From Candidatus Spyradenecus sp. (GTDB lineage: Bacteria; Verrucomicrobiota; Verrucomicrobiia; Opitutales; UBA953), in NCBI GenBank assembly GCA_045535075.1, contig JAZSKX010000018.1, positions 308,146 to 372,145 on the forward strand: a stretch of DNA of 64,000 bases, written 5' to 3'. How positions within the stretch are numbered: position 1 is the first letter of the stretch; every line of letters begins with the position of its first letter. This document shows, piece after piece, positions 1 through 64,000 of this stretch. Below the pieces are notes generated by a model. That model was not told the origin of the DNA, ran no database searches, and worked only from the letters and a program-made list of their open reading frames with translations. The translations under genes were made by a program, and so were the position numbers.

Positions 1-1860
1 AACACGTTTATTCATTTGTAATTTTTGCGAATACGAAAGCGATCGCGCATTTGTTTCAAGCTTACCCGTGAAGCTTGCAGCCGTTCCCGTCACATTTTCC
101 TTTTGAACCTGAACAAGCGCGTCAAAGGGAAGTTCAATTTTTTCCGAAAACTCAGCCGTACGGGAACAGGAATCCCTAAACGCGTAGCGCCGTTCGTCAA
201 TTTTTGTATTTATTTTTTCATAACGCCGCCCCTGAGCGAAAACATTTTTAAAGACGATCGGCTCATAAATCAAAATACCTTCCGCGCTTGCCGCATAATT
301 CGGGATTTTAAATTTCGCTTTGAGTTTCAACGGCATTTCGAGATAGCTCCGCCAATCGTTCCCAAGTTCGAGACTTTCGATTTCAACATTCGGAGCAATC
401 GCATAAATCTCCCGCTCGATTTTCTGAACCCAGTCTTCGACATAGCCTTCGCAGTAGGCGCGACGGATCCTTGCATCTGTCTGTCCTTCCGCCTCAAGCA
501 CATATTCCGCGTGAAGCGTACCGTCCGCATCCAGTTTCCCCGTAACATTCACGCGCAAGTAATGATTTTCCGCGGGAGCGACAGGCGTTTTACACAAATC
601 CGAGCCTTCGGGAACGCCCGGCAAATAATGCTGTTGAGATTCTGCGGAAGACCAAAGTTCCCGCACAAACGGAACCCAAGTCGGATCAAGCGGCTCCCAC
701 TTGCCGGCGACTTTCACAAGCGCAACACTGTGGTTAAAATGGTCTGCGGGAAGGGATTCGATACGCGATCCCGCCATCGTCATTGCCGGGCAAGCCTCAA
801 AACCTGCCATTCGCAACATTGAAATCAGCAACGCCGCCTTGTCTTTGCAAACGCCGCAACGATCCGTAAAATTCATATCTGTAGGGTGAAGCGTATAGCC
901 TTCCCCTTTCCCCATCGAAATCCCCGAATAACGCATGTTGTCGGCGACCCAATGAGTCAGACGCGCAATTTTTTCCCGATCGGTTTTCGCTCCCGCGATA
1001 ATCTCATCAACCTTGCGTTGCGCATTCGGAGTCGGCAAAAAACTTCCGAAGTCCTCGTTAACACGATGAAACCAAAGAGACTTCTCCCGCCACGAACGCG
1101 TTGTTGTCAGCTGGAGCTTTGGAGCGACATCAAATAAATCCGCCATGTTGTCTTCTTTCTGAAACGGAAGTATATCCTTCGAAACAAAACGATATTCGGT
1201 TTTCCCGTCATCAAGAAAATTTACTTCCGGAACAACGCTTCCCTGGTAAAACTTGTACTGAAGGGGCTTGCGAATCGCCACGGAATAAACTTTCTCGCAT
1301 ACGGGAGCATCTACACTCCAGAACGGAACGATATCATAAAACTCGCCTCGCATCGGAGGGATAAATTTTTCCTCTTCCGCATTTCCGCTACCTGCTCCGG
1401 AGCCCCCCGAAGCACCGTCGAGCAAGGCGTATGTAAATCCCTTTTTATCAATTCCGTATTCGAGAACATCTCCTTTTTCGAGACGTCCGACTTCAAGCAT
1501 AATTTGCCTTGCGCCCCAGTAAATTGCACGTGCCGGAGCCGCATAATCACAAGCATTCGCGCAATCGAGCTCCCGAACGCTTCCGTCCGGCTTAATAATT
1601 CTCGCAAACGCGAATTCGGCAAACGCCGTAAGCGGATCGTAATCATACTTAACAATACGATTCGCCAATGCGCCTTTCTCGTTGTTGATTTTTATTTTTT
1701 TGAAAAGGCGAAAAATTCCGCTCCCGTTGTCGGCAACATCGACATGGATTTTGTCGCTAAGCACGATGTAATCCGCCTTATTCGCAAGCTCATCAAATTC
1801 CGTTCCCGCAAAAGCGGAGATTCCAAACAGTCCGACACTCCAAAGCAATTTCCGAATCAT
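1..1860 (-). CDS. Secreted DUF3857/transglutaminase-like domain protein (3' end beyond window edge)
   Basis: Absent from the ORF track because it has no stop in the window. Manual translation of parts from ATG 1860 gives a signal peptide (MIRKLLWSVGLFGISAFAG), then DYAAPARAIYWGARQIMLE and the transglutaminase core GVCKDKAALLISMLR...PADHFNHSVA in the same frame. The frame is still open at position 1. Confidence 0.8.
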   Translation of the reverse strand, partial: MIRKLLWSVGLFGISAFAGTEFDELANKADYIVLSDKIHVDVADNGSGIFRLFKKIKINNEKGALANRIVKYDYDPLTAFAEFAFARIIKPDGSVRELDCANACDYAAPARAIYWGARQIMLEVGRLEKGDVLEYGIDKKGFTYALLDGASGGSGAGSGNAEEEKFIPPMRGEFYDIVPFWSVDAPVCEKVYSVAIRKPLQYKFYQGSVVPEVNFLDDGKTEYRFVSKDILPFQKEDNMADLFDVAPKLQLTTTRSWREKSLWFHRVNEDFGSFLPTPNAQRKVDEIIAGAKTDREKIARLTHWVADNMRYSGISMGKGEGYTLHPTDMNFTDRCGVCKDKAALLISMLRMAGFEACPAMTMAGSRIESLPADHFNHSVALVKVAGKWEPLDPTWVPFVRELWSSAESQQHYLPGVPEGSDLCKTPVAPAENHYLRVNVTGKLDADGTLHAEYVLEAEGQTDARIRRAYCEGYVEDWVQKIEREIYAIAPNVEIESLELGNDWRSYLEMPLKLKAKFKIPNYAASAEGILIYEPIVFKNVFAQGRRYEKINTKIDERRYAFRDSCSRTAEFSEKIELPFDALVQVQKENVTGTAASFTGKLETNARSLSYSQKLQMNKRV

Positions 1861-1980
1861 GCGTTGATTCTAAAAAACTCCGGAGACGTCGTGCGATTTA
1901 ATTTTGAAAAGAAAATTCTTCCCCTTCTCTTCTCTCCGGCTACATTTGGCCCCTAAAATTAAGGAACAACAAAAAACACG

Positions 1981-2007
1981 AAGGCCGCTCCCGACGGGAA
2001 CGGCCTT
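1981..2007 (-). terminator. Intrinsic terminator after rplQ, built from the CGGGAACG motif and a variant
   Basis: Hairpin AAGGCCGCTCCCG-A-CGGGAACGGCCTT, followed on the minus strand by a T-rich run. Confidence 0.7.
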
Positions 2008-2033
2008 TGTCGTCTAGATTTAGCGAATAATAC

Positions 2034-2537
2034 TTATTCTGCTGCTACAGGAGCCGGAGCTTCCTCTGCAACGGGAGCTGCCTCCGCGGGAACTTCTTCC
2101 GCTTTAGCTTTCTTCGCCGGAGCTTTTTTCGGAGCCTTCTTGTAGCCTTCATCGTCCGCAGCGATCAGCTCAATGAGTGCCATCGGCGTAGCGTCGCCGA
2201 TACGCGGAATCGCGAGCTTGTAAATGCGGGTATAGCCGCCGTTGCGGCTCAAGAATTCCTGTGCGCGCTTGTTGAAAAGCACGGCAACGGGTTCTTCCTG
2301 ACGAACCTTGGCGAGAGCAAGGCGATAGTAGTGAAGTTTCTTCACCTTGTCATCGGTTTGAGCCGCCTTCTTCGCAAGCGTAACAATCTTTTCCGCGAAC
2401 GGGCGGAGAGCCTTTGCTTTAGCAAGCGTGGTTTGGATACGGCCATGAAGGAAAAGCGCTCCCGCCAGAGATGCCATGAGAGCCTGGCGGTGTTCTTTCT
2501 TAACGCCGAGTTGATAACGGTGTTTGCAGTGACGCAT
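2034..2537 (-). CDS. rplQ: 50S ribosomal protein L17 (with Ala/Lys/Glu-rich tail)
   Basis: MRH..., IQTTLAKAKALR, RNGGYTRI motifs; follows rpoA. Confidence 0.98.
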   Translation of the reverse strand: MRHCKHRYQLGVKKEHRQALMASLAGALFLHGRIQTTLAKAKALRPFAEKIVTLAKKAAQTDDKVKKLHYYRLALAKVRQEEPVAVLFNKRAQEFLSRNGGYTRIYKLAIPRIGDATPMALIELIAADDEGYKKAPKKAPAKKAKAEEVPAEAAPVAEEAPAPVAAE

Positions 2538-2571
2538 GATGTTTTAAATTTCTATTTTTAATGGTTGAGGA

Positions 2572-3708
2572 TTACTCTTCGTCTTCGTTGCCGTCAACGG
2601 TCGGACCGAGATCTTCGGTTGCATATTCTTCGCCGATTTCATCGTCTTCCTCAGAGATTTCGGGAAGAGCACCGGAAGCGCGCATATCGGCAAGCGCCTT
2701 GTGATGCGCAGCAATAATATCGCGATCGATGAGACGTTCGTCGAGCTTCATGCCAAGCGAAAGGCCGAGCTGTTCAAGTTTCGCCTTAATTTCGTTAAGC
2801 GATTTCTTCCCGAAATTGCGATACTTAAGCATTTCTGCTTCCGACTTGAGAGCGAGCTCGCCCACAGTCGTAATATTCGCGTTATTCAAGCAGTTCGCAG
2901 CACGCACCGAAAGTTCGATTTCGTTAACGCTCATATTGAGGAGTTTGCGAAGGCGATTTTGTTCTTCGCTGACTTCCTTGCCTTCTGTTTCGAATTCGAT
3001 TTTTTCATCCGAAACAGAATCAAAGACATCAAGGTGATGACGGAGAATCGCCGCCGCATCCTTGAGTGCTTCATCCGGAGAAGTCCGTCCGTCCGTCCAA
3101 ATTTCAAGAATCAGCTTATCGTAGTCAGTCATTTGTCCGACGCGCGTATTTTCGACGCTGTAGCGAACCAAACGAACCGGAGAGAAGAGTGAGTCGATAG
3201 CGATAACGCCAATCGCTTGGTCGGGAGCTTTGTTTCCTTCCGCCGGGCACCAGGAGCGACCGACGCGAACGCAAAGCTCCATGCGGAGACGACGTTTCTT
3301 GTTGATGGTGCAAATAACCTGATCCGGATTAATAATTTCAAGATCGGAAACGAGCTGAATATCCTGCGCCGTAACCGGTCCTTCGCGATCAACGTCGATA
3401 AGAACGTTGAAAGTGTCGCTCTTGTGCGCACGGATGATAACCTTTTTGAGATTTAAGACAACATCCGTAACATCTTCAACGACATCGTCGATGGACTGAA
3501 ATTCATGGTCCACTCCATCAATCTTGACAGAGCAGATTGCTGCGCCCTCGATAGAGCTGAGGAGCACGCGACGGAGCGCATTGCCCATCGTTTGCCCATA
3601 GCCCGTCTCAAACGGCTCTGCAATGAATTTTGCGTAAGTATCAGTCGATACCGTTTCATCTTTTTTGAGATGTTTCGGTAATTCAAATTTCCCAAGACGT
3701 TTTGGCAT
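2572..3708 (-). CDS. rpoA: RNA polymerase alpha subunit
   Basis: EPFETGYGQTMGNALRRVLLSSIEG, LSVRAANCL and NFGKKSLNEI motifs; acidic C-terminal extension. Confidence 0.99.
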   Translation of the reverse strand: MPKRLGKFELPKHLKKDETVSTDTYAKFIAEPFETGYGQTMGNALRRVLLSSIEGAAICSVKIDGVDHEFQSIDDVVEDVTDVVLNLKKVIIRAHKSDTFNVLIDVDREGPVTAQDIQLVSDLEIINPDQVICTINKKRRLRMELCVRVGRSWCPAEGNKAPDQAIGVIAIDSLFSPVRLVRYSVENTRVGQMTDYDKLILEIWTDGRTSPDEALKDAAAILRHHLDVFDSVSDEKIEFETEGKEVSEEQNRLRKLLNMSVNEIELSVRAANCLNNANITTVGELALKSEAEMLKYRNFGKKSLNEIKAKLEQLGLSLGMKLDERLIDRDIIAAHHKALADMRASGALPEISEEDDEIGEEYATEDLGPTVDGNEDEE

Positions 3709-3743
3709 TTTCGGTATCTTCTAATTAGATGATTAAAAGTGGA

Positions 3744-4352
3744 TTAGCGGCTGTAGAATTCAACGATGAGTTGGACGTTGATGTCCTGAGCCATTTCTTC
3801 ACGAGCCGGTTTGCGATCAACCGTACCTTCAAGCGTTCCCGCCGTGAGTGTGAGCCACGCCGGAACCGGACGCGTCTGATTTTCTTCCACTCCGCGAGTT
3901 GCGAGTTGTTTTGAGGAAGTACGATTGCGGACTTCAATCTTGTCGCCGACGCTGCAGCAGAAGCTCGGAATGTCGACTTTATGTCCGTTTACGCAGATAT
4001 GTCCGTGACCGACCAACTGGCGAGCGGCACGGCGCGTATTCGCAAAGCCCAAGAGATAGACGACGCTATCCAGGCGCATTTCAAGGAGCGTAAGGAAGTT
4101 TTCACCGACAACGCCACCCATGCGCTTTGCGCGGGCGTACGTAAGACGGAACTGCTTTTCGCCGAGACCATACATGAAGCGGAGCTTCTGCTTCTCATTC
4201 AGGCCGATGGAATATTCCGAAGCCTTACGACGAAGCGTGGGGCCGTGAACTCCCGGAGGATACGGCTTGCGTTCCTCTGCCTTACAGGTCGGAAGAATAT
4301 TCTGACCAAAACGGCGATTTAACTTACTGGTGGGTCCTGTGTATCGTGACAT
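3744..4352 (-). CDS. rpsD: 30S ribosomal protein S4
   Basis: MSRYTGP, LEMRLDSVVY, ARQLVGHGHI, IVEFYSR. Confidence 0.99.
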   Translation of the reverse strand: MSRYTGPTSKLNRRFGQNILPTCKAEERKPYPPGVHGPTLRRKASEYSIGLNEKQKLRFMYGLGEKQFRLTYARAKRMGGVVGENFLTLLEMRLDSVVYLLGFANTRRAARQLVGHGHICVNGHKVDIPSFCCSVGDKIEVRNRTSSKQLATRGVEENQTRPVPAWLTLTAGTLEGTVDRKPAREEMAQDINVQLIVEFYSR

Positions 4353-4476
4353 TTCTGTATTATTTTTGGCGGCTTAATCGACTGCCCGGGTTGCCATTGC
4401 CGGACAGGAATAGAAAAGAGCGAGAAAGCCTGCAAAAACCGAAAAGGAATTTGCAGGCAAAAATCCGTTATTCCAA

Positions 4477-4950
4477 TTAAACGCGACGGCGCTTCGGCGG
4501 ACGGCATCCGTTATGCGGAACCGGCGTAACGTCCGTAATCGAAAGAACATTCAATCCAAGCGATTGAAGTGCGCGGATCGCAGAGTCGCGTCCCATTCCC
4601 GGACCGCGAACTTTGACGATAACGTCTTTCAAACCATGCGACATCGCAACGCGAGCGGCATCCTGACAAACAACCTGCGCGGCAAAAGCCGTAGACTTAC
4701 GGGAACCGCGGAAATTGCATTGCCCGGACGAAGAGCGGGAAATCACGTTCCCGTTCGTGTCGCAAAAAGTAATTTTCGTATTATTGAAAGTTGCAAGAAT
4801 ATTGCAGACACCGGTCGTAATATTCTTAGAGCCTTTGGCTCGGCGCACCTTGATTTCTTCCAAACCTTCGGCAAGCAAATCTTTCGCCGTGATTTCTTTC
4901 TTTTCAGGAGCTGCGGGAGCAACTTCTTTCTTGACTTCTTCTTGACTCAT
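4477..4950 (-). CDS. rpsK: 30S ribosomal protein S11 (N-terminal extension)
   Basis: [34 protein letters not shown]. Confidence 0.99.
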
Positions 4951-4970
4951 TGAAAGTAGCTTTCTGTTAA

Positions 4971-5342
4971 TTATTTGGAAACGACACCAATCGTCTTGCG
5001 CGCGCCCTTACGGGTACGAGCATTGGTCTTCGTGCGCTGTCCGCGAACCGGAAGACCGCGGAAATGGCGGAGTCCGCGATAGGATTTGATGGACTGCAAG
5101 CGCTTGACGTTCCCGCTGATTTCGCGGCGAAGGTCGCCTTCGCATTTGTAGCCTCGTTCAACAATATAGTTGACGATTTTGTTGAGCTGTTCTTCCGTAA
5201 GCTTGTCGGAACGAAGCGCGGGATCGATCCCGAGAGCGTTCACGATCTCCGTGGCACGGGTCGGGCCGATACCATAGATATAGCGCAACGCGAATTCGAC
5301 GCGTTTGTTATTCGGAATGTCTACACCAAGTAAGCGTGGCAT
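4971..5342 (-). CDS. rpsM: 30S ribosomal protein S13
   Basis: [34 protein letters not shown]. Confidence 0.99.
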
Positions 5343-5444
5343 GGATTTTTATGTTTTATCGTTTGTTTAGAAAGGGAAAAGTTTGAAAGGATGTCAAAAC
5401 TTCTCGTAATTTGAAAGAAAAAAAATAAAAAACGGAAAGAAGCC

Positions 5445-6206
5445 TCAGAGTGTTGTAAGAATTTCCGGTTCATCCTCCGTGATTAGAATTGTGTGTTCTG
5501 CGTGTGCAGCGGGCTTTCGGTCTCGTGTTAAAACCGTCCATCCGTCTTCTGCGATATCAATAAGATGGGTTCCCATGTTAATCATAGGCTCAATAGCTAA
5601 AGTCATCCCCGGGCGTAGCTTCTCTCCTTTGTGCGGCTTTCCGTAGTTTGGCACTTGCGGATCTTCGTGCATAGAACGCCCTACTCCATGACCGGTAAAT
5701 TCTCTTACAATTCCGTAACCGTACGGTTTCACAAACTGTTCGATCGCATGAGAAATATCTCCGATCCTGTTCCCGCGCTTTGCAGCCGCAATTCCGGCGT
5801 AAAGAGCCTTTTCCGTTACTTCGCAAAGTTTTCGGACAGGTTCCGCAACCGGTTCAATCAAAACCGTTCGCGTATTATCTCCGACAAAGCCTTTGTAGCG
5901 AGTAACGACATCCAGCGAAACAATATCCCCCGGCTGAATCGTCCGACGCATCGTCCCGATCCCGTGAATAACCTCTTCATTCACGGAAACACAAATATAG
6001 CCCGGGAAAACAAGATTGCCGTACCGGTAATTGTGGCTTGTGCTTTCCGCTCCAAGTTCCTCAATTACTTTGCGTGCGAAATTATCGATATCGTAAGTTG
6101 TCATTCCCGCTTCGACGAATTTAGCCGTGCGGTCAAGCACCTGCGCAGCGACCTTGCAGGCTTCACGCATCAGAGAAATTTCGGTTGTAGAAAGCGGAAT
6201 GATCAT
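5445..6206 (-). CDS. map: Methionine aminopeptidase type I
   Basis: SVNEEVIHGI, GHGVG, EPMIN and AHAEHT metal-site motifs; follows secY. Confidence 0.98.
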   Translation of the reverse strand: MIIPLSTTEISLMREACKVAAQVLDRTAKFVEAGMTTYDIDNFARKVIEELGAESTSHNYRYGNLVFPGYICVSVNEEVIHGIGTMRRTIQPGDIVSLDVVTRYKGFVGDNTRTVLIEPVAEPVRKLCEVTEKALYAGIAAAKRGNRIGDISHAIEQFVKPYGYGIVREFTGHGVGRSMHEDPQVPNYGKPHKGEKLRPGMTLAIEPMINMGTHLIDIAEDGWTVLTRDRKPAAHAEHTILITEDEPEILTTL

Positions 6207-6239
6207 TTTGTAAAAGAACAGAAACGACGATTCGCAATA

Positions 6240-7787
6240 TTACGCAGCAGCAGGGACAAGCGTGTAAGCTTGCCATGCGTTAATCCCGTAAGCGATCAGT
6301 CCGAGAATGAAAATTCCGAGCAAAACGTAGGTCAAACGCCCAATTCCCTTTTCCTCGCCGACTTCTGCAATACGGCGGGAACGAGACGGGAGCGGTGTCG
6401 CTACGCCTCCGATTCGGCTTTTCTTAAGAAAACCTTCATAATGACGTTGCAGGAGCAAAGATTCCACCTGGCGCATCGTATCCAAAACAACCCCGACAGC
6501 GATAAGTCCGCTCGTCCCTCCGATAACCCGTGCCAAACGCGGGAAAAGGTTGAGATTGTAGATAAAATAATCCGGAATTAATGCAATCACCACGAGGAAA
6601 ATACCTCCGGCAAATGTAAGACGATTCATGACGAACTCAAGATACGCAGCCGTATGCTGCCCCGGACGGATTCCCGGAATATAGCCGTTGTTCTTCTTCA
6701 AATCGTCCGCGACCTGAATCGGTTTAAACATCACCGAAACCCAAAAGAAGCTGAATGTAAAAACAAAAGCTCCCATCAGGAAATAATATACGCTCTGTCC
6801 CGGCATCACGTAAGAACTCCAGGGCAGAAGGAAGCTCAATGCCGGAGTCGAAGTTCCGAGCCACGTCAGCGGCATCGAAAGGAAGGATAAAATTGCTCCG
6901 GCAAAAATAACCGGCATAACTCCCGCGTAGTTAACTTTCATCGGAAGGTACGTCGTCTGACCGCCGTACATCTTACGCCCGACAACACGTTTTGCGTATT
7001 GAACGGGAATCTTGCGGACAGCTTGCGTAATCATAACCAGCAATGCACATCCGACCACGAAGAGGGCAATCATCCCTACAAATTTCAGGAATGTATACTC
7101 CGACGCTCCGGTTCCATCCACGACCGTTTCACCGAAAAGGCCCGAAATAAAAGGAGAAATCGCTTGCGGCATGTCCGCAACAATCCCGAGAACAATGAGG
7201 ATTGAAGCTCCGTTTCCAATACCCCGCTGCGTAATTTGCTCTCCAAGCCAAGTCATAATTACCGCTCCCGCCGTCAGGATGATTGTTCCCATAACGACAA
7301 AAAGCGTTTTATCGCATACGAGAATACTACCCGTAAACTCGTTGATCCCGAGTGCCCGACCGACCGTTTCCGGATTGGAAAGCATGTTCGTGATCATAAG
7401 CCCTTGGATAAGAGCAATTACGATTGTCATGTAGCGCGTGTATTGCGCAATCTTCTGCTGTCCGTTCTCTTCCTGACGCAGACGAGCCAAGCTCGGAAGC
7501 ACGGCCCCCATTAACTGCATGATAATCGACGCACTGATGTAAGGCATAATCCCAAGCGCAAAAATTGCGCCCTTCAGCATTGCCCCACCCGTGAACGCAT
7601 TATACAAGCCGACGACTCCGTTCCCCTTCTGAAGAAGTTGATCGACGAAGCTCGTAAGCATCGTCAAATCAATCCCCGGAAGCGGGAGATTGCCACCGAT
7701 ACGGGAGATAAAAATCAACCCGAGCGTAACAATAATCCGATTCCGGAGTTCGGGAACGCGCCAGCAATTAAAGAAGGCCGAAAACAT
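6240..7787 (-). CDS. secY: Preprotein translocase SecY
   Basis: FALGIMPYISASIIMQL, WLGEQIT.RGIGNG, IPGIRPG and GGTSGLIAVGV motifs. Confidence 0.99.
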   Translation of the reverse strand: MFSAFFNCWRVPELRNRIIVTLGLIFISRIGGNLPLPGIDLTMLTSFVDQLLQKGNGVVGLYNAFTGGAMLKGAIFALGIMPYISASIIMQLMGAVLPSLARLRQEENGQQKIAQYTRYMTIVIALIQGLMITNMLSNPETVGRALGINEFTGSILVCDKTLFVVMGTIILTAGAVIMTWLGEQITQRGIGNGASILIVLGIVADMPQAISPFISGLFGETVVDGTGASEYTFLKFVGMIALFVVGCALLVMITQAVRKIPVQYAKRVVGRKMYGGQTTYLPMKVNYAGVMPVIFAGAILSFLSMPLTWLGTSTPALSFLLPWSSYVMPGQSVYYFLMGAFVFTFSFFWVSVMFKPIQVADDLKKNNGYIPGIRPGQHTAAYLEFVMNRLTFAGGIFLVVIALIPDYFIYNLNLFPRLARVIGGTSGLIAVGVVLDTMRQVESLLLQRHYEGFLKKSRIGGVATPLPSRSRRIAEVGEEKGIGRLTYVLLGIFILGLIAYGINAWQAYTLVPAAA

Positions 7788-7812
7788 TCGTACGCGTCAT
7801 TCTGCCGCCGAA

Positions 7813-8280
7813 TTATTCAGCGGCGGCTTCTTCTACAGAGCAGGAAAGGACTTCGACTTTCCCGCCGGCAGCTTCAATCTTAGCCTTAGCGGAATCGGAG
7901 AATTTTTGTGCCGAAACCGTAACGGCTTTCGAGATTTCGCCCATGCCAAGCACTTTAATGAAAAGCTCGTTTGCACGAACCAGCCCGGCACGAACCATCG
8001 CATCACGATCAATTACATCGCCTTCAATTTTCGCGAGCTGACCGACATTGACAACCGCAAATTCAACGCGGTTGACATTACGGAAGCCGCGATGCGGAAG
8101 CTTACGATAAAGCGGCATCTGACCACCTTCAAAGCCGGGGCGAACACCTCCGCCGGAACGGGCTTTCATCCCTTTGTGCCCGCGACCGGAAGTTTTTCCG
8201 TGTCCGCTTCCCATCCCGCAACCGAGACGTTTATGACGGTGCGTCGAACCTTCAATTTTAGGAAGAGTGTGAAGTTTCAT
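7813..8280 (-). CDS. rplO: 50S ribosomal protein L15
   Basis: GSGHGKTSGRGHKG, GFEGGQMPLYRKLP. Confidence 0.99.
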   Translation of the reverse strand: MKLHTLPKIEGSTHRHKRLGCGMGSGHGKTSGRGHKGMKARSGGGVRPGFEGGQMPLYRKLPHRGFRNVNRVEFAVVNVGQLAKIEGDVIDRDAMVRAGLVRANELFIKVLGMGEISKAVTVSAQKFSDSAKAKIEAAGGKVEVLSCSVEEAAAE

Positions 8281-8308
8281 TTTAACTATGAACTAAATAT
8301 ATTATTAA

Positions 8309-8923
8309 TTACGAGCGCGAAGCACGAATTTGTTCGAGCGTGCGCAACTTGCAAAGCCCGTCAAGCGTCGCCTTCACGAGAGCACCCGGATTATTGGAAC
8401 CAAGCGACTTCGAAAGTACGTCTTTGACTCCCGCAACTTCGAGCACCGCGCGAACTCCGCCGCCGGCAATAACACCGGTACCGGGTGATGCCGGGCGAAG
8501 AAGAACCTGACCTCCGTCATGAGAACCAAGGACTTCGTGCGGAATCGTATTGTTACGGAGCTGAACCGGGATCAAATTCTTGTGAGCACGTTCCGTGCCC
8601 TTACGAATTGCATCCGGAACTTCTTTCGCCTTACCGTAACCGATGCCGACATTTCCTTTCCCGTCACCGGAAACGACCAATGCAGCAAAGCTGAAGCGAC
8701 GTCCGCCCTTAACAACCTTAGCACAGCGATTAATGTGGACAACCTTGTCGATGTACTCGGAAGCTTCCGCTTCCTGGCGAGGAGCACGACGATCATTACG
8801 ACGACCGCCCTGACGACCGTTCCCGCGACCGCGGGGTGCCTGTTGGATGGGAGCTACAGCTTCCGCCGCCGGCGTTTCAACCGGAGCAACTGTATTTTCA
8901 GGAGCTGAAATTTCTTGCGACAT
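8309..8923 (-). CDS. rpsE: 30S ribosomal protein S5
   Basis: [28 protein letters not shown]. Confidence 0.99.
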
Positions 8924-8932
8924 GGTAAATCC

Positions 8933-9298
8933 TTAGAATTGAAGTCCTGCTTCGCGGAGAGCTTCCGCGAATGCCTTGACGGTTCCGTGATAGCGACGAC
9001 CCGCACGGTCAAAAACGATGGCGTTAACACCGGCCGCTTTCGCCTTTTCCCCAAAAATCTTTCCGAAAGCTTTTGCACCCGCAACATTCGGAAGAATTTT
9101 TTGGGCTCGCAAATCTTTTTGAGTCGTAGAGCCGCCAAGAATGGTGCGCCCTTCGCCATCGACAATAACTTGCGCGTGAATGTGGAGATTCGTGAATTTC
9201 ACAACCAAGCGCGGACGTTCCGCCGTGCCCACAACCGTCTTACGAATACGATAGCGACGGCGTTGCAAAAGTTTAATTTTTCTGTCGTTCTTTTTCAT
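8933..9298 (-). CDS. rplR: 50S ribosomal protein L18
   Basis: GTAERPRL, VFDRAGRRYHG, REAGLQF. Confidence 0.98.
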   Translation of the reverse strand: MKKNDRKIKLLQRRRYRIRKTVVGTAERPRLVVKFTNLHIHAQVIVDGEGRTILGGSTTQKDLRAQKILPNVAGAKAFGKIFGEKAKAAGVNAIVFDRAGRRYHGTVKAFAEALREAGLQF

Positions 9299-9318
9299 TT
9301 ATCAGAAAACGTTAGAGA

Positions 9319-9855
9319 TTATGCGGTTTTCTTGCCTTCCTTGCGGAGGACGAATTCACCGACGATACGGACGCCCTTGCCCTTGTACGGTTCAACCGGT
9401 TTGAATGCCTTGATGTCAGCAGCAACCTGTCCGACGACGCGCTTGTCAGCTCCGGAAATGTCAATCTTGACGCCATCCGTAATGACGACCTTAATCCCTG
9501 CGGGAACGTCGTAAATAATCGGATGGGATTGCCCGAGAGCAAGATCCAACTTGTTCCCGCTGAGCACGGCTTTGAAGCCGACCCCTTGAATTTCAAGTTG
9601 TTTCGAATAACCTTCCGTAACACCCTTAACCATATTGTTAACGATGGCACGAGCCGTCCCGTGCATAGCACCGGCAAAGCGCGTATCATTCAACGGGTTG
9701 ACGTGAACAAGATTTTCTTCGACTTTGATTTCAACACAATCCGCAAACGTTTGCGAAAGTTTACCCTTGGGACCTTCAACGCTAACGGTGTTCCCGTCAA
9801 CAGCAACTTTCACGCCCGCGGGAATTTGAACAGCGATTTTACCAATTCGACTCAT
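9319..9855 (-). CDS. rplF: 50S ribosomal protein L6
   Basis: MSRIGK, PVEPYKGKGVR. Confidence 0.99.
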   Translation of the reverse strand: MSRIGKIAVQIPAGVKVAVDGNTVSVEGPKGKLSQTFADCVEIKVEENLVHVNPLNDTRFAGAMHGTARAIVNNMVKGVTEGYSKQLEIQGVGFKAVLSGNKLDLALGQSHPIIYDVPAGIKVVITDGVKIDISGADKRVVGQVAADIKAFKPVEPYKGKGVRIVGEFVLRKEGKKTA

Positions 9856-9882
9856 TGTATTGTCTCCTTGTTGTACGGGTTA

Positions 9883-10278
9883 TTACCAAACCTGAGCGAG
9901 GATTTCGCCGCCGACCTTTTGTTGGCGGGCTTCCGCGTCGCTGAGAATACCTTTCGAGGTCGTGAGAACGGAAATTCCCATCCCTCCGATGACTTTCGGA
10001 ATATCGCTATAGCCGGTATAGATACGACGTCCCGGTTTCGAAATACGGTTGATTTCCGTAATAACCGGCTTTTTGCCGTTATATTTCAGGGTGATTTCGA
10101 TGACGGGAAGTTTGTTCTTCTCCGTTTTCGTAAAATCTGCAATATATCCCGCTTCTTTGAGAATACGGGCAACGCCTTCGCGAACCGAAGACCATTGAGC
10201 AGAAACGCTTTTCAGACCTGCGTGACTTCCGTTACGAATAATCGTAAGAAAATCGCCTAAGGTATCATGAGTAGCCAT
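9883..10278 (-). CDS. rpsH: 30S ribosomal protein S8
   Basis: DFLTIIRNG, ISKPGRRIY, GGEILAQVW. Confidence 0.99.
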   Translation of the reverse strand: MATHDTLGDFLTIIRNGSHAGLKSVSAQWSSVREGVARILKEAGYIADFTKTEKNKLPVIEITLKYNGKKPVITEINRISKPGRRIYTGYSDIPKVIGGMGISVLTTSKGILSDAEARQQKVGGEILAQVW

Positions 10279-10310
10279 ATTAAATTTTTCCTGTATTTGC
10301 GGTTAATAAA

Positions 10311-10616
10311 TTACCAAGAAGCTTTCGTCACGCCCGGAATTTTACCGTTCGACGCAAGCTCACGGAAGGTGATGCGGGAAAGTCCGAACTTACCGATATA
10401 AGCACGCGGACGTCCCGTGATGCTGCAACGATTGCGGAGACGAATCTTGCTGGAATTGCGAGGAAGCTTGTCCAAAGCAACCTGAGCTTTGTAAAATTCT
10501 TCGTCGCTCGTTTCAGGATTCGCAATAATAGCCTTAAGCGAAGCACGTTTTTCTGCGTACTTAGCAACGAGACGCGCACGCTTCAGATTCTTTGCAATGG
10601 AAGATTTTTTTGCCAT
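10311..10616 (-). CDS. rpsN: 30S ribosomal protein S14 (long, Zn-independent type)
   Basis: [25 protein letters not shown]; 101 aa with a single Cys. Confidence 0.98.
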
Positions 10617-10630
10617 GACGTTATCCGATA

Positions 10631-11209
10631 TTAGTTGTTAGCAGCATTTTCCGTAGCACTCTTGGAGGATTTACGGAACGGCATTCCCATGAGGCGGAGG
10701 AGCTCACGTCCTTCATCGTCGGTCTTAGCCGTCGTAACAATCGTGATATCCATACCGATATTTGCACGTTGCGAACCATCACCCTGCGTTTCCGGGAAGA
10801 TCGTATGATCGGAAATACCGAGCGAATAGTTCCCGCGACCATCCAAGCGATTGGAAACCCCACGGAAGTCGCGAATCATCGGCAGCGCAATGTAAATGAG
10901 ACGTGCGAGGAATTCGTACATAGCGTCGCCTCGAAGCGTAACCATGCAACCAAGCGGCATTCCTTCACGAACACGGAAATTCGAAACGCTCTTGCGGGCA
11001 TGAGTTACCACAGGGCGCTGACCGGCAATTTTCGAAATTTCTTTAAGAATTTCAGCCTGCGCGTTCTTATCGGTGTCAGCAGCATAAGCCGAATTAATGA
11101 CAACCTTCGTAATTGCAGGAACCTGATGCGGATTGTCGATTTTGAGCGTCTTTTTGAGCTCCGGAACGACTTTCTCTGCGTAAATTTTCTTCAGAACAGG
11201 TGTATGCAT
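10631..11209 (-). CDS. rplE: 50S ribosomal protein L5
   Basis: [27 protein letters not shown]. Confidence 0.99.
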
Positions 11210-11230
11210 TTTCTGATTCTCTCCTGATTA

Positions 11231-11488
11231 TTATTTTGCAGCTCTCTTGGCATCATACTTCGAAGCAAGCATCACATTGGAAGCATGAATCGGAGCTTCT
11301 TTATCGATAATGCCGCCTTCAACGCCGGCTTGTTCATTTGCCTTTGTGTGGCGTTTAACAATATTGAGCCCTTCAACAACGACCGTGTTCTTCGACGGGA
11401 ACACCGCGAGAATCTTTCCGCGTTTACCTTTTTCGGAACCGGAAATAACAACGACTTCGTCGTCTTTCTTAAGATTTTGTTTTGCCAT
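11231..11488 (-). CDS. rplX: 50S ribosomal protein L24 (short form)
   Basis: KOW motif [26 protein letters not shown]. Confidence 0.97.
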
Positions 11489-11490
11489 GA

Positions 11491-11859
11491 TTAGAGCACC
11501 TCCGGTGCGAGAGAAACGATTTTCATGAATTTCTGGCGGAGTTCACGCGCCACCGGTCCAAAAATACGGGTTCCGCGCGGATTGCCGTTCCCGTCGAGAA
11601 TAACGACGGCATTCGAATCGAAGCGAAGATAGCTTCCGTCCGCACGACGAATCGGAGCTTTCGTCCGAACGACAACGGCCTTAACGACCTTACCCTTCTT
11701 GACAGCATCGGGAGCACTCGGAGTCGAATCCTTGACCGCACAAACGATAATATCGCCGACGGAAGCCGTATCGGTAATCTGCCCGAGACGACGGATCATT
11801 TCAACCTGGCGCGCGCCGGTGTTATCGGCAACGTCCAAACGCGATTTAAGTTGTACCAT
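11491..11859 (-). CDS. rplN: 50S ribosomal protein L14
   Basis: [27 protein letters not shown]. Confidence 0.99.
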
Positions 11860-11879
11860 AATTCTTACCTCCTGGGGAA

Positions 11880-12167
11880 TTAGACCGCGGCTTCGCCGAC
11901 AATTTTAGCAGCCTGCACGACTCCGACAACACGGAAGCGTTTCAGTTTGCTCATCGGACGCGTTTCCATGATTTCCACTTTGTCGCCGATGTTGCATTCA
12001 TTCTTCTCGTCATGAGCATGAATAACGGTCTTGCGTTTGATTTCCTTACCGAAAATCGGGTGCGGTTTCTTATAAAAATACGTGACCTTTACGCTCTTAT
12101 CGCCGGTTTTGCTAGTAACAACACCGATAAGAACTTTACGGGACGGACGTTTTTGTTCTTCAGACAT
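11880..12167 (-). CDS. rpsQ: 30S ribosomal protein S17
   Basis: [28 protein letters not shown]. Confidence 0.98.
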
Positions 12168-12186
12168 GGTTAAATAATGTGGATGA

Positions 12187-12405
12187 TTAATTTTGCGCTA
12201 CCGACTTTTCGCCGAGAACGGTCATAATGCGAGCATTCTCGCGGCGAAGCGTGCGAATACGAGCCGGATTCTGAACCTGTCCGGTCTGCGCACGCAGACG
12301 CAAGTTCAAGAGTTCCTCACGGTTTTCGCGAAGCTTCTTGGAAAGTTCTTCCACGGAATTTTCGCGAATTTTCGCGGCAGCAGTTTGTTTGTTTTGTGCG
12401 CTCAT
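12187..12405 (-). CDS. rpmC: 50S ribosomal protein L29
   Basis: ELLNLRL...GQVQNPARIRTLRRENARIMT; position between rplP and rpsQ. Confidence 0.95.
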   Translation of the reverse strand: MSAQNKQTAAAKIRENSVEELSKKLRENREELLNLRLRAQTGQVQNPARIRTLRRENARIMTVLGEKSVAQN

Positions 12406-12459
12406 TTTTGTGTGAAAGGGCGATAAAATAGTTTTCAGTCGCAGAATGCAATACTTATT

Positions 12460-12891
12460 TTACAAGTAAAGATCCTGTTGTTCACGGCTAATGAATCGGC
12501 AGCGAATCGGAAGCTTCGTGTCTGCGAGGCGCATAGCTTCACGCGCAGCAGAAAGCGGAACGCCGGAAACTTCAAAGAGCATCGTTCCCGGACGAACGAT
12601 TGCCGCCCAGTACTCGACATTCCCTTTACCCGAGCCCATTCGGACTTCAGCCGGTTTTTGTGTAACCGGTTTATGAGGGAACACGCGCATCCACATCTTC
12701 CCTTTACGCTTCAAGCTACGGGAAATGGCGACACGAGCCGCTTCAAGTTGAGCCGCCGTCATACGGCAACGTTCCAAAGCCTGAATCCCGAATTCGCCGA
12801 AAGCGAGATCGTTGCAGGATTGAGCGGTTCCGTAAATGCGTCCTTTCTGTACCTTACGGTATTTAACGCGAGATGGTTGAATATTTGCCAT
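12460..12891 (-). CDS. rplP: 50S ribosomal protein L16
   Basis: RVFPHKPVTQKPAEVRMGSGKG. Confidence 0.99.
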   Translation of the reverse strand: MANIQPSRVKYRKVQKGRIYGTAQSCNDLAFGEFGIQALERCRMTAAQLEAARVAISRSLKRKGKMWMRVFPHKPVTQKPAEVRMGSGKGNVEYWAAIVRPGTMLFEVSGVPLSAAREAMRLADTKLPIRCRFISREQQDLYL

Positions 12892-12920
12892 TGGATTTTC
12901 CTTTCTCTATAGGAGTGGAA

Positions 12921-13550
12921 TTAGATTTCGGATTCCTTCGTGCAAATCCAGCACTTGATTCCGAGTTTTCCGTAAACCGTATTGGCTTCCGCAAATCCGT
13001 AGTCGATATTTTCACGAAGCGTGTGCAACGGAACACGACCGACGCGAGCGGATTCAACACGAGCAATTTCTGCGCCGCCAAGACGACCGGCAATGCGGAG
13101 ACGAATACCATCTGCACCCATGCTCATCGTAGCTTGAATAGCCTTCTTCATCGCACGACGGAATGCAATACGGCGTTCGAGTTGAAGAGCGATATTTTCA
13201 GCAACGAGCTGAGCCACAAGATCCGGTTTTTTAATTTCCTGGATATCAAGAATAACGTCTTTACCCGAAATCTTGGCAAGATCGTCGCGGAGCTTTTCGA
13301 GCTCTCCGCCCTTACGACCGATAACAACGCCCGGCTTCGCGGTGAAAATTTTCACGCGGATGCGAGCTCCCGCACGTTCAATCGAAATCGACGGAACGCC
13401 TGCCTGACGCAGTTTTTCGTGAAGGAACTGACGAATTTCGTAGTCGCTCTTGATGTTCGCGGGGAACGTCTTCTTATCTGCGAACCAACGAGATTCCCAG
13501 TTGCGGCGAACCGCGAGACGAAAACCGATAGGATTTGTTTTCTGACCCAT
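12921..13550 (-). CDS. rpsC: 30S ribosomal protein S3
   Basis: MGQKTNPIGFRL, GRLGGAEIAR, VPLHTLR. Confidence 0.99.
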   Translation of the reverse strand: MGQKTNPIGFRLAVRRNWESRWFADKKTFPANIKSDYEIRQFLHEKLRQAGVPSISIERAGARIRVKIFTAKPGVVIGRKGGELEKLRDDLAKISGKDVILDIQEIKKPDLVAQLVAENIALQLERRIAFRRAMKKAIQATMSMGADGIRLRIAGRLGGAEIARVESARVGRVPLHTLRENIDYGFAEANTVYGKLGIKCWICTKESEI

Positions 13551-13569
13551 AGTCTAAAATTGCGGATGG

Positions 13570-13905
13570 TTATTTTTTATCGCCGACCACAATCGTGATG
13601 TGGCTGGTGGATTTACGAATCGGATGTGCGCTACCTTTCGCCGTCGGGCGGAAGCGCTTCAGCATCGGACCTTGACCAACCGTCGCAGCAACAACAACCA
13701 AATCCTTCGCGGAAAGATTATTGTTATTTTCGGCGTTAGCAATGGCGCTGTTGAGCGTTTTGGCCAGCAAGCGGGCGGATTTGCGCGGAATAAAACGGAG
13801 AAGATCAGCCGCTTCGAGTACCGGGCGACCTTGAATTTGGCGTGCAACGTCACGCACCTTCGACGGTGTCATGCGCACAAACTTGGTAATAGCTTTAACT
13901 TCCAT
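13570..13905 (-). CDS. rplV: 50S ribosomal protein L22
   Basis: LNSAIANAENN, GPMLKRF, TSHITIVV. Confidence 0.98.
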   Translation of the reverse strand: MEVKAITKFVRMTPSKVRDVARQIQGRPVLEAADLLRFIPRKSARLLAKTLNSAIANAENNNNLSAKDLVVVAATVGQGPMLKRFRPTAKGSAHPIRKSTSHITIVVGDKK

Positions 13906-13916
13906 GTGGAACTAAG

Positions 13917-14267
13917 TTAAAAAGTAATGGTTTTGAGTTTGACCGAATCTCCGGTCAAAATCGTTTGTTTCGTATTAAGTTGTGTAATCAAAGCAACCGA
14001 ATTTTCGGCGTTTGCTTCGGCAATGATAAGCTCGGCAACGGATTCGCCGTCGCGTTCGACGACGCAAAGAGCTCCAGTGCAGAAATTCTTTTCCATTCCC
14101 GAATTGAGAAGCACTAAATCGGCGCTCGTTCCCGCAACTACTTTCTGAACCGAAGCCAGTCCCTCCGAAGAAATTTCGTAAGACAGAACCTTGGCAAAAA
14201 GCGTTCCCGCAAGCCCGATAAACATCAGGCTTGCGATAACTAAAGCAGTTGCAAAACGTGATTTCAC
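13917..14267 (-). CDS. Hypothetical exported protein inserted in the S10 operon
   Basis: 116-aa ORF with a GTG start that fills the rpsS-rplV gap (3 nt after the rpsS stop, 11 nt before rplV). N-terminal signal-peptide-like segment, then a beta-rich body with a CxxxxC pair. Confidence 0.8.
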   Translation of the reverse strand: MKSRFATALVIASLMFIGLAGTLFAKVLSYEISSEGLASVQKVVAGTSADLVLLNSGMEKNFCTGALCVVERDGESVAELIIAEANAENSVALITQLNTKQTILTGDSVKLKTITF

Positions 14268-14270
14268 GAA

Positions 14271-14546
14271 TTAGACAGCTTTCTTCGTAGGAGCCGTATG
14301 AGCCTTGAACGTGCGCGTCGGCGCAAATTCACCGAGCTTGTGGCCAACCATGTTTTCCGTCACATAAACGGGAACAAAAACTTTCCCGTTGTGAACGTTG
14401 AGGTTGAGTCCGACAAAGTCCGGCGTCACCGTGGAGCGACGCGACCAGGTTTTAATCGGCTTGTGATCTCCGGCTTTCTGTGCCGCTTGAACCTTCTCCA
14501 TGAGAGATGCTTCGACATAAAAGCCTTTTTTGATTGAACGTGCCAT
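14271..14546 (-). CDS. rpsS: 30S ribosomal protein S19
   Basis: [21 protein letters not shown]. Confidence 0.99.
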
Positions 14547-14552
14547 TGTCTA

Positions 14553-15410
14553 TTAGCCCTTCTTAACTTTGCGTCCGTTGCGACGAACAATAATATGAAC
14601 GTTCGTGGACTTGGATTTAATGCGCGTCGGGAACCCTTTCGCGAGTTGTCCCCACGGAGAAGAGAGGTGCTGGCGGCCACCGCCACCCTTGGACTTACCC
14701 TGACCCCCGCCGTTCGGGTGGTCAACCGGATTCATCACCATACCGCGAACACGCGGACGGCGTCCAAGCCAGCGATTGCGCCCTGCTTTGCCGAGCGTGC
14801 GGTTATAATGTTCGCCATTGCCGACATAACCGATGGTTGCACGGCAATCCGCGTTCAGATAACGCTGTTCTCCGGAAGGCATTTTGACGATAGCAAGATC
14901 GCCTTCGATACCGAGCAACTGAGCGGCATTACCGGCGGAACGCGCAATACGCGCCTTTTGACCGGGTTCCATCTGAATCGCATGAATAAAGGTCGCGGGA
15001 GCGATATAGCGCAGCTTGACCGTGCATCCCGGATTGAATTCTTCAACCGGATTCATCGTCGAAACAACGGTATCACCGACTTTCAAACCTTCAGGAGCAA
15101 GAATGTAAGCTTTTTCCCCATCCGTGTATTGGATGAGAGCCAAGTTTGCCGAGCGGTTAGGATCGTACTCGAGAGCGAGAACGGTCGCCGGAATTTCAAC
15201 TTTCGCACGACGGAAGTCCACCAAGCGATAGAGACGCTTGTGCCCTCCTCCGCGACGACGCGAAGTAATGCGACCGTTATTGTTACGACCGCCGGTGCGA
15301 TGCTTGGATTCAACCAAGTCTTTTTCCGGACGCTTTTTCGCGAGATCCTGCTTATTGCGAACAAGGAAACGCTGCGAAGGCGTAAGCGGACGATTAGATT
15401 TGAGTGCCAT
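14553..15410 (-). CDS. rplB: 50S ribosomal protein L2
   Basis: [19 protein letters not shown]. Confidence 0.99.
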
Positions 15411-15436
15411 ATTATATGTTCCTCTATCTTAAAACG

Positions 15437-15724
15437 TTAAATGAGTTCAATCTTGTCACCCTTTTTGAGCGTGACGATTGCTTTTTTAACATCCGGAGCC
15501 TTGATGACTTCCCCGCGCTTCGTGCGGGATTGTTTCACCTTGCCCTTGGTGTTGACAACATGAACGCGTTCGACGGTAACCTTAAAGGTCGCTTCAACCG
15601 CCTTGGCGATTTCCGGTTTCTCCGCATTCGGATAAACTTCAAAAACGTATTTGTTGGCTTCCGCGAGGGTAGCCGTCTTTTCGGAGACGAGCGGACGTTT
15701 GAGGACGCTGTATGCAGATTTCAT
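15437..15724 (-). CDS. rplW: 50S ribosomal protein L23
   Basis: PLVSEK, KYVFEV, KKAIVTLKKG. Confidence 0.98.
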   Translation of the reverse strand: MKSAYSVLKRPLVSEKTATLAEANKYVFEVYPNAEKPEIAKAVEATFKVTVERVHVVNTKGKVKQSRTKRGEVIKAPDVKKAIVTLKKGDKIELI

Positions 15725-15738
15725 AATGAATATTCTCC

Positions 15739-16359
15739 TTATTGAGCGCGTTCGATGATTTTCTGCAAACCTTGTTCGCTGACCAAAACCTGATCAAAAG
15801 CAACAAGATCCAACGCATTGAGCGTTGCGGCATCCGTAACGGAAACACGTTCGATATTGCGGATGGAAAGCACCGTATTGTCGTCCCATGCTTCAGAGAC
15901 GATGAGCATTTTTCCTTTCGGGAAAACCTTCGAGAAGACCGAAGCCATAATTTTCGTCTTCGGTTGAGCAGCTTCAAAGCGTTCAATGACGCTCAATCCG
16001 CCTTCGTTCGCCAAATCAACAAGCGCACGTGCGAATGCAAGCTTTTTCATTTTAGCATTAATCGACTTGGACCAATCGCGCGGACGCGGACCAAATACAA
16101 CACCGCCCTTGTAAAGTTGCGGAGCGCGCTTGTCGCCGTGACGAGCACCGCCCGAACCTTTTTGCGGACCTTGTTTTTTACCGGATCCGGCAACTTCGCC
16201 ATAGTCTTTCGTTTTGGCGCTTCCCTGACGAAGATTCGCCTGATAAGCGACAATCGCCTGTTTCAACGCTGCAACGCCCTTGCCTTCTTCAAGCTGCGGG
16301 AGCGCAAATTCTTTTTCAGCGCAGGAGCTTCCGTCAACTGTGTAAACTTTAAGTTTCAT
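15739..16359 (-). CDS. rplD: 50S ribosomal protein L4
   Basis: RQGSAKTK..GEVAGSGKK..QKGSGGARHG, GGVVFGPRPR. Confidence 0.98.
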   Translation of the reverse strand: MKLKVYTVDGSSCAEKEFALPQLEEGKGVAALKQAIVAYQANLRQGSAKTKDYGEVAGSGKKQGPQKGSGGARHGDKRAPQLYKGGVVFGPRPRDWSKSINAKMKKLAFARALVDLANEGGLSVIERFEAAQPKTKIMASVFSKVFPKGKMLIVSEAWDDNTVLSIRNIERVSVTDAATLNALDLVAFDQVLVSEQGLQKIIERAQ

Positions 16360-16374
16360 CGTTCAGTTCTCTCC

Positions 16375-17010
16375 TTATTTTGCTTTTTTCGCTTCACGAA
16401 CATAGACCAAATCCCCATTCGCTCCGGGAATGCTTCCCTTGATGAGAATGAGATTTTGATCTTCGACAATCTTAACGACCGTAAGATTCTGCGTCGTGCG
16501 ACGAACCTGTCCCATATGTCCCGGCATGTCTTTTCCCTTAAAGACGTGTCCCGGCGTCTGACGCATCCCGATAGAACCCGGGCGACGGTGCATCATGTGA
16601 CCATGGGAAGCCGGCTGTCCGGCTTGGTTGTGGCGCTTAACGTTACCTTGGAAGCCGCGACCTTTGGTCGTTCCGATAACGTCAACAATTTGACCTTCTT
16701 TGAAAGTCGTGACGGTAAGTACGTCTCCGACTTTATATTCGGGAGCTTTGTCGTCAAAGCGGATCTCGCTCAGCACGGAGTGCGTTTCGATTCCGGCTTT
16801 GGCAAAATGCCCTTGAACGGGCTTTGTCAAACGCTCTTTTTTCTGGGCGCCGTAGGCAATTTGTACGGCATTGTATCCGTCAGACTCAGCGGTCTTGACT
16901 TGAACAACAGGGCACGGACCCGCTTGAACCACGGTTACGGGAACGAGATTGTCGTTCCCGTCGTAGATTTGGGTCATCCCAATTTTTTTGCCAATCAGTT
17001 GTAACTTCAT
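16375..17010 (-). CDS. rplC: 50S ribosomal protein L3
   Basis: GKKIGMTQI, DGYNAVQ, KGRGFQG, MPGHMG. Confidence 0.99.
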   Translation of the reverse strand: MKLQLIGKKIGMTQIYDGNDNLVPVTVVQAGPCPVVQVKTAESDGYNAVQIAYGAQKKERLTKPVQGHFAKAGIETHSVLSEIRFDDKAPEYKVGDVLTVTTFKEGQIVDVIGTTKGRGFQGNVKRHNQAGQPASHGHMMHRRPGSIGMRQTPGHVFKGKDMPGHMGQVRRTTQNLTVVKIVEDQNLILIKGSIPGANGDLVYVREAKKAK

Positions 17011-17012
17011 TT

Positions 17013-17160
17013 TGTCTAAGAGGCAGGTGGAGGTTTAATTCCGTTTGCACAGACCTGCTTTAGGCTGCTAAATCTCGTTTATTTCGATTCTTTTACAGTC
17101 CTAAGGCTATCCGAAAACGAAAATTTTCAGTTATTGATTACGATTTAGCAGGCTTAGACA
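17013..17160 (-). promoter_or_regulatory. Structured rpsJ-rplC intercistronic RNA element (putative)
   Basis: Three inverted repeats: an outer pair 17013-17020/17153-17160 enclosing 17023-17028/17053-17058 and 17065-17074/17142-17151. Confidence 0.5.
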
Positions 17161-17462
17161 TTAATGCTAATATCAACGCCTGCGGGAAGATTCAGTTTCT
17201 TGAGTTCATCGACCGTTTGAGCAGTCGGACCGATGATATCAATCAAGCGCTTGTGTGTGCGCTGTTCAAATTGATCCATCGACTTTTTGTCAACGTGCGG
17301 CGAGCGGTTAACCGTCCAACGCTCAATAGAGGTCGGAAGCGGCACCGGGCCGGAAACGCGAGCGCCGGTGCGCTTCGCGGTTTCGACAATATCGCCGGCA
17401 GACTGATCGATTACTCGATAGTCAAAGCCTTTGAGTTTAATACGAATTTTTTGACGAGCCAT
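17154..17462 (-). CDS. rpsJ: 30S ribosomal protein S10
   Basis: [33 protein letters not shown]. Confidence 0.99.
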
Positions 17463-17492
17463 AGCTGTAAAAACTGAAGTTAAATGTTAGAA

Positions 17493-19643
17493 TTACGAGC
17501 GAGCCGGAGCACGGGAAGCCGTTTCTACGATTTCCTTGAGCACATTCGCGGGAACCTGTTCAAAGTGATCCGGTTCCATCGTATAGGAAGCACGACCCTT
17601 CGAAAGCGAGCGAACGTCCGTCGCATAACCGAACATCGTCTGGAGCGGAACCATCGCATTGATGGTGCAAACACCGTTCTTGGTCTCCATGTTCTGAATC
17701 TGACCGCGACGGCGATTCAAGTCGCCCATGATATCTCCTTGGTATTCTTCCGGCGTAACGACTTCAACCTTGGTAATCGGCTCGAGGAGAATCGGAGCAG
17801 CCTTCGCCATTGCATCCTTAAGAGCAAAGATACCTGCCATTTTGAACGCCATTTCGGAGGAGTCGACTTCGTGGAACGAACCAAATACGATGCGCGCTTT
17901 GAAGTCGATGACCGGATATCCGGCAATCGTCCCGTTGTTCGCCGCTTCCTGAATCCCTTCGATCGTCGGCTTGATATATTCCTTCGGGATAACGCCACCG
18001 ACGATTTCGTTGATGACTTCAATGCCCTTGCCCGGATTCGGTTCGATTTCGATTTCGGCATGACCGTATTGACCACGACCGCCGGACTGACGAACGAACT
18101 TTCCGATACCGCGAGAATTGCCCGTGATCGTTTCACGGTAGGAAATCTGCGGACGACCGGATTTTGCTTCGACCTTAAATTCGCGACGCAGACGGTCGAC
18201 GATAATATCGAGGTGAAGCTCGCCCATTCCGGAGATAATGGTTTGCCCCGTTTCCTGGTCGGAAGAAACACGGAAAGTCGGGTCTTCCTGAGCAAGGCGT
18301 TGGAGACCGATGGAAAGTTTTTCCTGGTCAGCTTTCGTCGCAGGCTCAATCGCCATCGAGATAACCGGTTCCGGGAACGACGGCGGTTCGAGGATAATAT
18401 CTTCTTCGCGCGTGCAAAGCGTATCACCCGTTACGATTTCTTTCGGACCGATAACAGCGCAAATATCTCCGGAGTAAGCCGTATCAATTTCTTCGCGATC
18501 CATCGCCTTCATAATCATGAGGCGGGAAACACGTTCCGTCTTGCGGGTACGCGGATTGTAAAGAGCGTCACCTTTCTTAAGCGTTCCGCGATAGACGCGG
18601 AAGAAGACGAGCTGTCCGACATACGGGTCAGACCACAGCTTGAAGCAAAGTCCGATCGGCTTTGCATTATCGTCCGGTTCGACTCCGATTTCGGTTTCTC
18701 CATCGTCCTTAAACGCCTTCATCGGCGGAAGGTCGAGCGGAGACGGCAAGTAATCGACAACGCAGTCGAGAACCATCTGAACGCCTTTATTCTTGAAAGA
18801 GGAACCCGGGATAACACCGACGAATTCAAGCGAAAGCGTTGCCTTACGGATAGCGACACGAAGTTCGTCTGCGGAAATTTCTTCGCCGCCGAGATATTTT
18901 TCGGCAATCGTATCGTCAAAGTCGGAAACTGCTTCGATAAGACCTTCGCGATACTTGTCATAGTCCGCCTTCATATCTGCGGGAACATCCGTTACCGTGT
19001 AGCGCATCCCCTTCGGGTCGGAATCATCATAAACGTATGCACAGCCCTTGACGAGGTCAACAAGACCCGCAAAGGTGTCACCGGCTCCGATCGGGATGTA
19101 AAGCGGGTGTGCGTTCCCGCGAAGTTTTTCACGAATTCCGTTAACGGCATTGAAGAAATCAGCACCCGTGCGGTCCATCTTATTGATGTAAGCAATGCGC
19201 GGGACGCTGTACTTGTTCATCTGACGCCAAACGGTTTCAGATTGCGGCTGAACACCGGCAACCGCACAGAAAACGGCAACAGCTCCGTCAAGCACGCGAA
19301 GCGAGCGTTCGACTTCCGCCGTAAAGTCCACGTGACCGGGCGTGTCGATAACATTCAAGCGGTGCGGAATTTTTGCAAACGGACCGTCAGCAACCGTCCA
19401 TCCGCAGGAAACGGCAGCCGAGGTAATCGTGATACCGCGTTCCTGTTCCTGCTCCATCCAGTCGGTCGTAGCAGCGCCTTCGTGAACTTCACCCGTTTTG
19501 TGGATGACGCCCGCGTAGAAGAGAATACGTTCGGAAGTCGTGGTTTTACCGGCGTCAATGTGAGCGGCAATACCGAAGTTACGTGTGTATTCCAACGGAG
19601 CTTTGCGCCCGGAGGAGTTTTTGCTGGAAAGTGCGGCGGCCAT
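17493..19643 (-). CDS. fusA: Elongation factor G
   Basis: AHIDAGKTT, EQERGITI, DTPGHVDF, NKMD, GMGELHL. Confidence 0.99.
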   Translation of the reverse strand: MAAALSSKNSSGRKAPLEYTRNFGIAAHIDAGKTTTSERILFYAGVIHKTGEVHEGAATTDWMEQEQERGITITSAAVSCGWTVADGPFAKIPHRLNVIDTPGHVDFTAEVERSLRVLDGAVAVFCAVAGVQPQSETVWRQMNKYSVPRIAYINKMDRTGADFFNAVNGIREKLRGNAHPLYIPIGAGDTFAGLVDLVKGCAYVYDDSDPKGMRYTVTDVPADMKADYDKYREGLIEAVSDFDDTIAEKYLGGEEISADELRVAIRKATLSLEFVGVIPGSSFKNKGVQMVLDCVVDYLPSPLDLPPMKAFKDDGETEIGVEPDDNAKPIGLCFKLWSDPYVGQLVFFRVYRGTLKKGDALYNPRTRKTERVSRLMIMKAMDREEIDTAYSGDICAVIGPKEIVTGDTLCTREEDIILEPPSFPEPVISMAIEPATKADQEKLSIGLQRLAQEDPTFRVSSDQETGQTIISGMGELHLDIIVDRLRREFKVEAKSGRPQISYRETITGNSRGIGKFVRQSGGRGQYGHAEIEIEPNPGKGIEVINEIVGGVIPKEYIKPTIEGIQEAANNGTIAGYPVIDFKARIVFGSFHEVDSSEMAFKMAGIFALKDAMAKAAPILLEPITKVEVVTPEEYQGDIMGDLNRRRGQIQNMETKNGVCTINAMVPLQTMFGYATDVRSLSKGRASYTMEPDHFEQVPANVLKEIVETASRAPARS

Positions 19644-19674
19644 TGTAAATATGCTCGACTTTTTCGGTTAAAAA

Positions 19675-20154
19675 TTAGTTACCCCAGCGAAGGTGCGCGA
19701 AAGCGCGGTTCGCCTGAGCCATTTTGTGAGTTTCTTCGCGTTTTTTAACAACCGTTCCCGTGTTGTTGTACGCATCAATGAATTCGGCGGCCAACGATTC
19801 CGTCATCGGCTGCCCCTTACGCGCAGAAGCCGCATTGACGAGCCAACGGAAGGCCATGCTTGTCTGACGCTCATGGGAAATTTCAACCGGAACCTGATAG
19901 GTTGCCCCGCCGACGCGGCGGCTTTTAACTTCCAATTTCGGGCGGCAATTTTCCAATGCGCCGAGGAGAAGTTCCATCGGATCACCCTTTTCAAGTTTTT
20001 CGCTAACGCGCTCAATCGCGCCATAGACAATGCGCTGAGCAACCGTCTTTTTGCCGTTTTTCATAACGACATTGATGAGCTGGCTCACAAGCGGGCTGTT
20101 ATAACGTGCATCCGGTTGGTGCACTTTTTTCGTTGCTTTACGACGACGTGACAT
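19675..20154 (-). CDS. rpsG: 30S ribosomal protein S7
   Basis: [24 protein letters not shown]. Confidence 0.99.
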
Positions 20155-20177
20155 TGCAAAAGTCTCCTATAGCTTAA

Positions 20178-20558
20178 TTATTTTCCGCCTTTCGGACGTT
20201 TAACGCCATATTTCGAGCGGCTACGACGACGTTTTTCAACGCCTGCGCAGTCGAGCGGACCGCGAACAATGTGATAACGCACACCCGGCAAGTCCTTGAC
20301 ACGGCCACCGCGAATCAAAACGACGCTGTGTTCCTGAAGCTTGTGTCCTTCGTCCGGAATATAGGAAATAACTTCCGTTCCCGTCGTAAGGCGAACTTTC
20401 GCAACTTTACGTTGAGCGGAATTCGGCTTTTTAGGCGTACGCGTCATAACCTGAATGCAGACGCCGCGTTTGAACGGCGAGCAATTCAAGGCGGGTGATT
20501 TCGACTTGATGTTGGCTTTAGCCCGCGGCTTGCGGACGAGTTGATTGATTGTTGGCAT
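20178..20558 (-). CDS. rpsL: 30S ribosomal protein S12
   Basis: [29 protein letters not shown]. Confidence 0.99.
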
Positions 20559-20714
20559 GTCCTAAACTTGAAATTGAAATAAAAAGGAACGTTGAAAAAA
20601 AAGCATTTGGGAACAAGATGCAAGTTTTTTTTAACGAAATTAAAATTTTTCTTGCCAGAATCAGAAAAAATTTGCACTTGCCCCTCCGGGGTTCGTGTCC
20701 GTAGCATCTCCCGC

Positions 20715-21923
20715 ATGAGTGAAAATTTCACCGTTGAATACTATTTTGTCGATGCACAAGGTTCCCGCAACGGACCGATTAACGAAGCGGATTTTATCGA
20801 CGAAATTGCAGTCGGGACAATTTCGCCCGAAACGCCGGTTTGGCGCACGGGAGAATCCGATTGGCGTCCGTTCGGAGCCGTTCGCAAAATATGGTTTCCA
20901 CCCCTTGAACAAGAAACTGCCGGCGTTCCCGTGTTTGAGCGCCTCAGTGCCGACACGTCGTTCGGCTCGCTTTTCTCCGACACCTGGAGTTTTCTTTTCT
21001 CGGGAAATAATTTTTGGATGCTCCTCGCAGGCGGCATCCTCTGGGTTTTAATCGAAGCGGCAGCATCGACAGTCCTTAGCGAACTGACCACCCTCGTCGT
21101 GTCTTTTATCTCCACACTCGTCTTCCTGCTTTTCCTTCGCAAGTGGGATCGCGGCGAGAAGCCGGAATTCGCCGACCTGTTCCCGCTAAAACAGTTTTTC
21201 TTCCTCCCGTGGCTTCGCTCTCTCGGCGCCTCCGTTCTCGCGGGAACGGCCATTTTTATTCCGACGCTCATCGCCATCCTCATCGGAATCGGAAGCATCG
21301 CAAAAATCGCCTACCAGAATCCGGAGCTTCTCGAAAGAAACACACAGCTGACAAACACGCTTTTAAACACTCTCCAGCAATACGACACATCGGGACAAAC
21401 CGGCAAAATCCCGCAAATTGCGATTCAAGGCGAACAGGATGCCGACGAAATGCTTCCCGAAGTCGAATCTGCCGAGATCGTTTTTCCGGACAGCACGACG
21501 CTTGCCAAGGAATTTTCAATTAATGCTGAAATTTTCGAAGAACTCATCGACGGCTACGGAGATATGTCGGAAGCCGTTATCGAGTCTCCGATTTTCCCGA
21601 TCGCATTGATTCTCTCAATCCCGTTCATCGCTCTCAGCATCTTCCTTTCCGTTCGCCTCGCATTCGTAAGTTATTTCCCGCTCGATGCAGAAACCGGAGT
21701 TATCGATTCGTTAAAATATTCATGGAAACTAAGTTCCGGAAAGTTTTGGAAAATCTTTATCTTCGGCATCCTTTTAGGGATACTTTTCCTCTTCGGAACA
21801 ATGATTACACTCGGGCTCGGCTACCTTGTCCTTTGCCCTTACATCCTTGTCGCGTTCCCGGTACTTTACGCCAAGCTAATCAAATCCCGCTCTGATTTGA
21901 ATATTCCGTCGTCGCGCCTGTAA
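20715..21923 (+). CDS. GYF_2 (DUF4339)-domain integral membrane protein
   Basis: N-terminal YYFVD..GSRNGP....ISPETPVWRTGESDWRP is a GYF_2 pattern; several hydrophobic segments follow. Start placed at ATG 20715, just after a promoter-like element. Confidence 0.75.
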   Translation: MSENFTVEYYFVDAQGSRNGPINEADFIDEIAVGTISPETPVWRTGESDWRPFGAVRKIWFPPLEQETAGVPVFERLSADTSFGSLFSDTWSFLFSGNNFWMLLAGGILWVLIEAAASTVLSELTTLVVSFISTLVFLLFLRKWDRGEKPEFADLFPLKQFFFLPWLRSLGASVLAGTAIFIPTLIAILIGIGSIAKIAYQNPELLERNTQLTNTLLNTLQQYDTSGQTGKIPQIAIQGEQDADEMLPEVESAEIVFPDSTTLAKEFSINAEIFEELIDGYGDMSEAVIESPIFPIALILSIPFIALSIFLSVRLAFVSYFPLDAETGVIDSLKYSWKLSSGKFWKIFIFGILLGILFLFGTMITLGLGYLVLCPYILVAFPVLYAKLIKSRSDLNIPSSRL

Positions 21924-22043
21924 ACGCGTTCGAAAAGTAAACGAATCACGCAATCCGGGAAACCTTTCGTTCCCGCGGCTTTAGCTTTCTCTTGCTTTTT
22001 GCGGGAAGGAATGAAATGCTTTGCGCCCGTTTTTTTTTCAAAA

Positions 22044-23870
22044 ATGAAAGCAATCAGAAACATCGCAATCATCGCGCACGTCGACCACGGGAAAACAACG
22101 CTTGTCGATAAAATCATCCGACAGGCGAAAATGTTTCGCGACAATCAAACGATGCAGGAATGCTTTCTCGACAGCAACGATCTCGAACGGGAACGCGGAA
22201 TTACGATTCTTTCAAAAAATATCTCCATTCAGTATAGGGGCGTAAAAATTAACGTCATTGACACTCCCGGACACAGCGACTTCGGAGGACAAGTCGAACG
22301 CGTGCTCAACCTCACCGACGGTGTTATTTTGCTCGTCGACTCCGCCGAAGGGCCGATGCCGCAAACGCGTTTCGTCCTCGAAAAAGCTCTGCGCCTCGGC
22401 AAAAAAGCAATTGTTGTCGTCAATAAAATCGACAAACCGGACGCACGTCCGACGGAAGTCGTCGATGCCGTTTTCGACCTGTTTTGTGAACTTAATGCGA
22501 ATGAAGATCAGCTCGACTTCCCCCTGCTCTACGCGAGCGGCCGCGACGGTTGGGCGGTGAAAGATTTGGAAAACGACCCGCGCAATTCGATTGTCCCGCT
22601 GCTGGATGCCGTCATCGAACACGTTCCCGCGCCGGCACTCGTCGAAGGTCCGCTCCAAATGCAAATTGCGACCTTGGATTATTCGGACTACGTCGGGCGT
22701 ATCGGCATCGGGCGCGTCTCCCGGGGCGAGATTAAACTCAATTCGCCGGTCGTCGTTCTTGACCGCGACGGGAACGCCCGCAACGCACAAATCAAGCAGC
22801 TTTTCACCTTCGAAGGCTTAGAGCGCCAAGACTGTGAAAGCGTCAAATGCGGCGACATCTGCGGCGTCGTCGGGATCGAAGATATTTATGTTTCGGACAC
22901 GATTGCCGACGCGGAAACTCCGGAAATGCTCCCGCCGATTGCAATCGACGAACCGACAATTTCGATGATCTTCCGCGTGAACGATTCGCCGTTTTTCGGC
23001 AAAGACGGCAAATTCGTCACGGCGCGCCATATCCGCAACCGTTTAATGAAAGAATCACAGAGCGACGTTGCTCTGCGCGTCTGCGAAGCCGGGAACGGCG
23101 GCGAAATGTTCGAAGTCTCCGGCCGCGGCGTTTTGCATCTCGCAATTCTGATTGAAACAATGCGACGGGAAGGCTTCGAGCTTGCAGTCTCGCGCCCTCG
23201 CGTCATTACCAAAATTGTGGACGGCGTTTTGCACGATCCGATGGAGCAGCTGACAATTGACGTTCCCGAGGAATCCGCCGGGAACGTAATCACGCTCGTC
23301 GGACAACGTCGCGGCGAAATGACGCACATGGAGACGCGCGGGAATCGCCAGCTCATTGAATTTACGATTCCCACGCGCGGAATCATCGGCTTGCGCTCGA
23401 AAATTCTCACCGCATCGGCAGGCGAAGCGATTGTTTCGCATCGTTTTGATCATTATGCGCCGTTCAAAGGCGACATTCCCGCGCGCATTAACGGCTCGAT
23501 GGTTTCACTCGGGCAAGGAAAAGCCGTCGCTTACGCCATCGATGCGCTTCAACTGCGCGGCACGTTTTTTATCGATCCGGGAGAAGAAACTTACGAAGGC
23601 ATGGTTGTCGGCGAACATTGCAAAGACAAGGATTTACCGGTGAATTTGCAAAAAGGCAAAGAATTGACGAACATGCGCGCAGCGGGAAGCGACCGGAAAA
23701 TGAAAATTGCTCCCGCGACGAAACTTTCATTGGAACAGGCCTTGGAATACATCGCCGACGACGAGCTCGTCGAGGTCACGCCGCATTTCATCCGGCTTCG
23801 CAAAATTTATCTGACGGAAGAAGGTCGTAAACGAGCAGCCAAAGCGCTCAAAGACGGCGTTCTCGCATAA
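22044..23870 (+). CDS. typA: Translational GTPase TypA/BipA
   Basis: IRNIAIIAHVDHGKTT, DTPGHSDFGG, VSGRGVLHL, LTNMRAAG, DELVEVTP. Confidence 0.98.
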   Translation: MKAIRNIAIIAHVDHGKTTLVDKIIRQAKMFRDNQTMQECFLDSNDLERERGITILSKNISIQYRGVKINVIDTPGHSDFGGQVERVLNLTDGVILLVDSAEGPMPQTRFVLEKALRLGKKAIVVVNKIDKPDARPTEVVDAVFDLFCELNANEDQLDFPLLYASGRDGWAVKDLENDPRNSIVPLLDAVIEHVPAPALVEGPLQMQIATLDYSDYVGRIGIGRVSRGEIKLNSPVVVLDRDGNARNAQIKQLFTFEGLERQDCESVKCGDICGVVGIEDIYVSDTIADAETPEMLPPIAIDEPTISMIFRVNDSPFFGKDGKFVTARHIRNRLMKESQSDVALRVCEAGNGGEMFEVSGRGVLHLAILIETMRREGFELAVSRPRVITKIVDGVLHDPMEQLTIDVPEESAGNVITLVGQRRGEMTHMETRGNRQLIEFTIPTRGIIGLRSKILTASAGEAIVSHRFDHYAPFKGDIPARINGSMVSLGQGKAVAYAIDALQLRGTFFIDPGEETYEGMVVGEHCKDKDLPVNLQKGKELTNMRAAGSDRKMKIAPATKLSLEQALEYIADDELVEVTPHFIRLRKIYLTEEGRKRAAKALKDGVLA

Positions 23871-23886
23871 CCCTAACTCTATAAAA

Positions 23887-24102
23887 ATGTTAAGTAACAA
23901 CGACAAAATCACACGCACGGCACCCGCGATCTGCTCTTTTTTGGGAAGATACGCTCTTGTCGCATTTTTACTCTGGGCGATGTTCAGCCTCTTTAAGTTC
24001 TTTTTTCTCCAATTCGGAATGTTTGTCGGATTTGCGGGAATTCTGTGTGCGATTCTCACGGTTTCGCTAATCATCGCACTCCCGTTTCTCGCGAAACAAT
24101 AA
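23887..24102 (+). CDS. Small two-TM hypothetical membrane protein
   Basis: 71 aa with two hydrophobic stretches; starts 16 nt after typA. Confidence 0.55.
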   Translation: MLSNNDKITRTAPAICSFLGRYALVAFLLWAMFSLFKFFFLQFGMFVGFAGILCAILTVSLIIALPFLAKQ

Positions 24103-24154
24103 ACCTTATCAATAAAAATCCGACCGGCATCTTTCGGGCGTTGCCGGTCATTGA

Positions 24155-25525
24155 TCACGTTCCCGCAACCGAAGATTCGCTTTCCGGCGTTTTTCTCCCG
24201 AAATCTGCGGGAAGGTGCTTTCGGACTTCGGCGACAAGCCAAAATCCCGGCAAAGTACATAAAATCGCCCACCAAAAGAAATTTTCGTAACCGAGCCATT
24301 CCTGAAATGCTCCGGACCAAAATTTCGGCAACATCACGCCAAGCGCCATAAATCCCGTGCAAATCGCATAATGAGCGACGGCTCGGCGTGTTCCCGCGCA
24401 CACATAAAGCATATAAAGCATGTAGCCGGTGAAACCGAATCCGTAGCCGAACTGCTCAACAACAATACTCGCACCGATAAGCCCAAGCGATTCAGGTTGC
24501 CAATGCGCAAGTGCGACGTAAATCAAATCAGGCAAATTTAGCAGAAAAATCATTTGCCAAAGCCACGCACGCAAACCGTTGCGGGAAACCAGCCAACCGG
24601 CGATAACTCCGCCCGCAAGCATCGCAACCACTCCGAACGTTCCGTTAAGCAACCCGAAAACACGATTATCCAAAGCCAACCCGCCCTGTTCGATCGCATC
24701 TTTAAAGAACAACGGCGAGATAACTCCGAGCTGAACTTCGCCGAAACGGAAAAAAAGCAGGAAGAAAATCAAAAATCCGATGCGTTCTTTTTTAAAAAAC
24801 GTTTTCCACGTCTCCCAAAAATCCGAGGCAAGTGAAGTCGTTTTTCCGGAAGCCGGACAATCGTTTGTCGGGAACGGAAGAATCTTTGCGTGGAAAAACG
24901 CCAAAAGAGCCGTAAGCACGGCAACGCCCAGCAAAACGTAATTCCACGCCGTTCCCGCAGCATTCCCGCAAGCAATCAACAAGCCTGCAACCCAGATAAT
25001 TCCGCCTTTGGCAAAAACCTGAGAAATCCGAAAAAACGTGCTTCGCCAACCGGAAAAAAATGCCTGCCTTCCCGAATCCAGAGCAAGCATGTAAAATCCG
25101 TCGGCAGCGATATCATGCGTCGCGGAAATGACGGCAATCGAAAAAAGAAGCGCGACAATCGCCGCCGCGGGAACGCCGAAACTCAGCGCCACGGCAAATC
25201 CGGCAAGCAAAAGCGCTCCCGCGAATTGCGTTTTCACAATCCAAGAGCGTTTGCGCCCAAGGCTGTCCACAAGCGGGCTCCAAAGCGCCTTCAGCACCCA
25301 CGGCAAATAAGCCCATGCTGCAATAAACGTGATAACCGCGTTCCCGAATCCGAGATCTTTCATCGCAACAGGCGCGACGAGATCGACAATTGCATTGGGC
25401 AACCCCTGTGTGAAATAAAGCGTCGCCACCCAAAGAGCCGCGACGCCGCGCTGAGAAATTTTATTTCCCACAAAAAAATTCACGCTTCCGAAAACGGAAT
25501 TACCGCTCCCGCTAATGACTTTCAA
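24155..25525 (-). CDS. AmpG-family MFS transporter (true start may be about 25471-25486)
   Basis: LYFTQGLP, LPWVLKALWSPLVD and SATHDIAADGFY motifs; about 12 TM segments. Confidence 0.88.
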   Translation of the reverse strand: MKVISGSGNSVFGSVNFFVGNKISQRGVAALWVATLYFTQGLPNAIVDLVAPVAMKDLGFGNAVITFIAAWAYLPWVLKALWSPLVDSLGRKRSWIVKTQFAGALLLAGFAVALSFGVPAAAIVALLFSIAVISATHDIAADGFYMLALDSGRQAFFSGWRSTFFRISQVFAKGGIIWVAGLLIACGNAAGTAWNYVLLGVAVLTALLAFFHAKILPFPTNDCPASGKTTSLASDFWETWKTFFKKERIGFLIFFLLFFRFGEVQLGVISPLFFKDAIEQGGLALDNRVFGLLNGTFGVVAMLAGGVIAGWLVSRNGLRAWLWQMIFLLNLPDLIYVALAHWQPESLGLIGASIVVEQFGYGFGFTGYMLYMLYVCAGTRRAVAHYAICTGFMALGVMLPKFWSGAFQEWLGYENFFWWAILCTLPGFWLVAEVRKHLPADFGRKTPESESSVAGT

Positions 25526-25670
25526 TCGTCACGCGAGAAGCCGATCCGCCGAGATTGATGACTTTCGGTCCGGACGAGCACGCCGTCGCCAAAAGGCAGG
25601 CGAGCGCTAACAAAAGCGCACACGCTGCAATCTTTCCGGCGCGTTCCCGCGAATGCTTATTTACCTGCAT
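25512..25670 (-). CDS. Small putative lipoprotein
   Basis: ATG 25670 overlaps the upstream gene end; basic N-terminus, hydrophobic core, lipobox LATA-C followed by SSGP. Confidence 0.55.
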   Translation of the reverse strand: MQVNKHSRERAGKIAACALLLALACLLATACSSGPKVINLGGSASRVTIESH

Positions 25671-26439
25671 TGCCGGCATCTTTCCCAAGCGTTTTTTCGC
25701 CGAAAGCATCCACCGCCTTGAAAAGTTTGTGGAAGAAATCGGCAACCGTCACGTTGAGCGAAAGCATTTCACTGTTCGTCAAATCAATGGAGTCGCCAAC
25801 CTTGAATGCCCGACGCGTGTCCGCCAAGCGAACTTCCGGCTTGTCTTCCGGCTTGAGCGGCTGAATCGTTTGAACGGTTTTAAATTCGAAGGCAAGCTCG
25901 CCGTCGTCATCAACATCTTCCGCAGAAACAACGCCGTTGCGTTGCATCAGCGCACGAAGCGCAATCCCGAGTGTCGTTACCGCATCTTCGAGAGAATTCG
26001 TAATCCCGAATTCTTTTTCAAAAGCCTCAAACTTATCGGGGATTGACGAATTAACAAACGCACCTTGCTTTTGCCCGACAAGTTCATTGGTCGCCTTCGG
26101 ATCTTTTTCCATCGCCGCCTTGTTCGCGATAAGCGTGCAAAGCAAATGGCAATTATCCATACACGCCGCCGCAAGTCCGAGCAAATCATTGAGCGACTGG
26201 CGAAGAATCAGACCGTGGACATAGCCCTTCATCGCCTCAAACGGCATGTGCACGGGAGCAACCGGCATAATGCGCGTCATCCCGCTAAACGTATCATAAT
26301 TTTCGGCACTGACCGACTGGGATGCCGCAAGATTGAATGCGAGCAAATCAAATTGGCGCTGGAGTGCGCCGAGAAAATGGCGGCTGATCGCCTGCAAGCT
26401 GATGACCTGTTGTTTCGGATTGTTTTGTTCTTCGGACAT
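25657..26439 (-). CDS. Hypothetical protein
   Basis: 260-aa ORF from ATG 26439 with protein-like composition; no family recognised. Confidence 0.75.
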   Translation of the reverse strand: MSEEQNNPKQQVISLQAISRHFLGALQRQFDLLAFNLAASQSVSAENYDTFSGMTRIMPVAPVHMPFEAMKGYVHGLILRQSLNDLLGLAAACMDNCHLLCTLIANKAAMEKDPKATNELVGQKQGAFVNSSIPDKFEAFEKEFGITNSLEDAVTTLGIALRALMQRNGVVSAEDVDDDGELAFEFKTVQTIQPLKPEDKPEVRLADTRRAFKVGDSIDLTNSEMLSLNVTVADFFHKLFKAVDAFGEKTLGKDAGNAGK

Positions 26440-26650
26440 AATCTCTAAAATGCAATCGTCAAAACCCCGTTCCCGCAATGCAATTTTCTAAAGAATACGA
26501 AAACTCCGCTCCGCCTTGCCCACAAGGGTGAAAATTGTCCGCAGACGCCCGAAACAGACTTCCGCGGACAATTTTCTATGGGAATGTCTGTCTATATATT
26601 CGTTCCGAATCTCCGAAAATCACGCGACACCCGAAAAAATCTTTTAATTT

Positions 26651-29341
26651 TCATTTGAGACAAGTTTTCAAATACGGAGCAGTCGGCGAACGCTTAATTT
26701 TCAACAAACCGTTCGGGGCGCCTTGGTAGAGGACGTAGCCGCCGTCGTTCCCGCCGACGGGACCGATTTCGACAATCCAATCCGCTTCGGCAATCACATC
26801 CAAATGATGCTCAACAATGATGATTGTGTGCCCCTCATCGGCGAGGCGATGCACAAGCTTGAGCAGCTTCACGCAATCTGCCTGATGCAAGCCGATTGTC
26901 GGCTCTTCGAGAATGTAGCAATTTTTCTTCATCGCCTCGGCTCCGCCCTTACCCATGCGTTCTTTCCACGACGGGAGCGCGGTAACAAGCTCGCTGACAA
27001 GTTTGAGGCGTTGCGATTCTCCGCCCGAAAGCGTCGGCGAACTCTGCCCGAGCGTCAGATAGCCGAGTCCGCATTCGCACATGAGCGTGCAGATTTCCTG
27101 AAGTTTTTTGTGAAAGGAGAAAAATTCAGCGGCCTCGGCGAAAGTCATCGCAAGCACATCGGCGATATTCTTCCCGTTCCAACGAATATCTTCGACGGCG
27201 GGCGAATAACGCGTTCCCGCGCAATCTTCGCAAACGACGTTGGCATCAGGCATAAAATTCATTTCGAGTTTGATGCTTCCCGCGCCGGCGCAGGTTTCGC
27301 AGCGTCCGCCCTTGGTATTAAAGGAAAAAAATCCCGCACCGTACCCGCGCATTTGCGATTCGGGCAAAGTCGCGAAAACATTTCTGATAATATCGAACGC
27401 GCCGATGTATGTCGCCGGCGTCGAACGCGATGTTTTGCCGATAGGCTCCTGCGAGACAACGACAATTTTGCGAAAATGCTCAACGCCGGAAACCTCGTCG
27501 AAGGCAAGTTGCTCGTCGTCATCAGCAATAATGCGTTCCCGCAAAGCATGTTTTCCGGAAAGTGTTTTCATTTTTCCCGAAACGGCAAAAGCAAGCGACG
27601 GCGCAAGCAAGTCGCTCACAAGCGTGGATTTTCCCGCTCCGGAAACGCCGCAGACGACGCTTACGCAGCCGACGGGGAAACGGACATCTTCGCCTTTCAG
27701 ATTGCGTAAGCAGGCATTTTTAATTTCGACAACGGGAACATTTCTTACATTGCGACGCTTCCCGCGCATCGGATGCACGATGCCTTCCCGCAAAAATTTC
27801 AGGGTCAAAGAATTTTTCTCTTTTTGCGCGCCGGATTCCAAATCATTCGGCGTTCCCGCGAAAAGAATCTCGCCTCCGTGCGTTCCCGCGCCGGGGCCCA
27901 AGTCAATCACGCGGTCGGCGGCGCGCATCGTTTCTTCGTCGTGCTCGACAACAAGCAATCCGTTTCCGCGATCGCGCAGATTTTTCAGCGATTTGATTAA
28001 ATCAGCGTTGTCGCAGGGATGAAGCCCGATGCTGGGTTCGTCCAAGACGTAAAGTACGCCGGAAAGATTGGAGCCGAGCTGCGCCGCGAGACGAATGCGT
28101 TGTGCTTCGCCGCCGGAAAGCGTATTGCTTGCACGATCAAGCGAAAGATAGCTCAACCCGACACCGTCAAGAAACTTCAGACGGGAACGAATTTCGGGAA
28201 CGACACGTGCGGCGATTGCCTTTCCGCGAGCATCAAGCTCAAGGCATTCTAAGCTCGCGAGCAATTTTTTCGGTGTCATTGCCAACAATTCCGGCAACGA
28301 GCACTCTGTCGTTTTCTTTCCGTTTCTAATGCTTACCGAAACTGCGCGAGAAAGCGGATTGAGCCGTGCGCCGCCGCACTCCGGGCAACGCTTCGCGGAA
28401 ACGACGTCCGACAATGCATCCTCGTTCAACGCGCCTTCCTTCGCGCCCCAAGATTCGACAATGCGCCCGTGCCCGCGACAAGCCGGGCACCATCCGCGCG
28501 GAGAATTCCACGAAAAATCTTTCGGATCAAGTTCGGGAAATGCTTCCCCGGTTTTAGGGTCGATACGTTCCCGGGAAAACCATTCCAACGCGTTCCCGCG
28601 ATCGTCCAAAACAACGCAAGATTTCTTTCCCAGCTCTAGCGCCTTTTTGACGGAAGCAACGATATCTTTTCCGCGTTTCAAATCACAAAGCACCAATTCG
28701 ATGTCGTGTTCGCGATAGCGATCCAATGGTTTGAAATCCCGAAGCTCGATTAATTGCCCATCGGCACGCATCCGCTCAAATCCGTGTTCGATTGCCCAAG
28801 TCGCCAACGGGCCGTGGTGCCCCTTGCGATTGCGAATGACCGGCGCGGCAAGCCAAAGCGCTTTTGCCGATTTTGATTTTTCCCGAACCAATGCTTCGAT
28901 GCGGCGCACAACATCGTCAAGCGTTCCCGCGACCAAGGGCGTTCCCGTGAGCGGATTGTGCATGATGCCGATTTTCGCAAAAAGCAAACGCAGGTATTGT
29001 GCGACCTCGGTGACGGTTGCAACCGTGGATTTGGCGCTCCCGCGCGTAACGCGTTGTTCGATGGCGACAGTCGGCGGCAAGCCCTCGATAACATCAGCGT
29101 CCGGGCGCGGCAACTGCTCGACGAATTGGCGGGCGTATGCGCTCATGCATTCCATGAAGCGGCGTTGTCCTTCGGCAAAAACGACATCGAACGCGAGCGT
29201 CGATTTCCCGGAGCCGGAAAGCCCGGTAACGACAACCAATTCGTTCAGCGGAATATCAAGAGACACATTTTTCAGATTGTGTTCCCGCACTCCGCGCAGG
29301 CGAATCACGCTTGAATCAGCCCAATCGTCGTTCGATTTCAT
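26651..29341 (-). CDS. uvrA: Excinuclease ABC subunit A (short variant)
   Basis: HNLKNV, GLSGSGKS, LSGGEAQRIRLA, GVSGAGKS, CETCAGAG and LSGGESQRLKL; two ABC ATPase modules. Confidence 0.93.
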   Translation of the reverse strand: MKSNDDWADSSVIRLRGVREHNLKNVSLDIPLNELVVVTGLSGSGKSTLAFDVVFAEGQRRFMECMSAYARQFVEQLPRPDADVIEGLPPTVAIEQRVTRGSAKSTVATVTEVAQYLRLLFAKIGIMHNPLTGTPLVAGTLDDVVRRIEALVREKSKSAKALWLAAPVIRNRKGHHGPLATWAIEHGFERMRADGQLIELRDFKPLDRYREHDIELVLCDLKRGKDIVASVKKALELGKKSCVVLDDRGNALEWFSRERIDPKTGEAFPELDPKDFSWNSPRGWCPACRGHGRIVESWGAKEGALNEDALSDVVSAKRCPECGGARLNPLSRAVSVSIRNGKKTTECSLPELLAMTPKKLLASLECLELDARGKAIAARVVPEIRSRLKFLDGVGLSYLSLDRASNTLSGGEAQRIRLAAQLGSNLSGVLYVLDEPSIGLHPCDNADLIKSLKNLRDRGNGLLVVEHDEETMRAADRVIDLGPGAGTHGGEILFAGTPNDLESGAQKEKNSLTLKFLREGIVHPMRGKRRNVRNVPVVEIKNACLRNLKGEDVRFPVGCVSVVCGVSGAGKSTLVSDLLAPSLAFAVSGKMKTLSGKHALRERIIADDDEQLAFDEVSGVEHFRKIVVVSQEPIGKTSRSTPATYIGAFDIIRNVFATLPESQMRGYGAGFFSFNTKGGRCETCAGAGSIKLEMNFMPDANVVCEDCAGTRYSPAVEDIRWNGKNIADVLAMTFAEAAEFFSFHKKLQEICTLMCECGLGYLTLGQSSPTLSGGESQRLKLVSELVTALPSWKERMGKGGAEAMKKNCYILEEPTIGLHQADCVKLLKLVHRLADEGHTIIIVEHHLDVIAEADWIVEIGPVGGNDGGYVLYQGAPNGLLKIKRSPTAPYLKTCLK

Positions 29342-29963
29342 TTTTTAGTTTTTCGGAAATTACGTCCGCCGAATCATTCGCTTCAACGACAAAAAATCGC
29401 TGCGGAAATTTTTCGGCAAGCTTAAGATAAGCGGCACGCACACGCTCATAAAACGCAAGTTCCATGGTTTCCATGCGATCTTGTTTGTCTCCGTTTTCTC
29501 CGGCACGGGAACGCACGCGCGCAAAACCGACGGACGGATCCAAATCGAGCAAAACCGTCAAATCCGGCTCCAAGCCTCCGGTAGCAAATCGGTTGACGGC
29601 GGAAACGGCGGCCTCGCCGAGTCCGCGCCCGGCACCTTGATAGGCGACGGAAGAATCCGTAAAGCGATCCGAAATTACATAAACGCCGCGTTCCAACGCG
29701 GGAACGATGACCTCGCGAACGAGTTGCGCGCGCGCCGCCGAAAACAAAAGCGCTTCGGCTTCCTGCGTCAGCGTATCGCCGTAATCAGCGAATTTCAGAA
29801 TCTTGCGGACATCCTCGCCGAGCGCGGTTCCGCCGGGTTCCCGCGTAAGCAAAACCTCTTTTCCGCGTTCCCGCAGAAACGCCGCCAAGCGCGTAATTTG
29901 CGTGGTTTTTCCGACGCCTTCTCCGCCTTCAAAAGAAATAAATCGTCCGCGTTGTGTTCCCAT
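29316..29963 (-). CDS. tmk: Thymidylate kinase
   Basis: FISFEGGEGVGKTTQ, TREPGGT, SDRFTDSSVAYQG. Confidence 0.97.
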   Translation of the reverse strand: MGTQRGRFISFEGGEGVGKTTQITRLAAFLRERGKEVLLTREPGGTALGEDVRKILKFADYGDTLTQEAEALLFSAARAQLVREVIVPALERGVYVISDRFTDSSVAYQGAGRGLGEAAVSAVNRFATGGLEPDLTVLLDLDPSVGFARVRSRAGENGDKQDRMETMELAFYERVRAAYLKLAEKFPQRFFVVEANDSADVISEKLKNEIERRLG

Positions 29964-30128
29964 TGTATTTATATTCAGTTCTTTTACCTGCGGGCGCAAA
30001 AGGAAAATTCTCAAAGAGGAAAGCCCTGATTCGCTTAGACGAAAAAAACCGGCAAATTCCGATTCTCGTCTAAGCAAAAATCCGGAAAGCGCCGGTTTCA
30101 TCATAAATTCGGATGCTTCGTCCTTTTC

Positions 30129-31421
30129 TTAGGATTTCGAATTTGTAATTTCGGAAAGGCTTCGAACTCGATTATGCGCGATCGGCGTCCATTCCACTTT
30201 TTTGAACAATGCCGTAATTGCAATCGGCAAATAAGTCAGCATAAAAATCGGGAACGTGAACATGTAAAAGAGCTTCTTAAATGCGCCGCAGTGAATTTTC
30301 TTCCATTGCGTTGCGGTTGTAATCGCGCCGATTACCCAAAGCGTCCAATACATTCCGCTGAACGTTCCCAAAATGCTGAGTCCGATATTGCCGATATCCC
30401 AGCCGAGAATAAGCCCCGTAACGATCCCGATGAGGCAATTCAGAAGTGTCAGCATGCTGATGACAAGCGCCGGCATAATCGTCATCGTCATGTCGTAACA
30501 GGACGTGAATTTCGAGGTGAAGAGGTTTTTAAGCAGGCTTCCTCCGAATTTTCCCCAAACCTGAATATACCCCTTTGCCCAACGCAGGCGCTGTCTCCAG
30601 GATTGCGAAAAAGTAACCGGCTGTTCGTCGTAAAGCTCGGCATAGCGGGCGTAGCCGATTTTGCGCCCGTTAACGACGTTATAAACCGTAAATTCGATAT
30701 CTTCCGTAAGCAGGAAGAATTTCCACCCGCCGGTTTCCCGAATGACCTTCGACGAGAACATGAATCCCGTTCCCGAAACGGCGCAACTCGTATTGAGCAA
30801 CATGCGGGCGTGATTCAAATACTCGCTTTCCCGCAAAAACCAAAGCGCGTAGCCGGCGCTGATCCAATTATCCCCGAAGTTTTTCGAATTCCGATAACTC
30901 GTAACGACTTCGTAGCCATCGGAAAACGTCTTGTTCATTTCCTCGAGGTAATGCGGATCGAGCACATTATCCGCATCGAAAACGACATAGGCGTCAAAAT
31001 GTGAATCGCCGTAATCGCGCACGATATTCGAGTAAAGCATGTCGAGCGCATAGCCCTTCCCGACAAGTTCCTTATTAAAACGTTCGTAAACAACCGCACC
31101 GCCTTCCCGCGCGACTTTCGCCGTTTCGTCGGTGCAGTTATCCGCAATTACAAAAATCGTGAAAAGCGCACGGTCATACGTTTGTTTGTTCAGGCTTTCC
31201 AACAATAACGGAAGCACACACTGCTCGTTTCGCGCGGAAATTAAAACGGCAATCCGATTCGGGCGTGCCGGCTTGTGCGGGCGATCCCGCATGATAAAAG
31301 ACACCGCAATGTAGAAAAACTGATACAGGTAGCAGACAAGAAACGTCATGCTGAGTATCGCATTGACGGCAACAAACAAAAAATCCCCCGAAAGGTCTAT
31401 GGGCTGAGAGTTCAATGTCAT
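30129..31421 (-). CDS. Membrane glycosyltransferase family 2 (processive-type motifs)
   Basis: ADNCTD, FDADN, TED and QRLRW motifs, plus flanking TM segments. Confidence 0.9.
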   Translation of the reverse strand: MTLNSQPIDLSGDFLFVAVNAILSMTFLVCYLYQFFYIAVSFIMRDRPHKPARPNRIAVLISARNEQCVLPLLLESLNKQTYDRALFTIFVIADNCTDETAKVAREGGAVVYERFNKELVGKGYALDMLYSNIVRDYGDSHFDAYVVFDADNVLDPHYLEEMNKTFSDGYEVVTSYRNSKNFGDNWISAGYALWFLRESEYLNHARMLLNTSCAVSGTGFMFSSKVIRETGGWKFFLLTEDIEFTVYNVVNGRKIGYARYAELYDEQPVTFSQSWRQRLRWAKGYIQVWGKFGGSLLKNLFTSKFTSCYDMTMTIMPALVISMLTLLNCLIGIVTGLILGWDIGNIGLSILGTFSGMYWTLWVIGAITTATQWKKIHCGAFKKLFYMFTFPIFMLTYLPIAITALFKKVEWTPIAHNRVRSLSEITNSKS

Positions 31422-31660
31422 ATCAAAAAATGGCGTCTTACTCAAAAGAGCCTAAATTTGTGCTTTCCGTCATTATACGCGCGTTCCGCAGAAAACTACA
31501 ATGCCAATATTCAATATTCTCGCGGGAACGCATCAAGCCCGGAATTTGCGGACTCCCGCCCGCTCGGGGGCGCGTCGTTTCCCGATTTGTAAATTTCAAT
31601 TTGCGGGAACGGACAAGTTCGGCGATAATCAAGGTTTTAATTTTTCTAAAACTAAAATCT

Positions 31661-33085
31661 ATGGAACAAATCGCAGACGTTCTCGCTCAACGCTACGCCA
31701 CGGAACCGATTCGCAAAATCTGGTCGGCAACCGGACGCATCATCCTCGAACGCGAATTTTGGATCGCCGTCATGCGCGCTCAGCGCGACCTCGGGCTCGA
31801 CATTCCCGCTGAAGCCATTGAGGCTTACGAACGCGTCAAGGAAAACGTCAATCTCGATTCCATCAACGCGCGGGAACGCATCACGCGCCACGACGTCAAA
31901 GCCCGTATCGAAGAATTTTGCGATCTCGCCGGCTTTGAGCACATTCACAAGGGAATGACTTCCCGCGACCTCACGGAATCCGTCGAACAGCTTCAGGTTT
32001 TCCGCTCGCTCGAATACATTCGCCTCAAAACCGTCGCCGCCGTCAAACGCCTCGCCGAGCGTGCCGCAGAAACGCGCGACATTGCGATGACTTCCCGCAC
32101 GCACAACGTTGCGGCACAGCTCACGACTTTCGGCAAGCGTTTCGCGATGTTCGGCGAAGACATGCTCGTCGCTCTGCGGGAGCTCGACGCGCTTATCGCC
32201 AACTACCCGGCGCGCGGCGTAAAAGGTGCCGTCGGCACGCAACTCGATCTGCTCACGCTGTTTGACCACGATGTCGAAAAGGCGATGGAATTTGATTCCC
32301 GCGTCCGCAAGCACCTCGGCATTCCGCACGCATTCAATGCAACGGGGCAGGTTTACCCGCGCTCGCTCGATTTTGCGACGATTTCCACGCTCGTCCACAT
32401 TGGCTCCGGCGCGTCCAGCTTCGCGAAAACGTTGCGCCTGATGGCGGGGCACGAGCTCGCCAGCGAAGGCTTCCTGCCGGGACAAGTCGGCTCGTCGGCG
32501 ATGCCGCACAAAATGAATTCCCGCAGCTGCGAACGTTTGAACGGTCTGCACGTCATTTTGAAAGGCTATCTCGCTATGGCGGCGGATCTCGCCGGCGACC
32601 AATGGAACGAAGGCGACGTTTCCTGTTCCGTCGTGCGCCGCGTGGCGCTCCCGGATTCCTTCTTCGCGATTGATGCGTTGCTCGAAACCTTCCTCGTCAT
32701 TTTGAACCAGATGGAAATTAACGTTCCCGTCATTGAGCGCGAAAAGAATTATTACCTGCCGTTCCTGCTGACGACGACCATCATGATGGAAGCCGTCAAA
32801 CGCGGCGTGGGGCGCGAAACCGCGCACGAAGTTATCAAGGAACACGCCGTCGCCACCGCGCGCGATATTCGCCAAGGCAAAATTTCGAACAATAACCTGT
32901 TCGACCGCCTCGCCGAAGACGGTCGCCTGAAACTTTCCCGCGACGATTTCGACGCGATCGCCAAAATCGCCGCCGCCGAAACGGGAACGGCAGGCATGCA
33001 GGTCGACAACTTTGTCGCCACCGCCAACGAACTTTTAGCAAAATTTCCCGCCGCCGCAGAAATCAAGCCCGGCGCAATTCTGTAA
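31661..33085 (+). CDS. purB: Adenylosuccinate lyase
   Basis: RHDVKA, HKGMTSRD, SRTH and the signature GSSAMPHKMN. Confidence 0.95.
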   Translation: MEQIADVLAQRYATEPIRKIWSATGRIILEREFWIAVMRAQRDLGLDIPAEAIEAYERVKENVNLDSINARERITRHDVKARIEEFCDLAGFEHIHKGMTSRDLTESVEQLQVFRSLEYIRLKTVAAVKRLAERAAETRDIAMTSRTHNVAAQLTTFGKRFAMFGEDMLVALRELDALIANYPARGVKGAVGTQLDLLTLFDHDVEKAMEFDSRVRKHLGIPHAFNATGQVYPRSLDFATISTLVHIGSGASSFAKTLRLMAGHELASEGFLPGQVGSSAMPHKMNSRSCERLNGLHVILKGYLAMAADLAGDQWNEGDVSCSVVRRVALPDSFFAIDALLETFLVILNQMEINVPVIEREKNYYLPFLLTTTIMMEAVKRGVGRETAHEVIKEHAVATARDIRQGKISNNNLFDRLAEDGRLKLSRDDFDAIAKIAAAETGTAGMQVDNFVATANELLAKFPAAAEIKPGAIL

Positions 33086-33115
33086 AAAATTAAGGCTTAT
33101 TAAAGAAGCCTAAAA

Positions 33116-33149
33116 AAGCGTTCCCGTGAAATAAATCACGGGAACGCTT
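33116..33149. terminator. Bidirectional terminator formed by an inverted CGTTCCCG pair
   Basis: AAGCGTTCCCGTGA-6nt-TCACGGGAACGCTT between convergent genes. Confidence 0.85.
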
Positions 33150-33180
33150 CTTCTGTCTTTAACCGCGAATCTTTTTCCGC

Positions 33181-35220
33181 TTATTTCGCAGGACGTCCGT
33201 CAAAGAAGAAAACTTCAAAAGGCTTCAACGTGAAGGAGAGCTCCTTGTCGAGCGGAATCGTCGCGCCGGAAATCCCCTGGAGTTTTCGCTGTCCGCCCTT
33301 AAAGGAATCTTTCAGCGTAATAGAGCCCTGGACATGCGCGGGAACGTCGAGCAATTGACGCAACGTCGCCGTAAGCGTTTTTTCGTCTTTAGAAGAATTG
33401 CGCAAGGCGAGAGTCGCCTTTTTTCCGTTCCAGGAAGCCCAACCGTAGATGTCTCCGCATTTTTTTTCGTTGTCCCACGGATTGCCGCCGACCCAGTGAG
33501 CGTCGTCGAGCACATCGGCGTTCCCGCGGAACCACTTGATGCACTCGGCAAGTTCTTTCCAGAGATCGAGTTTCGTCATGATGTCGTTATCGACATAAAG
33601 CTCCTGCAAGGCGCTCCCGCTGGCGAACGCACAACGCATTTCCTTGAGAATGTCGTCGCGTCCGTCGGCGTTGTTTGCCATGCAATTCGGCGGTCCGTGG
33701 CGGGTTATCATGAGTCCGTGCGTCATGATTGAATTAATCGGGCACAGCGGCGAGCCTTGAACAAAGACTTCGTAAACAAGGCGATCTCGATAGGTAATCC
33801 ATTTATTTCGATTATTCCCGTCTCCGATGCCGCCATGGTCGTTTTCCTGTCGCCAAATGGAGTCTGCAATGTGAAACCAAAACGGCGAAGCCCATGTGCC
33901 GACGGTCGTATTGAGGAAAATATCCGGGCGTTTTTTACGAAGAGCTTTCTCAACTTTGATAATGCCTTCTGCGTCTTCCTCTCCTCCCGGACCTTTCGCG
34001 TGGAATTTCGTGCTGATCCCGTCGAACTTGAAATAGCGCATGTCGTAATCGGCAACCATTTGCGAACAACGCCCGACGAACGCGTCGAAGTATTCCTTGT
34101 TCGAAAGCTCAAAATTGCCGATTTGGTTGTTCGGGTGATTTTTATTCCAATAGCCGAGACGCTGAGTCTTGGACGCGCCGTAGCCGCCGACGGGCCCAAG
34201 CCAAGCACCCATTCCCGCGCCTTGCTTCAGCGCTGCGGTATTGAGTTTTTCAAAACCGTTCGGGAACCCGCTGTGGAAGCCCCAGAGCGAATTAAAATCG
34301 TCCCAGCCGTCGTCCCAAACGAACGCGTCAACACCGATTTTATGTTTTTTGAAAAGGTTTTTGTTCCACTCTTCAATGACATCGAGGCATTGTTTTTCCG
34401 ACATGCGGTTCTTCGGATCCGGGTCGTTGTTGCGGTTGATGTTGAGCTCATACCACGAATTGTAGTGGACAAACGAGCGCCACGGCACAGCGCGTTCCCG
34501 CTCATTGTAAGCGAGGAAGGAGCGGCGCTCCTGCCCGGGAACGAGAGCTCCGATAACGGAGGAAACATCCCAGATTTCGCCCTTTTTCAGCGTGGTTTTA
34601 CGCGACCATTTTCCCGTCATCGTGTCGCCGGAAACTTCGTTAAGCGCCATCGGCGTTTCGAGCGCGGCAAAAACCTTTTCCGTTACGACGGGCGAGCCGC
34701 GCGTGTTCCCGAGGACTTTTGCTCCCGGAAGCTTGATTTCAAGCGGAACAATTGCCTGCATCGGAGTATCGGCCTTCGCCTTAATTTTCAGCTCTTGGCG
34801 GATGTAATGCGAGCCGTCGCGCAAAACCGCGCGCCATCTTACGGAAAGATTGCCTTTGCTGAACGTGCCGACGATTGCCTGCCCGGCAAAACGTTCGGAA
34901 AGTTTGACGGCTTTCGGATTCGCTTTGAGAGCAACTTTCTTAAGCGTGCCCTTCATTTGCGATGCTTTAATGATTTCACCGTCACCGAGAACAATCTTGA
35001 AAAGCTCATCCCCTTCGGCGACCGTTTTCCCGCCGAATTTTACTTCGAAACCCTTTTTTGCATCAAAACGCGCGGCAACAAGCTCGTTAGAAAGACGTGT
35101 CCCCGATGCAAGTGCAACGCCGGGCTGCTTCTCAGACGGGAACGCAACATCCGCATTCAGCGCCGGAAGCGCCAATGCCAATAAAGTCAGTGTAAGGAAG
35201 ATTTTCTTTAGGGATTTCAT
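33181..35220 (-). CDS. Secreted glycoside-hydrolase-like protein (clan GH-D/GH36-like barrel)
   Basis: Signal peptide; YNSW, FVWDDGW and YFKFDG motifs resemble GH27/36 barrels; substrate unknown. Confidence 0.65.
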   Translation of the reverse strand: MKSLKKIFLTLTLLALALPALNADVAFPSEKQPGVALASGTRLSNELVAARFDAKKGFEVKFGGKTVAEGDELFKIVLGDGEIIKASQMKGTLKKVALKANPKAVKLSERFAGQAIVGTFSKGNLSVRWRAVLRDGSHYIRQELKIKAKADTPMQAIVPLEIKLPGAKVLGNTRGSPVVTEKVFAALETPMALNEVSGDTMTGKWSRKTTLKKGEIWDVSSVIGALVPGQERRSFLAYNERERAVPWRSFVHYNSWYELNINRNNDPDPKNRMSEKQCLDVIEEWNKNLFKKHKIGVDAFVWDDGWDDFNSLWGFHSGFPNGFEKLNTAALKQGAGMGAWLGPVGGYGASKTQRLGYWNKNHPNNQIGNFELSNKEYFDAFVGRCSQMVADYDMRYFKFDGISTKFHAKGPGGEEDAEGIIKVEKALRKKRPDIFLNTTVGTWASPFWFHIADSIWRQENDHGGIGDGNNRNKWITYRDRLVYEVFVQGSPLCPINSIMTHGLMITRHGPPNCMANNADGRDDILKEMRCAFASGSALQELYVDNDIMTKLDLWKELAECIKWFRGNADVLDDAHWVGGNPWDNEKKCGDIYGWASWNGKKATLALRNSSKDEKTLTATLRQLLDVPAHVQGSITLKDSFKGGQRKLQGISGATIPLDKELSFTLKPFEVFFFDGRPAK

Positions 35221-35282
35221 AATCAGGCATGATTATAAAAAAGAATTCGGAAAAGCGAAATTTAAAAAACGTCCATAGCCCA

Positions 35283-35323
35283 AACACTATAGTGTTGACA
35301 AGTTAATCTTTTCTTAAAATCAT
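35283..35323 (+). promoter_or_regulatory. Promoter TTGACA-17-AATCAT with overlapping palindromic operator
   Basis: Perfect palindrome AACACTATAGTGTT (35283-35296) overlapping TTGACA (35295-35300). Confidence 0.55.
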
Positions 35324-35412
35324 AAGCTCAATGTTTACTCTAATGCTGGGAATTAAAAGCCGGAGACTTTCGGATTGTCGGATGTCCATTGTTAAATCGT
35401 TAGGTTAAACTC

Positions 35413-35458
35413 GGCGTCTCCGCGGGAACGATTGTCCTGCGGAGGCGCCATCATTTTT
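35413..35458 (+). terminator. GC-rich hairpin followed by a T-run
   Basis: GGCGTCTCCGCGGGA / TCCTGCGGAGGCGCC, then ATCATTTTT. Confidence 0.6.
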
Positions 35459-35483
35459 CGTTCTCATATCCTCCTGTAACCCA

Positions 35484-35519
35484 AAGCCTTCCCGTTGTAT
35501 TGCGGGAAGGCTTCTTTTA
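35484..35519. terminator. Second hairpin made of a variant motif pair
   Basis: AAGCCTTCCCG-8nt-CGGGAAGGCTT, then CTTTTA. Confidence 0.6.
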
Positions 35520-35583
35520 TATCACACAAATTCGGTAGGATTTATTTCTTGAATGAAAATTTTACAAGCTTATCATTTGGCGA

Positions 35584-36393
35584 ATGAAAAACATAAAATT
35601 TCTCTCTTGCCTTACTTTCGCACTTTCGGGAGTAACTTCCGGCGTTTTTGCGGCTGACGCGACATTAAGCTATACGGATGCCTTCGGGATCGCCCAAAAC
35701 CAATCGGAATCCTTAGGGTATTTCATTTTGGAAGAAAACGCCCGCGACGTCGTTTTCAACACGGGAACGAACTACCTTTTCAGTAAAGACCTATATCTCA
35801 ACGCCGGACGCATTGAAAATCTTGAACTCATCGCGACGGGAAACGAAGACGACGCTCGCGTTTACAATAAGACGACGATCGACGGGAACGTCAAAATTTC
35901 GGGCGCAACCGGTTGCTTCTATTCTTACGGCGGAACGATTGAAAGCGGGGCACACTTCACCCTAAACGGAGGGCGATTTGATTTCGCCAATTCGAGCTTA
36001 CACAAATGGAAAATCGGAGAAGAAACGGGAACGCGCGCATTAATTTCAGGAACGGGAACCGTCACCATTCGTAATACGACATTGAATGGCGAAGCCTTTA
36101 CTTCGTGGCTACAGCTGGATTTCGCGAACTATGATGTTTTAAAAAAGACGAAAACGCTGAGTCTTGTCGACGCCGGAACTATCGTCGGTTCCGGATTAAA
36201 TTTTCGCGATATCTCCGTCTTTGTCGACGGCTGGCAAGTTTTTGACTACACGGCAAGTCTGGACTGGAATTCCGACAGCGTAAATTTCGGCAAAATCTCA
36301 ATCACGCATCCGATTCCGGAGCCGTCTGCTTTCGGCATGCTTGCCGGATTATGCGCCTTAGCGTTTGCGGGAACGCGCCGCCGTCACCAATAA
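35584..36393 (+). CDS. PEP-CTERM (exosortase target) surface protein
   Basis: Signal peptide; C-terminal IPEPSAFGMLAGLCALAFAGTRRR (PEP motif, TM helix, basic tail). Confidence 0.92.
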   Translation: MKNIKFLSCLTFALSGVTSGVFAADATLSYTDAFGIAQNQSESLGYFILEENARDVVFNTGTNYLFSKDLYLNAGRIENLELIATGNEDDARVYNKTTIDGNVKISGATGCFYSYGGTIESGAHFTLNGGRFDFANSSLHKWKIGEETGTRALISGTGTVTIRNTTLNGEAFTSWLQLDFANYDVLKKTKTLSLVDAGTIVGSGLNFRDISVFVDGWQVFDYTASLDWNSDSVNFGKISITHPIPEPSAFGMLAGLCALAFAGTRRRHQ

Positions 36394-36396
36394 AAA

Positions 36397-36439
36397 AAGC
36401 GTTCCCGCTTAAGCCGGCTTTCGCCGCACGGGAACGCTT
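36397..36439. terminator. Bidirectional terminator formed by an inverted CGTTCCCG pair
   Basis: AAGCGTTCCCG...CGGGAACGCTT between the convergent PEP-CTERM gene and argG. Confidence 0.75.
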
Positions 36440-36472
36440 CTCTTTTAGCCTTAATCGTTAAGCTCTCAAAAC

Positions 36473-37705
36473 TTACATCATGTTTTCCGGACCGTTGACC
36501 TTGGCGTTCACCTTGAGGCGAAGCGCGTTCAGGTGGATGAAGCCGGAAGCGTCGTCCTGGTCGTAAGCATTGGTCGGGTCGGCTTCCATCGTCGCGATGT
36601 CCGGATTGTAGAGCGAGCACGGCGACTTGCGACCGGCAACGTAGCAGCAACCCTTGTAGAGCTTGACGCGCACCGTTCCCGTGACGTTTTTCTGCGTTTC
36701 CGTAACAAGTGCCTGCAACGCGAGGCGTTCCGGCGCATACCAAAATCCGTTATAAACGAGTTCCGCATATTTCGGAATGAGGCTGTCGCGCAAGTGCATC
36801 GTATCGCGATCCATCGTGATGGATTCCATCTGGCGATGCGCGAAGAAAAGAATCGCTCCGCCCGGGGTTTCATAAACGCCGCGCGACTTCATGCCGACAA
36901 AACGGTTTTCAACCATGTCAACGCGCCCGATGCCGTGCTTTCCGCCGAGCTTGTTGAGCGTTTGCATCACTTCAAGCGGCGTCATCTTCTTGCCGTCGAT
37001 GGCGACGCAGTTACCTTTTTCAAAATCGAGTTCGATAAATTCCGGTGCGTCGGGAGCGTCTTCCGGAGCGACGGAGAGTTTGAACATCGCCTTGTTTTCC
37101 GGGCAGAACGCGTCGAACCACGGATCTTCCATGATCCCGGCTTCGTAGGAAATGTGGAGCAAGTTGCGGTCCATCGAATACGGCTTTTTCATGCTCGCTT
37201 CGACGGGAAGCCCCTGCGCCACGCAGTAATCGATCATTTCCTTGCGCCCCGGGAACTGCGCGCGGAACGTTTCGTCGCGCCACGGAGCGATGATTTTCAA
37301 ATCCGGAGCGAGCGCGGCAGCGGCGAGCTCAAAGCGCACCTGGTCGTTGCCCTTGCCCGTCGCACCGTGAGCGATAGCGTCGCAACCTTCCGCCTTGGCG
37401 ATTTCGACCATGCGTTTCGCGATAAGCGGACGCGCAATCGACGTGCCGAGGAAGTATTGTCCTTCGTAAATCGCTCCCGCCTGCATCATCGGGAAAATGA
37501 AGTCGCGGGCAAATTCTTCCTGCAAATCTTCAATGTAAATTTTGGAAGCGCCGGTTTTCTTGCTCTTTTCTTCGAGCCCGGAAAGCTCTTCTTCCTGTCC
37601 GACGTTCGCGCAGTAAGCGACCATTTCGGCGTTGTATTTTTCTTTAATCCAGGAAAGGAGCACGGACGTGTCCAATCCGCCGGAATATGCGAGAAGAATC
37701 TTCAT
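36473..37705 (-). CDS. argG: Argininosuccinate synthase
   Basis: [36 protein letters not shown]. Confidence 0.99.
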
Positions 37706-37898
37706 AGCAATGATTGTTTTGTGTGATTAAAAAGTAAGCGGGAATCATGCGCCGCGTTCCCGCGAAAATCAACGCGGAATTTAGCAATAAAGCGTAGAAA
37801 CCGTAAACTGCCGTAAATATTTTTAGCCGCGGGCAGCACGATTTTCTCGGATGTTTTTCAAAAAGCTCCGCGAAAAATAATCCGCTCCGCCCGTGAAA

Positions 37899-38735
37899 CT
37901 ATTTTCCGGCGGAAACGAACCCCTTCAGCCAAGCTTCCGCGAGTTGCGGCCAAACAAGCCCGACGCCGGATCGCATGCCGTAGCCGTGCCCGCCTTTCGA
38001 CAAATAATGCAAATCCACGGGACGGCGATTCGCACGCATCGCCTCCGCCATCACCAACGCGCTTCGGCTACTATAATAATAATCGTCGAGCGTCCCGAAA
38101 ATGAACATCGGCGGCGTGTTCGCCGAAACCTTGAGCTCCGGCGTCAGGCTGTGCCCGGGACCGCCGTCGAGATACGCCGGATAAATCAACATCGCAAAAT
38201 CGGGACGGCAACTGAGCTTGTCGGCAGCGTCCCGCGGCGGATAAAGCGTTTCCTCAAATCGCGTTGCCGCACGTGCAGAAAGGCTCGCTCCCGCAGAAAA
38301 ACCGATGACTCCGACTTTCTCCGGCGCGTATTTTTCCCGCACGACACGAATCGCACGCTGAAGATCCTGCAACGCGCCGTTCGGATTCGCGGGAACGCGA
38401 TATGCCAGCGTAAACGCCGTAAAACCCCGGCGCGCCAGCCACTGCGCGACCTCGGTTCCTTCCTTGTCGTAAGAAAGCACCTGATACGCGCCGCCGGGGC
38501 AAACAATGACGGCAACGCCGTTCGGCTCCTTTTCGGGAAGAGCAACTTCCAAGGTCGGGTTCGAAACCCGCGTCAGGCGAATTACGCCCTTTTCCGTTTT
38601 TGTGTCGGTAACGTGCTTTTCCCCAGGCGTATTTTCTGCGGGAACGCTCGGCTTCCAAATTTCGATGATTTCCGCATGAACAGCGGCAGAAAGGCAAAAC
38701 GCGAGACAAGTAACGGCAACAAGAATTTTTCTCAT
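37899..38735 (-). CDS. Secreted alpha/beta hydrolase (carbohydrate esterase-like)
   Basis: Signal peptide from ATG 38735; CPGGAY oxyanion loop, GFSAG nucleophile and GGHGYG. Confidence 0.88.
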   Translation of the reverse strand: MRKILVAVTCLAFCLSAAVHAEIIEIWKPSVPAENTPGEKHVTDTKTEKGVIRLTRVSNPTLEVALPEKEPNGVAVIVCPGGAYQVLSYDKEGTEVAQWLARRGFTAFTLAYRVPANPNGALQDLQRAIRVVREKYAPEKVGVIGFSAGASLSARAATRFEETLYPPRDAADKLSCRPDFAMLIYPAYLDGGPGHSLTPELKVSANTPPMFIFGTLDDYYYSSRSALVMAEAMRANRRPVDLHYLSKGGHGYGMRSGVGLVWPQLAEAWLKGFVSAGK

Positions 38736-38873
38736 GAGAAGAAAGCCTAGCGTTTTTTTCGCGACAGGCAAAAAAATGTTCCCGCAAGAAAATCCCGCGG
38801 GAACGATTTTTCTGTTTCCAAAGAAACTTTCTTCGGAGAAGCCGACCAAACTTATCAGCTTCTAAGCCACAAA

Positions 38874-40580
38874 CTACTTATCCAAACCCCAGCGTTCCCG
38901 TAGCCAGCGTTCAACGGGCGCGAAGCAAAGCCGGTCCATGACCAAGCCGACAAGGATAATAACGAGCATGACCCCGTAAACTTTTTCGACATTCATTTCT
39001 TCGCGTCCGGCGTTGAGCATCCAGCCCAAACCGATGCCGCTGAAAATATAAACATAAATTTCGGCAGACATCAGCGAGCGCCACGCAAACGCCCAGCCTT
39101 GCTTCATACCGGAGAAAATTAACGGGAGCGCCGCCGGGAACATCACGTGCGTCCACAGGTGAAAATGCTTCGAGCCCATTGTCCGCGCGGCACGCACATA
39201 AAGCGGCGGGACGGAACGAATCCCGCTTTCCGTCGCCAACATGAGCGACCAAACCGAACCCATAACGACAACCGTCAGGATTGCCCATTCGTCCTGCCCG
39301 AAAATCACAAGCGAAATCGGCACCCAACAAACGCTCGGCAGAGCTTGAAACCCGAGCGCCAAAACGCCGAGCGTGCTACGCATCAGCGCACTTTGCGCCA
39401 GCAAAAGCCCGAGCGGAAGCGCAATCGCAAATCCGATGGCGTAGCCCAAAAGCAGGCGACGCATCGTTACGACAAGAGCGCTCAAAATCGAACCGTCCCA
39501 AACGCCGTCCCAAAGAAAACCTGCGATTTCCGACGGTAACGGGAACACGCCGGCGCGCATTTTCGGCGGAAGCTCCGTCGTTTGAACCAAATCTTCGACT
39601 TCGATTTTTTCCGGAATCATTCCCGTTCCGAAGCCGTCGTTGACATATTCGGCGAGCGATTTTTTGTTTACTTCGCCGACAAACTTGATGCGCGGGAACG
39701 CGTTGTTGACGATACGCATCGGGAATTCCGCGTGCGTTTCCCGCGTAAGCGCGCGCTGGAGCAAAACCTTTGCTTCGTCCGGATGGGCGTTAATCCAAGC
39801 CGTCAATTCGCCGTGCGCTTTAGCAAAGGCATTCAACAGTTTTCGCCGCTTCGTCAGCGTTTCCGTCGAAGCCGCCAAAACGGTCGTTACCGAGGCGTAA
39901 TCTTCGAGAAAAATTTTTCCGCCGGTTTCCAATTCGAGACGCGAAACCCACGGCTCGACGGTCCAAGCAGCTTCAAGCGTTCCCGTGCGGAAAAGCGCAA
40001 GTTGATCCGGATTTTTGGTCGGCGCAATTTGCACTTTCGCGTCGTTCTGCCCGGCAGGAATTCCGCTTTTAATTAACCACGCGCGGCAGGCAACGTCCTG
40101 CGTATTGCCGAGTTGGGGCGTTGCGATTTTTTTGCCGATAAAATCCTCCGGGCGCGTTCCCGTGAAATCGCCGCGCACGACAAGTGCCGCGCCGCCTTCG
40201 GCGCTCCCGCAAACGATGCGTACGGCGCCCTGCCGGCGAATGTACGCATTGATTGCCGGCGACGGGCCGACGTACGACATATCAATCGAGCCGATGGTCA
40301 AGCCTTCCATCGCCGACGGGCCGGCGTTGTAGGGTTGCCAAAAAAGTTTCGTTCCCGCAGGAAGCCGCGCCTCAAACCACGGCTTGCCTTCGAGCGCCAA
40401 TTGCTGGGCAATAAGCGCCTGAGCGTGCGTGATATTCGGGAAATAGCCGACGCGCAATTCGTTTTCCGAGGCTGTTTTTTTCTTTAACGAAAAATCCGAA
40501 AGCCAATCGCTGCGCCCGACAAATTCGAGCCCGGCAATGAGCGCCACCGCAAAGAGAATGTAGAAAATAACACGTTTCAT
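38874..40580 (-). CDS. Fused ABC substrate-binding protein and permease (SsuA/TauA/NitT-type)
   Basis: GYFPNITHAQA and ATPQLGNTQD binding domain, followed in-frame by TM helices with an EAA-like motif (VRAARTMGS) and AWRSLMSAE. Confidence 0.88.
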   Translation of the reverse strand: MKRVIFYILFAVALIAGLEFVGRSDWLSDFSLKKKTASENELRVGYFPNITHAQALIAQQLALEGKPWFEARLPAGTKLFWQPYNAGPSAMEGLTIGSIDMSYVGPSPAINAYIRRQGAVRIVCGSAEGGAALVVRGDFTGTRPEDFIGKKIATPQLGNTQDVACRAWLIKSGIPAGQNDAKVQIAPTKNPDQLALFRTGTLEAAWTVEPWVSRLELETGGKIFLEDYASVTTVLAASTETLTKRRKLLNAFAKAHGELTAWINAHPDEAKVLLQRALTRETHAEFPMRIVNNAFPRIKFVGEVNKKSLAEYVNDGFGTGMIPEKIEVEDLVQTTELPPKMRAGVFPLPSEIAGFLWDGVWDGSILSALVVTMRRLLLGYAIGFAIALPLGLLLAQSALMRSTLGVLALGFQALPSVCWVPISLVIFGQDEWAILTVVVMGSVWSLMLATESGIRSVPPLYVRAARTMGSKHFHLWTHVMFPAALPLIFSGMKQGWAFAWRSLMSAEIYVYIFSGIGLGWMLNAGREEMNVEKVYGVMLVIILVGLVMDRLCFAPVERWLRERWGLDK

Positions 40581-40610
40581 GAGAGAAAAACTCCTTTCTT
40601 TTCGGGGCGT

Positions 40611-41450
40611 TTAGGCATCGGCAATGTTCCCGCCGGACTTGCCGAGGTAGCGTTTGAGCGCCGCCGTAATCGGGATTGAGGTTTTCGACAGTTCCGGGTC
40701 ATTAATGTCGCGGGGACGCGGCAAGTCGACGCGAAAATCCTGCCCGACGCGTCCGGGATTCGGCGAAAGCAAGACGATGCGGTCTCCCAGACATGCGGCT
40801 TCGCGGATATTGTGCGTTACGAAAATAATCGTTTTCTGGCGCTGAACGAAAATGCGTTGCAAGTCGCCGTAAAGCTGTTCCCGCGTGAGTGCGTCCAATG
40901 CGGAAAACGGCTCGTCCATAAGCAAAATCCTCGGATTCGGGGCAAGGGAACGCGCCAGCGCCACGCGTTGTTTCATTCCGCCGGAGAGCTGATGAATGTT
41001 GGATTTATAAAATTTCTCCAAGCCGACAAGACTTAAATAATACATCGCGACTTCGGCCCGCTCGGCGTTATTCAGATTCGGTTTCAGTCGCAAGCCGAAC
41101 ATAACGTTTTGCAGGACATCCAGCCACGGGAACAGAGCGGATTCCTGAAACATGACCATGCGATCGCGCCCGGGCCCGTGAATCGGCTCGCCGTCCATCA
41201 ACACTTCGCCTTCCGTCGGCGTATCCAACCCCGCAACGAGATTCAGAATTGTCGACTTTCCGCAACCGCTCGGCCCGACGAGGCAAACGAATTCGCCTTC
41301 GCCGATGTCAAGCGATACATTGTCGAGCGCAAGCACGGAGCCGTGACGGGAACGAAAAGTTTTACTGACGTTGCGCAAGCTGATTTTTGCCGCCGTCACG
41401 CATTCGCCGGCGATGCTCACCGGCTGGGGAGAAATGGGTTGAGAATTCAT
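40611..41450 (-). CDS. ABC transporter ATP-binding protein (SsuB/TauB/NitT-type)
   Basis: GPSGCGKST, LSGGMKQR, LLMDEPFSALD. Confidence 0.95.
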   Translation of the reverse strand: MNSQPISPQPVSIAGECVTAAKISLRNVSKTFRSRHGSVLALDNVSLDIGEGEFVCLVGPSGCGKSTILNLVAGLDTPTEGEVLMDGEPIHGPGRDRMVMFQESALFPWLDVLQNVMFGLRLKPNLNNAERAEVAMYYLSLVGLEKFYKSNIHQLSGGMKQRVALARSLAPNPRILLMDEPFSALDALTREQLYGDLQRIFVQRQKTIIFVTHNIREAACLGDRIVLLSPNPGRVGQDFRVDLPRPRDINDPELSKTSIPITAALKRYLGKSGGNIADA

Positions 41451-41651
41451 TTTCGGGGGAAGCTGAACGATTAAAACGCCGTAAAAAAATGCCGCGCTTC
41501 CCGTCAAAACGCAACGCCGAAAGACAAATTAAACACATCGCCCGCCAAACTTCCGACGACCCTGAAATTAAAGATGCGGCGGAAGAAAAAAACACCGGCA
41601 AGCGAAACTTAGTTTTGCGTTCCCGCGAGCGGCGCTGTTTGATTTCCGTCT

Positions 41652-43442
41652 GTGAAAAAAATAATTTCTTCCGCGATTCTAATGGCATCTATCGTTTTCC
41701 CCAGCCCGGACTCTTACGGGCAGAATGTTCCCGCGCAACCCTCGCCTGCCGCCTCCAACCCGCAACCGACAGCCGGCGGCGACTTCATCAACCTGCTCTT
41801 GCTTGCGGACCTTGCGCTGTATTCATACCCGGACGACATTCGAGACTGCGCCGGGCGGCTTGTCGAACGCGCAGAAGCCATTCCCGATCCCGCGTTGCGG
41901 CGCCTCATTGTTTTCTCGCTCTCAAAAATCATTAACGCCCCCGAGAAAGCGGAGGAAGCGCGGCGGGAACACATGACAAAAATCGGGCAGCATTTTTTTG
42001 AAGTCGCCGCAACCGCGCGCAAGGGCAATCGCGACGAAGACGCGCTCGCTGCCGTACAAATCGCGCTCAAATGCGCTCCCGGCAACGCTGAAGCCCGCAT
42101 GCTTTTTGCTTCGCTCATTGAGCCGAAAGCCGCGCTCCAAACACTTCATTACGGCATTCGATTTCTTGATTTAACTACGGATGTCGCGCCGGCTTATTTC
42201 AATCGCTACTTCGGCGCGCTTGCCGATTTGCAACAGGACCGCATCGCCGCCAAACAGGCCCTGGCGCTACTCGACGGCAAAAAATCCAACGGCAAACCGG
42301 CGCTCCCGCCCGCCGTCCGAACCGTCGTCGCCAATCATGCGGCAATGGCGCTCTTTTGGCTCGGCGAATACGACGCGGCACTGAAAATAATTGAAAGCGA
42401 AAAAATCTCCGAAACGCAGCAGGGACTGATTCTGAAATCACGCTGCCTTTTCGACCTGCGGCGTTCCCGTGAGGCAATCGCGTTGCTCAGCGGCAAGGTT
42501 AATGATTTCCCCGCGTCGAAACGCGACGTTATTTTGTCCCAACTGGCGCATTTCCACCAATACCTGGGAGACTTGGACGCCGCTTTGGAAACCGCGAACC
42601 GCCGCATCGAAGAGAATCCGACCGCATCGCAACCGTACCTTCATCGCCTTTACCTGCTCAATAAGCTCGGGAAAAAAGACGCCTTCAACGAAGAACTTGC
42701 CGCCGTTTTTAAAACTTTTTCGGCACAACAATCCGCGTTGATTTCGTTGGCAAATTTCTCCGCAGAAAACGGGAATCCCGCAATCGCGGAAACCTGCACG
42801 GCAATTGCCGTCGAAAAAAAGTTTCCGCCGAACATTTTTGTCGCCGCAACAATCGAAGCTTTCGTTACCGCAAAAATGCCGGAACAGGCAATCGACACTT
42901 ATCAGAAAATTTCCAAGGCCTCGCCGAAAATGCTCGAAGGCATGGAATCCGCAACAACGGCAATTCTTGCCGCCGCCTACACGCTCGCTGCCGAAAAAGC
43001 AGGCGACGATGCGGAAAATCGGACGCGTTTTGAAAGCCACGCCGATTTGTTGCTCGGACAATTCCTCGACGACACAACTCTCTCCCCGGAAAACTATATT
43101 TCCGTGAGTGCGCTTTTTGAACGCATCGGGCAAAACGAAACGGCGTTGAAAGTCGCTCGCTTCGGGCTCGCCGCGTTCCCGTGGCACGCACAGCTCCGCG
43201 CCAACACGATTATCCTGCGAATTCGTTGCGGGCAAATTGCGGGAACACGCGAGCAGACGCCGCTCTCAAAAGAAATTCGCGTCCTCGCCGGAATGCGTCG
43301 CCCGAACCCGAAAGTTTGGAGCATTGTCGCGCAATGGCTTGAAGCGACAAACCCGCTCTCGCAAAGCGAAATCGACACACTCAGGAAAATCGTCGCTCCG
43401 CTCGTCCGCGATGATTTGAGCTTGGAAATGGTCCGCGAATAG
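41652..43442 (+). CDS. Exported TPR-like helical-repeat protein
   Basis: Signal-like N-terminus and Ala/Leu-rich helical repeats such as LGEYDAALKII and LGDLDAALETANRRIEENP. Confidence 0.7.
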   Translation: MKKIISSAILMASIVFPSPDSYGQNVPAQPSPAASNPQPTAGGDFINLLLLADLALYSYPDDIRDCAGRLVERAEAIPDPALRRLIVFSLSKIINAPEKAEEARREHMTKIGQHFFEVAATARKGNRDEDALAAVQIALKCAPGNAEARMLFASLIEPKAALQTLHYGIRFLDLTTDVAPAYFNRYFGALADLQQDRIAAKQALALLDGKKSNGKPALPPAVRTVVANHAAMALFWLGEYDAALKIIESEKISETQQGLILKSRCLFDLRRSREAIALLSGKVNDFPASKRDVILSQLAHFHQYLGDLDAALETANRRIEENPTASQPYLHRLYLLNKLGKKDAFNEELAAVFKTFSAQQSALISLANFSAENGNPAIAETCTAIAVEKKFPPNIFVAATIEAFVTAKMPEQAIDTYQKISKASPKMLEGMESATTAILAAAYTLAAEKAGDDAENRTRFESHADLLLGQFLDDTTLSPENYISVSALFERIGQNETALKVARFGLAAFPWHAQLRANTIILRIRCGQIAGTREQTPLSKEIRVLAGMRRPNPKVWSIVAQWLEATNPLSQSEIDTLRKIVAPLVRDDLSLEMVRE

Positions 43443-43495
43443 GAAACAAAGCCGTTCGCTCCCGCTGCTTGCGACTAACTTAATCCCTCCCGCTC

Positions 43496-44272
43496 GTGGA
43501 CAATTCCGTCAACCTCACATTCTTTTCGCATCCGGAAATCGTACTTGATTATGCGCGGGCAGCGATAAATGTCGGGCTGTGGAATTCCGAAAAACAACTC
43601 TACAAAACATTCATTGCCCGGGACGCCGAAATCCTCGAACTCGGCGCCGGCGCCGGGCGCGTCTCCCTCGGGCTTGTACGCGAAGGATATTCAAAAATCA
43701 CCGTTACGGATTTCGCACCGCCGATGGTTGAAATCGCACAAACGATTTTTGAAGACGCCGCAATTCCGGCAAATGCAAGCATTCGTTTCGCCGTCGAGGA
43801 CGCCACGCAGATTTCGTTCCCGCAAAACAGCTTCGACGCCGTCATCTTCGCATTCAACGGCCTGCAAATGATTCCGAAGCAGGCACGGCGGGAACTGGCA
43901 ATTCGGGAAATCTCACGCATTCTGCGCCCCGGCGGAGTTTTTATTTTTACCGGACACGACCAAACACACGCCGCGCGGCGGGAACACTGGGACTCGGAGC
44001 GTTCCCGTTGGGAAAATAACGAACGCGATCCCGCACTCGATGATTTCGGCGACTACAACCATGCCACGCCGCAAGGCGCAATGTTTATCCACGCCGCCGT
44101 TCCCGCGCAAATGCGGCAAATCCTCGAAGCAAACGGCTTTGAGGTCGAATTTTCCGAGTTGCGCTCCCGTTTCGCAACCGAGCCGCCCGCCGTCCTCGAT
44201 TTTTCCGACGACACGCGATTTTGGGTCGCACGAAAATGTTCCCGCAATTCGCACGGGAACGAAGAAATTTGA
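43496..44272 (+). CDS. Class I SAM-dependent methyltransferase
   Basis: ILELGAGAG, SFDAVIF, RILRPGG. Confidence 0.9.
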   Translation: MDNSVNLTFFSHPEIVLDYARAAINVGLWNSEKQLYKTFIARDAEILELGAGAGRVSLGLVREGYSKITVTDFAPPMVEIAQTIFEDAAIPANASIRFAVEDATQISFPQNSFDAVIFAFNGLQMIPKQARRELAIREISRILRPGGVFIFTGHDQTHAARREHWDSERSRWENNERDPALDDFGDYNHATPQGAMFIHAAVPAQMRQILEANGFEVEFSELRSRFATEPPAVLDFSDDTRFWVARKCSRNSHGNEEI

Positions 44273-44551
44273 ATCCTGCGACGAAAATAGGTACGCGTAC
44301 ATAGCACCGTGTCTCCGCCTCCAATACGTGTAGGTGTTTGTAAAAAAATAGAGTTTTTTACAATGACGCATTACAAAAACCGCCGGATTTTCCGTGGTTA
44401 AAAATTTTGTTGCCGACGGTTTTGTAAACCGCGGGAACGAGGGATTCGGAATTTACTAATCGCGATTTTGGATTCACACTCTTCAGAAAATGAATTTTGT
44501 CGGGCAATGCTTTATAGACAAGTTCGCTTGATTCTCCCGCTTTAAACAATC

Positions 44552-45358
44552 ATGGAAAAAACATTTTTTCTTGAACGCAGTTGCGCAATCCTGAACGAGA
44601 TTCGGGAACGCTCGCCGCTGGTGCTCTGCTTAACGAATTCGGTCGTCCGGCCGATTACGGCAAATCTTCTGCTCGCAGCGGGCGCGGCGCCCGTCATGCT
44701 CAGCGACGAATCCGAAGTACGGGAACTTGTCGCTTGCGGTGCCGCAAATGCGCTTTTGATTAACCTCGGGACGCTTTCGGAAGCACAGGCGCAGACGATG
44801 CGCGCCGCCGTCGAAAGCGCGGGAACGCGTGTTCCGTGGGTGCTTGATCCCGTTGCTGTCGGAGCATTGAGTCTGCGAACACGCTTTGCCGGGGAAATGC
44901 TGGCGAAAAAACCGACGATGATTCGCGGGAACGCCTCCGAGATTTTGGCGCTTGCCGGCTTTGAGGCTTCAGCCCGCGGTCCCGAAAGTACCTGCGGCAG
45001 CGAAGCGGCAATCGAAGCCGCGCAAAAACTCGCCGCCGAAAGCGGAGCCGTCGTGCTTGTAACGGGAGCGGTAGACTATGCGACGGACGGGCGGCGAATT
45101 ATCGCGCTCGGGAACGGGAACGTGTTAGCGACGCGCGTTACCGGCGCCGGGTGCTCGATGGGCGCGCTTGCCGCCGCCTGCCTCGCCGTCGCGGAAACGC
45201 CGCTTGAAGCGGCGGTTGCCAACGCGCTGATAATGGGTGTTATCGGCGACATTGCAGCGGAATCATCGCGCGGTCCCGGCACGTTTTCTTCTGCGCTTCT
45301 CGACGCTCTCTACAATCTTTCCGAGGCAGACATGCGTTCCCGCGCCCGCATTTTGTGA
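44552..45358 (+). CDS. thiM: Hydroxyethylthiazole kinase
   Basis: PLVLCLTNSV, INLGTL, VLDPVAVG, IRGNASEI, VTGAGC. Confidence 0.95.
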   Translation: MEKTFFLERSCAILNEIRERSPLVLCLTNSVVRPITANLLLAAGAAPVMLSDESEVRELVACGAANALLINLGTLSEAQAQTMRAAVESAGTRVPWVLDPVAVGALSLRTRFAGEMLAKKPTMIRGNASEILALAGFEASARGPESTCGSEAAIEAAQKLAAESGAVVLVTGAVDYATDGRRIIALGNGNVLATRVTGAGCSMGALAAACLAVAETPLEAAVANALIMGVIGDIAAESSRGPGTFSSALLDALYNLSEADMRSRARIL

Positions 45359-45457
45359 GCATTAACAGAGGTCGCTCCCGGCAATTAAAGCCCGAAAACC
45401 GACAATTCACGCTTAGCGAACAAACCCTCCTCCACTTTTCCACTCTTCCACTTTTCC

Positions 45458-46081
45458 ATGAACCCTCATTTCGACCTGAATCTTTATCTTGTTACCGACA
45501 TTCCCGCGCGTTGCACTCTGCCGCTCGCGGAAACGGTCGAAGCCGCGATTGCCGGCGGCGTAAGCATTGTTCAGTATCGCAGTGAACATGCCTACGGCGG
45601 CGCGGCTTATCGCGAAGCGCTTCCGATTGCGGCTGTCTGTCGGAAAAACGGAATTCCGTTTATCGTCAACGATCGCATCGACCTTGCCTTAGCGCTGGAT
45701 GCAGACGGCGTTCACATCGGGCAACGCGATTTCCCGCCGGAAGTCGCACGACGCATTTTGGGGCCGGGGAAAATTATCGGTTTTTCCTGTTCGAGCCTCA
45801 GCGAAGTGCGCGCGGTTGACGAAAAGCTTGTAGATTACCTCGGTTTAGGCCCGGTGTTCCCGACGCAGACGAAAACCGATGCCGCTCCCGCGATGGGGCT
45901 GGAAGAACTGGCGCTTTGCGCTTCGGCGACGCCGCTTCCGGTCGTCGCCATCGGCGGAATCAACGCCGGGAATGCGCATAGTGTTCGTGCTGCGGGAACG
46001 CAGATGGGCCTTGCCGTTGTTTCCGCAATCTGCGCGGCTCCCGACCCGCGTCTTGCTGCCGAAGCTCTGCGGGAACGCTGA
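45458..46081 (+). CDS. thiE: Thiamine-phosphate synthase
   Basis: LYLVTD, IVNDRIDLA, GVHIGQ.D, GPVFPTQTK, VAIGGIN. Confidence 0.97.
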   Translation: MNPHFDLNLYLVTDIPARCTLPLAETVEAAIAGGVSIVQYRSEHAYGGAAYREALPIAAVCRKNGIPFIVNDRIDLALALDADGVHIGQRDFPPEVARRILGPGKIIGFSCSSLSEVRAVDEKLVDYLGLGPVFPTQTKTDAAPAMGLEELALCASATPLPVVAIGGINAGNAHSVRAAGTQMGLAVVSAICAAPDPRLAAEALRER

Positions 46082-46177
46082 ATTCTTCGTTGCTTCAAGG
46101 GAAGCGAAAGTCAATAATCTACGCGTTATTTTTAACATATTTTCCCTATCGAAGTTCAAAATTCTATTTTTATAAAA

Positions 46178-47248
46178 ATGGCTACCAAATTATTTATTCC
46201 CGGTCCGACGGAAGTCGCACCCGAAGTGCTCGCCGCGATGTCGCTCCCGATGATGGGGCACCGTTCGAAAGTCGCTTCCGAACTGCAACGCCGCATTTCC
46301 GACAATCTGCGCCGCATCCTGCTCACGAAAAACGAAATCCTGCTCTCGACTTCCTCGGGAACGGGCTTTATGGAAGGCGCCGTGCGCTCCTGCACCGCCA
46401 AGCGCGCCGCGATGTTCTCCGTCGGAGCCTTCGGAAAAAAATGGTATAAAATCGCCAAAATGAACGGCATTCCCTCGGACTTTTTTGAAAGCGAGCCGGG
46501 CGAACCGACCACGCCGGAAATGGTTGACGCCGCCCTTTCCACGGGAAAATACGACACGGTTTGCATCACGCACAACGAAACTTCCACCGGGATTCAAAAC
46601 CCGTTTGAAGAAATCGCCGAAGTGATGAAAAAATACCCGGACGTCGTTTGGTGCGCAGACGCGGTTTCCTCCGCCGCCGGAGCAAAAATCGAAACTGACA
46701 AGCTCGGCGTGGACGTGCTCGTTACCTCGACACAAAAAGCACTCGCGCTCCCGCCCGGCATGGCGATTTGTGCGCTTTCGCAAAAAGCCTACGAACGCAC
46801 GGCGAAAGTTGAAAACCGCGGCTGCTACTTCGATTTGCGCGACATTTACGACGTCATTCAGAAGAAAGATTACCAATACACGAACACGCCCTGCGTTTCA
46901 ATTATGTATGCGATGGATTTACAGCTTCAACGCATCATGCAGGAAGGCGTTGAAAACCGCTTCAAGCGCCACGAGGAAATGGCGGCGTTCGTTCGTGCGT
47001 GGGCGGACGAATATTTCGGCATTTTCTCCAACCGAAAATACTTGTCAAAAACGCTGACCGTCATCAAAAACACGCGCGGCATCAGCGTTGCCGACCTGAA
47101 CAAAGAACTCATCAAACGCGGGATGCAGCTCGGGAACGGCTACGGAGACTTTAAGGAAAAGACGTTCCGCATCGCGCACATGGGCGAGCTTCAGATGTCC
47201 GACATGCGCGCCATTACGGAAAACATCGTCGATATTCTCGGCTTGTAA
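46178..47248 (+). CDS. Class V PLP aminotransferase (alanine-glyoxylate/serine-pyruvate family)
   Basis: FIPGPT, HNETSTG, DAVSS, STQKALALPPG, FRIAHMG. Confidence 0.92.
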   Translation: MATKLFIPGPTEVAPEVLAAMSLPMMGHRSKVASELQRRISDNLRRILLTKNEILLSTSSGTGFMEGAVRSCTAKRAAMFSVGAFGKKWYKIAKMNGIPSDFFESEPGEPTTPEMVDAALSTGKYDTVCITHNETSTGIQNPFEEIAEVMKKYPDVVWCADAVSSAAGAKIETDKLGVDVLVTSTQKALALPPGMAICALSQKAYERTAKVENRGCYFDLRDIYDVIQKKDYQYTNTPCVSIMYAMDLQLQRIMQEGVENRFKRHEEMAAFVRAWADEYFGIFSNRKYLSKTLTVIKNTRGISVADLNKELIKRGMQLGNGYGDFKEKTFRIAHMGELQMSDMRAITENIVDILGL

Positions 47249-47285
47249 ATTCCGGAGCTTCTTCAAGCCCTCAAGTTTTCCGACA

Positions 47286-47323
47286 AAAAAGCGTTCCCGC
47301 GAAAAATTGCGGGAACGCTTTTT
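47286..47323. terminator. Bidirectional terminator formed by an inverted GCGTTCCCGC pair
   Basis: AAAAAGCGTTCCCGC-GAAAAATT-GCGGGAACGCTTTTT between convergent genes. Confidence 0.88.
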
Positions 47324-47340
47324 ATTTACGACGTTTTTAA

Positions 47341-49215
47341 TTACTCGTCGGAATCTTTGGCGGGCGTTTCATCGCGCTGAAGAGTCAACTTCGAAGGCGC
47401 CTGCATTTCCCGCGGCTGGGCGAAGATTTGGTAAGTCAGAAGTTTTTCCATCGGAACGGAGGCTCCGACAGCCATTCCGTTAAATTCCGCTTCATCCGGA
47501 ACCAAAAGACAAATATTTTTCGGGGTTTTCGCCCGCGGATCAGCCTCCCCGACACGTTCAACCTCAATGTAATTAAGCGTCGGCGACTTGCGCGTGATTT
47601 TCACGGGTTTGCGTTGAATTTTACCCATTGCGTAATAAGTCTTTCCGCCGACGGTAATTTTCTTCGCAACGCTGTATTTCTCGTCGAGCAAACGATCTTC
47701 GGGTTTAACACGTTCGCGCTCGACTTTTCCCGCCGAAAACGCTTTGACATCGCGCCCGCCGTCAGCCGGCTTCAATTTCAAATCGTCGGGAATAAACAAC
47801 GTGACGTTCTTTACCTGAACGCGCAGACACATCCCGCGGTCGTTGTCGCGAGCAATACGGAACGAGCCGTCTTCTTCCAACGGATAAGCATTCATCGCGG
47901 GAACTTCAAATTCTCCCAGCAGTGTCGCGTTGTTTTTATCCGTGAAATTTTTCCAAAGTTCATCACGATAAGCTTGCGAATAGTTAATCCGATTCTTATC
48001 CACGAACTCCTGAAACTTATCAAGGAACGGCGGCATTTCATGAACACACCAACGGACGACCGCAAGCTTTGACGGGCTATCCTTGGGCATGTTTTCGATT
48101 TCTTTTTTCAGCTTGGAGGAATTCAGTTTTGAAATTAGCTCCTTTGACGGATTTCGGGTAAGCAGGCGCTCTTTTTCCTCCGGACGATAGAAACGCCCTT
48201 GGCTGTCTTGGCGATAAATTTCCTGTTCGAGCAAACGCGCCCAACGTGCCGGTTGCTCGGCGATGTCCTCGGCTTTGAGTTTAGAAAGCCAATCGTTCAA
48301 ACGGCCGGAAAGCATTTTCACTCCGTCCGGGCTCGGGAGCGCGGGAGCAAGCTCTTCGACCGCTTTTGCCGCCAATTCCTCATCCGTCCAAAGCGGATTT
48401 TTCAATTGTTCGAGCAGTTCGACTTCTTCCTGAAGAATTTTCTTCACATCATTTGAGACCCGCGGAACAAAGAAAATGTCGATGCTGTCCGGCTTCATTC
48501 CCTCGGGGAGAATTGCGGACAGAAGCGGCGTTGCATCCACTTTGCCGGAAATAAACGTGCTTTGTTCCTTCGGAATGTAAACCTGCTTGAGGAAATCCCG
48601 GCGCGGATCTTTTCCGCCGTTGGGCATTTTAAATTCGAGCGCGTTAATTTCTTCGCGGAATTTTTCAAGGTCTTCGATGTCTTTCGCCGTCGAACGGATT
48701 GTTTTCGGATATTCTTCGTTCGGCGCAACCATCATTTCCGTAATCGGAGCGAGCAGCCCGCGATTGATTCCGCTGAGTTTTACACTATCGAGCGTAAAGA
48801 AGATTCCACCGAAAACGAGAAAGAATGCGCCGACGCCAATCCCGATTTTCATGTATTTTTTGTGAGCCAAAGCCCGTTCGTAGTCGGCAATCGCCGTCGC
48901 CGCTTCTTTCGGGGAAAACTTGTCTACGGAGATTGCGTCTGCCAAATCATAGAGCATCAGCTTTTTCCGCACCTCCGGATCCAGTTTTTCCTGACGCGCT
49001 TCGCGAAGCCGCTGTTCTTCGGCTTCCGTCTTGCGGGAAAGCCGCACGCCCATCCGGATGTTAAAAACATCTTTTGCCGGCTTCCATTCCGTATCTCCCG
49101 GAGCCGCAATCAGCACATCTGCGGGAAGCTCTCCGCTCTTGATTTTTGCTTCAATTTCCTGTTGCGGAAGCGGTCCGGCAACAGCGTCGTCGATGAAAAG
49201 CGAATACTCTTTCAT
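47341..49215 (-). CDS. Hypothetical membrane-anchored protein with N-terminal GYF_2-like domain
   Basis: YSLFIDDAVAGP...GELPADVLI..PGDTEWKP pattern; one TM segment near residues 123-140; large C-terminal region. Confidence 0.7.
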   Translation of the reverse strand: MKEYSLFIDDAVAGPLPQQEIEAKIKSGELPADVLIAAPGDTEWKPAKDVFNIRMGVRLSRKTEAEEQRLREARQEKLDPEVRKKLMLYDLADAISVDKFSPKEAATAIADYERALAHKKYMKIGIGVGAFFLVFGGIFFTLDSVKLSGINRGLLAPITEMMVAPNEEYPKTIRSTAKDIEDLEKFREEINALEFKMPNGGKDPRRDFLKQVYIPKEQSTFISGKVDATPLLSAILPEGMKPDSIDIFFVPRVSNDVKKILQEEVELLEQLKNPLWTDEELAAKAVEELAPALPSPDGVKMLSGRLNDWLSKLKAEDIAEQPARWARLLEQEIYRQDSQGRFYRPEEKERLLTRNPSKELISKLNSSKLKKEIENMPKDSPSKLAVVRWCVHEMPPFLDKFQEFVDKNRINYSQAYRDELWKNFTDKNNATLLGEFEVPAMNAYPLEEDGSFRIARDNDRGMCLRVQVKNVTLFIPDDLKLKPADGGRDVKAFSAGKVERERVKPEDRLLDEKYSVAKKITVGGKTYYAMGKIQRKPVKITRKSPTLNYIEVERVGEADPRAKTPKNICLLVPDEAEFNGMAVGASVPMEKLLTYQIFAQPREMQAPSKLTLQRDETPAKDSDE

Positions 49216-49300
49216 GGGATTTCTTAAGAAACGAATAGGTTGTTGGGTCGTGTGTGTGGGGGAGATTTTTCTCTAGATTATGTTCAAGCCTACAAGCGAA

Positions 49301-50797
49301 TCAAGGCATTTTCGCGGGAACGAGCGCCCGGATTTCAGGTAAAATTTCTCCGGAAATAACCGCCGCACGCGTAATCGCGTAGGTAATTTCAACCATCTTC
49401 GGACGCCGCATCGGCATAAACCAGTATTGATAGACACCGGGACGGACGACGACGATGCTTTCGGGCAACATTTCCTCGCCGCAGTCGGTTTTTACGCGGT
49501 AGGGCTGCCAAAAAAGCGCTTCGGGCGCCGAAAGATTTGCCGTTCCCGCGATTTCAATAACAAGTGCCGGAACATCATTCGCGATTAGGCGAGCATAATC
49601 TTCTTCCAAAAACGCCCGCACGCGCACGTAAGTTCCGCCGAAACGAACCACCGAAGCGCTTCGTGAAATTTTGAGCGACGGGAAGCGATGAATTTCCTCC
49701 GGACGAAATCCCATGCGCCGCACCAACGTCGCCTTTACGTTCCATTTTTCGCCTGCTTGCGGGAAAAGCGTTTTCGCAATCGGGACCTGCAACGTATTTC
49801 CCTTGAGAGTTCCGAAGGTTTCGTCTTCGAGGAAACGCACATTGGAATGGAATGCGTCCGGCTCTTCCCAAAGGCTGTCCTGCGGGAACGCTCCGTTGCT
49901 TGAACCAAGCAAAATGTTTTCGAGACGCCAAGCGTCGAACGGAATCCCCGACGGCTCGCCAAGGGAAATTTCCAGTTCGCCGAACGCTTCCCGGTTTTCA
50001 AGCGACGACGAATAAAAGCGCGATTGCGGCGGCTCCCGCAAAGCGACGATCGTCGCGGCGGGAACGATTGTCGGTAAAGAATCCGCCTCCTCGCGTTGAG
50101 CCTCGGAAAGGCGGGCTCCGGGCAAAACTTCCTGCGGCAACGCAGTCGGGTTCAGCTTGCAGTCAAACGCGATATTCCCGATGCGGGACCACGTTCCGTC
50201 GTTCCCGCGGGCGGCGATTTCCAAGCGAAACTTTCCGGCGTTCGGCGGGCGCCTCAAAATCGGAAGCGCGCAAATTGCGTCGCCGGTCTGCGCGCGAAAA
50301 ATCGTTTGCAAATGCGGTGAAATTTGCGCGGAAAATCCGTTTTCGTCAGCGATGGAAAAGGCAAATTTTCCCGGATCGAAAAAAGCTTTTCCGAGCGTTT
50401 CGAAGCCCAAGTCTTTCGCTTCGGTCGTTCTCCCGTCCGCATAAATCCAAATAAACGGAACGCTTCCGAATTCGGCGGCGCGCTCTTCGTCGTCATACAA
50501 AACTTCTGCGAGTTTTTTCATTGCCTCTGCGCGCGCGGGAACGAGGGCGAGCCCCATTTTTGCCATGCGCACGGAGAAATTATTTCCGGAGAAACTTTCC
50601 CGAACGCTTCCCGCCTGTTCGATGCCGAGCACGGCGAAAAAGACTTCATCCGTCTTGCAGGACTCGCGGAAACGTTCGTCCCAAAGCACAAAGCAAAAAA
50701 CGGCGGCGATAATCAGTCCCGCGCCAACCCACATGCGCAGAATGATATTTTTAGGCGGATTAACGATACGATCGATGGAGCCCATGAATTTTATCAA
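49301..50797 (-). CDS. Hypothetical protein with N-terminal membrane anchor
   Basis: 498-aa ORF overlapping the upstream stop; hydrophobic N-terminal segment; start could be ATG 50785. Confidence 0.7.
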   Translation of the reverse strand: MIKFMGSIDRIVNPPKNIILRMWVGAGLIIAAVFCFVLWDERFRESCKTDEVFFAVLGIEQAGSVRESFSGNNFSVRMAKMGLALVPARAEAMKKLAEVLYDDEERAAEFGSVPFIWIYADGRTTEAKDLGFETLGKAFFDPGKFAFSIADENGFSAQISPHLQTIFRAQTGDAICALPILRRPPNAGKFRLEIAARGNDGTWSRIGNIAFDCKLNPTALPQEVLPGARLSEAQREEADSLPTIVPAATIVALREPPQSRFYSSSLENREAFGELEISLGEPSGIPFDAWRLENILLGSSNGAFPQDSLWEEPDAFHSNVRFLEDETFGTLKGNTLQVPIAKTLFPQAGEKWNVKATLVRRMGFRPEEIHRFPSLKISRSASVVRFGGTYVRVRAFLEEDYARLIANDVPALVIEIAGTANLSAPEALFWQPYRVKTDCGEEMLPESIVVVRPGVYQYWFMPMRRPKMVEITYAITRAAVISGEILPEIRALVPAKMP

Positions 50798-51429
50798 TCA
50801 ACGAAAAAATACTTCACCCACGCCAAATAGGCGTAAGCAATACTGTAAACTCGATCAAAATTCCACGTTTTCGGCGGAAATTTTTCCGGATGTTCCCGTT
50901 TGAACATCTCGCGATCGCGCTGGAGCGAATAAACCTGAACGTCTTTGAAGCCCGCTTTTTCAAAAAGGAATTTGGCGCGGCGCTCCTGCAGGCGACTGCT
51001 CGTTACAATCAGGCGCGTTTCCCGCGAAATTCCGGGAAGCAGCAAAATCGTCTGCGGGTGGTCAATCGTACGTTTCGGGAGCGTATCGATATCAATTTTC
51101 GATCGCGGAATTCCGCCGGCGGCAAGAGCGTCCGAAAGAAAATCTTCGTCTGCACTGACAATGATTCGCTTTGCCTTTCCCGCTCGAAAAACCTTTTCGG
51201 CTCCGATGACACGCGAGCCCTCGTCGCCGCCGAGAATGACGACCGCTTCCGCCGTACGCAAATTCTCAAAGCTCACCGCTCCGACGCGTTGCGCGTCTTC
51301 CAACCACTCGCCCAACGGCGTTCCCGCGATTAGCAGAACAAGCCCGAAAAGCAGGGAAATTCCCGCAACATACAACGCGAGCGCCCGGTAGAACAGGCGG
51401 ATAAAAAATGCGGAAAGTCGAGCAAGCAT
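50794..51429 (-). CDS. YdcF/DUF218-like membrane-anchored protein
   Basis: N-terminal TM; AEAVVILGG..R, LIVTS...QERRA..LF and YLAWVKY patterns. Confidence 0.75.
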   Translation of the reverse strand: MLARLSAFFIRLFYRALALYVAGISLLFGLVLLIAGTPLGEWLEDAQRVGAVSFENLRTAEAVVILGGDEGSRVIGAEKVFRAGKAKRIIVSADEDFLSDALAAGGIPRSKIDIDTLPKRTIDHPQTILLLPGISRETRLIVTSSRLQERRAKFLFEKAGFKDVQVYSLQRDREMFKREHPEKFPPKTWNFDRVYSIAYAYLAWVKYFFVD

Positions 51430-51487
51430 TGCGGAAGATTAAAAAGTTTTTTTGCAAAAAGGGAAACGAATAAGTAGGCTTCGGCGC

Positions 51488-52111
51488 ATGAAGTCCGCCG
51501 AAAAAATCATCGTTATCGCCACGGGAAACGCCCACAAGGTTGAAGAATTTAACCGCCTCGCCGCAGATGCCGGATTAGTCGGAGTCCGCTTCATCTCCGC
51601 AAAAGATTGCGTTCCCGGCGGAATGCCGCACGTCGTCGAAGACTCCGGAAGCTTCGAAGGAAACGCACGTTTAAAGGCGCTTGCTTTGCGAAAAATCGTT
51701 CCTGCGGATTATTTTGTCATGGCGGACGACAGCGGGCTTTGTGTTGATTTTCTCGGCGGCGCTCCCGGAGTCGAAACAGCCTATTACGCCGGCGCGAACG
51801 CGACACACGCCGCAAACCGCGCAAAATTACTGAACGCGCTCAACGGCGTTCCCGCGGCTCAGCGTCGGGCGCATTTTTATTGTCTTCTTTTTTTAATGAC
51901 ACCGGAAGGACGCGAGGAAATCTTTGACGGAACCTGCGAAGGCTTCATCGCGACAGACGAGCGAGACGCCGGATTCGGTTTCGGCTACGATCCGATTTTC
52001 GTTCCCGCCGGCTACGACAAAACTTTCGCCGAACTTTCCGGCGAAATCAAAGACCGGCTTTCCCATCGCGGGAACGCCTTCGCCGCCCTCTCCCGCCGTT
52101 TCAAAAAATAA
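51488..52111 (+). CDS. rdgB: Non-canonical purine NTP pyrophosphatase (RdgB/HAM1)
   Basis: ATGNAHK, ADDSGL, GFGYDPIF, SHRG. Confidence 0.95.
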   Translation: MKSAEKIIVIATGNAHKVEEFNRLAADAGLVGVRFISAKDCVPGGMPHVVEDSGSFEGNARLKALALRKIVPADYFVMADDSGLCVDFLGGAPGVETAYYAGANATHAANRAKLLNALNGVPAAQRRAHFYCLLFLMTPEGREEIFDGTCEGFIATDERDAGFGFGYDPIFVPAGYDKTFAELSGEIKDRLSHRGNAFAALSRRFKK

Positions 52112-52146
52112 AACAACGGGAGGCGCGGGATAATTACCGGGGAATT

Positions 52147-53205
52147 CTAATCCTCGAAGATGCCTGCGAGGTCTTCTTCCTCTTCTTCGACGACCGGCAA
52201 AGTCGCCTTTTTCGGAGCCGGGCGAATTGCGTCAAGTTGCATCGTAATTTGGCGTTTCAGCTGACGCACCCACTCCACCAGCTCGCCCTGCGGGATCTGC
52301 CTTTCCGTTTCCTCAATCTTTTTCAGGCAATTCCGCAATTCATCGGCGTGTTCTCTAGCCGCGTCGATAAAAACTTTCCGCCCCATGTCGGGATTCTTCC
52401 GTTCTTCCGGTGTCGTTTTTTCGTAAGCTTCCCGAGCATCCGTGCAAATCGCCATCGAAACCTGACGCACACAATCGGCAAGCGGCAAATAAAGCGTAAA
52501 GAGCGGATAATGTTCCCGCATTCCGGCAGAACCGTCGGCATCGAAAGCCAAGACCTCGTTGATCATCTCGCGATGCTTGAGTTGTTCTTCGGCGCACATT
52601 TCTTTCATCACCTCGTGGATTTTCTTTGCGCGTGCTTCGGAGCCGACTTCCAAATCCCGAATTTCCTTTTCGAGAGCCATCATCGTTTTTTGCTCTTCGA
52701 GAAGTTCATCAAGATGTTGCAAATATTTTTTCGCGCCGCCGCGCACATATCCGGTCTGCGCAATCGGTTTTCCCGCTTCATCAAGAATCATCACCGTCGG
52801 GAAGCCTCGCACTCCGTATTCGTCAACGAGCTTTTTATTTCGGGCTCTTCCTTTTTCCGAAAGGCGGTTTTTGTCGCGCGGCGAATCAATAAAAACAAGG
52901 ACGAACTTATCCTTTGCGCCGTCGAGAAATTCCTTCTTTGAGAAAACCTCGTTGTCGAGGCGGATGCACCAACCGCACCAATCCGAACCGGAGAAATTGA
53001 CGAGGAGCAACTTCCCTTCCTCCGCCGCCTGCTTTTTCGCCGCGTCCAAATCGTCCGTCCAGCCAAGCGGCACAAAAGCCTTCGCGGCAACGTTTGAAAC
53101 TTCCGCCGCGGGAACGGAAGTCGCGTTTTGGGGTTTCAACTCCCCGGCAAAAAGCGTTCCCGTGAGAACGGTTCCGAGGGCGAGCGAGGATATTAGCGTT
53201 TTCAT
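52147..53205 (-). CDS. Exported thioredoxin-family protein
   Basis: Signal peptide from ATG 53205; FSGSDWCGWC and YGVRGFPT. Confidence 0.88.
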   Translation of the reverse strand: MKTLISSLALGTVLTGTLFAGELKPQNATSVPAAEVSNVAAKAFVPLGWTDDLDAAKKQAAEEGKLLLVNFSGSDWCGWCIRLDNEVFSKKEFLDGAKDKFVLVFIDSPRDKNRLSEKGRARNKKLVDEYGVRGFPTVMILDEAGKPIAQTGYVRGGAKKYLQHLDELLEEQKTMMALEKEIRDLEVGSEARAKKIHEVMKEMCAEEQLKHREMINEVLAFDADGSAGMREHYPLFTLYLPLADCVRQVSMAICTDAREAYEKTTPEERKNPDMGRKVFIDAAREHADELRNCLKKIEETERQIPQGELVEWVRQLKRQITMQLDAIRPAPKKATLPVVEEEEEDLAGIFED

Positions 53206-53359
53206 ACCAAAAACAGGTGAAAAAATCTGCTCTAAGAGCGTCGCAAAGTTCGGGAATTGTTCAAGACTTTTCAAAAAAATCTTCACCGCAAAATTGAGAG
53301 TATTTTTCGCCGTGTTTCTAGTTGTTGACATTGCAAAGCGGCAAAACAAAATCGGCGGC

Positions 53360-53998
53360 ATGAGCGATTTTATTTCCACGACAATTCTGCTTTTCATCAT
53401 CTTAGACCCGATTGCGCTCGCTCTAATTCTGCCTTCGCTACTGAAAAACGTTCCCGAAGAAAGAAGAAGAAAAGTCGTTATCCGAGAAATGTTTTTTGCC
53501 CTCGGAGCTCTTTTGCTGTTTTTCTTTCTCGGCAATCAAATCGTCGGGCTTCTCGGGCTGGAGACATCGACGCTGAATATTTCCGGAGCCATTGTCCTGT
53601 TCCTCATTGCGCTCGGAATGGTTTTCCCGGCGCTCGCGGCGCTAACGTCAACAACAACTCCGCAGAGCGAAATGCAGACGGAGCCCTTCATCGTTCCGAT
53701 TGCCGTTCCGCTTGTCGTCGGGCCGAGCAGCATCTCCGTCGTCATGATTAACGGAGCCCGATTTCTCGAATCGTCTGCCAGCATTTCTTTTGTCGCGAGT
53801 ATTTGTGCGGCTTGGGGGCTCGGGCTTTGCGTTCTGCTTGTCGCCCCGCGCATCATCAAAGTGCTCGGCAGGCGCGGAAGCCTTGCGCTGGAGCGCGTCA
53901 TCGGGATTTTGCTGATTCTTATTTCCGTCCAAATGTTCATGAACGGCATCGACGAATACAATCAAAGAAGCGTTCCCGCGACAGAGCAGAACCCGTAA
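53360..53998 (+). CDS. MarC family membrane protein
   Basis: LFIILDPI, FIVPIAVPLVVGP, ALERVIGILL...VQMFMNG. Confidence 0.92.
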   Translation: MSDFISTTILLFIILDPIALALILPSLLKNVPEERRRKVVIREMFFALGALLLFFFLGNQIVGLLGLETSTLNISGAIVLFLIALGMVFPALAALTSTTTPQSEMQTEPFIVPIAVPLVVGPSSISVVMINGARFLESSASISFVASICAAWGLGLCVLLVAPRIIKVLGRRGSLALERVIGILLILISVQMFMNGIDEYNQRSVPATEQNP

Positions 53999-54066
53999 AA
54001 ATGTTTTAAGCCGTTCCCGCGCATTCCTTGCGTCGCAACGGAAATCGTCATAAAATCAGCGGAACG

Positions 54067-55002
54067 ATGAAAATAAAAATCAATCCCGGGGCGCGCCGGA
54101 TGCTTTGTCTGGTCAGCGCCATGATTTTAGGCGGAAGCGTTCCCGTGCTTTGGCGTTCTTCGGGCGTGTTTTTTGACAATTATGCCGGCAATTTCGTCCC
54201 GTTTATGATTATGACGATGTTGCATTTTTCGTTCATCGATGCAAAATTCGGCAAGTCCAGCACGGGATGGAGCCACTTGCGAATTCTACTCTTCATGGTA
54301 GGCCTGGCGTCTGCGGCATACTTCGCAGTCGAAAAACTGACCGGCGATACCAATTTCGCCGTGATGGCATTCCTCATCGGAATGTCGCCGACGGCAAACG
54401 CCGCTCCCGTCATTACAAATTTGCTCAAACGGCGCGAAGACTACGTGACGGTAAGCGTTGTGCTGACAAATCTTTTCACGGCCTTTGCGTTGGCTCCGCT
54501 TGTCGCAATTGTAATCGGAAACACAATACAAATCGACACAACGGCGCTTGCGTGGAAAACGATTCTGCTAATCGGGACACCGTTCCTGCTCGCTGTCATT
54601 CTGCGCAATTTCGCCAAGCCTGCGGCGGATTTTGTACGTCGCTGGAAATTCCTTTCATTCTACTTGTGGATGCTGATGCTTTTTACTGTTTGCGCCCAAA
54701 GCGCGACTTACATTTGCAAGCAGGAAAACCTTTCATGGATTTTACTTCTCGAAATCTTTGCCATTTCGGCGTTGCTCTGCACCGTTAATTTTGTCGGCGG
54801 CTATTTTTTGGGTGAAAAACAATTCCGCCGGGAATGCTCCCAATCCGTCGGGCAGAAAAACACAATGCTGATGCTTTGGGTCGGCTTGGCTTTCTTCAAT
54901 CCGATTGTCGCACTCGGACCGACCTTTTACGTCGTTTGCCACAACCTTTGGAATTCCTGGCAATTACGCCGAGCCGATAAAACCGCGACAACAATCCGAT
55001 AA
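54067..55002 (+). CDS. Bile acid:sodium symporter-like transporter
   Basis: Multiple TM segments; PTANAAPVIT and SQSVGQKNT motifs. Confidence 0.75.
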   Translation: MKIKINPGARRMLCLVSAMILGGSVPVLWRSSGVFFDNYAGNFVPFMIMTMLHFSFIDAKFGKSSTGWSHLRILLFMVGLASAAYFAVEKLTGDTNFAVMAFLIGMSPTANAAPVITNLLKRREDYVTVSVVLTNLFTAFALAPLVAIVIGNTIQIDTTALAWKTILLIGTPFLLAVILRNFAKPAADFVRRWKFLSFYLWMLMLFTVCAQSATYICKQENLSWILLLEIFAISALLCTVNFVGGYFLGEKQFRRECSQSVGQKNTMLMLWVGLAFFNPIVALGPTFYVVCHNLWNSWQLRRADKTATTIR

Positions 55003-55011
55003 GCCGACTCG

Positions 55012-55890
55012 ATGAAAATCTCACGCCTGAAAATCTTTGCCGATTTGGCATCAACAGGAAATTTTTCCGAAGCCGCGCGCCTTAACGGGATCTCGCAATC
55101 CGCCGTCAGCCAAGCACTTCAAACCTTGGAAAAATCCCTCAAGGTAACCTTAATCGATCGCACGCAAAAGCGTTTTACGCTCACGCCGGAAGGGCTGCTT
55201 CTGCAGCGTCGTTCCCGCGAAATTTGCGCGCTTTACGACAAAACGGCCGCAGAACTGCTCGACCAGCACAACGTCGTCGGCGGGAACGTCCGCGTCGGTG
55301 TTATTCCTTCGGTTTTTACAAGCCGTTCGTTCCCGCAGATTTTGCGTCAGTTCATGGAAAACAATCCGCAGGTTTCGATTTCTTTAAGCTGTGATTCCGG
55401 GCAAGAAATTTCCTCGAAAATTTCCCGCGGTTTTTTGGATATCGGTATTGTTATTTCCGACAAAAAACAACGCTCGGAAGATTGTATTCCGCTCTACGAC
55501 GAAGCCCTCGTCGCGATTTGCGCTCCCGCAAACACTCTGGCGTTTCAACGCGATGTTTCCCTCGCAGAATTGAAAACATTTCCGTTTTTGTCATATTCGG
55601 ACGACTTGGCGATGCGCCGCCTCGTCGATAGTGCGTTTCGAGCCTCCGCATTGGAATGTACGCCTGCCAAAACCTTTAACAATCTGGAAGTGCTCAAGCG
55701 CGCAGTCGAGCTCAACGAAGGCGTAGCCATTGTCCCCGAAGAATCCGTTCGCCCGGAATCCGAAGCGGGAACGCTCTGCGCCCGCCTGATTCGCGGCATT
55801 TACCTAACGCGCCCGATTGCTGCCGTTTCGCGAAAACATCGCCCGCTGACGCCTGCCATGCGGCGCTTTGTCGAAGCGTTTAAACGTTAG
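55012..55890 (+). CDS. LysR family transcriptional regulator
   Basis: NFSEAARLNGISQSAVSQALQTLE HTH and LTPEG; C-terminal substrate-binding domain. Confidence 0.95.
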   Translation: MKISRLKIFADLASTGNFSEAARLNGISQSAVSQALQTLEKSLKVTLIDRTQKRFTLTPEGLLLQRRSREICALYDKTAAELLDQHNVVGGNVRVGVIPSVFTSRSFPQILRQFMENNPQVSISLSCDSGQEISSKISRGFLDIGIVISDKKQRSEDCIPLYDEALVAICAPANTLAFQRDVSLAELKTFPFLSYSDDLAMRRLVDSAFRASALECTPAKTFNNLEVLKRAVELNEGVAIVPEESVRPESEAGTLCARLIRGIYLTRPIAAVSRKHRPLTPAMRRFVEAFKR

Positions 55891-56341
55891 TTATTCCGCA
55901 GCGAACGCGGAAACGATGCGTCCCTTCGGCAACGATTTCAAAATCAAGGTGAAGAGCATCCGGCGGGAGCGCGTCGCCGATTTTTTCCGGCCATTCGACG
56001 ACCCAACACCACGGCGAATGCATGAATTCTTCAAGCATCAGCGACTCGGCAGCCTCCGGCGACGGCAGGCGATACGCATCCATATGAATAAGTTGGCGAA
56101 AATCACCTTCGTAGATCGAGTAAATATTATAGCTCGGCGAAGTTACGGCCTCGCGCACGCCGAACGCCTTCGCCAATCCGCCGACGAAAGTCGTCTTCCC
56201 GGCTCCAAGCCCGCCATGAAGCGCAAGCGTGCAATCCGGAGGAAGCAACAAAGCGAGTTCCCGCGCCGCTTCGCGCGTAGCTTCCGCGCTCCCGCAAACG
56301 CGCCATTCTCCGAATGCCTTTAAAATTTCCGCTGGAATCAT
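55880..56341 (-). CDS. tsaE: tRNA threonylcarbamoyladenosine biosynthesis ATPase
   Basis: GGLGAGKTT, VTSPSY, HMDAYRL, VEWPE; start at ATG 56341. Confidence 0.95.
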   Translation of the reverse strand: MIPAEILKAFGEWRVCGSAEATREAARELALLLPPDCTLALHGGLGAGKTTFVGGLAKAFGVREAVTSPSYNIYSIYEGDFRQLIHMDAYRLPSPEAAESLMLEEFMHSPWCWVVEWPEKIGDALPPDALHLDFEIVAEGTHRFRVRCGITNV

Positions 56342-56399
56342 TTCCCGATGAAACAACAAAAACGCCCGAAAGACAAATAAACACGCATTGACGCTCCCG

Positions 56400-59003
56400 C
56401 TAGAACAGCGAAAGTTGGCGGTCTTCAGACGGCGAACGCGGCGGAAGCGCTCCGGCGGCGGCATCGCGCATTTTCGCCTTTCGCGTTTTCGGAGGTCTTC
56501 CCGACGGCTCCGTCGCGGATTCGGCGACTGCAATCGCCTCTGCGGGAACGAGCTTCGGAGGATGCGGATCCTTAAACGAAATCGACGTTCCCTCAAGATC
56601 CGATAAAATCTCATTCGCACGGGAAACGACGCTTTCGGGAAGCCCGGCAAGGCGCGCAACGTGAATCCCGTAAGAGCGATCCGCCGAACCCGGAACCACC
56701 TGGCGCACAAAAATAATTTCGTCGTTCCACTCTTTGACGGCGACACAGAAATTTTTGAGCCGCGGGAGCGTATCGGCAATGCGCGTCAGCTCGTGATAAT
56801 GCGTCGCAAACAGCGTCCGCGGCCCGGCAGCGCCGTTCCCGTGGAGATATTCGGCAACCGCCCACGCGATGGAAAGCCCGTCATAAGTCGAAGTTCCGCG
56901 CCCGATTTCATCAAGGATAACCAAACTTTTCGGCGTCGCATTGTTCAGAATGTTTGCCGTTTCGTTCATTTCGACCATGAATGTTGAGTTCCCGCGAGCA
57001 AGCTCATCAGAAGCTCCGACGCGGCAAAAAATCCTATCGGCAACACCGACATGCGCAGATTTTGCGGGAACCCAACAGCCGATTTGCGCCAGCAACGCAA
57101 TAAGCGCAACCTGACGGATATAAGTGGATTTCCCGGCCATGTTCGGTCCCGTAATCAAATTAATTTGTGCTCCGGACGCCTGCAAAGATGTGTCGTTGGG
57201 AACAAAATGTTGTGAAACGCCCGGGCGATGAAGCATTTGCTCGACGACGGGATGGCGCCCGAGCACAATTTCGAGAGCATCGGAATCATCGACAAGCGGG
57301 CGGCAGTAATCCCAGATTTGCGCAAGTTGCGCCCATCCGGCGAGCACGTCAATCTGCGAGAGCGCCGCCGCGCTTTCCGAAAGCGAATCGGCCTGCGCAA
57401 GCGTAGCCGCAACCAGCTCGGCATAAAGATCCGCTTCCTGCGTTTTGACAAGCTCGTCCGCATGAAGGATTTCGCTTTCCTTTTTCCGCAATTCGGCAGT
57501 CGTATAGCGCTCGGCATTTACAAGCGTTTGGCGGCGGATAAAATCTGCGGGAACGCGCGAAGTGTTGGATTTTGATACTTCGATATAGTAACCGAACGCG
57601 CTGTTGTAGCGGACACGAAGATTTTTAATCTGCGTTGATTCCTGCAATCCGAATTCGTATTCGGCGAGCCATGATTTGCTGTTCGAACAAATATCGCGCA
57701 ACTCGTCAAGACGCGCATTGTAGCCGGGTCGAATCGCGCCTTCAACGGCTGTCGGCAATTCCTCTTCAAGCGCGTTTTCGAGAAGTTCCCGCAACGCCGT
57801 ATGCTCGGAAATTTTTTCGGCGAGCGCATCAATAACCGGAGAACCAAGCAAAGCAAGTTCCCGTTTAATTTCCGGAATCCGACGAAGCGTTTCGCGAATC
57901 GCGCCCAGTTCCCGCGGCGTGCGCATATGATTCTGAAGGCGCCCCAAAATCCGGGCAATGTCTTTGATGTAGGCCAACGCCGTGCGTACGCGCTCAGCGC
58001 TCGACGGGTGATCGAAAAACGCCGCAACGCCGTCCTGCCGTTCCCGCGCCGTTTTGACGCAACGCGGCGGCGCGGCAAGCCATTGTTCGAGCAACCGCGC
58101 TCCCGCCGCCGTGTGGGTGTAATCAATCGCCGCCAGCAATGAGCCTTCACGCGTTCCCGCCGCCGATTTAAAAAGTTCCAAATTCCGCGTAGACGCCGCG
58201 TCGATAAGCAGCGTTTCGTCGCTCCTCAACTCCGAGATTTTGCGTAAAAACGACGGCGATTCGCAAAGCGTTTCCGTCAAATAAGCCAAAAGCGCTCCCG
58301 CAGAACCGAGCGACGGATGATTCTCCGCGACGCCGAATCCGTCCAAACTGTTGACATTCAGAGCCCTGCGAACTGCCCGACATCCGCTATCGACTTCGAA
58401 TTTCCAATCCGGCATACGCGTGATGAGGTTCCACTCGATAATCGGCTCCAGATATTCCGGAGCCTTGCCCTGTTGCCAGGATTCGGGAATAAGAATTTCG
58501 CTCGGTCGAATTGCCTGCAGCGTTGCCAGCAGTTTTTGAGGGTCGCGGGAAGTCGCGATATAAAAATCGCCCGTCGTCGCATCAATCCAGGCGGCATGCA
58601 ATCCGCGCTTATCTTCGTCAATCGCAAGAATGTAATTATTGCTCTTAGCGTCGAGTTGTGTTTCGTCAAAATTCGTTCCCGCCGTAACAATGCGGACAAT
58701 GGCTCGCGGCACGAGTTTTCCCGCCTGCGGGGTTTCGGTTTGCTCGCAAATCGCAATCTTAACACCGGCCTTAAGCGCTTTCGCCAAGTAATTGTTCAGC
58801 GCGTGATACGGAATGCCGGCGAGCGCCGCACCGCTACGCTTTGTCAGCGTAATTCCGAGAATCTCGGCACCGCGCTCGGCATCCTCACCGAACATTTCGT
58901 AAAAATCGCCGCAACGAAAAAAAAGCAGGGTGTTTGCGGGAAGTTTTTCCCGAAAAGCCCAGTACTGCTTCATCATCGGAGTTGCTGCAATTTCATTCGC
59001 CAT
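56400..59003 (-). CDS. mutS: DNA mismatch repair protein MutS
   Basis: TPMMKQY, GDFYEMF, TGPNMAGKST, STFMVEM, DEIGRGTST, ATHYHEL. Confidence 0.99.
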   Translation of the reverse strand: MANEIAATPMMKQYWAFREKLPANTLLFFRCGDFYEMFGEDAERGAEILGITLTKRSGAALAGIPYHALNNYLAKALKAGVKIAICEQTETPQAGKLVPRAIVRIVTAGTNFDETQLDAKSNNYILAIDEDKRGLHAAWIDATTGDFYIATSRDPQKLLATLQAIRPSEILIPESWQQGKAPEYLEPIIEWNLITRMPDWKFEVDSGCRAVRRALNVNSLDGFGVAENHPSLGSAGALLAYLTETLCESPSFLRKISELRSDETLLIDAASTRNLELFKSAAGTREGSLLAAIDYTHTAAGARLLEQWLAAPPRCVKTARERQDGVAAFFDHPSSAERVRTALAYIKDIARILGRLQNHMRTPRELGAIRETLRRIPEIKRELALLGSPVIDALAEKISEHTALRELLENALEEELPTAVEGAIRPGYNARLDELRDICSNSKSWLAEYEFGLQESTQIKNLRVRYNSAFGYYIEVSKSNTSRVPADFIRRQTLVNAERYTTAELRKKESEILHADELVKTQEADLYAELVAATLAQADSLSESAAALSQIDVLAGWAQLAQIWDYCRPLVDDSDALEIVLGRHPVVEQMLHRPGVSQHFVPNDTSLQASGAQINLITGPNMAGKSTYIRQVALIALLAQIGCWVPAKSAHVGVADRIFCRVGASDELARGNSTFMVEMNETANILNNATPKSLVILDEIGRGTSTYDGLSIAWAVAEYLHGNGAAGPRTLFATHYHELTRIADTLPRLKNFCVAVKEWNDEIIFVRQVVPGSADRSYGIHVARLAGLPESVVSRANEILSDLEGTSISFKDPHPPKLVPAEAIAVAESATEPSGRPPKTRKAKMRDAAAGALPPRSPSEDRQLSLF

Positions 59004-59114
59004 CTTGCAACCGAGTTTCCCGTTTTGAGCGCGTTCCCGCAAGCGGAAAGACGCAAAAGCGCCTCTAAGAATGGTTTTGCCTTTGAGTAAAATTTTTTGT
59101 CAGAATTTCTCCCG

Positions 59115-60083
59115 ATGAGAAGCTTGCTTGAAAAAATATCCCACATCCGCGTTTTAGTTGTCGGCGATGTCATGTTGGATCACTATATCCACGGCGACGC
59201 AACACGCATTTCCCCCGAAGCCCCCGTTCCCGTGGTCAACGTTTCCAAAGACCGTTACGTTACCGGCGGAGCTGCCAATGTCGCACTTAATATCTGCTCG
59301 CTGGGAGCAAAATCCTCGCTTTGCGGTCTTTGCGGCGACGACGAAGCCGGGCGCAAGTTGCGTTCGATTTTAAGCGGCGCGGCGATTGATTATCCGACCG
59401 AGTTTTGCCGCAGCAAAATTTCAACCATCATTAAATCGCGCGTCGTCGTTCGCAATCAGCAGCTTTGCCGTATCGACCGCGAGCTCGCTCCCGCCAATTA
59501 CGCATTGAGTGATTCGGCGGTCCGGGAAAAGCTTTTTGAAGAAATTGAACGCTCGGACGCAATTATTATTTCGGACTACGCCAAGGGAGCAATTGACCTG
59601 GAAATTCTCACGCAAATTCTGGCGCATGCCGAGCAACACAACATTCTCGTTTCGCTCGATCCGAAGCCGCGCCGGCGCTTGCCGTTTAAGAATGTCGGAC
59701 TGATTACGCCGAATAAAAACGAAGCCATCGAGCTGGCGGATTTACAAAACGAATTGCGCCCGGACGAATTTCCCGCCGAGGAAATCTGCAAGCGCATTTG
59801 GGAAAAACACCGTCCGAAAGAACTCGTCATCACGCTCGGAGCAGACGGCATGTTACTTTCCCGCGAAGGGAAAATCTGCAAATGCATCCCGACGTTCGCC
59901 CGGGAAGTCTTCGATGTTTCCGGCGCAGGAGACACAGTCATCGCATCGCTGACCTTGGCGCTTGCCGCGGGAACGCCGCTCGAAGAAGCCGCACATTTCG
60001 CAAATACGGCAGCGGGAATCGTCGTCGGCAAATTCGGAACCGCAACCGTGTCTCCGGAAGAAATTCTCGCCTTCAAACCGTAA
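59115..60083 (+). CDS. rfaE1: D-glycero-beta-D-manno-heptose-7-phosphate kinase (RfaE domain I)
   Basis: GDVMLDHY, RISPEAPVPV, SDYAKG, DVSGAGDT, VVGKFGT. Confidence 0.92.
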   Translation: MRSLLEKISHIRVLVVGDVMLDHYIHGDATRISPEAPVPVVNVSKDRYVTGGAANVALNICSLGAKSSLCGLCGDDEAGRKLRSILSGAAIDYPTEFCRSKISTIIKSRVVVRNQQLCRIDRELAPANYALSDSAVREKLFEEIERSDAIIISDYAKGAIDLEILTQILAHAEQHNILVSLDPKPRRRLPFKNVGLITPNKNEAIELADLQNELRPDEFPAEEICKRIWEKHRPKELVITLGADGMLLSREGKICKCIPTFAREVFDVSGAGDTVIASLTLALAAGTPLEEAAHFANTAAGIVVGKFGTATVSPEEILAFKP

Positions 60084-60107
60084 TTAAATTCCGCATACGG
60101 CGCCGCC

Positions 60108-62009
60108 ATGAAGCGTCTTTTTTTAATTCTGATTTTTTCGTTCGGCATTTGGCTCGGACTTTGTGCCGACGAAGACCGGTCGAGTTTTTCCGGTGTAAAA
60201 AAGAGTGATTTCCGTGCGGCGGAAATGCGGGCGTTTTTTACGGATGCTTACTGTCACAAGCTGAAAAAAGGCATAAACGCCGCTCAGATAAAACGCATAA
60301 AAAATCCTGTGCTCCGCGATATGGCAAAGCGAATGCTCAAAGGAAAATATCAGGATAAAATTCATCGCCGGACGCGGAAATATCGCGCTTATTATCCCGT
60401 CGATTTGCTTTCGCGGGAACTGCGGACGAATTTCTACAGCCGTTTTGAAAATCCGACAGGCGTTTATTTTCGAAAAGGAGAAACGGCAGTCCTTTTTGTC
60501 GGCCCGATTCCGAACGGAGAAAAAATTTCTCTGAAAGTTCATTGTTTTGACCGGGAAGGCTACGGGAACGAGCGTGTTTACCCGCTCGAAAAAGGAGTCA
60601 ACGTCGTTCCCGTCGAAGTAAGCGGGCAAAGCTACATCCAATATTATTCGGAAAATCCGAATGCCGAACCGGTTTCGATTAACATTGCAACCGGACACGC
60701 CAACGGCGTCTTCACCAACGCGTCTAAAAGCTCCAATGCGGAATGGAAAAAAATGCTCGAAGACGTCGAGGGCGATTGTATCGACATCGTCGGAAAACGC
60801 GTTCACCTCATCTACTGCGCGGAAACAATGAAGCAAGTTTGCCCGGAAGACGGACTAAAGCTCATCAACACTTACGACGAGCTGATCCGCCTCCAGCAGG
60901 AAGACATCATGGGCTTGACGCAATTCAAGCGCCGCCGCCCGAATCACATGCTCGGAAGAACGATGTGGAAAGGCTTTATGCATGCCGACGGAATGGGCGC
61001 GGCGTTTCATGACGACACGATGAAAGGAATTGCCGATCCGGAAAAAATCACCCAACAGGCATGGGGTATTTCACACGAATTCGGGCACGTCAACCAAACC
61101 CGCCCGCTGATGATGTGGGTTTGCACAACGGAGGTTACAAACAATATTTATTCCTGTTGGGCAAATTTTAAATTGAACCCGAAATCAATGCGTTTGGAAC
61201 ACGAACGTTGCCGTTCCCGCGACGAAGACGGCAGTTTCATCGGCGGACGCTTCAATTCGTTCCTGAATTCCGCGCTGGTTCACGGCGAACAATGGCTCTG
61301 TCAAAAAGGTCCCGACAAAATGAAAGATTACGAAAACGGCGGCGACCACTTCGTGAAAGTCGCCCCGCTTTGGCAACTCCAGCTTTACATGAACGTCGCC
61401 GGACGCGGTCCGAAGGATTTTTATCCGCAACTCTTTGAAATGGCGCGCAAAGACGAAATCCCGAAAACCGAAGACGGGAAAAACGACAACGGCGCAATCC
61501 AATGCCGTTTCATGAAAAAAGCCTGTGATGTCGCCAAACAAAATCTGATGCCGTTTTTTGAGGCAATCGGAATGCTCAAACCGATTGACAAAGAGCTCGA
61601 CGACTACGTTCGCGGGCAACTGACCATCACCGAAGCCGACTGCGCAAAGCTCAAAAAATACGGCGAAAAATATCCCGTTCCCGCGAGTCCGGTGATCTAT
61701 TACATCTCGGCGACAAACGCGGAGATTTTCAAAAACGGCGCTCCCGTCAAGGGAACTAAAGGCGCAGGAATTGAAAAGAGCGACGACGGAACACGCCTAA
61801 CCTTCTCTCACAAAAAATGGAAAAACGCGGTCGCTTTCGAAACTTACGCCGGAGAAAAACTGATTCGCATTTCGATGAGCGGCTTGGACTCCAAAGACAA
61901 TTCCTCGACGCTTGTCGTTTACCCGGAAGGCGCAACGCGCGTCGAAGCCGTCGGTTGGGACGGCAAGCGCATCCTCGCCTACGGCAAACCCGGCAAAAAA
62001 AGAAAATAA
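60108..62009 (+). CDS. Secreted M60-like (enhancin family) zinc metallopeptidase
   Basis: Signal peptide; ENPTGVY and WGISHEFGHVNQ (HEXXH) with a downstream Glu in TEVTNN. Confidence 0.88.
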   Translation: MKRLFLILIFSFGIWLGLCADEDRSSFSGVKKSDFRAAEMRAFFTDAYCHKLKKGINAAQIKRIKNPVLRDMAKRMLKGKYQDKIHRRTRKYRAYYPVDLLSRELRTNFYSRFENPTGVYFRKGETAVLFVGPIPNGEKISLKVHCFDREGYGNERVYPLEKGVNVVPVEVSGQSYIQYYSENPNAEPVSINIATGHANGVFTNASKSSNAEWKKMLEDVEGDCIDIVGKRVHLIYCAETMKQVCPEDGLKLINTYDELIRLQQEDIMGLTQFKRRRPNHMLGRTMWKGFMHADGMGAAFHDDTMKGIADPEKITQQAWGISHEFGHVNQTRPLMMWVCTTEVTNNIYSCWANFKLNPKSMRLEHERCRSRDEDGSFIGGRFNSFLNSALVHGEQWLCQKGPDKMKDYENGGDHFVKVAPLWQLQLYMNVAGRGPKDFYPQLFEMARKDEIPKTEDGKNDNGAIQCRFMKKACDVAKQNLMPFFEAIGMLKPIDKELDDYVRGQLTITEADCAKLKKYGEKYPVPASPVIYYISATNAEIFKNGAPVKGTKGAGIEKSDDGTRLTFSHKKWKNAVAFETYAGEKLIRISMSGLDSKDNSSTLVVYPEGATRVEAVGWDGKRILAYGKPGKKRK

Positions 62010-62043
62010 CCTGCGAAAGCTCCGATTTCTCCCGATTCGTCGG

Positions 62044-62072
62044 TTGACAATGCGGGAACGCTTCGCCATCAT
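62044..62072 (+). promoter_or_regulatory. Sigma70-type promoter for nusA-infB
   Basis: TTGACA-17nt-CATCAT; the spacer contains GCGGGAACGC. Confidence 0.6.
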
Positions 62073-62100
62073 CGACGCAACTTAATTTTACTTTCAGCGG

Positions 62101-62128
62101 AAAGTGGGGATTCTCCCCGCTTTTTTTT
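62101..62128 (+). promoter_or_regulatory. rimP/nusA leader attenuator hairpin
   Basis: AAAGTGGGGA-TTC-TCCCCGCTTTTTTTT between the promoter and nusA; resembles the widespread AGUGGG...CCCRCUUUU leader. Confidence 0.7.
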
Positions 62129-62167
62129 GTTGGTAAAAACAATCATTAACGCCAATCAATACAATCA

Positions 62168-63406
62168 ATGAACAACGAAATCATCAGTGTTTTTGAATAC
62201 ATGGAAAAAGAAAAAGGAATCGGTCGCGAATTGCTGATTCCCGTTATCTGCGACGCCATGAAAAACGCTTCAGAACGAGGCGTAAATGCAGGTCAGAATC
62301 TCAAAATTGAGATCGACCCGAAAACCGGCGATATCCGCGCTTGGGCGCTGATGACGGTTGTTGATTCGGTCTCCGACCCGCTGACAGAAATTCATATCAA
62401 AAAAGCGGAACTCTACACGTCCGTACCGCAGCTCGGCGAAGTAATCGAAAAAGAAATCAATCCGGGCTCGCTCGGTCGTATCGCCGCTCAAATGGTGCAA
62501 CAATCCATCATGCAATGGGTGCGCTCATTCGAGAAAGAACGCCTCTACGACGAATACAAAAATCAGGTCGGGCAAATCGTTTCGGGAACGATTCACCGCC
62601 GGGAACGCGGCGATTTCATTGTCGAACTCGGCAAGGCGGAAGCCACGCTCCCGTCGCGGGAACGCCCGTACAACGAAGACTTCCAAGTCGGCGACCACAT
62701 CACGGCGCTTTTACAACGCATCGACACGACGCCGCGCGGCCCGGAAATTATCCTTTCCCGTTCCGATCCGAATTTCGTCCGTCGTATGCTTGAACGCGAA
62801 GTCACGGAGATTTCCGACGGTTCCGTCCAAATCGTGGCAATCGCCCGCGATGCCGGCAACCGCACCAAAATCGCCGTCGATGCCGACGATCCGAAAATCG
62901 ATCCGGTCGGGGCTTGTGTCGGTTCCCGCGGCGCACGCGTTCGCAATCTCGTTAAAGAACTCAACAACGAGAAAATCGACATTATCCGTTACAGTGCAGA
63001 TCCGGAAACGATGCTTCGCGAAGCCATCAAACCGGCGGTCCCGCGCAATATCGAAATTGATTATGAGCGCCACAGCATCTACTTCGAAGTAACGCCGGAA
63101 GACATGTCGATTGCGCTCGGTCGCCGCGGACAAAACGCAAAACTCACCTCGAAGCTTCTCGGCTGGCGCCTGCAGATCGACAAAGTTTCGCGCCCGACCT
63201 CTAAGATTGACGACAAGCGCGACGCGGCAATCCGCGAATTTACACACGTCGGCATTCCCGCAGACATGGCTTCGCGCTTGGTCGATGTCGGATTCTCGGG
63301 CTTGTCGCTCTTTGATGAAGCCGGAATTGAGGACGACCTGCAGGACGCCGGTTTCTCCGCAGAAGAAGCAAAATTCATCGTTATGACAGTTGCGGCTTCG
63401 CGCTAA
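62168..63406 (+). CDS. nusA: Transcription termination/antitermination factor NusA
   Basis: GRIAAQ, ILSRS, ARDAGNRTKIAV, GACVGSRG, GRRGQNAKL. Confidence 0.98.
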   Translation: MNNEIISVFEYMEKEKGIGRELLIPVICDAMKNASERGVNAGQNLKIEIDPKTGDIRAWALMTVVDSVSDPLTEIHIKKAELYTSVPQLGEVIEKEINPGSLGRIAAQMVQQSIMQWVRSFEKERLYDEYKNQVGQIVSGTIHRRERGDFIVELGKAEATLPSRERPYNEDFQVGDHITALLQRIDTTPRGPEIILSRSDPNFVRRMLEREVTEISDGSVQIVAIARDAGNRTKIAVDADDPKIDPVGACVGSRGARVRNLVKELNNEKIDIIRYSADPETMLREAIKPAVPRNIEIDYERHSIYFEVTPEDMSIALGRRGQNAKLTSKLLGWRLQIDKVSRPTSKIDDKRDAAIREFTHVGIPADMASRLVDVGFSGLSLFDEAGIEDDLQDAGFSAEEAKFIVMTVAASR

Positions 63407-63450
63407 TCCGACTTAAAAAACAAATTTAACCCGATTCCAACACCGGAAAT

Positions 63451-64000
63451 ATGGCAACACGCGTCAGTGAATTATCCAAAATGATCGGCGTTTCGAACAA
63501 AACGCTCGTGCTTTTCTTTGCGGAAAAACACCCGGAGTTTAAAATTACCGATCCGAGCAAACACCACGGGAAAAGCTTCTCGTGGTTCCCGGAAGACGGG
63601 CACACGATGGAAGAAGAAATTCAAGCCGAGCTGGATGCCTTTTTCCGCGAACATCCGGAATTAGTCGAAAAGACAAAATCCAAAAAGTCTCCGGCAAAAA
63701 ATACTTCGGGAAAATCCGTTCCCGCGACGGCGGCAGAAGAGCCCGCGCCTACGGCAGAACCGGCAAAACCCGCTCCTGCACCTGCGCCGGTACCGCCTGT
63801 TCCGCCGCCCGCGCCGAAACCGGCGCCGGTTCCTCCCGTGCCGCCGCGCCCGGCAATGGCTCCCGTGCCGCCGATTCCTGCGCCGCGTGCTTCGGTTCCG
63901 ATGCCGCCGCCCGTCCCGGCTGTTCCGAAAAGCGCTCCCGCGCCGATACCGCCGGTCCCCCCGCCTGCACCGAAGCCTGTTGCTCCGACTCCGAAACCCG
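63451..64000 (+). CDS. infB: Translation initiation factor IF-2, N-terminal part (runs off window)
   Basis: ATG 63451 gives MATRVSELSKMIGVSNKTLV (IF2 N-terminal-like), then a Pro/Ala-rich linker. Position directly after nusA; the GTPase domain is not visible. Confidence 0.8.
   Translation, partial: MATRVSELSKMIGVSNKTLVLFFAEKHPEFKITDPSKHHGKSFSWFPEDGHTMEEEIQAELDAFFREHPELVEKTKSKKSPAKNTSGKSVPATAAEEPAPTAEPAKPAPAPAPVPPVPPPAPKPAPVPPVPPRPAMAPVPPIPAPRASVPMPPPVPAVPKSAPAPIPPVPPPAPKPVAPTPKP

Follow-up and report, generated by a model that had tools for sequence, protein, structure and literature searches.

A dispersed 8-mer in a ruminant-gut Verrucomicrobiota genus as a candidate DNA uptake or recombination tag

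The asymmetric, non-palindromic word CGTTCCCG is dispersed at high density through the genome of Candidatus Spyradenecus sp. We give an even chance to the reading that it is a tag for DNA uptake or recombination, akin to DUS and USS, which would be new for Verrucomicrobiota. The window, by which we mean the whole stretch of 64,000 nucleotides that was analysed, holds 143 exact copies of CGTTCCCG/CGGGAACG, in and between genes (82..63724), with 77 on the plus strand and 66 on the minus strand. In 100 dinucleotide-preserving shuffles of the window, the mean was 5.84 copies (sd 2.23, largest 11). GCGTTCCCGC matched 42 times in the window, compared with 0.59 expected. The original prediction had put the copies at about 140, with a zero-order expectation of 2–3 and near-even, interleaved orientations, and had called certain one-mismatch forms common. 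The counts bear this out: the zero-order expectation was recomputed as about 2.3, and the two named forms, CGCTCCCG and TGTTCCCG, occur 857 and 800 times genome-wide.

Across the genome as surveyed (1,949,087 b in 18 contigs, 52% GC), CGTTCCCG occurs 5159 times (2632 and 2527 by strand), or once per 378 b, compared with expectations of 69 (zero-order) and 183 (first-order). It is the top-ranking 8-mer; the next unrelated one, CGCCGCCG, occurs 1228 times. Genome-wide, exact copies stand to one-mismatch forms as 5159:6437. The informative positions are g-CGTTCCCG-[C/T]-[G/A], which gives the extended form gCGTTCCCG[C/T][G/A], and the flanks carry zero information outside −1 to +3. Thus, the word is not part of a longer repeat, and a dispersed repeat of the REP or MITE type was rejected, as there is no conserved unit longer than the core.

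Codon usage, peptide content, a dispersed repeat or a mobile element might instead give rise to the word as a by-product, and the flanks do show a weak 3-base periodicity, together with a 41:59 lean of the words with respect to gene direction. However, all six reading frames hold CGTTCCCG, with 305–1456 copies per frame, and the density is higher between ORFs (4.03 per kb, 13% of copies) than within them (2.51 per kb, 87% of copies). The 4489 copies in ORFs compare with a mean of 510 after a protein-preserving synonymous shuffle and with 165 after codon permutation, so the enrichment survives the kind of null that the original prediction had named as the one to set it against. Together with flank information that ends after 1–3 bases, the shuffle and the frames refute a by-product, the probability of which we regard as negligible. 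The force behind CGTTCCCG acts on the DNA itself. Among coding places where the peptide permits the word, 4489 of 6588 (68%) are filled; this saturation is extreme, and was counted against the reading as a tag.

With replication strands inferred from GC skew on the contigs, the word splits 46:54 and 56:44 by the sign of the skew, and 55:45 in favour of the putative leading strand once gene strand is allowed for. The original prediction had asked whether orientation follows the replichore; it is the gene strand that is followed, and the replication-strand residue is small. Even spacing was rejected: the gaps are near-exponential (CV 1.10), that is, close to random. CGTTCCCG is scarce in several stretches with atypical GC or with phage or restriction-modification content, and the C5-methylase, prophage-like and RT stretches hold 0–1 copies each. 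The rpoB and ribosomal-protein stretches are free of the word, and the longest gap between words in the window, 2.7 kb at 14202..16938, contains the genes for ribosomal proteins L2, L4 and L3.

Inverted pairs of the form CGTTCCCG-N6-16-CGGGAACG occur 146 times genome-wide as terminator hairpins with an A-run and a T-run, and account for 292 of the 5159 copies (≈6%). Close pairs in the plus-minus order number 142, compared with 33 expected, and those in the minus-plus order number 14. The 113 intergenic pairs almost all follow a gene end (109), only four being located between divergent genes. In the window, a two-way terminator hairpin (33112..33153) has an 18-pair stem on both strands; the inverted pair at 33119-33146 is preceded by an A-run and followed by a T-run. 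The convergent purB gene and a 679-aa ORF flank this hairpin, which marks where two separately introgressed genes meet (see below). A second hairpin with inverted pair, A-run and T-run (47292..47317) comes right after a class-V aminotransferase gene. The inverted pair within the typA ORF (23261..23286) has no T-run and is therefore not a terminator. When the hairpin pattern was scanned beyond this genome, the matches listed (at least 120) were mostly single chance ones from many phyla; among them, one Opitutales MAG contig had two.

The genus consists of uncultured bacteria of the sheep and goat gut. CGTTCCCG is raised in all 18 of its other genomes, 14 of which hold 5161–7777 copies, three about 1370 and one 552, whereas 22 of 22 genomes from other genera are at control level. 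Word-rich genomes (n = 15) and word-poor ones (n = 4; G001, G002, G013 and G014) thus share one tree, and an RpoB tree has word-rich genomes to either side of the genus root. The original prediction had suggested looking for dialects in relatives, but none were seen. A distant congener, G016, carries the identical word with identical flanks, and samples of 58–98 kb from each of the four word-poor genomes gave the same word at lower density in three, nothing obvious in G014, and no alternative word. In DNA less than 85% identical to G016, 509 of 961 words are in the same place and orientation, compared with 14.4% for any 8-mer. Given the 68% saturation, these shared positions are also compatible with independent filling, not only with descent.

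The distribution across genomes bears on an MmeI-family restriction-modification enzyme encoded at C2:15779-18766, for which CGTTCCCG could be the recognition site. The protein is full-length for the family (995 aa) with all five MmeI domains, and its gene itself has eight words. The family presumably reads asymmetric 6–8-mers, many of which have AC at their end, as does the core CGGGAAC; we take this as a lead only. However, homologues, at 35–80% identity, occur in only nine of the 18 other genomes of the genus and were not found in seven word-rich ones (G003, G006, G007, G008, G009, G012 and G016), while there is a homologue in G030, which belongs to another family and has no excess of the word, and in the word-poor G001, with an internal stop. 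Furthermore, restriction sites are usually avoided rather than enriched. On this distribution, the enzyme was rejected as the driver of CGTTCCCG, and we consider this explanation very improbable. A methylated site had been the alternative raised in the original prediction, and this protein was the sole enzyme detected with the potential to recognise a contiguous, asymmetric 7–8-mer.

Comparison with G016, for which 68% of that genome was used, showed that 198,671 of 697,793 aligned bases (≈28%) are 94–100% identical, while the remainder is 64–84% identical. The near-identical pieces (n = 102) have a median length of 1.5 kb, and 74 of the 98 pieces of at least 700 b comprise a single gene. Differences within them (2207 synonymous and 1125 non-synonymous; 2668 transitions and 1071 transversions) form a substitution pattern that looks natural. 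These alignments show heavy single-gene exchange between species of the genus. At ≥94% identity, exchange was seen only with the subclade of G016, G007, G010 and G011. In word-poor relatives, 984 of ≈64,500 aligned bases reached this level; thus, word decay and lack of exchange go together, which is the one indirect link to a preferential uptake of word-bearing DNA.

Several of these pieces fall in the window. The purB allele (31660..33087, plus strand) is 98% identical to those of the clade-B species G016 and G007, whereas neighbours such as uvrA are 71–77% identical to any congener. Next to it, most of the 679-aa ORF, which was not assigned to a family, together with its terminator (33112..35015, minus strand), is 96% identical to G016, where it is found at an unrelated place. 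The argG allele (36368..37785, minus strand) is 98% identical to G016, 97% to G010 and 95% to G007, and the left boundary of this piece is exactly at a word in both genomes. Also included are a PaeX-like esterase gene (37918..38743, minus strand; 96% identical to G016) and the class-V aminotransferase gene (46166..47249, plus strand; 98% identical to G016 and G007). Assembly chimerism was set aside as the source of this mosaic because contamination is low (0.13%), identity is 94–99% rather than 100%, substitutions are mostly synonymous, and the same arrangement is present in contigs of four other studies: a 110-kb contig from one covers window positions 30001-40000 with 163 differences, and contigs from three more bridge the joint at 33087/33112. 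Exchange with the G016 subclade could also reflect a shared habitat without any tag, and pieces of this size could likewise come from small transducing or GTA-like particles.

Piece ends lie within 30 b of a word in 31% of cases, more often than random points (15%) or gene boundaries (16%), and exchanged genes have 3.3 words per kb versus 2.1 in the rest. These values, like the argG boundary, are in line with a signal that acts after entry, either Chi-like or nuclease-attenuating, which would shield linear DNA and promote RecA loading, or an anchor for gene-sized replacement. The gene content is also suggestive: a conserved ORF (about 1100 aa) whose PDDEXK nuclease domain is of the AddAB/RecB type is found in 17 of the 19 genus genomes at E ≤ 0.001 (16 above the family cut-off), and a RecD2 gene adjoins the pilus ATPases. 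However, most piece ends follow start or stop codons, not words, the value of 3.3 per kb is the donor clade’s own density, and the nuclease ORF is also present in word-poor genomes. The near-even split is unlike that of strongly polarised signals such as Chi and KOPS, and the word density is far above that known for any Chi. We therefore consider a post-entry signal unlikely.

The genome encodes a retractile type IV pilus set (PilB, PilT, PilB and PilC; PilM through to the secretin; seven pilin-like genes). Four of the pilin-like genes form a minor-pilin cluster at C1:259100-262397, and the other three are located elsewhere. ComEC (with no match to a Lactamase_B domain), DprA and ComM genes are also present. 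Of the competence genes that the original prediction had pointed to, ComEA was not found in searches of the genome with the PF12836 and TIGR00426 profiles, which matched only proteins read from their sequences as Tex, UvrC, DnaE and integrase. ComEC is found in 31 of 31 family genomes, including genera without CGTTCCCG; therefore, the machinery does not discriminate between word-bearing and wordless genera. The four word-poor genomes retain ComEC, DprA and a small 141-aa pilin with no internal stops, and 12 of 12 tested pilus proteins are open in them (the minor-pilin cluster, PilB/T/B/C, and PilM to PilQ); word-rich and word-poor genomes alike have an intact minor-pilin cluster and 141-aa pilin. 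The idea that word decay stems from gene loss was therefore rejected: no loss of known uptake parts explains it, in a comparison that left out the pilin-like genes C16:98944 and C2:44974. The lineage’s own sequence-specific transformation system that the original prediction envisaged is partly supported: the use of all frames and both orientations, the terminators, the confinement of the word to a single lineage and its scarcity in islands speak in favour, while the failure to find ComEA or dialects and the retention of all tested uptake genes in word-poor genomes hold it back.

The retained genes also suit a different kind of explanation, in which the factor lost from word-poor genomes may lie elsewhere. 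CGTTCCCG could be a genome word resembling HIP1, whose reader serves repair, methylation or the nucleoid rather than DNA uptake and which is kept either by selection on chromosome structure or by a sequence-directed bias of mismatch repair. The density and fold excess are within the HIP1 range given in the part of Xu 2018 available to us (an excess of 15- to 300-fold, with upwards of one copy in each gene), the words are conserved between genomes above background, as is reported for HIP1, and the near-saturation of permissive places suits a mutational or repair drive. However, CGTTCCCG is not a palindrome, and no methylase is conserved alongside it: two C5 methylases lie in word-free stretches, N6_N4 methylase and Vsr were not found in a search of the genome, and the three HsdM proteins all belong to type I systems, which read split sites. 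Nor does this explanation lead one to expect terminator pairs, or the absence of introgression that accompanies loss of the word. We regard it as a real possibility, although well short of likely.

If CGTTCCCG is instead an uptake or recombination tag, we infer that the retractile pilus and secretin would preferentially bring in word-bearing DNA, with the minor-pilin cluster as the first choice of candidate receptor, by analogy with ComP and ComN. ComEC, DprA, ComM and RecA would then replace the homologous gene. Repeated cycles would favour word-creating mutations, a molecular drive by which most permissive places would become filled, and inverted word pairs would be taken over as terminators. 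Newly acquired DNA would lack the word, and the word would decay where the process stops. A further proposition, which we find rather doubtful, is that CGTTCCCG is a genome-wide self-tag whose reader lies outside the known uptake parts, because all of these persist intact where the tag decays. Such a reader would gate gene-by-gene homologous replacement between species, strongly enough for two-thirds filling and for about a quarter of shared genes to come from another clade, and would constitute a new recognition module for bacterial sex, in a phylum from which neither transformation nor uptake sequences are known.

A search of literature listings found no report of sequence-specific DNA uptake in Verrucomicrobia, and work from 2025, in the portion available, treats it as a matter of Neisseriaceae and Pasteurellaceae. 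If the tag reading is true, these uncultured ruminant-gut Opitutales would be a third, independent case, implying that self-tagging of DNA arose repeatedly. They would also provide a new tag-and-receptor pair for study. The genus is a natural experiment, and since its 15 word-rich and four word-poor genomes are on one tree, the reader should be findable by association. The gene-by-gene hybrid genome also shows the extent of between-species exchange that is possible in a gut community, and bears on species limits and on the reading of metagenome bins in such groups.

CGTTCCCG resembles Chi and KOPS in being short, asymmetric and over-represented, and in that it may be linked to recombination. 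Those two are strongly strand-polarised with replication, whereas CGTTCCCG splits 55:45 and is far denser. Cyanobacterial HIP1 and the alternate highly iterated palindromes likewise reach at least one copy per gene, are conserved from one genome to another and have been lost from some lineages, as described in the available parts of PMC4390886 and PMC5861425; those words, however, are palindromes with cognate orphan methylases, while CGTTCCCG is asymmetric and has no conserved methylase.

The USS of Pasteurellaceae, for which the minor pilin ComN/PpdA is the predicted receptor, likewise use all frames and show raised use of the encoded peptides, and there, too, a four-gene minor-pilin operon is present, according to the accessible text of the ComN paper. 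Findlay and Redfield 2009, in the sections available, report that USS are lacking in genes without homologues in relatives and are rarer in well-conserved genes; here, the ribosomal-protein and rpoB stretches are word-free. The same sections give 1471 uptake sequences for the H. influenzae genome, compared with 5159 in 1.95 Mb here, and CGTTCCCG differs further in having no AT-rich extended flanks and in a genome in which ComEA was not found.

The DUS of Neisseriaceae, whose reader is the minor pilin ComP, differ from CGTTCCCG in sequence and phylum (here Verrucomicrobiota, Opitutales). There is only a candidate receptor here, the minor-pilin cluster, and no dialects were seen, the word-poor genomes having the same word at lower density. 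Placement differs as well, with 87% of copies in ORFs, 68% of permissive places filled and ≈6% of copies in hairpin pairs; about half of DUES sit in terminators, according to the part of a preprint that was available. Nevertheless, DUS are also short, non-palindromic words present in thousands of copies (up to nearly 6000 in 2.4 Mb, according to the excerpts available from Frye 2013) and the commonest of their length, and the exact to one-mismatch ratio found here falls in the range given there; the possibility of slow DUS degeneration upon loss of specificity is raised in those excerpts as well. As with CGTTCCCG, DUS occur in both orientations, within genes and, as inverted pairs, in terminators, are common to related species, and go together with exchange between species.

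The word CGTTCCCG, originally proposed as a candidate DNA uptake sequence, was counted 143 times in the window, close to the ≈140 copies first estimated by eye; dinucleotide-preserving shuffles gave a mean of 5.84 and a maximum of 11. The near-even orientation first noted was borne out both in the window (77 copies on the + strand, 66 on the –) and in the whole genome (2632/2527), and the one-mismatch variants, described as common, summed to 6437 genome-wide. The 10-mer GCGTTCCCGC occurred 42 times in the window, compared to 0.59 expected. In the entire assembly (1,949,087 bases in 18 contigs, 52% GC), where the window corresponds to C5:308146-372145, there were 5159 copies of CGTTCCCG, or one per 378 bases, against expectations of 69 (zero-order) and 183 (first-order). 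It was the most abundant of all 8-mers, the next unrelated one having 1228 copies, and its density was level at 2.4–3.2 per kb on every large contig. (The small contigs C18, of 3741 bases, and C3, of 3143 bases, have zero and one word, respectively, and may be rRNA or mobile elements.) Core positions 4, 7 and 8 tolerated the fewest variants. Information in the aligned copies was confined to g-CGTTCCCG-[C/T]-[G/A], showing that this is a word and not part of a longer repeat.

Genes were called by a crude longest-ORF procedure; the resulting 1597 ORFs, with unreliable starts and a few wrong strands, make up 91% of the genome. The word was found in all six frames, with 305 to 1456 copies per frame, and was denser between ORFs (4.03 per kb) than within them (2.51 per kb). 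When synonymous codons were exchanged within each ORF, preserving the proteins and per-ORF codon usage, the 4489 copies in ORFs fell to a mean of 510 (maximum 543 in 10 runs), so that the enrichment persists under a protein- and codon-preserving null; permutation of the codons left 165. Overall, 68% (4489/6588) of the places where the peptide permits the word are filled by it. The force on the word thus acts at the level of the DNA, not of the protein.

There were 27 word-free stretches of at least 2.5 kb, many with atypical GC (40–44% or 55–59%); among them are stretches that carry a C5 methylase, a reverse transcriptase or phage-like genes. Despite the genome average of one word per 378 bases, none occurs in window 14202-16938, which encodes the ribosomal proteins L2, L4 and L3, or around rpoB (C5:244667-249204, on the contig that carries the window). 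On contig C16, positions 183461-221091 contain seven word-free stretches in series, of 3.2–4.8 kb each and with a GC of 43–56%, probably representing a large foreign island.

Relative to gene direction, the word was oriented 41:59; when 20-kb windows were sorted into positive and negative GC skew, the splits were 46:54 and 56:44. Conditioned on gene direction, the bias tracked the gene, leaving ≈55:45 on the putative leading strand. This is nowhere near as polarized as Chi or KOPS.

Close pairs in which the word is followed by its reverse, 15–25 bases apart, numbered 142 compared to 33 expected, while the opposite order was found 14 times. Inverted pairs of the form CGTTCCCG-N6-16-CGGGAACG numbered 146, of which 113 were intergenic. 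Convergent genes flank 45 of these, 64 follow a gene in a tandem arrangement, and only four are located between divergent genes. Nearly all pairs are preceded by an A-run and followed by a T-run. Clear terminator pairs in the window are located at 33112-33153 and 47292-47317. Only 6% of words (292/5159) belong to such pairs. The 45-base hairpin at window 33109-33153, loop included, recurs without any difference on a second long contig (run X4), and in G016, a distant congener from the other main clade of the genus, the same hairpin follows its copy of the neighboring gene. Entire hairpins, and not the word alone, are common to different loci or genomes.

The word was raised in each of the 18 congeners, 14 of them having 5161–7777 copies, G001, G002 and G013 ≈1370 each, and G014 552; the reversed word, used as control, gave 31–102 per strand. 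Outside the genus, but within its family and order, the 22 genomes examined were all at the control level. The dialects that had been envisaged in relatives were not seen: in samples of the four word-poor genomes we found no other word, only the same one at lower density, and the flanks of the word in G016 were those of this genome. In an RpoB tree of 32 rows (G017 and nine genomes from outside the genus were omitted because of a split rpoB, the lack of a locus or a long branch), the genus formed one clade (100/100), with word-rich genomes to either side of the root. The word-poor genomes made up two nested lineages, one being G014 and the other the trio of G001, G002 and G013, which is the sister of this genome with 98% RpoB identity. 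The simplest reading of this tree would be a single gain on the genus stem, followed by two declines, although the word may instead have been regained in this genome. In the uvrA and typA genes, the trio has the word at only 1–2 of the 12–20 word places of this genome, and about half of the alternatives in G001 are one base off the word. Where the DNA was <85% identical to G016, 509 of 961 words were at the same place and orientation, compared to 14.4% for any 8-mer; with 68% saturation, these shared places could be explained either by descent or by parallel filling. From one main clade of the genus to another, gene order is nearly wholly scrambled, and adjacent housekeeping genes are no exception. 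The sister trio retains collinear blocks of 4–9 kb.

Most genes in the parts of the window compared with the genus showed 69–83% identity to every congener, the word-poor trio being the closest. A few showed 94–98% identity to members of the other main clade, namely G016, G007, G010 or G011. When 68% of G016 was compared with the whole of this genome, the identities were bimodal, with a broad mode at 64–84% and a sharp mode at 94–100% comprising 198,671 of 697,793 aligned bases. The sharp mode consisted of 102 pieces (median 1.5 kb, maximum 6.6 kb), found on every large contig and mapping to scattered, non-syntenic places in G016, with flanks that are unrelated in the two genomes. Among pieces of at least 700 bases, 74/98 span one gene. 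Their ends lie a median of 23.5 bases from an ORF boundary, compared to 274 bases for random points; 35 of 94 3′ ends fall within –4 to +3 nt of the stop codon, and 14 more 49–73 nt past it, thus including the terminator. We infer that the sharp ends result from the scrambled gene order, in which donor–recipient homology would end at gene edges and limit the tract. Differences in the near-identical class (2207 synonymous and 1125 non-synonymous; 2668 transitions and 1071 transversions) are as expected from natural divergence. For purB, argG and an aminotransferase, the next closest alleles likewise come from the other clade, indicating that this genome was the recipient. Exchanged DNA carried 3.3 words per kb, compared to 2.1 per kb elsewhere. 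Two introgressed genes flank a 269-residue ORF (window 35584-36393) that has no close match in G016 and weakly matches a PEP-CTERM sorting signal (E = 0.0004; score 20.8 bits, cut-off 20.7).

The window stretch was present in sheep, goat and other gut or feces metagenomes from 10 studies. A 110-kb contig of depth 48 from another study covers window 30001-40000 with 163 differences, and contigs from three further studies cross the joint at 33087/33112; since these independent contigs span it, the mosaic arrangement is real. The genome shows the imprint of short homologous replacements, very frequent, in which single genes came from another species with the same word. Such exchange would run through transformation, although small transducing particles may carry it instead. 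In small samples of the four word-poor genomes (two lineages), 984 of ≈64,500 aligned bases were at least 94% identical to G016. These form one 984-base piece, 96.5% identical, in the G013 sample (loci L011-L015), the sole near-identical piece in ≈300 kb of word-poor DNA. Word decay and the absence of exchange go together, in two lineages, in small samples and with habitat uncontrolled.

The transformation machinery is mostly present. Of the competence genes suggested for a search, ComEC, DprA, ComM (with ChlI, Mg_chelatase and C-terminal domains), pilins and a secretin were found. ComEA was not found with the PF12836 and TIGR00426 profiles, whose matches were read from sequence as Tex, UvrC, DnaE and an integrase. 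ComEC (contig C11:3775-5487; 570 residues) has Competence and DUF4131 domains and no Lactamase_B match; it is short, open frames across the genus being 562–758 residues. The 984-residue secretin adjoins PilM, and a PilB, PilT, PilB, PilC cluster adjoins RecD2. There are seven pilin-like genes, four of them in a minor-pilin cluster. ComEC was present in 31/31 genomes sampled from the family, and is therefore non-discriminating; ComEC, DprA and a small pilin were each present in 19/19 genomes of the genus. The word-poor genomes also keep the minor-pilin cluster, the ATPase cluster and PilM to PilQ, and all 12 pilus proteins lack internal stops in G001, G002, G013 and G014. None of the uptake genes tested was thus lost from the word-poor genomes. 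Their intactness counts against the simplest uptake reading, or is at best neutral.

The main rival is a word like HIP1, the cyanobacterial iterated palindrome, with a reader unrelated to uptake, which we consider rather unlikely. Only one enzyme potentially able to recognize an asymmetric 7–8-mer was found, a full MmeI-family protein (contig C2:15779-18766; 995 residues, with 8 words inside its gene). Homologues were found in only 9/18 congeners, at 35–80% identity, and in none of 7 word-rich genomes; one is present in a genome of another family without word excess. The gene is part of a defence-type island outside the window (C2:15779-23600, locus L043), together with a reverse transcriptase (937 residues, 0 words), a T5orf172 protein and an HTH plus SocA/Panacea protein. 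There are three HsdM genes, and a PDDEXK helicase-nuclease ORF is conserved in most of the genus; no N6_N4 methylase or Vsr was found in this genome. Its two C5 cytosine methylases both lie in word-free stretches that look like recent acquisitions, one apparently phage-derived (contig C8:21104-31779) and the other with 40% GC and adjoining an AAA-type ORF (contig C12:44634-48942).

A full-text literature search for the word returned only primers and unrelated uses, and nothing on topic was found on DNA uptake sequences, natural transformation or competence in Verrucomicrobia. Because of its anatomy, the mostly present machinery and the single-gene exchange, we regard a DNA uptake or recombination tag as the best explanation for CGTTCCCG, and give it an even chance. 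Some reader protein would recognize the word, which would bias uptake, and molecular drive would maintain it. Known systems were compared on the basis of Frye 2013 (PMC3630211; DUS, the Neisseriaceae sequence, whose counts, given in Tables S1/S2, were compared in outline), Findlay and Redfield 2009 (PMC2817400; USS of Pasteurellaceae), Helsem 2025 (PMC12616744; ComN), a preprint (10.1101/2025.10.24.684340; DUES), and Elhai 2015 (PMC4390886) and Xu 2018 (PMC5861425) for HIP1. The anatomy of CGTTCCCG matches DUS and USS point for point, except for its extreme saturation and far more numerous intragenic copies.

Follow-up and report, generated by a model that had tools for sequence, protein, structure and literature searches.

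A genus-specific word in the arms of predicted transcription terminators of Candidatus Spyradosoma, possibly maintained by biased DNA uptake

Hairpins at gene ends in a 64,000-nt stretch (the window) of the 1.95-Mb genome of Candidatus Spyradosoma (Opitutales) are, with little doubt as far as sequence can tell, ordinary intrinsic (Rho-independent) terminators, often bidirectional. Their arms carry the word (Y)RCGGGAACG, of which this host genome holds 5,159 copies. In the joint reading, which we hold about as readily as we doubt it, intrinsic terminators coexist with a word kept separately by biased uptake of self-DNA; an uptake bias resembling that of DUS and USS is the best-fitting driver of the word, with confidence evenly balanced.

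The eight-letter word exceeds 5,000 copies per genome within the genus, to which it is confined, and is present on both strands, unpolarised, and in all six reading frames. Its 8-mer density in the host genome is 2.65 per kb, with 85% of copies inside genes, as delimited by a simple purpose-made caller. Coding sequences hold 4,272 copies vs 401 after synonymous shuffling. The encoded tripeptides are enriched up to 5-fold (AGT 4.9x, VPA 5.0x, RER 3.7x), whereas reversed-tripeptide controls are approximately flat (TGA 0.9, APV 1.0, LER 1.1); the consulted part of PMC2817400 describes such enrichment as a signature of uptake sequences. The word combines a strict core with tolerant flanks, as USS do according to the section of PMC3458573 available to us. 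Single-mismatch variants are depleted at positions 2 and 5, and tolerance is graded at positions 4, 6, 7, and 8. Two Mu-like prophage regions carry 0.76 and 0.79 copies per kb vs 3.3, and none of 35 viral contigs matching the hairpin pattern (all 0.1-0.83 copies/kb) is host-like in word density. A literature search found no paper on the word.

All seven inverted pairs named in the preliminary description are present in the window. The three at convergent junctions fold strongly as RNA on both strands, and a strong hairpin with a U-tract lies just past a stop codon at five of the seven (z -3.6 to -8.4). The pairs that had been called similar are less uniform: those at 1981-2007 and 38778-38804 fold strongly, but that at 44238-44260 is weak and intra-ORF. 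The features are as follows.

1..64000, both strands: dispersed word (Y)RCGGGAACG, 143 exact CGGGAACG copies, mostly intragenic.
1981..2007, minus strand: predicted terminator after rplQ, at the end of the ribosomal protein/rpoA operon (z -4.6).
24122..24149, minus strand: non-motif hairpin with U-tract after an AmpG-like gene, a predicted terminator of the word-free half.
33116..33149, no single strand: predicted bidirectional intrinsic terminator with motif arms and a 6-nt loop (z -8.1/-8.4).
35295..35520, plus strand: candidate non-coding transcript with a promoter-like site and two hairpins (z -4.65).
35484..35513, plus strand: predicted terminator whose two arms carry a compensated change (z -6.4).
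36397..36439, no single strand: predicted bidirectional terminator with motif arms and a branched loop (z -3.6/-5.1).
38778..38804, minus strand: predicted terminator that follows ABC transporter gene 38874-40580 (z -5.8).
44238..44260, no single strand: weak motif pair within the 3'-terminal part of the methyltransferase ORF 43496-44272 (z -1.6).
47286..47323, no single strand: predicted bidirectional terminator with motif arms (z -5.8/-5.5).

The pair at 33116-33149 separates purB (31661-33085, plus) from ORF679 (33181-35220, minus), that at 36397-36439 separates a PEP-CTERM-like ORF (35584-36393, plus) from argG (36473-37705, minus), and that at 47286-47323 separates an aminotransferase-V gene (46178-47248, plus) from a GYF_2 protein gene (47341-49215, minus). 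At 1981-2007, one arm deviates from the word, giving a U-G pair on the transcribed strand; hairpins with U-tracts follow rplQ in four relatives too. The pair at 44238-44260 lies within the last codons of its ORF, lacks a plus-strand U-tract, and is probably not a terminator. As had been described, no exact pair is present at the convergent junctions near 24120 and 52130.

The pair at 35484-35513 does carry the reported paired change in both arms, but it occupies a divergent gap and follows no gene. A promoter-like TTGACA-17-AATCAT site (35295-35323) and a 15-bp hairpin with one motif copy (35413-35449) lie in the same candidate transcript, and a pyrimidine-rich stretch with CCUCCU precedes the 35484 hairpin. 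Given its position in a divergent gap, 3' of the promoter-like site and of the 35413-35449 hairpin, this pair would end a non-coding RNA or leader of ~190 nt. Rfam returned zero matches across the window, including the candidate transcript.

Genome-wide, the intergenic pair GTTCCCG-N0-30-CGGGAAC occurs in 168 of 1,096 regions, vs a mean of 25 and a maximum of 42 when the same sites were randomised 500 times, and is distributed as 60/160 convergent, 103/737 codirectional, and 5/199 divergent regions. Noncoding pairs number 179 at 0-30 nt and 24 at 31-60 nt, with 22 in the opposite orientation. When the proposed count of stems containing the motif was carried out, both arms proved to be the word in 184 of 379 terminators predicted blind to the motif (80/193 codirectional ends and 104/186 convergent ends, the latter tallied from both sides). 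Predicted terminators lie a median of 24 nt past the stop codon, and U-tracts were counted on the forward strand only, reverse-strand counting inflating T runs. Distance from stop codons, U-tracts, convergent enrichment, divergent near-absence, and compensated changes in the host genome and a sister genome all favor the predicted role in termination. Two metatranscriptome runs from a single study, along with two further runs, contain the region only as assembled contigs, which cover parts of purB, ORF679, and argG. In Neisseria and Pasteurellaceae, DUS/USS pairs are real 3' ends according to the consulted part of PMC13714241.

Comparison with sister genomes separates pairing from letters. G001, G002, and G013, sister to the host genome in three trees (the ComEC tree redone without G005 and G023, which had wrong reading frames), have lost ~75% of the word. 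In G013, of which 1.47 of 2.11 Mb was read, the 8-mer stands at 0.66/kb vs 2.65/kb in the host genome, and motif-like hairpins with U-tracts number 56/Mb, compared with 93/Mb in the host genome and 6/Mb at outgroup loci. Exact arms occur in 35/83 hairpins of G013 vs 120/182 of the host genome (p 4e-4). Arm deviations in G013 comprise 43 two-sided, 30 G-U, and 13 broken cases, the filter of 6 of 7 pairs limiting the broken class and leaning toward paired ones; a looser comparison (50/93 changed) allowed three mismatches and included unrelated hairpins, so the stricter one was used. Orthologous sites stay intact well above background in G018 (43/72) and G004 (44/90), where 7-mers overall give 0.21 and 0.20, but stand at background in G001 (30/118), G013 (20/102), G002 (11/63), and G014 (8/86). 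By the strict 7-mer, 7.5% of sites in G013 and 7.9% in the host genome lie in pairs, leaving ~92% of host sites unpaired, and because these shares are the same, the letters are not preserved by terminators. No replacement word (dialect) was found in the stretches read of G001, G002, G013, and G014. The persistence of G013 hairpins through compensated and G-U drift indicates that pairing likely serves termination, with the letters likely held by a separate DNA-level force.

The likeliest candidate for such a force is sequence-biased uptake of self-DNA by the type IV pilus/ComEC route, which would keep the word at the DNA level. A stem gaining the word in one arm would gain the second by complementarity, which may make terminators a permissive sink for a word-favouring drive; with the drive off, as proposed for G001, G002, and G013, letters would drift and pairing would stay. 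The earlier equation of the motif with DUS/USS held for its sequence characteristics: a clade-specific over-represented word on both strands without replication polarity, use of all reading frames with tripeptides enriched over reversed controls, and inverted pairs co-opted as predicted terminators. For a receptor, no ComEA or ComP-like protein was found, though a divergent or unrelated one may be present, and genomes losing the word keep their uptake genes.

The host genome retains intact ComEC, DprA, PilB, PilT, PilC, a secretin, and seven pilins. ComEA was detected neither by PF12836 in five genus and five outgroup genomes, where strong matches fall in long ORFs (the host-genome one Tex-like by sight), nor by a motif scan of the host genome. 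All seven host pilins are neutral to acidic in net charge, and none is basic. A 141-aa pilin is present in 18/18 genus genomes and absent from 13/14 others; its best fold match, FimU (E 0.08), is not significant, and an Atlas search yielded only unnamed clusters and a sub-0.9 T2SSG lead. Neither the 141-aa nor the 237-aa pilin alignment contains a change common only to decayed genomes. Pilin counts of 7 vs 10-11 do not follow the abundance of the word (G004, G012, and G018 are rich with 10-11). G001, G002, G013, and G014 retain ComEC, DprA, PilB/PilT, and pilins, with PilB/PilT/PilC 97% identical in G013; word decay is therefore not explained by machinery loss. ComEC also occurs in 14/14 motif-free outgroup genomes.

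The claim that the pairs are not one copied element largely stands, the 237 pairs near stop codons having 180 distinct spacers, but some local copying is indicated by a spacer peak at 12 nt (68/237), by 26 stop-proximal pairs that follow paralogous PEP-CTERM genes, and by near-identical loops, which are modestly over-represented (3.7% of pairs vs 1.6% in shuffles). These features, including the common 3' ends of the PEP-CTERM paralogues, and the presence of two IS200-family Y1 transposases are what a REP/MITE-like family would predict, spread by transposase or gene conversion with single copies derived from pairs. Such an origin is nevertheless largely refuted and highly improbable: the palindromes flanking the transposases are their own and unlike the word, so that no REP/MITE family with a cognate transposase emerged; most sites are unpaired and in reading frames, where aligned orthologues are mostly 1-2 substitutions apart; and loops of orthologous hairpins are unrelated. 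Density and coding-region spread recall cyanobacterial HIP1, linked to methylases and transformation in the available part of PMC13756078, and the depletion of variants at positions 2 and 5 would suit a conserved methyltransferase marking the word, with methyl-directed repair or uptake enriching it. This is quite improbable for a non-palindromic word with graded tolerance at four positions, unlike an all-or-none methylase site, and no methyltransferase family tested is uniformly conserved: the MmeI-like enzyme is patchy (8/18), of 19 genomes, 4 motif-rich ones lack N6_Mtase, N6_N4 is absent from the host genome, D12 occurs in 3/5, and C5 hits (5/5) differ in size and score, one being a 49-residue match. 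The main host C5 copy sits in an island of low GC content with few copies of the motif.

A cytoplasmic sequence-specific DNA-binding protein, either a nucleoid organiser or a recombination/repair factor, would leave the same terminator layer, with the word as its site kept by direct selection or intracellular biased recombination. All DNA-level patterns (both strands, all frames, retention, prophage depletion, sub-lineage decay) are equally expected from it, the failure to find ComEA or a basic pilin agrees with it, and the 12-nt spacer peak could fit a dimer. We consider it unlikely, though deserving attention, because coding pairs have no spacer peak, same-strand spacings up to 150 nt have by eye a periodicity of 3 nt only, and no candidate appeared among 83 genes missing from syntenic G013 stretches (judged by eye from N-termini, ~30% of G013 being unread). 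These 83 comprise prophage, polysaccharide genes, lipoproteins, and islands, with 480 more beyond judgement. The word might instead be a very abundant, unpolarised Chi of the genus RecBCD, with word-rich incoming dsDNA escaping degradation, recombining, and spreading the word. RecC is found in 19/19 genus genomes and 2/14 other family genomes (1 above cut-off), genes resembling RecB and RecD were recognised by sight, the word is an asymmetric G-rich 8-mer, and the RecC position matching E. coli D136, presumably a functional residue, is invariably W across the genus. Vibrio has unpolarised Chi candidates, as stated in the consulted part of PMC8022716. The proposal is improbable all the same, given a leading-strand share of 55% (z 1.0, skew-corrected; GAGCAGGG as positive control gave 100 vs 4), the occurrence of RecC in 30/145 Opitutales genomes outside the genus where the word never exceeds 0.16/kb, and a RecC that is intact in decayed genomes with no substitution common only to them. 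RecC position 44 (E. coli Q38 by alignment) was rejected as the reader, as T occurs in all four decayed genomes but also in the motif-rich host genome. Overall, uptake bias fits better than the Chi, methylase, or REP readings.

According to the consulted part of 10.1101/2025.10.24.684340, only two proteobacterial families are described as having sequence-specific uptake words. A denser uptake word in another phylum would, if true, show that the strategy arose anew, along with its overwriting of terminators. Tentatively, and a little short of even confidence, we propose a third, independently evolved self-DNA code for transformation, in Verrucomicrobiota, with a non-ComP receptor and no ComEA, half of the terminators and the proteome rewritten, and the code switched off at least once within the genus. 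Because the machinery would have been left intact, the receptor should then be findable by sister-genome comparison. Whatever the reader, the genus supplies 15 genomes in which the force is on and 3 to 4 closely related ones in which it is off, a contrast that Neisseria and Haemophilus do not easily offer. With such relatives, two long-standing questions become testable: does termination keep uptake words in terminators, or are they just tolerated there (in this genus the pairing persists and the letters do not), and are such words maintained by molecular drive or by selection?

The closest known systems are the DUS of Neisseriaceae, read by the minor pilin ComP, and the USS of Pasteurellaceae, for which ComN/PpdA is predicted. 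They share with the present word a short asymmetric sequence in thousands of copies on both strands and in all frames, tripeptide enrichment, tolerant flanks around a strict core, inverted pairs and U-tracts downstream of genes, prophage depletion, and intact T4P/ComEC/DprA. They differ in that the present word is unrelated except for a GCGG run, belongs to another phylum, and is denser than the ~1 per kb of DUS or USS (2.65 per kb); here uptake is a prediction, no ComEA or ComP-like pilin was found, and sister species lose the word yet keep the machinery. HIP1 resembles the word in extreme density, coding and non-coding placement, substitution-driven spread, and patchy loss, but not in palindromy, in a conserved cognate methylase, or in terminator pairs. 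Chi is likewise an asymmetric G-rich 8-mer enriched in resident genes alongside RecBCD, whereas the present word is unpolarised, about ten times denser than Chi in E. coli, embedded in terminators, and missing from other RecC-bearing Opitutales. REP/BIME elements with RAYT also place hairpins in 3' regions of genomes with Y1 transposases, but here loops vary, most copies are single and in frame, and other palindromes accompany the transposases. Canonical intrinsic terminators share the GC-rich stem, the U-tract, the position ~24 nt past the stop, compensated changes, the A-tract/U-tract symmetry at convergent junctions, and the CCCG...CGGG orientation, which is commoner in motif-free relatives too (70 vs 38); unlike them, about half of the stems here carry one common sequence, apparently imposed from outside.

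The hairpin arms are facing copies of the word (Y)RCGGGAACG, and all seven pairs that the preliminary description had listed were found in the sequence. Folded as RNA, six of the seven were much stabler than shuffled sequences (z -3.6 to -8.4). The three convergent hairpins (33116-33149, 36397-36439 and 47286-47323) carry an A-tract 5' of the stem and a T-tract 3' of it, so that either strand yields a stem followed by a U-tract. The remaining four pairs and two further features of the window are as follows:

1981-2007, minus strand, hairpin after rplQ
38778-38804, minus strand, hairpin after an ABC gene
44238-44260, pair inside ORF 43496-44272, not far more stable than shuffles (z -1.6)
35484-35513, pair in a divergent gap, downstream of a promoter-like site and a second hairpin, which would end an RNA of ~190 nt
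35295-35520, plus strand, candidate small RNA or leader with a promoter match (10/12), a 15-bp hairpin, CCUCCU and a terminator (z -4.65)
60333-62009, plus strand, M60-like peptidase

The terminator reading holds for the stable hairpins and probably not for the intra-ORF pair; at 35484-35513 a terminator would close a candidate RNA, not a gene. The CCUCCU stretch of the candidate RNA is single-stranded; the RNA had no Rfam match, and a second copy was found neither in this genome nor in the relatives' stretches compared. The M60-like peptidase family is linked to mucin use. At 52090-52122, a degenerate pair (CTCCCG...CGGGAG) spans the rdgB end without a U-tract.

Across the genome, noncoding GTTCCCG...CGGGAAC pairs numbered 179 at spacings of 0-30 nt and 24 at 31-60 nt, with 22 pairs in the opposite orientation. 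By region type, pairs lay in 60 of the 160 convergent regions, 103 of the 737 codirectional ones and 5 of the 199 divergent ones; these 168 paired regions compare with 25 expected and a maximum of 42 in 500 random trials. The share of terminator stems containing the motif, which the preliminary description had proposed to compute, came from scanning 1,018 gene ends without reference to the motif, where 184 of 379 stem-plus-U-tract sites, at a median of 24 nt past the stop, had the word in both arms, each convergent hairpin being counted twice. In motif-free relatives CCCG also precedes CGGG more commonly in such stems (70 vs 38), which probably accounts for the pair orientation. The pair pattern was present in 19/19 genus genomes (forward counts 57-138, and 8 in the decayed genome G014), and 14 outgroup genomes gave forward counts of 0-3. 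The hairpin signal is genuine, exceeds chance by a wide margin and was correctly interpreted as terminators; termination at the motif stems is predicted with high confidence. Tandem heptamers G(A/C)TTA(A/G)(A/G) lie just 3' of stop codons in G013, G001, G018 and G004, and are weaker in this genome (e.g. 33090-33111 and 36440-36472 of the window); doublets number 294 in the part of G013 read vs 43 here, an expansion in a lineage where the main word decays.

The 1.95-Mb genome contains 5,159 copies of the 8-mer CGGGAACG and only 77 of the reversed control. The host is a gut Opitutales whose RpoA shares 85-86% identity with that of three MAGs, two of which came from the gut of sheep and goat, and whose PilT groups with records named Candidatus Spyradosoma. 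Word copies number 5,161-7,777 in 14 of 18 other genus genomes, about 1,350 in the sister genomes G001, G002 and G013, 552 in G014, and 31-383 in 62 genomes of four other genera of the family; density is at most 0.16 per kb across 145 order genomes outside the genus. With genes taken from the analysis's own simple caller, 5,524 of 6,528 sites of the 7-mer (CGGGAAC/GTTCCCG) lie inside genes, in all six frames. Coding copies number 4,272 vs 401 after synonymous shuffling, an analysis in which the tripeptides AGT, VPA and RER reach 4.9, 5.0 and 3.7 times expectation and the reversed-control tripeptides TGA, APV and LER only 0.9-1.1 times. Word variants are depleted at positions 2 and 5 and enriched at 4, 6, 7 and 8. 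Two regions are motif-poor, with 0.76 and 0.79 7-mers per kb vs 3.3:

contig C16, 184000-221000, Mu-like prophage region
contig C8, 22500-35200, Mu-like prophage region

Both hold transposase-, Gam- and head-like genes recognised by sight, and the C8 region is missing from the syntenic place in G013.

Lineages losing the word separate its letters from the hairpins. In quick SH-aLRT trees of RecC, ComEC and pilin, from which two wrong-frame rows were left out, G001, G002 and G013 are sister to this genome (support 100, 90 and 93) and nest within motif-rich clades, the placement of G014 being less sure. Orthologous sites, which are not mutually independent, were intact at 43/72 in G018 and 44/90 in G004, both motif-rich, vs about 0.2 for any 7-mer; retention was at background in G001 (30/118), G013 (20/102), G002 (11/63) and G014 (8/86), indicating that the force keeping the letters stopped there. 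Over the first 2.2 kb of recC, each of the three sisters has no motif copy, vs 4-16 in motif-rich genomes. In G013, whose figures cover 1.47 of 2.11 Mb, the 8-mer dropped fourfold. The fall in motif-like hairpins with U-tracts, from 93 per Mb here to 56 per Mb, was under twofold, exact arms going from 120/182 here to 35/83. Its stem deviations were two-sided in 43 cases, G-U in 30 and broken in 13, under a filter that favours paired stems. Of 93 orthologous gene ends, 27 kept both arms exact and 16 lacked a motif-like hairpin within 130 nt; the loops were unrelated. The paired share of strict 7-mer sites was alike (7.5% in G013, 7.9% here). Read together, hairpin persistence, letter drift and equal paired share indicate that termination keeps pairing, not letters.

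The letters themselves are very probably under a DNA-level force, for which uptake bias, at roughly even odds, would be the leading explanation. Counted in its favour are ComEC, intact in 33/33 genomes, DprA and PilB/PilT, present wherever they were looked for, and, in this genome, PilC together with a secretin and seven pilins; ComM- and ComF-like genes were identified by eye alone. Counted against it, ComEA was sought and not found, the pilins include no basic one, a fold search with the genus-specific 141-aa pilin gave no significant match, and decayed genomes retain the uptake machinery. One candidate tip protein was recorded:

contig C8, 91549-95811, 1,420-aa protein whose N-terminus looks PilX-like by eye

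Its identity in G013 is 64%, below the conservation of other pilus genes. G001, G002, G013, G014, G004, G012 and G018 have 10-11 prepilins rather than 7, five of those checked a third PilB/GspE-type ATPase and two a second secretin; these extras probably represent a type II secretion system, which most motif-rich genomes would have lost.

Ranked below uptake bias, an unspecified cytoplasmic binder keeping the word is unlikely, and a search for a reader through gene loss yielded none from the ~70% of G013 read. A Chi function, judged by criteria from PMC8022716, is somewhat less likely again: it is raised by the distribution of RecC (19/19 genus genomes, 2/14 others of the family), but 30 RecC-bearing Opitutales lack the word, no RecC change is limited to decayed genomes, and the word has no polarity, its leading-strand share of 55% giving z 1.0 once base skew is corrected, against 100 vs 4 for GAGCAGGG in the identical test. 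With 126 copies in total, the strongly leading-strand-polarised GAGCAGGG(C) resembles the KOPS/SRS motifs of FtsK/SpoIIIE, and could instead be true Chi. Methylation is improbable as the force, no methylase among the families tested being uniformly conserved, and a copied element is more improbable still. The preliminary description had held that the pairs are not one copied element: 180 of 237 spacers are distinct, which agrees, and a peak at 12 nt (68), 26 pairs following PEP-CTERM paralogues and a modest excess of near-identical loops temper the claim to limited copying, not one element. It had also named a REP/MITE family with a cognate transposase as contrary evidence, and the two transposases found have their own, different palindromes:

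L203, 1-1072, IS200-family Y1 transposase
L204, 1294-1993, IS200-family Y1 transposase

Inverted palindromes flank both in a RAYT-like layout, and 144-nt repeats adjoin one of the two.

Beyond the geometry, counts, covariation, clade range and decay observed, the word-armed hairpins would work like DUS/USS terminators, a likeness drawn from sequence in a host where ComEA was not found. Inverted DUS pairs are found in all dialects (PMC3630211), predicted terminators hold 70-90% of inverted pairs (10.1101/2025.10.24.684340), and in N. gonorrhoeae 416 out of 983 3' sequences carry a DUS motif (PMC13714241). The tripeptide enrichment agrees with an uptake-sequence report (PMC2817400) and the core/flank pattern with PMC3458573, and the comparisons with HIP1 and ComN were taken from PMC13756078 and PMC12616744. 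Within the open full-text literature, subscription papers lying outside its scope, no paper was found on the word or on Verrucomicrobiota uptake sequences. Co-option of such a word into terminators is an already known phenomenon; the surprise lies in the word itself, its phylum, its density and its on/off sister lineages.
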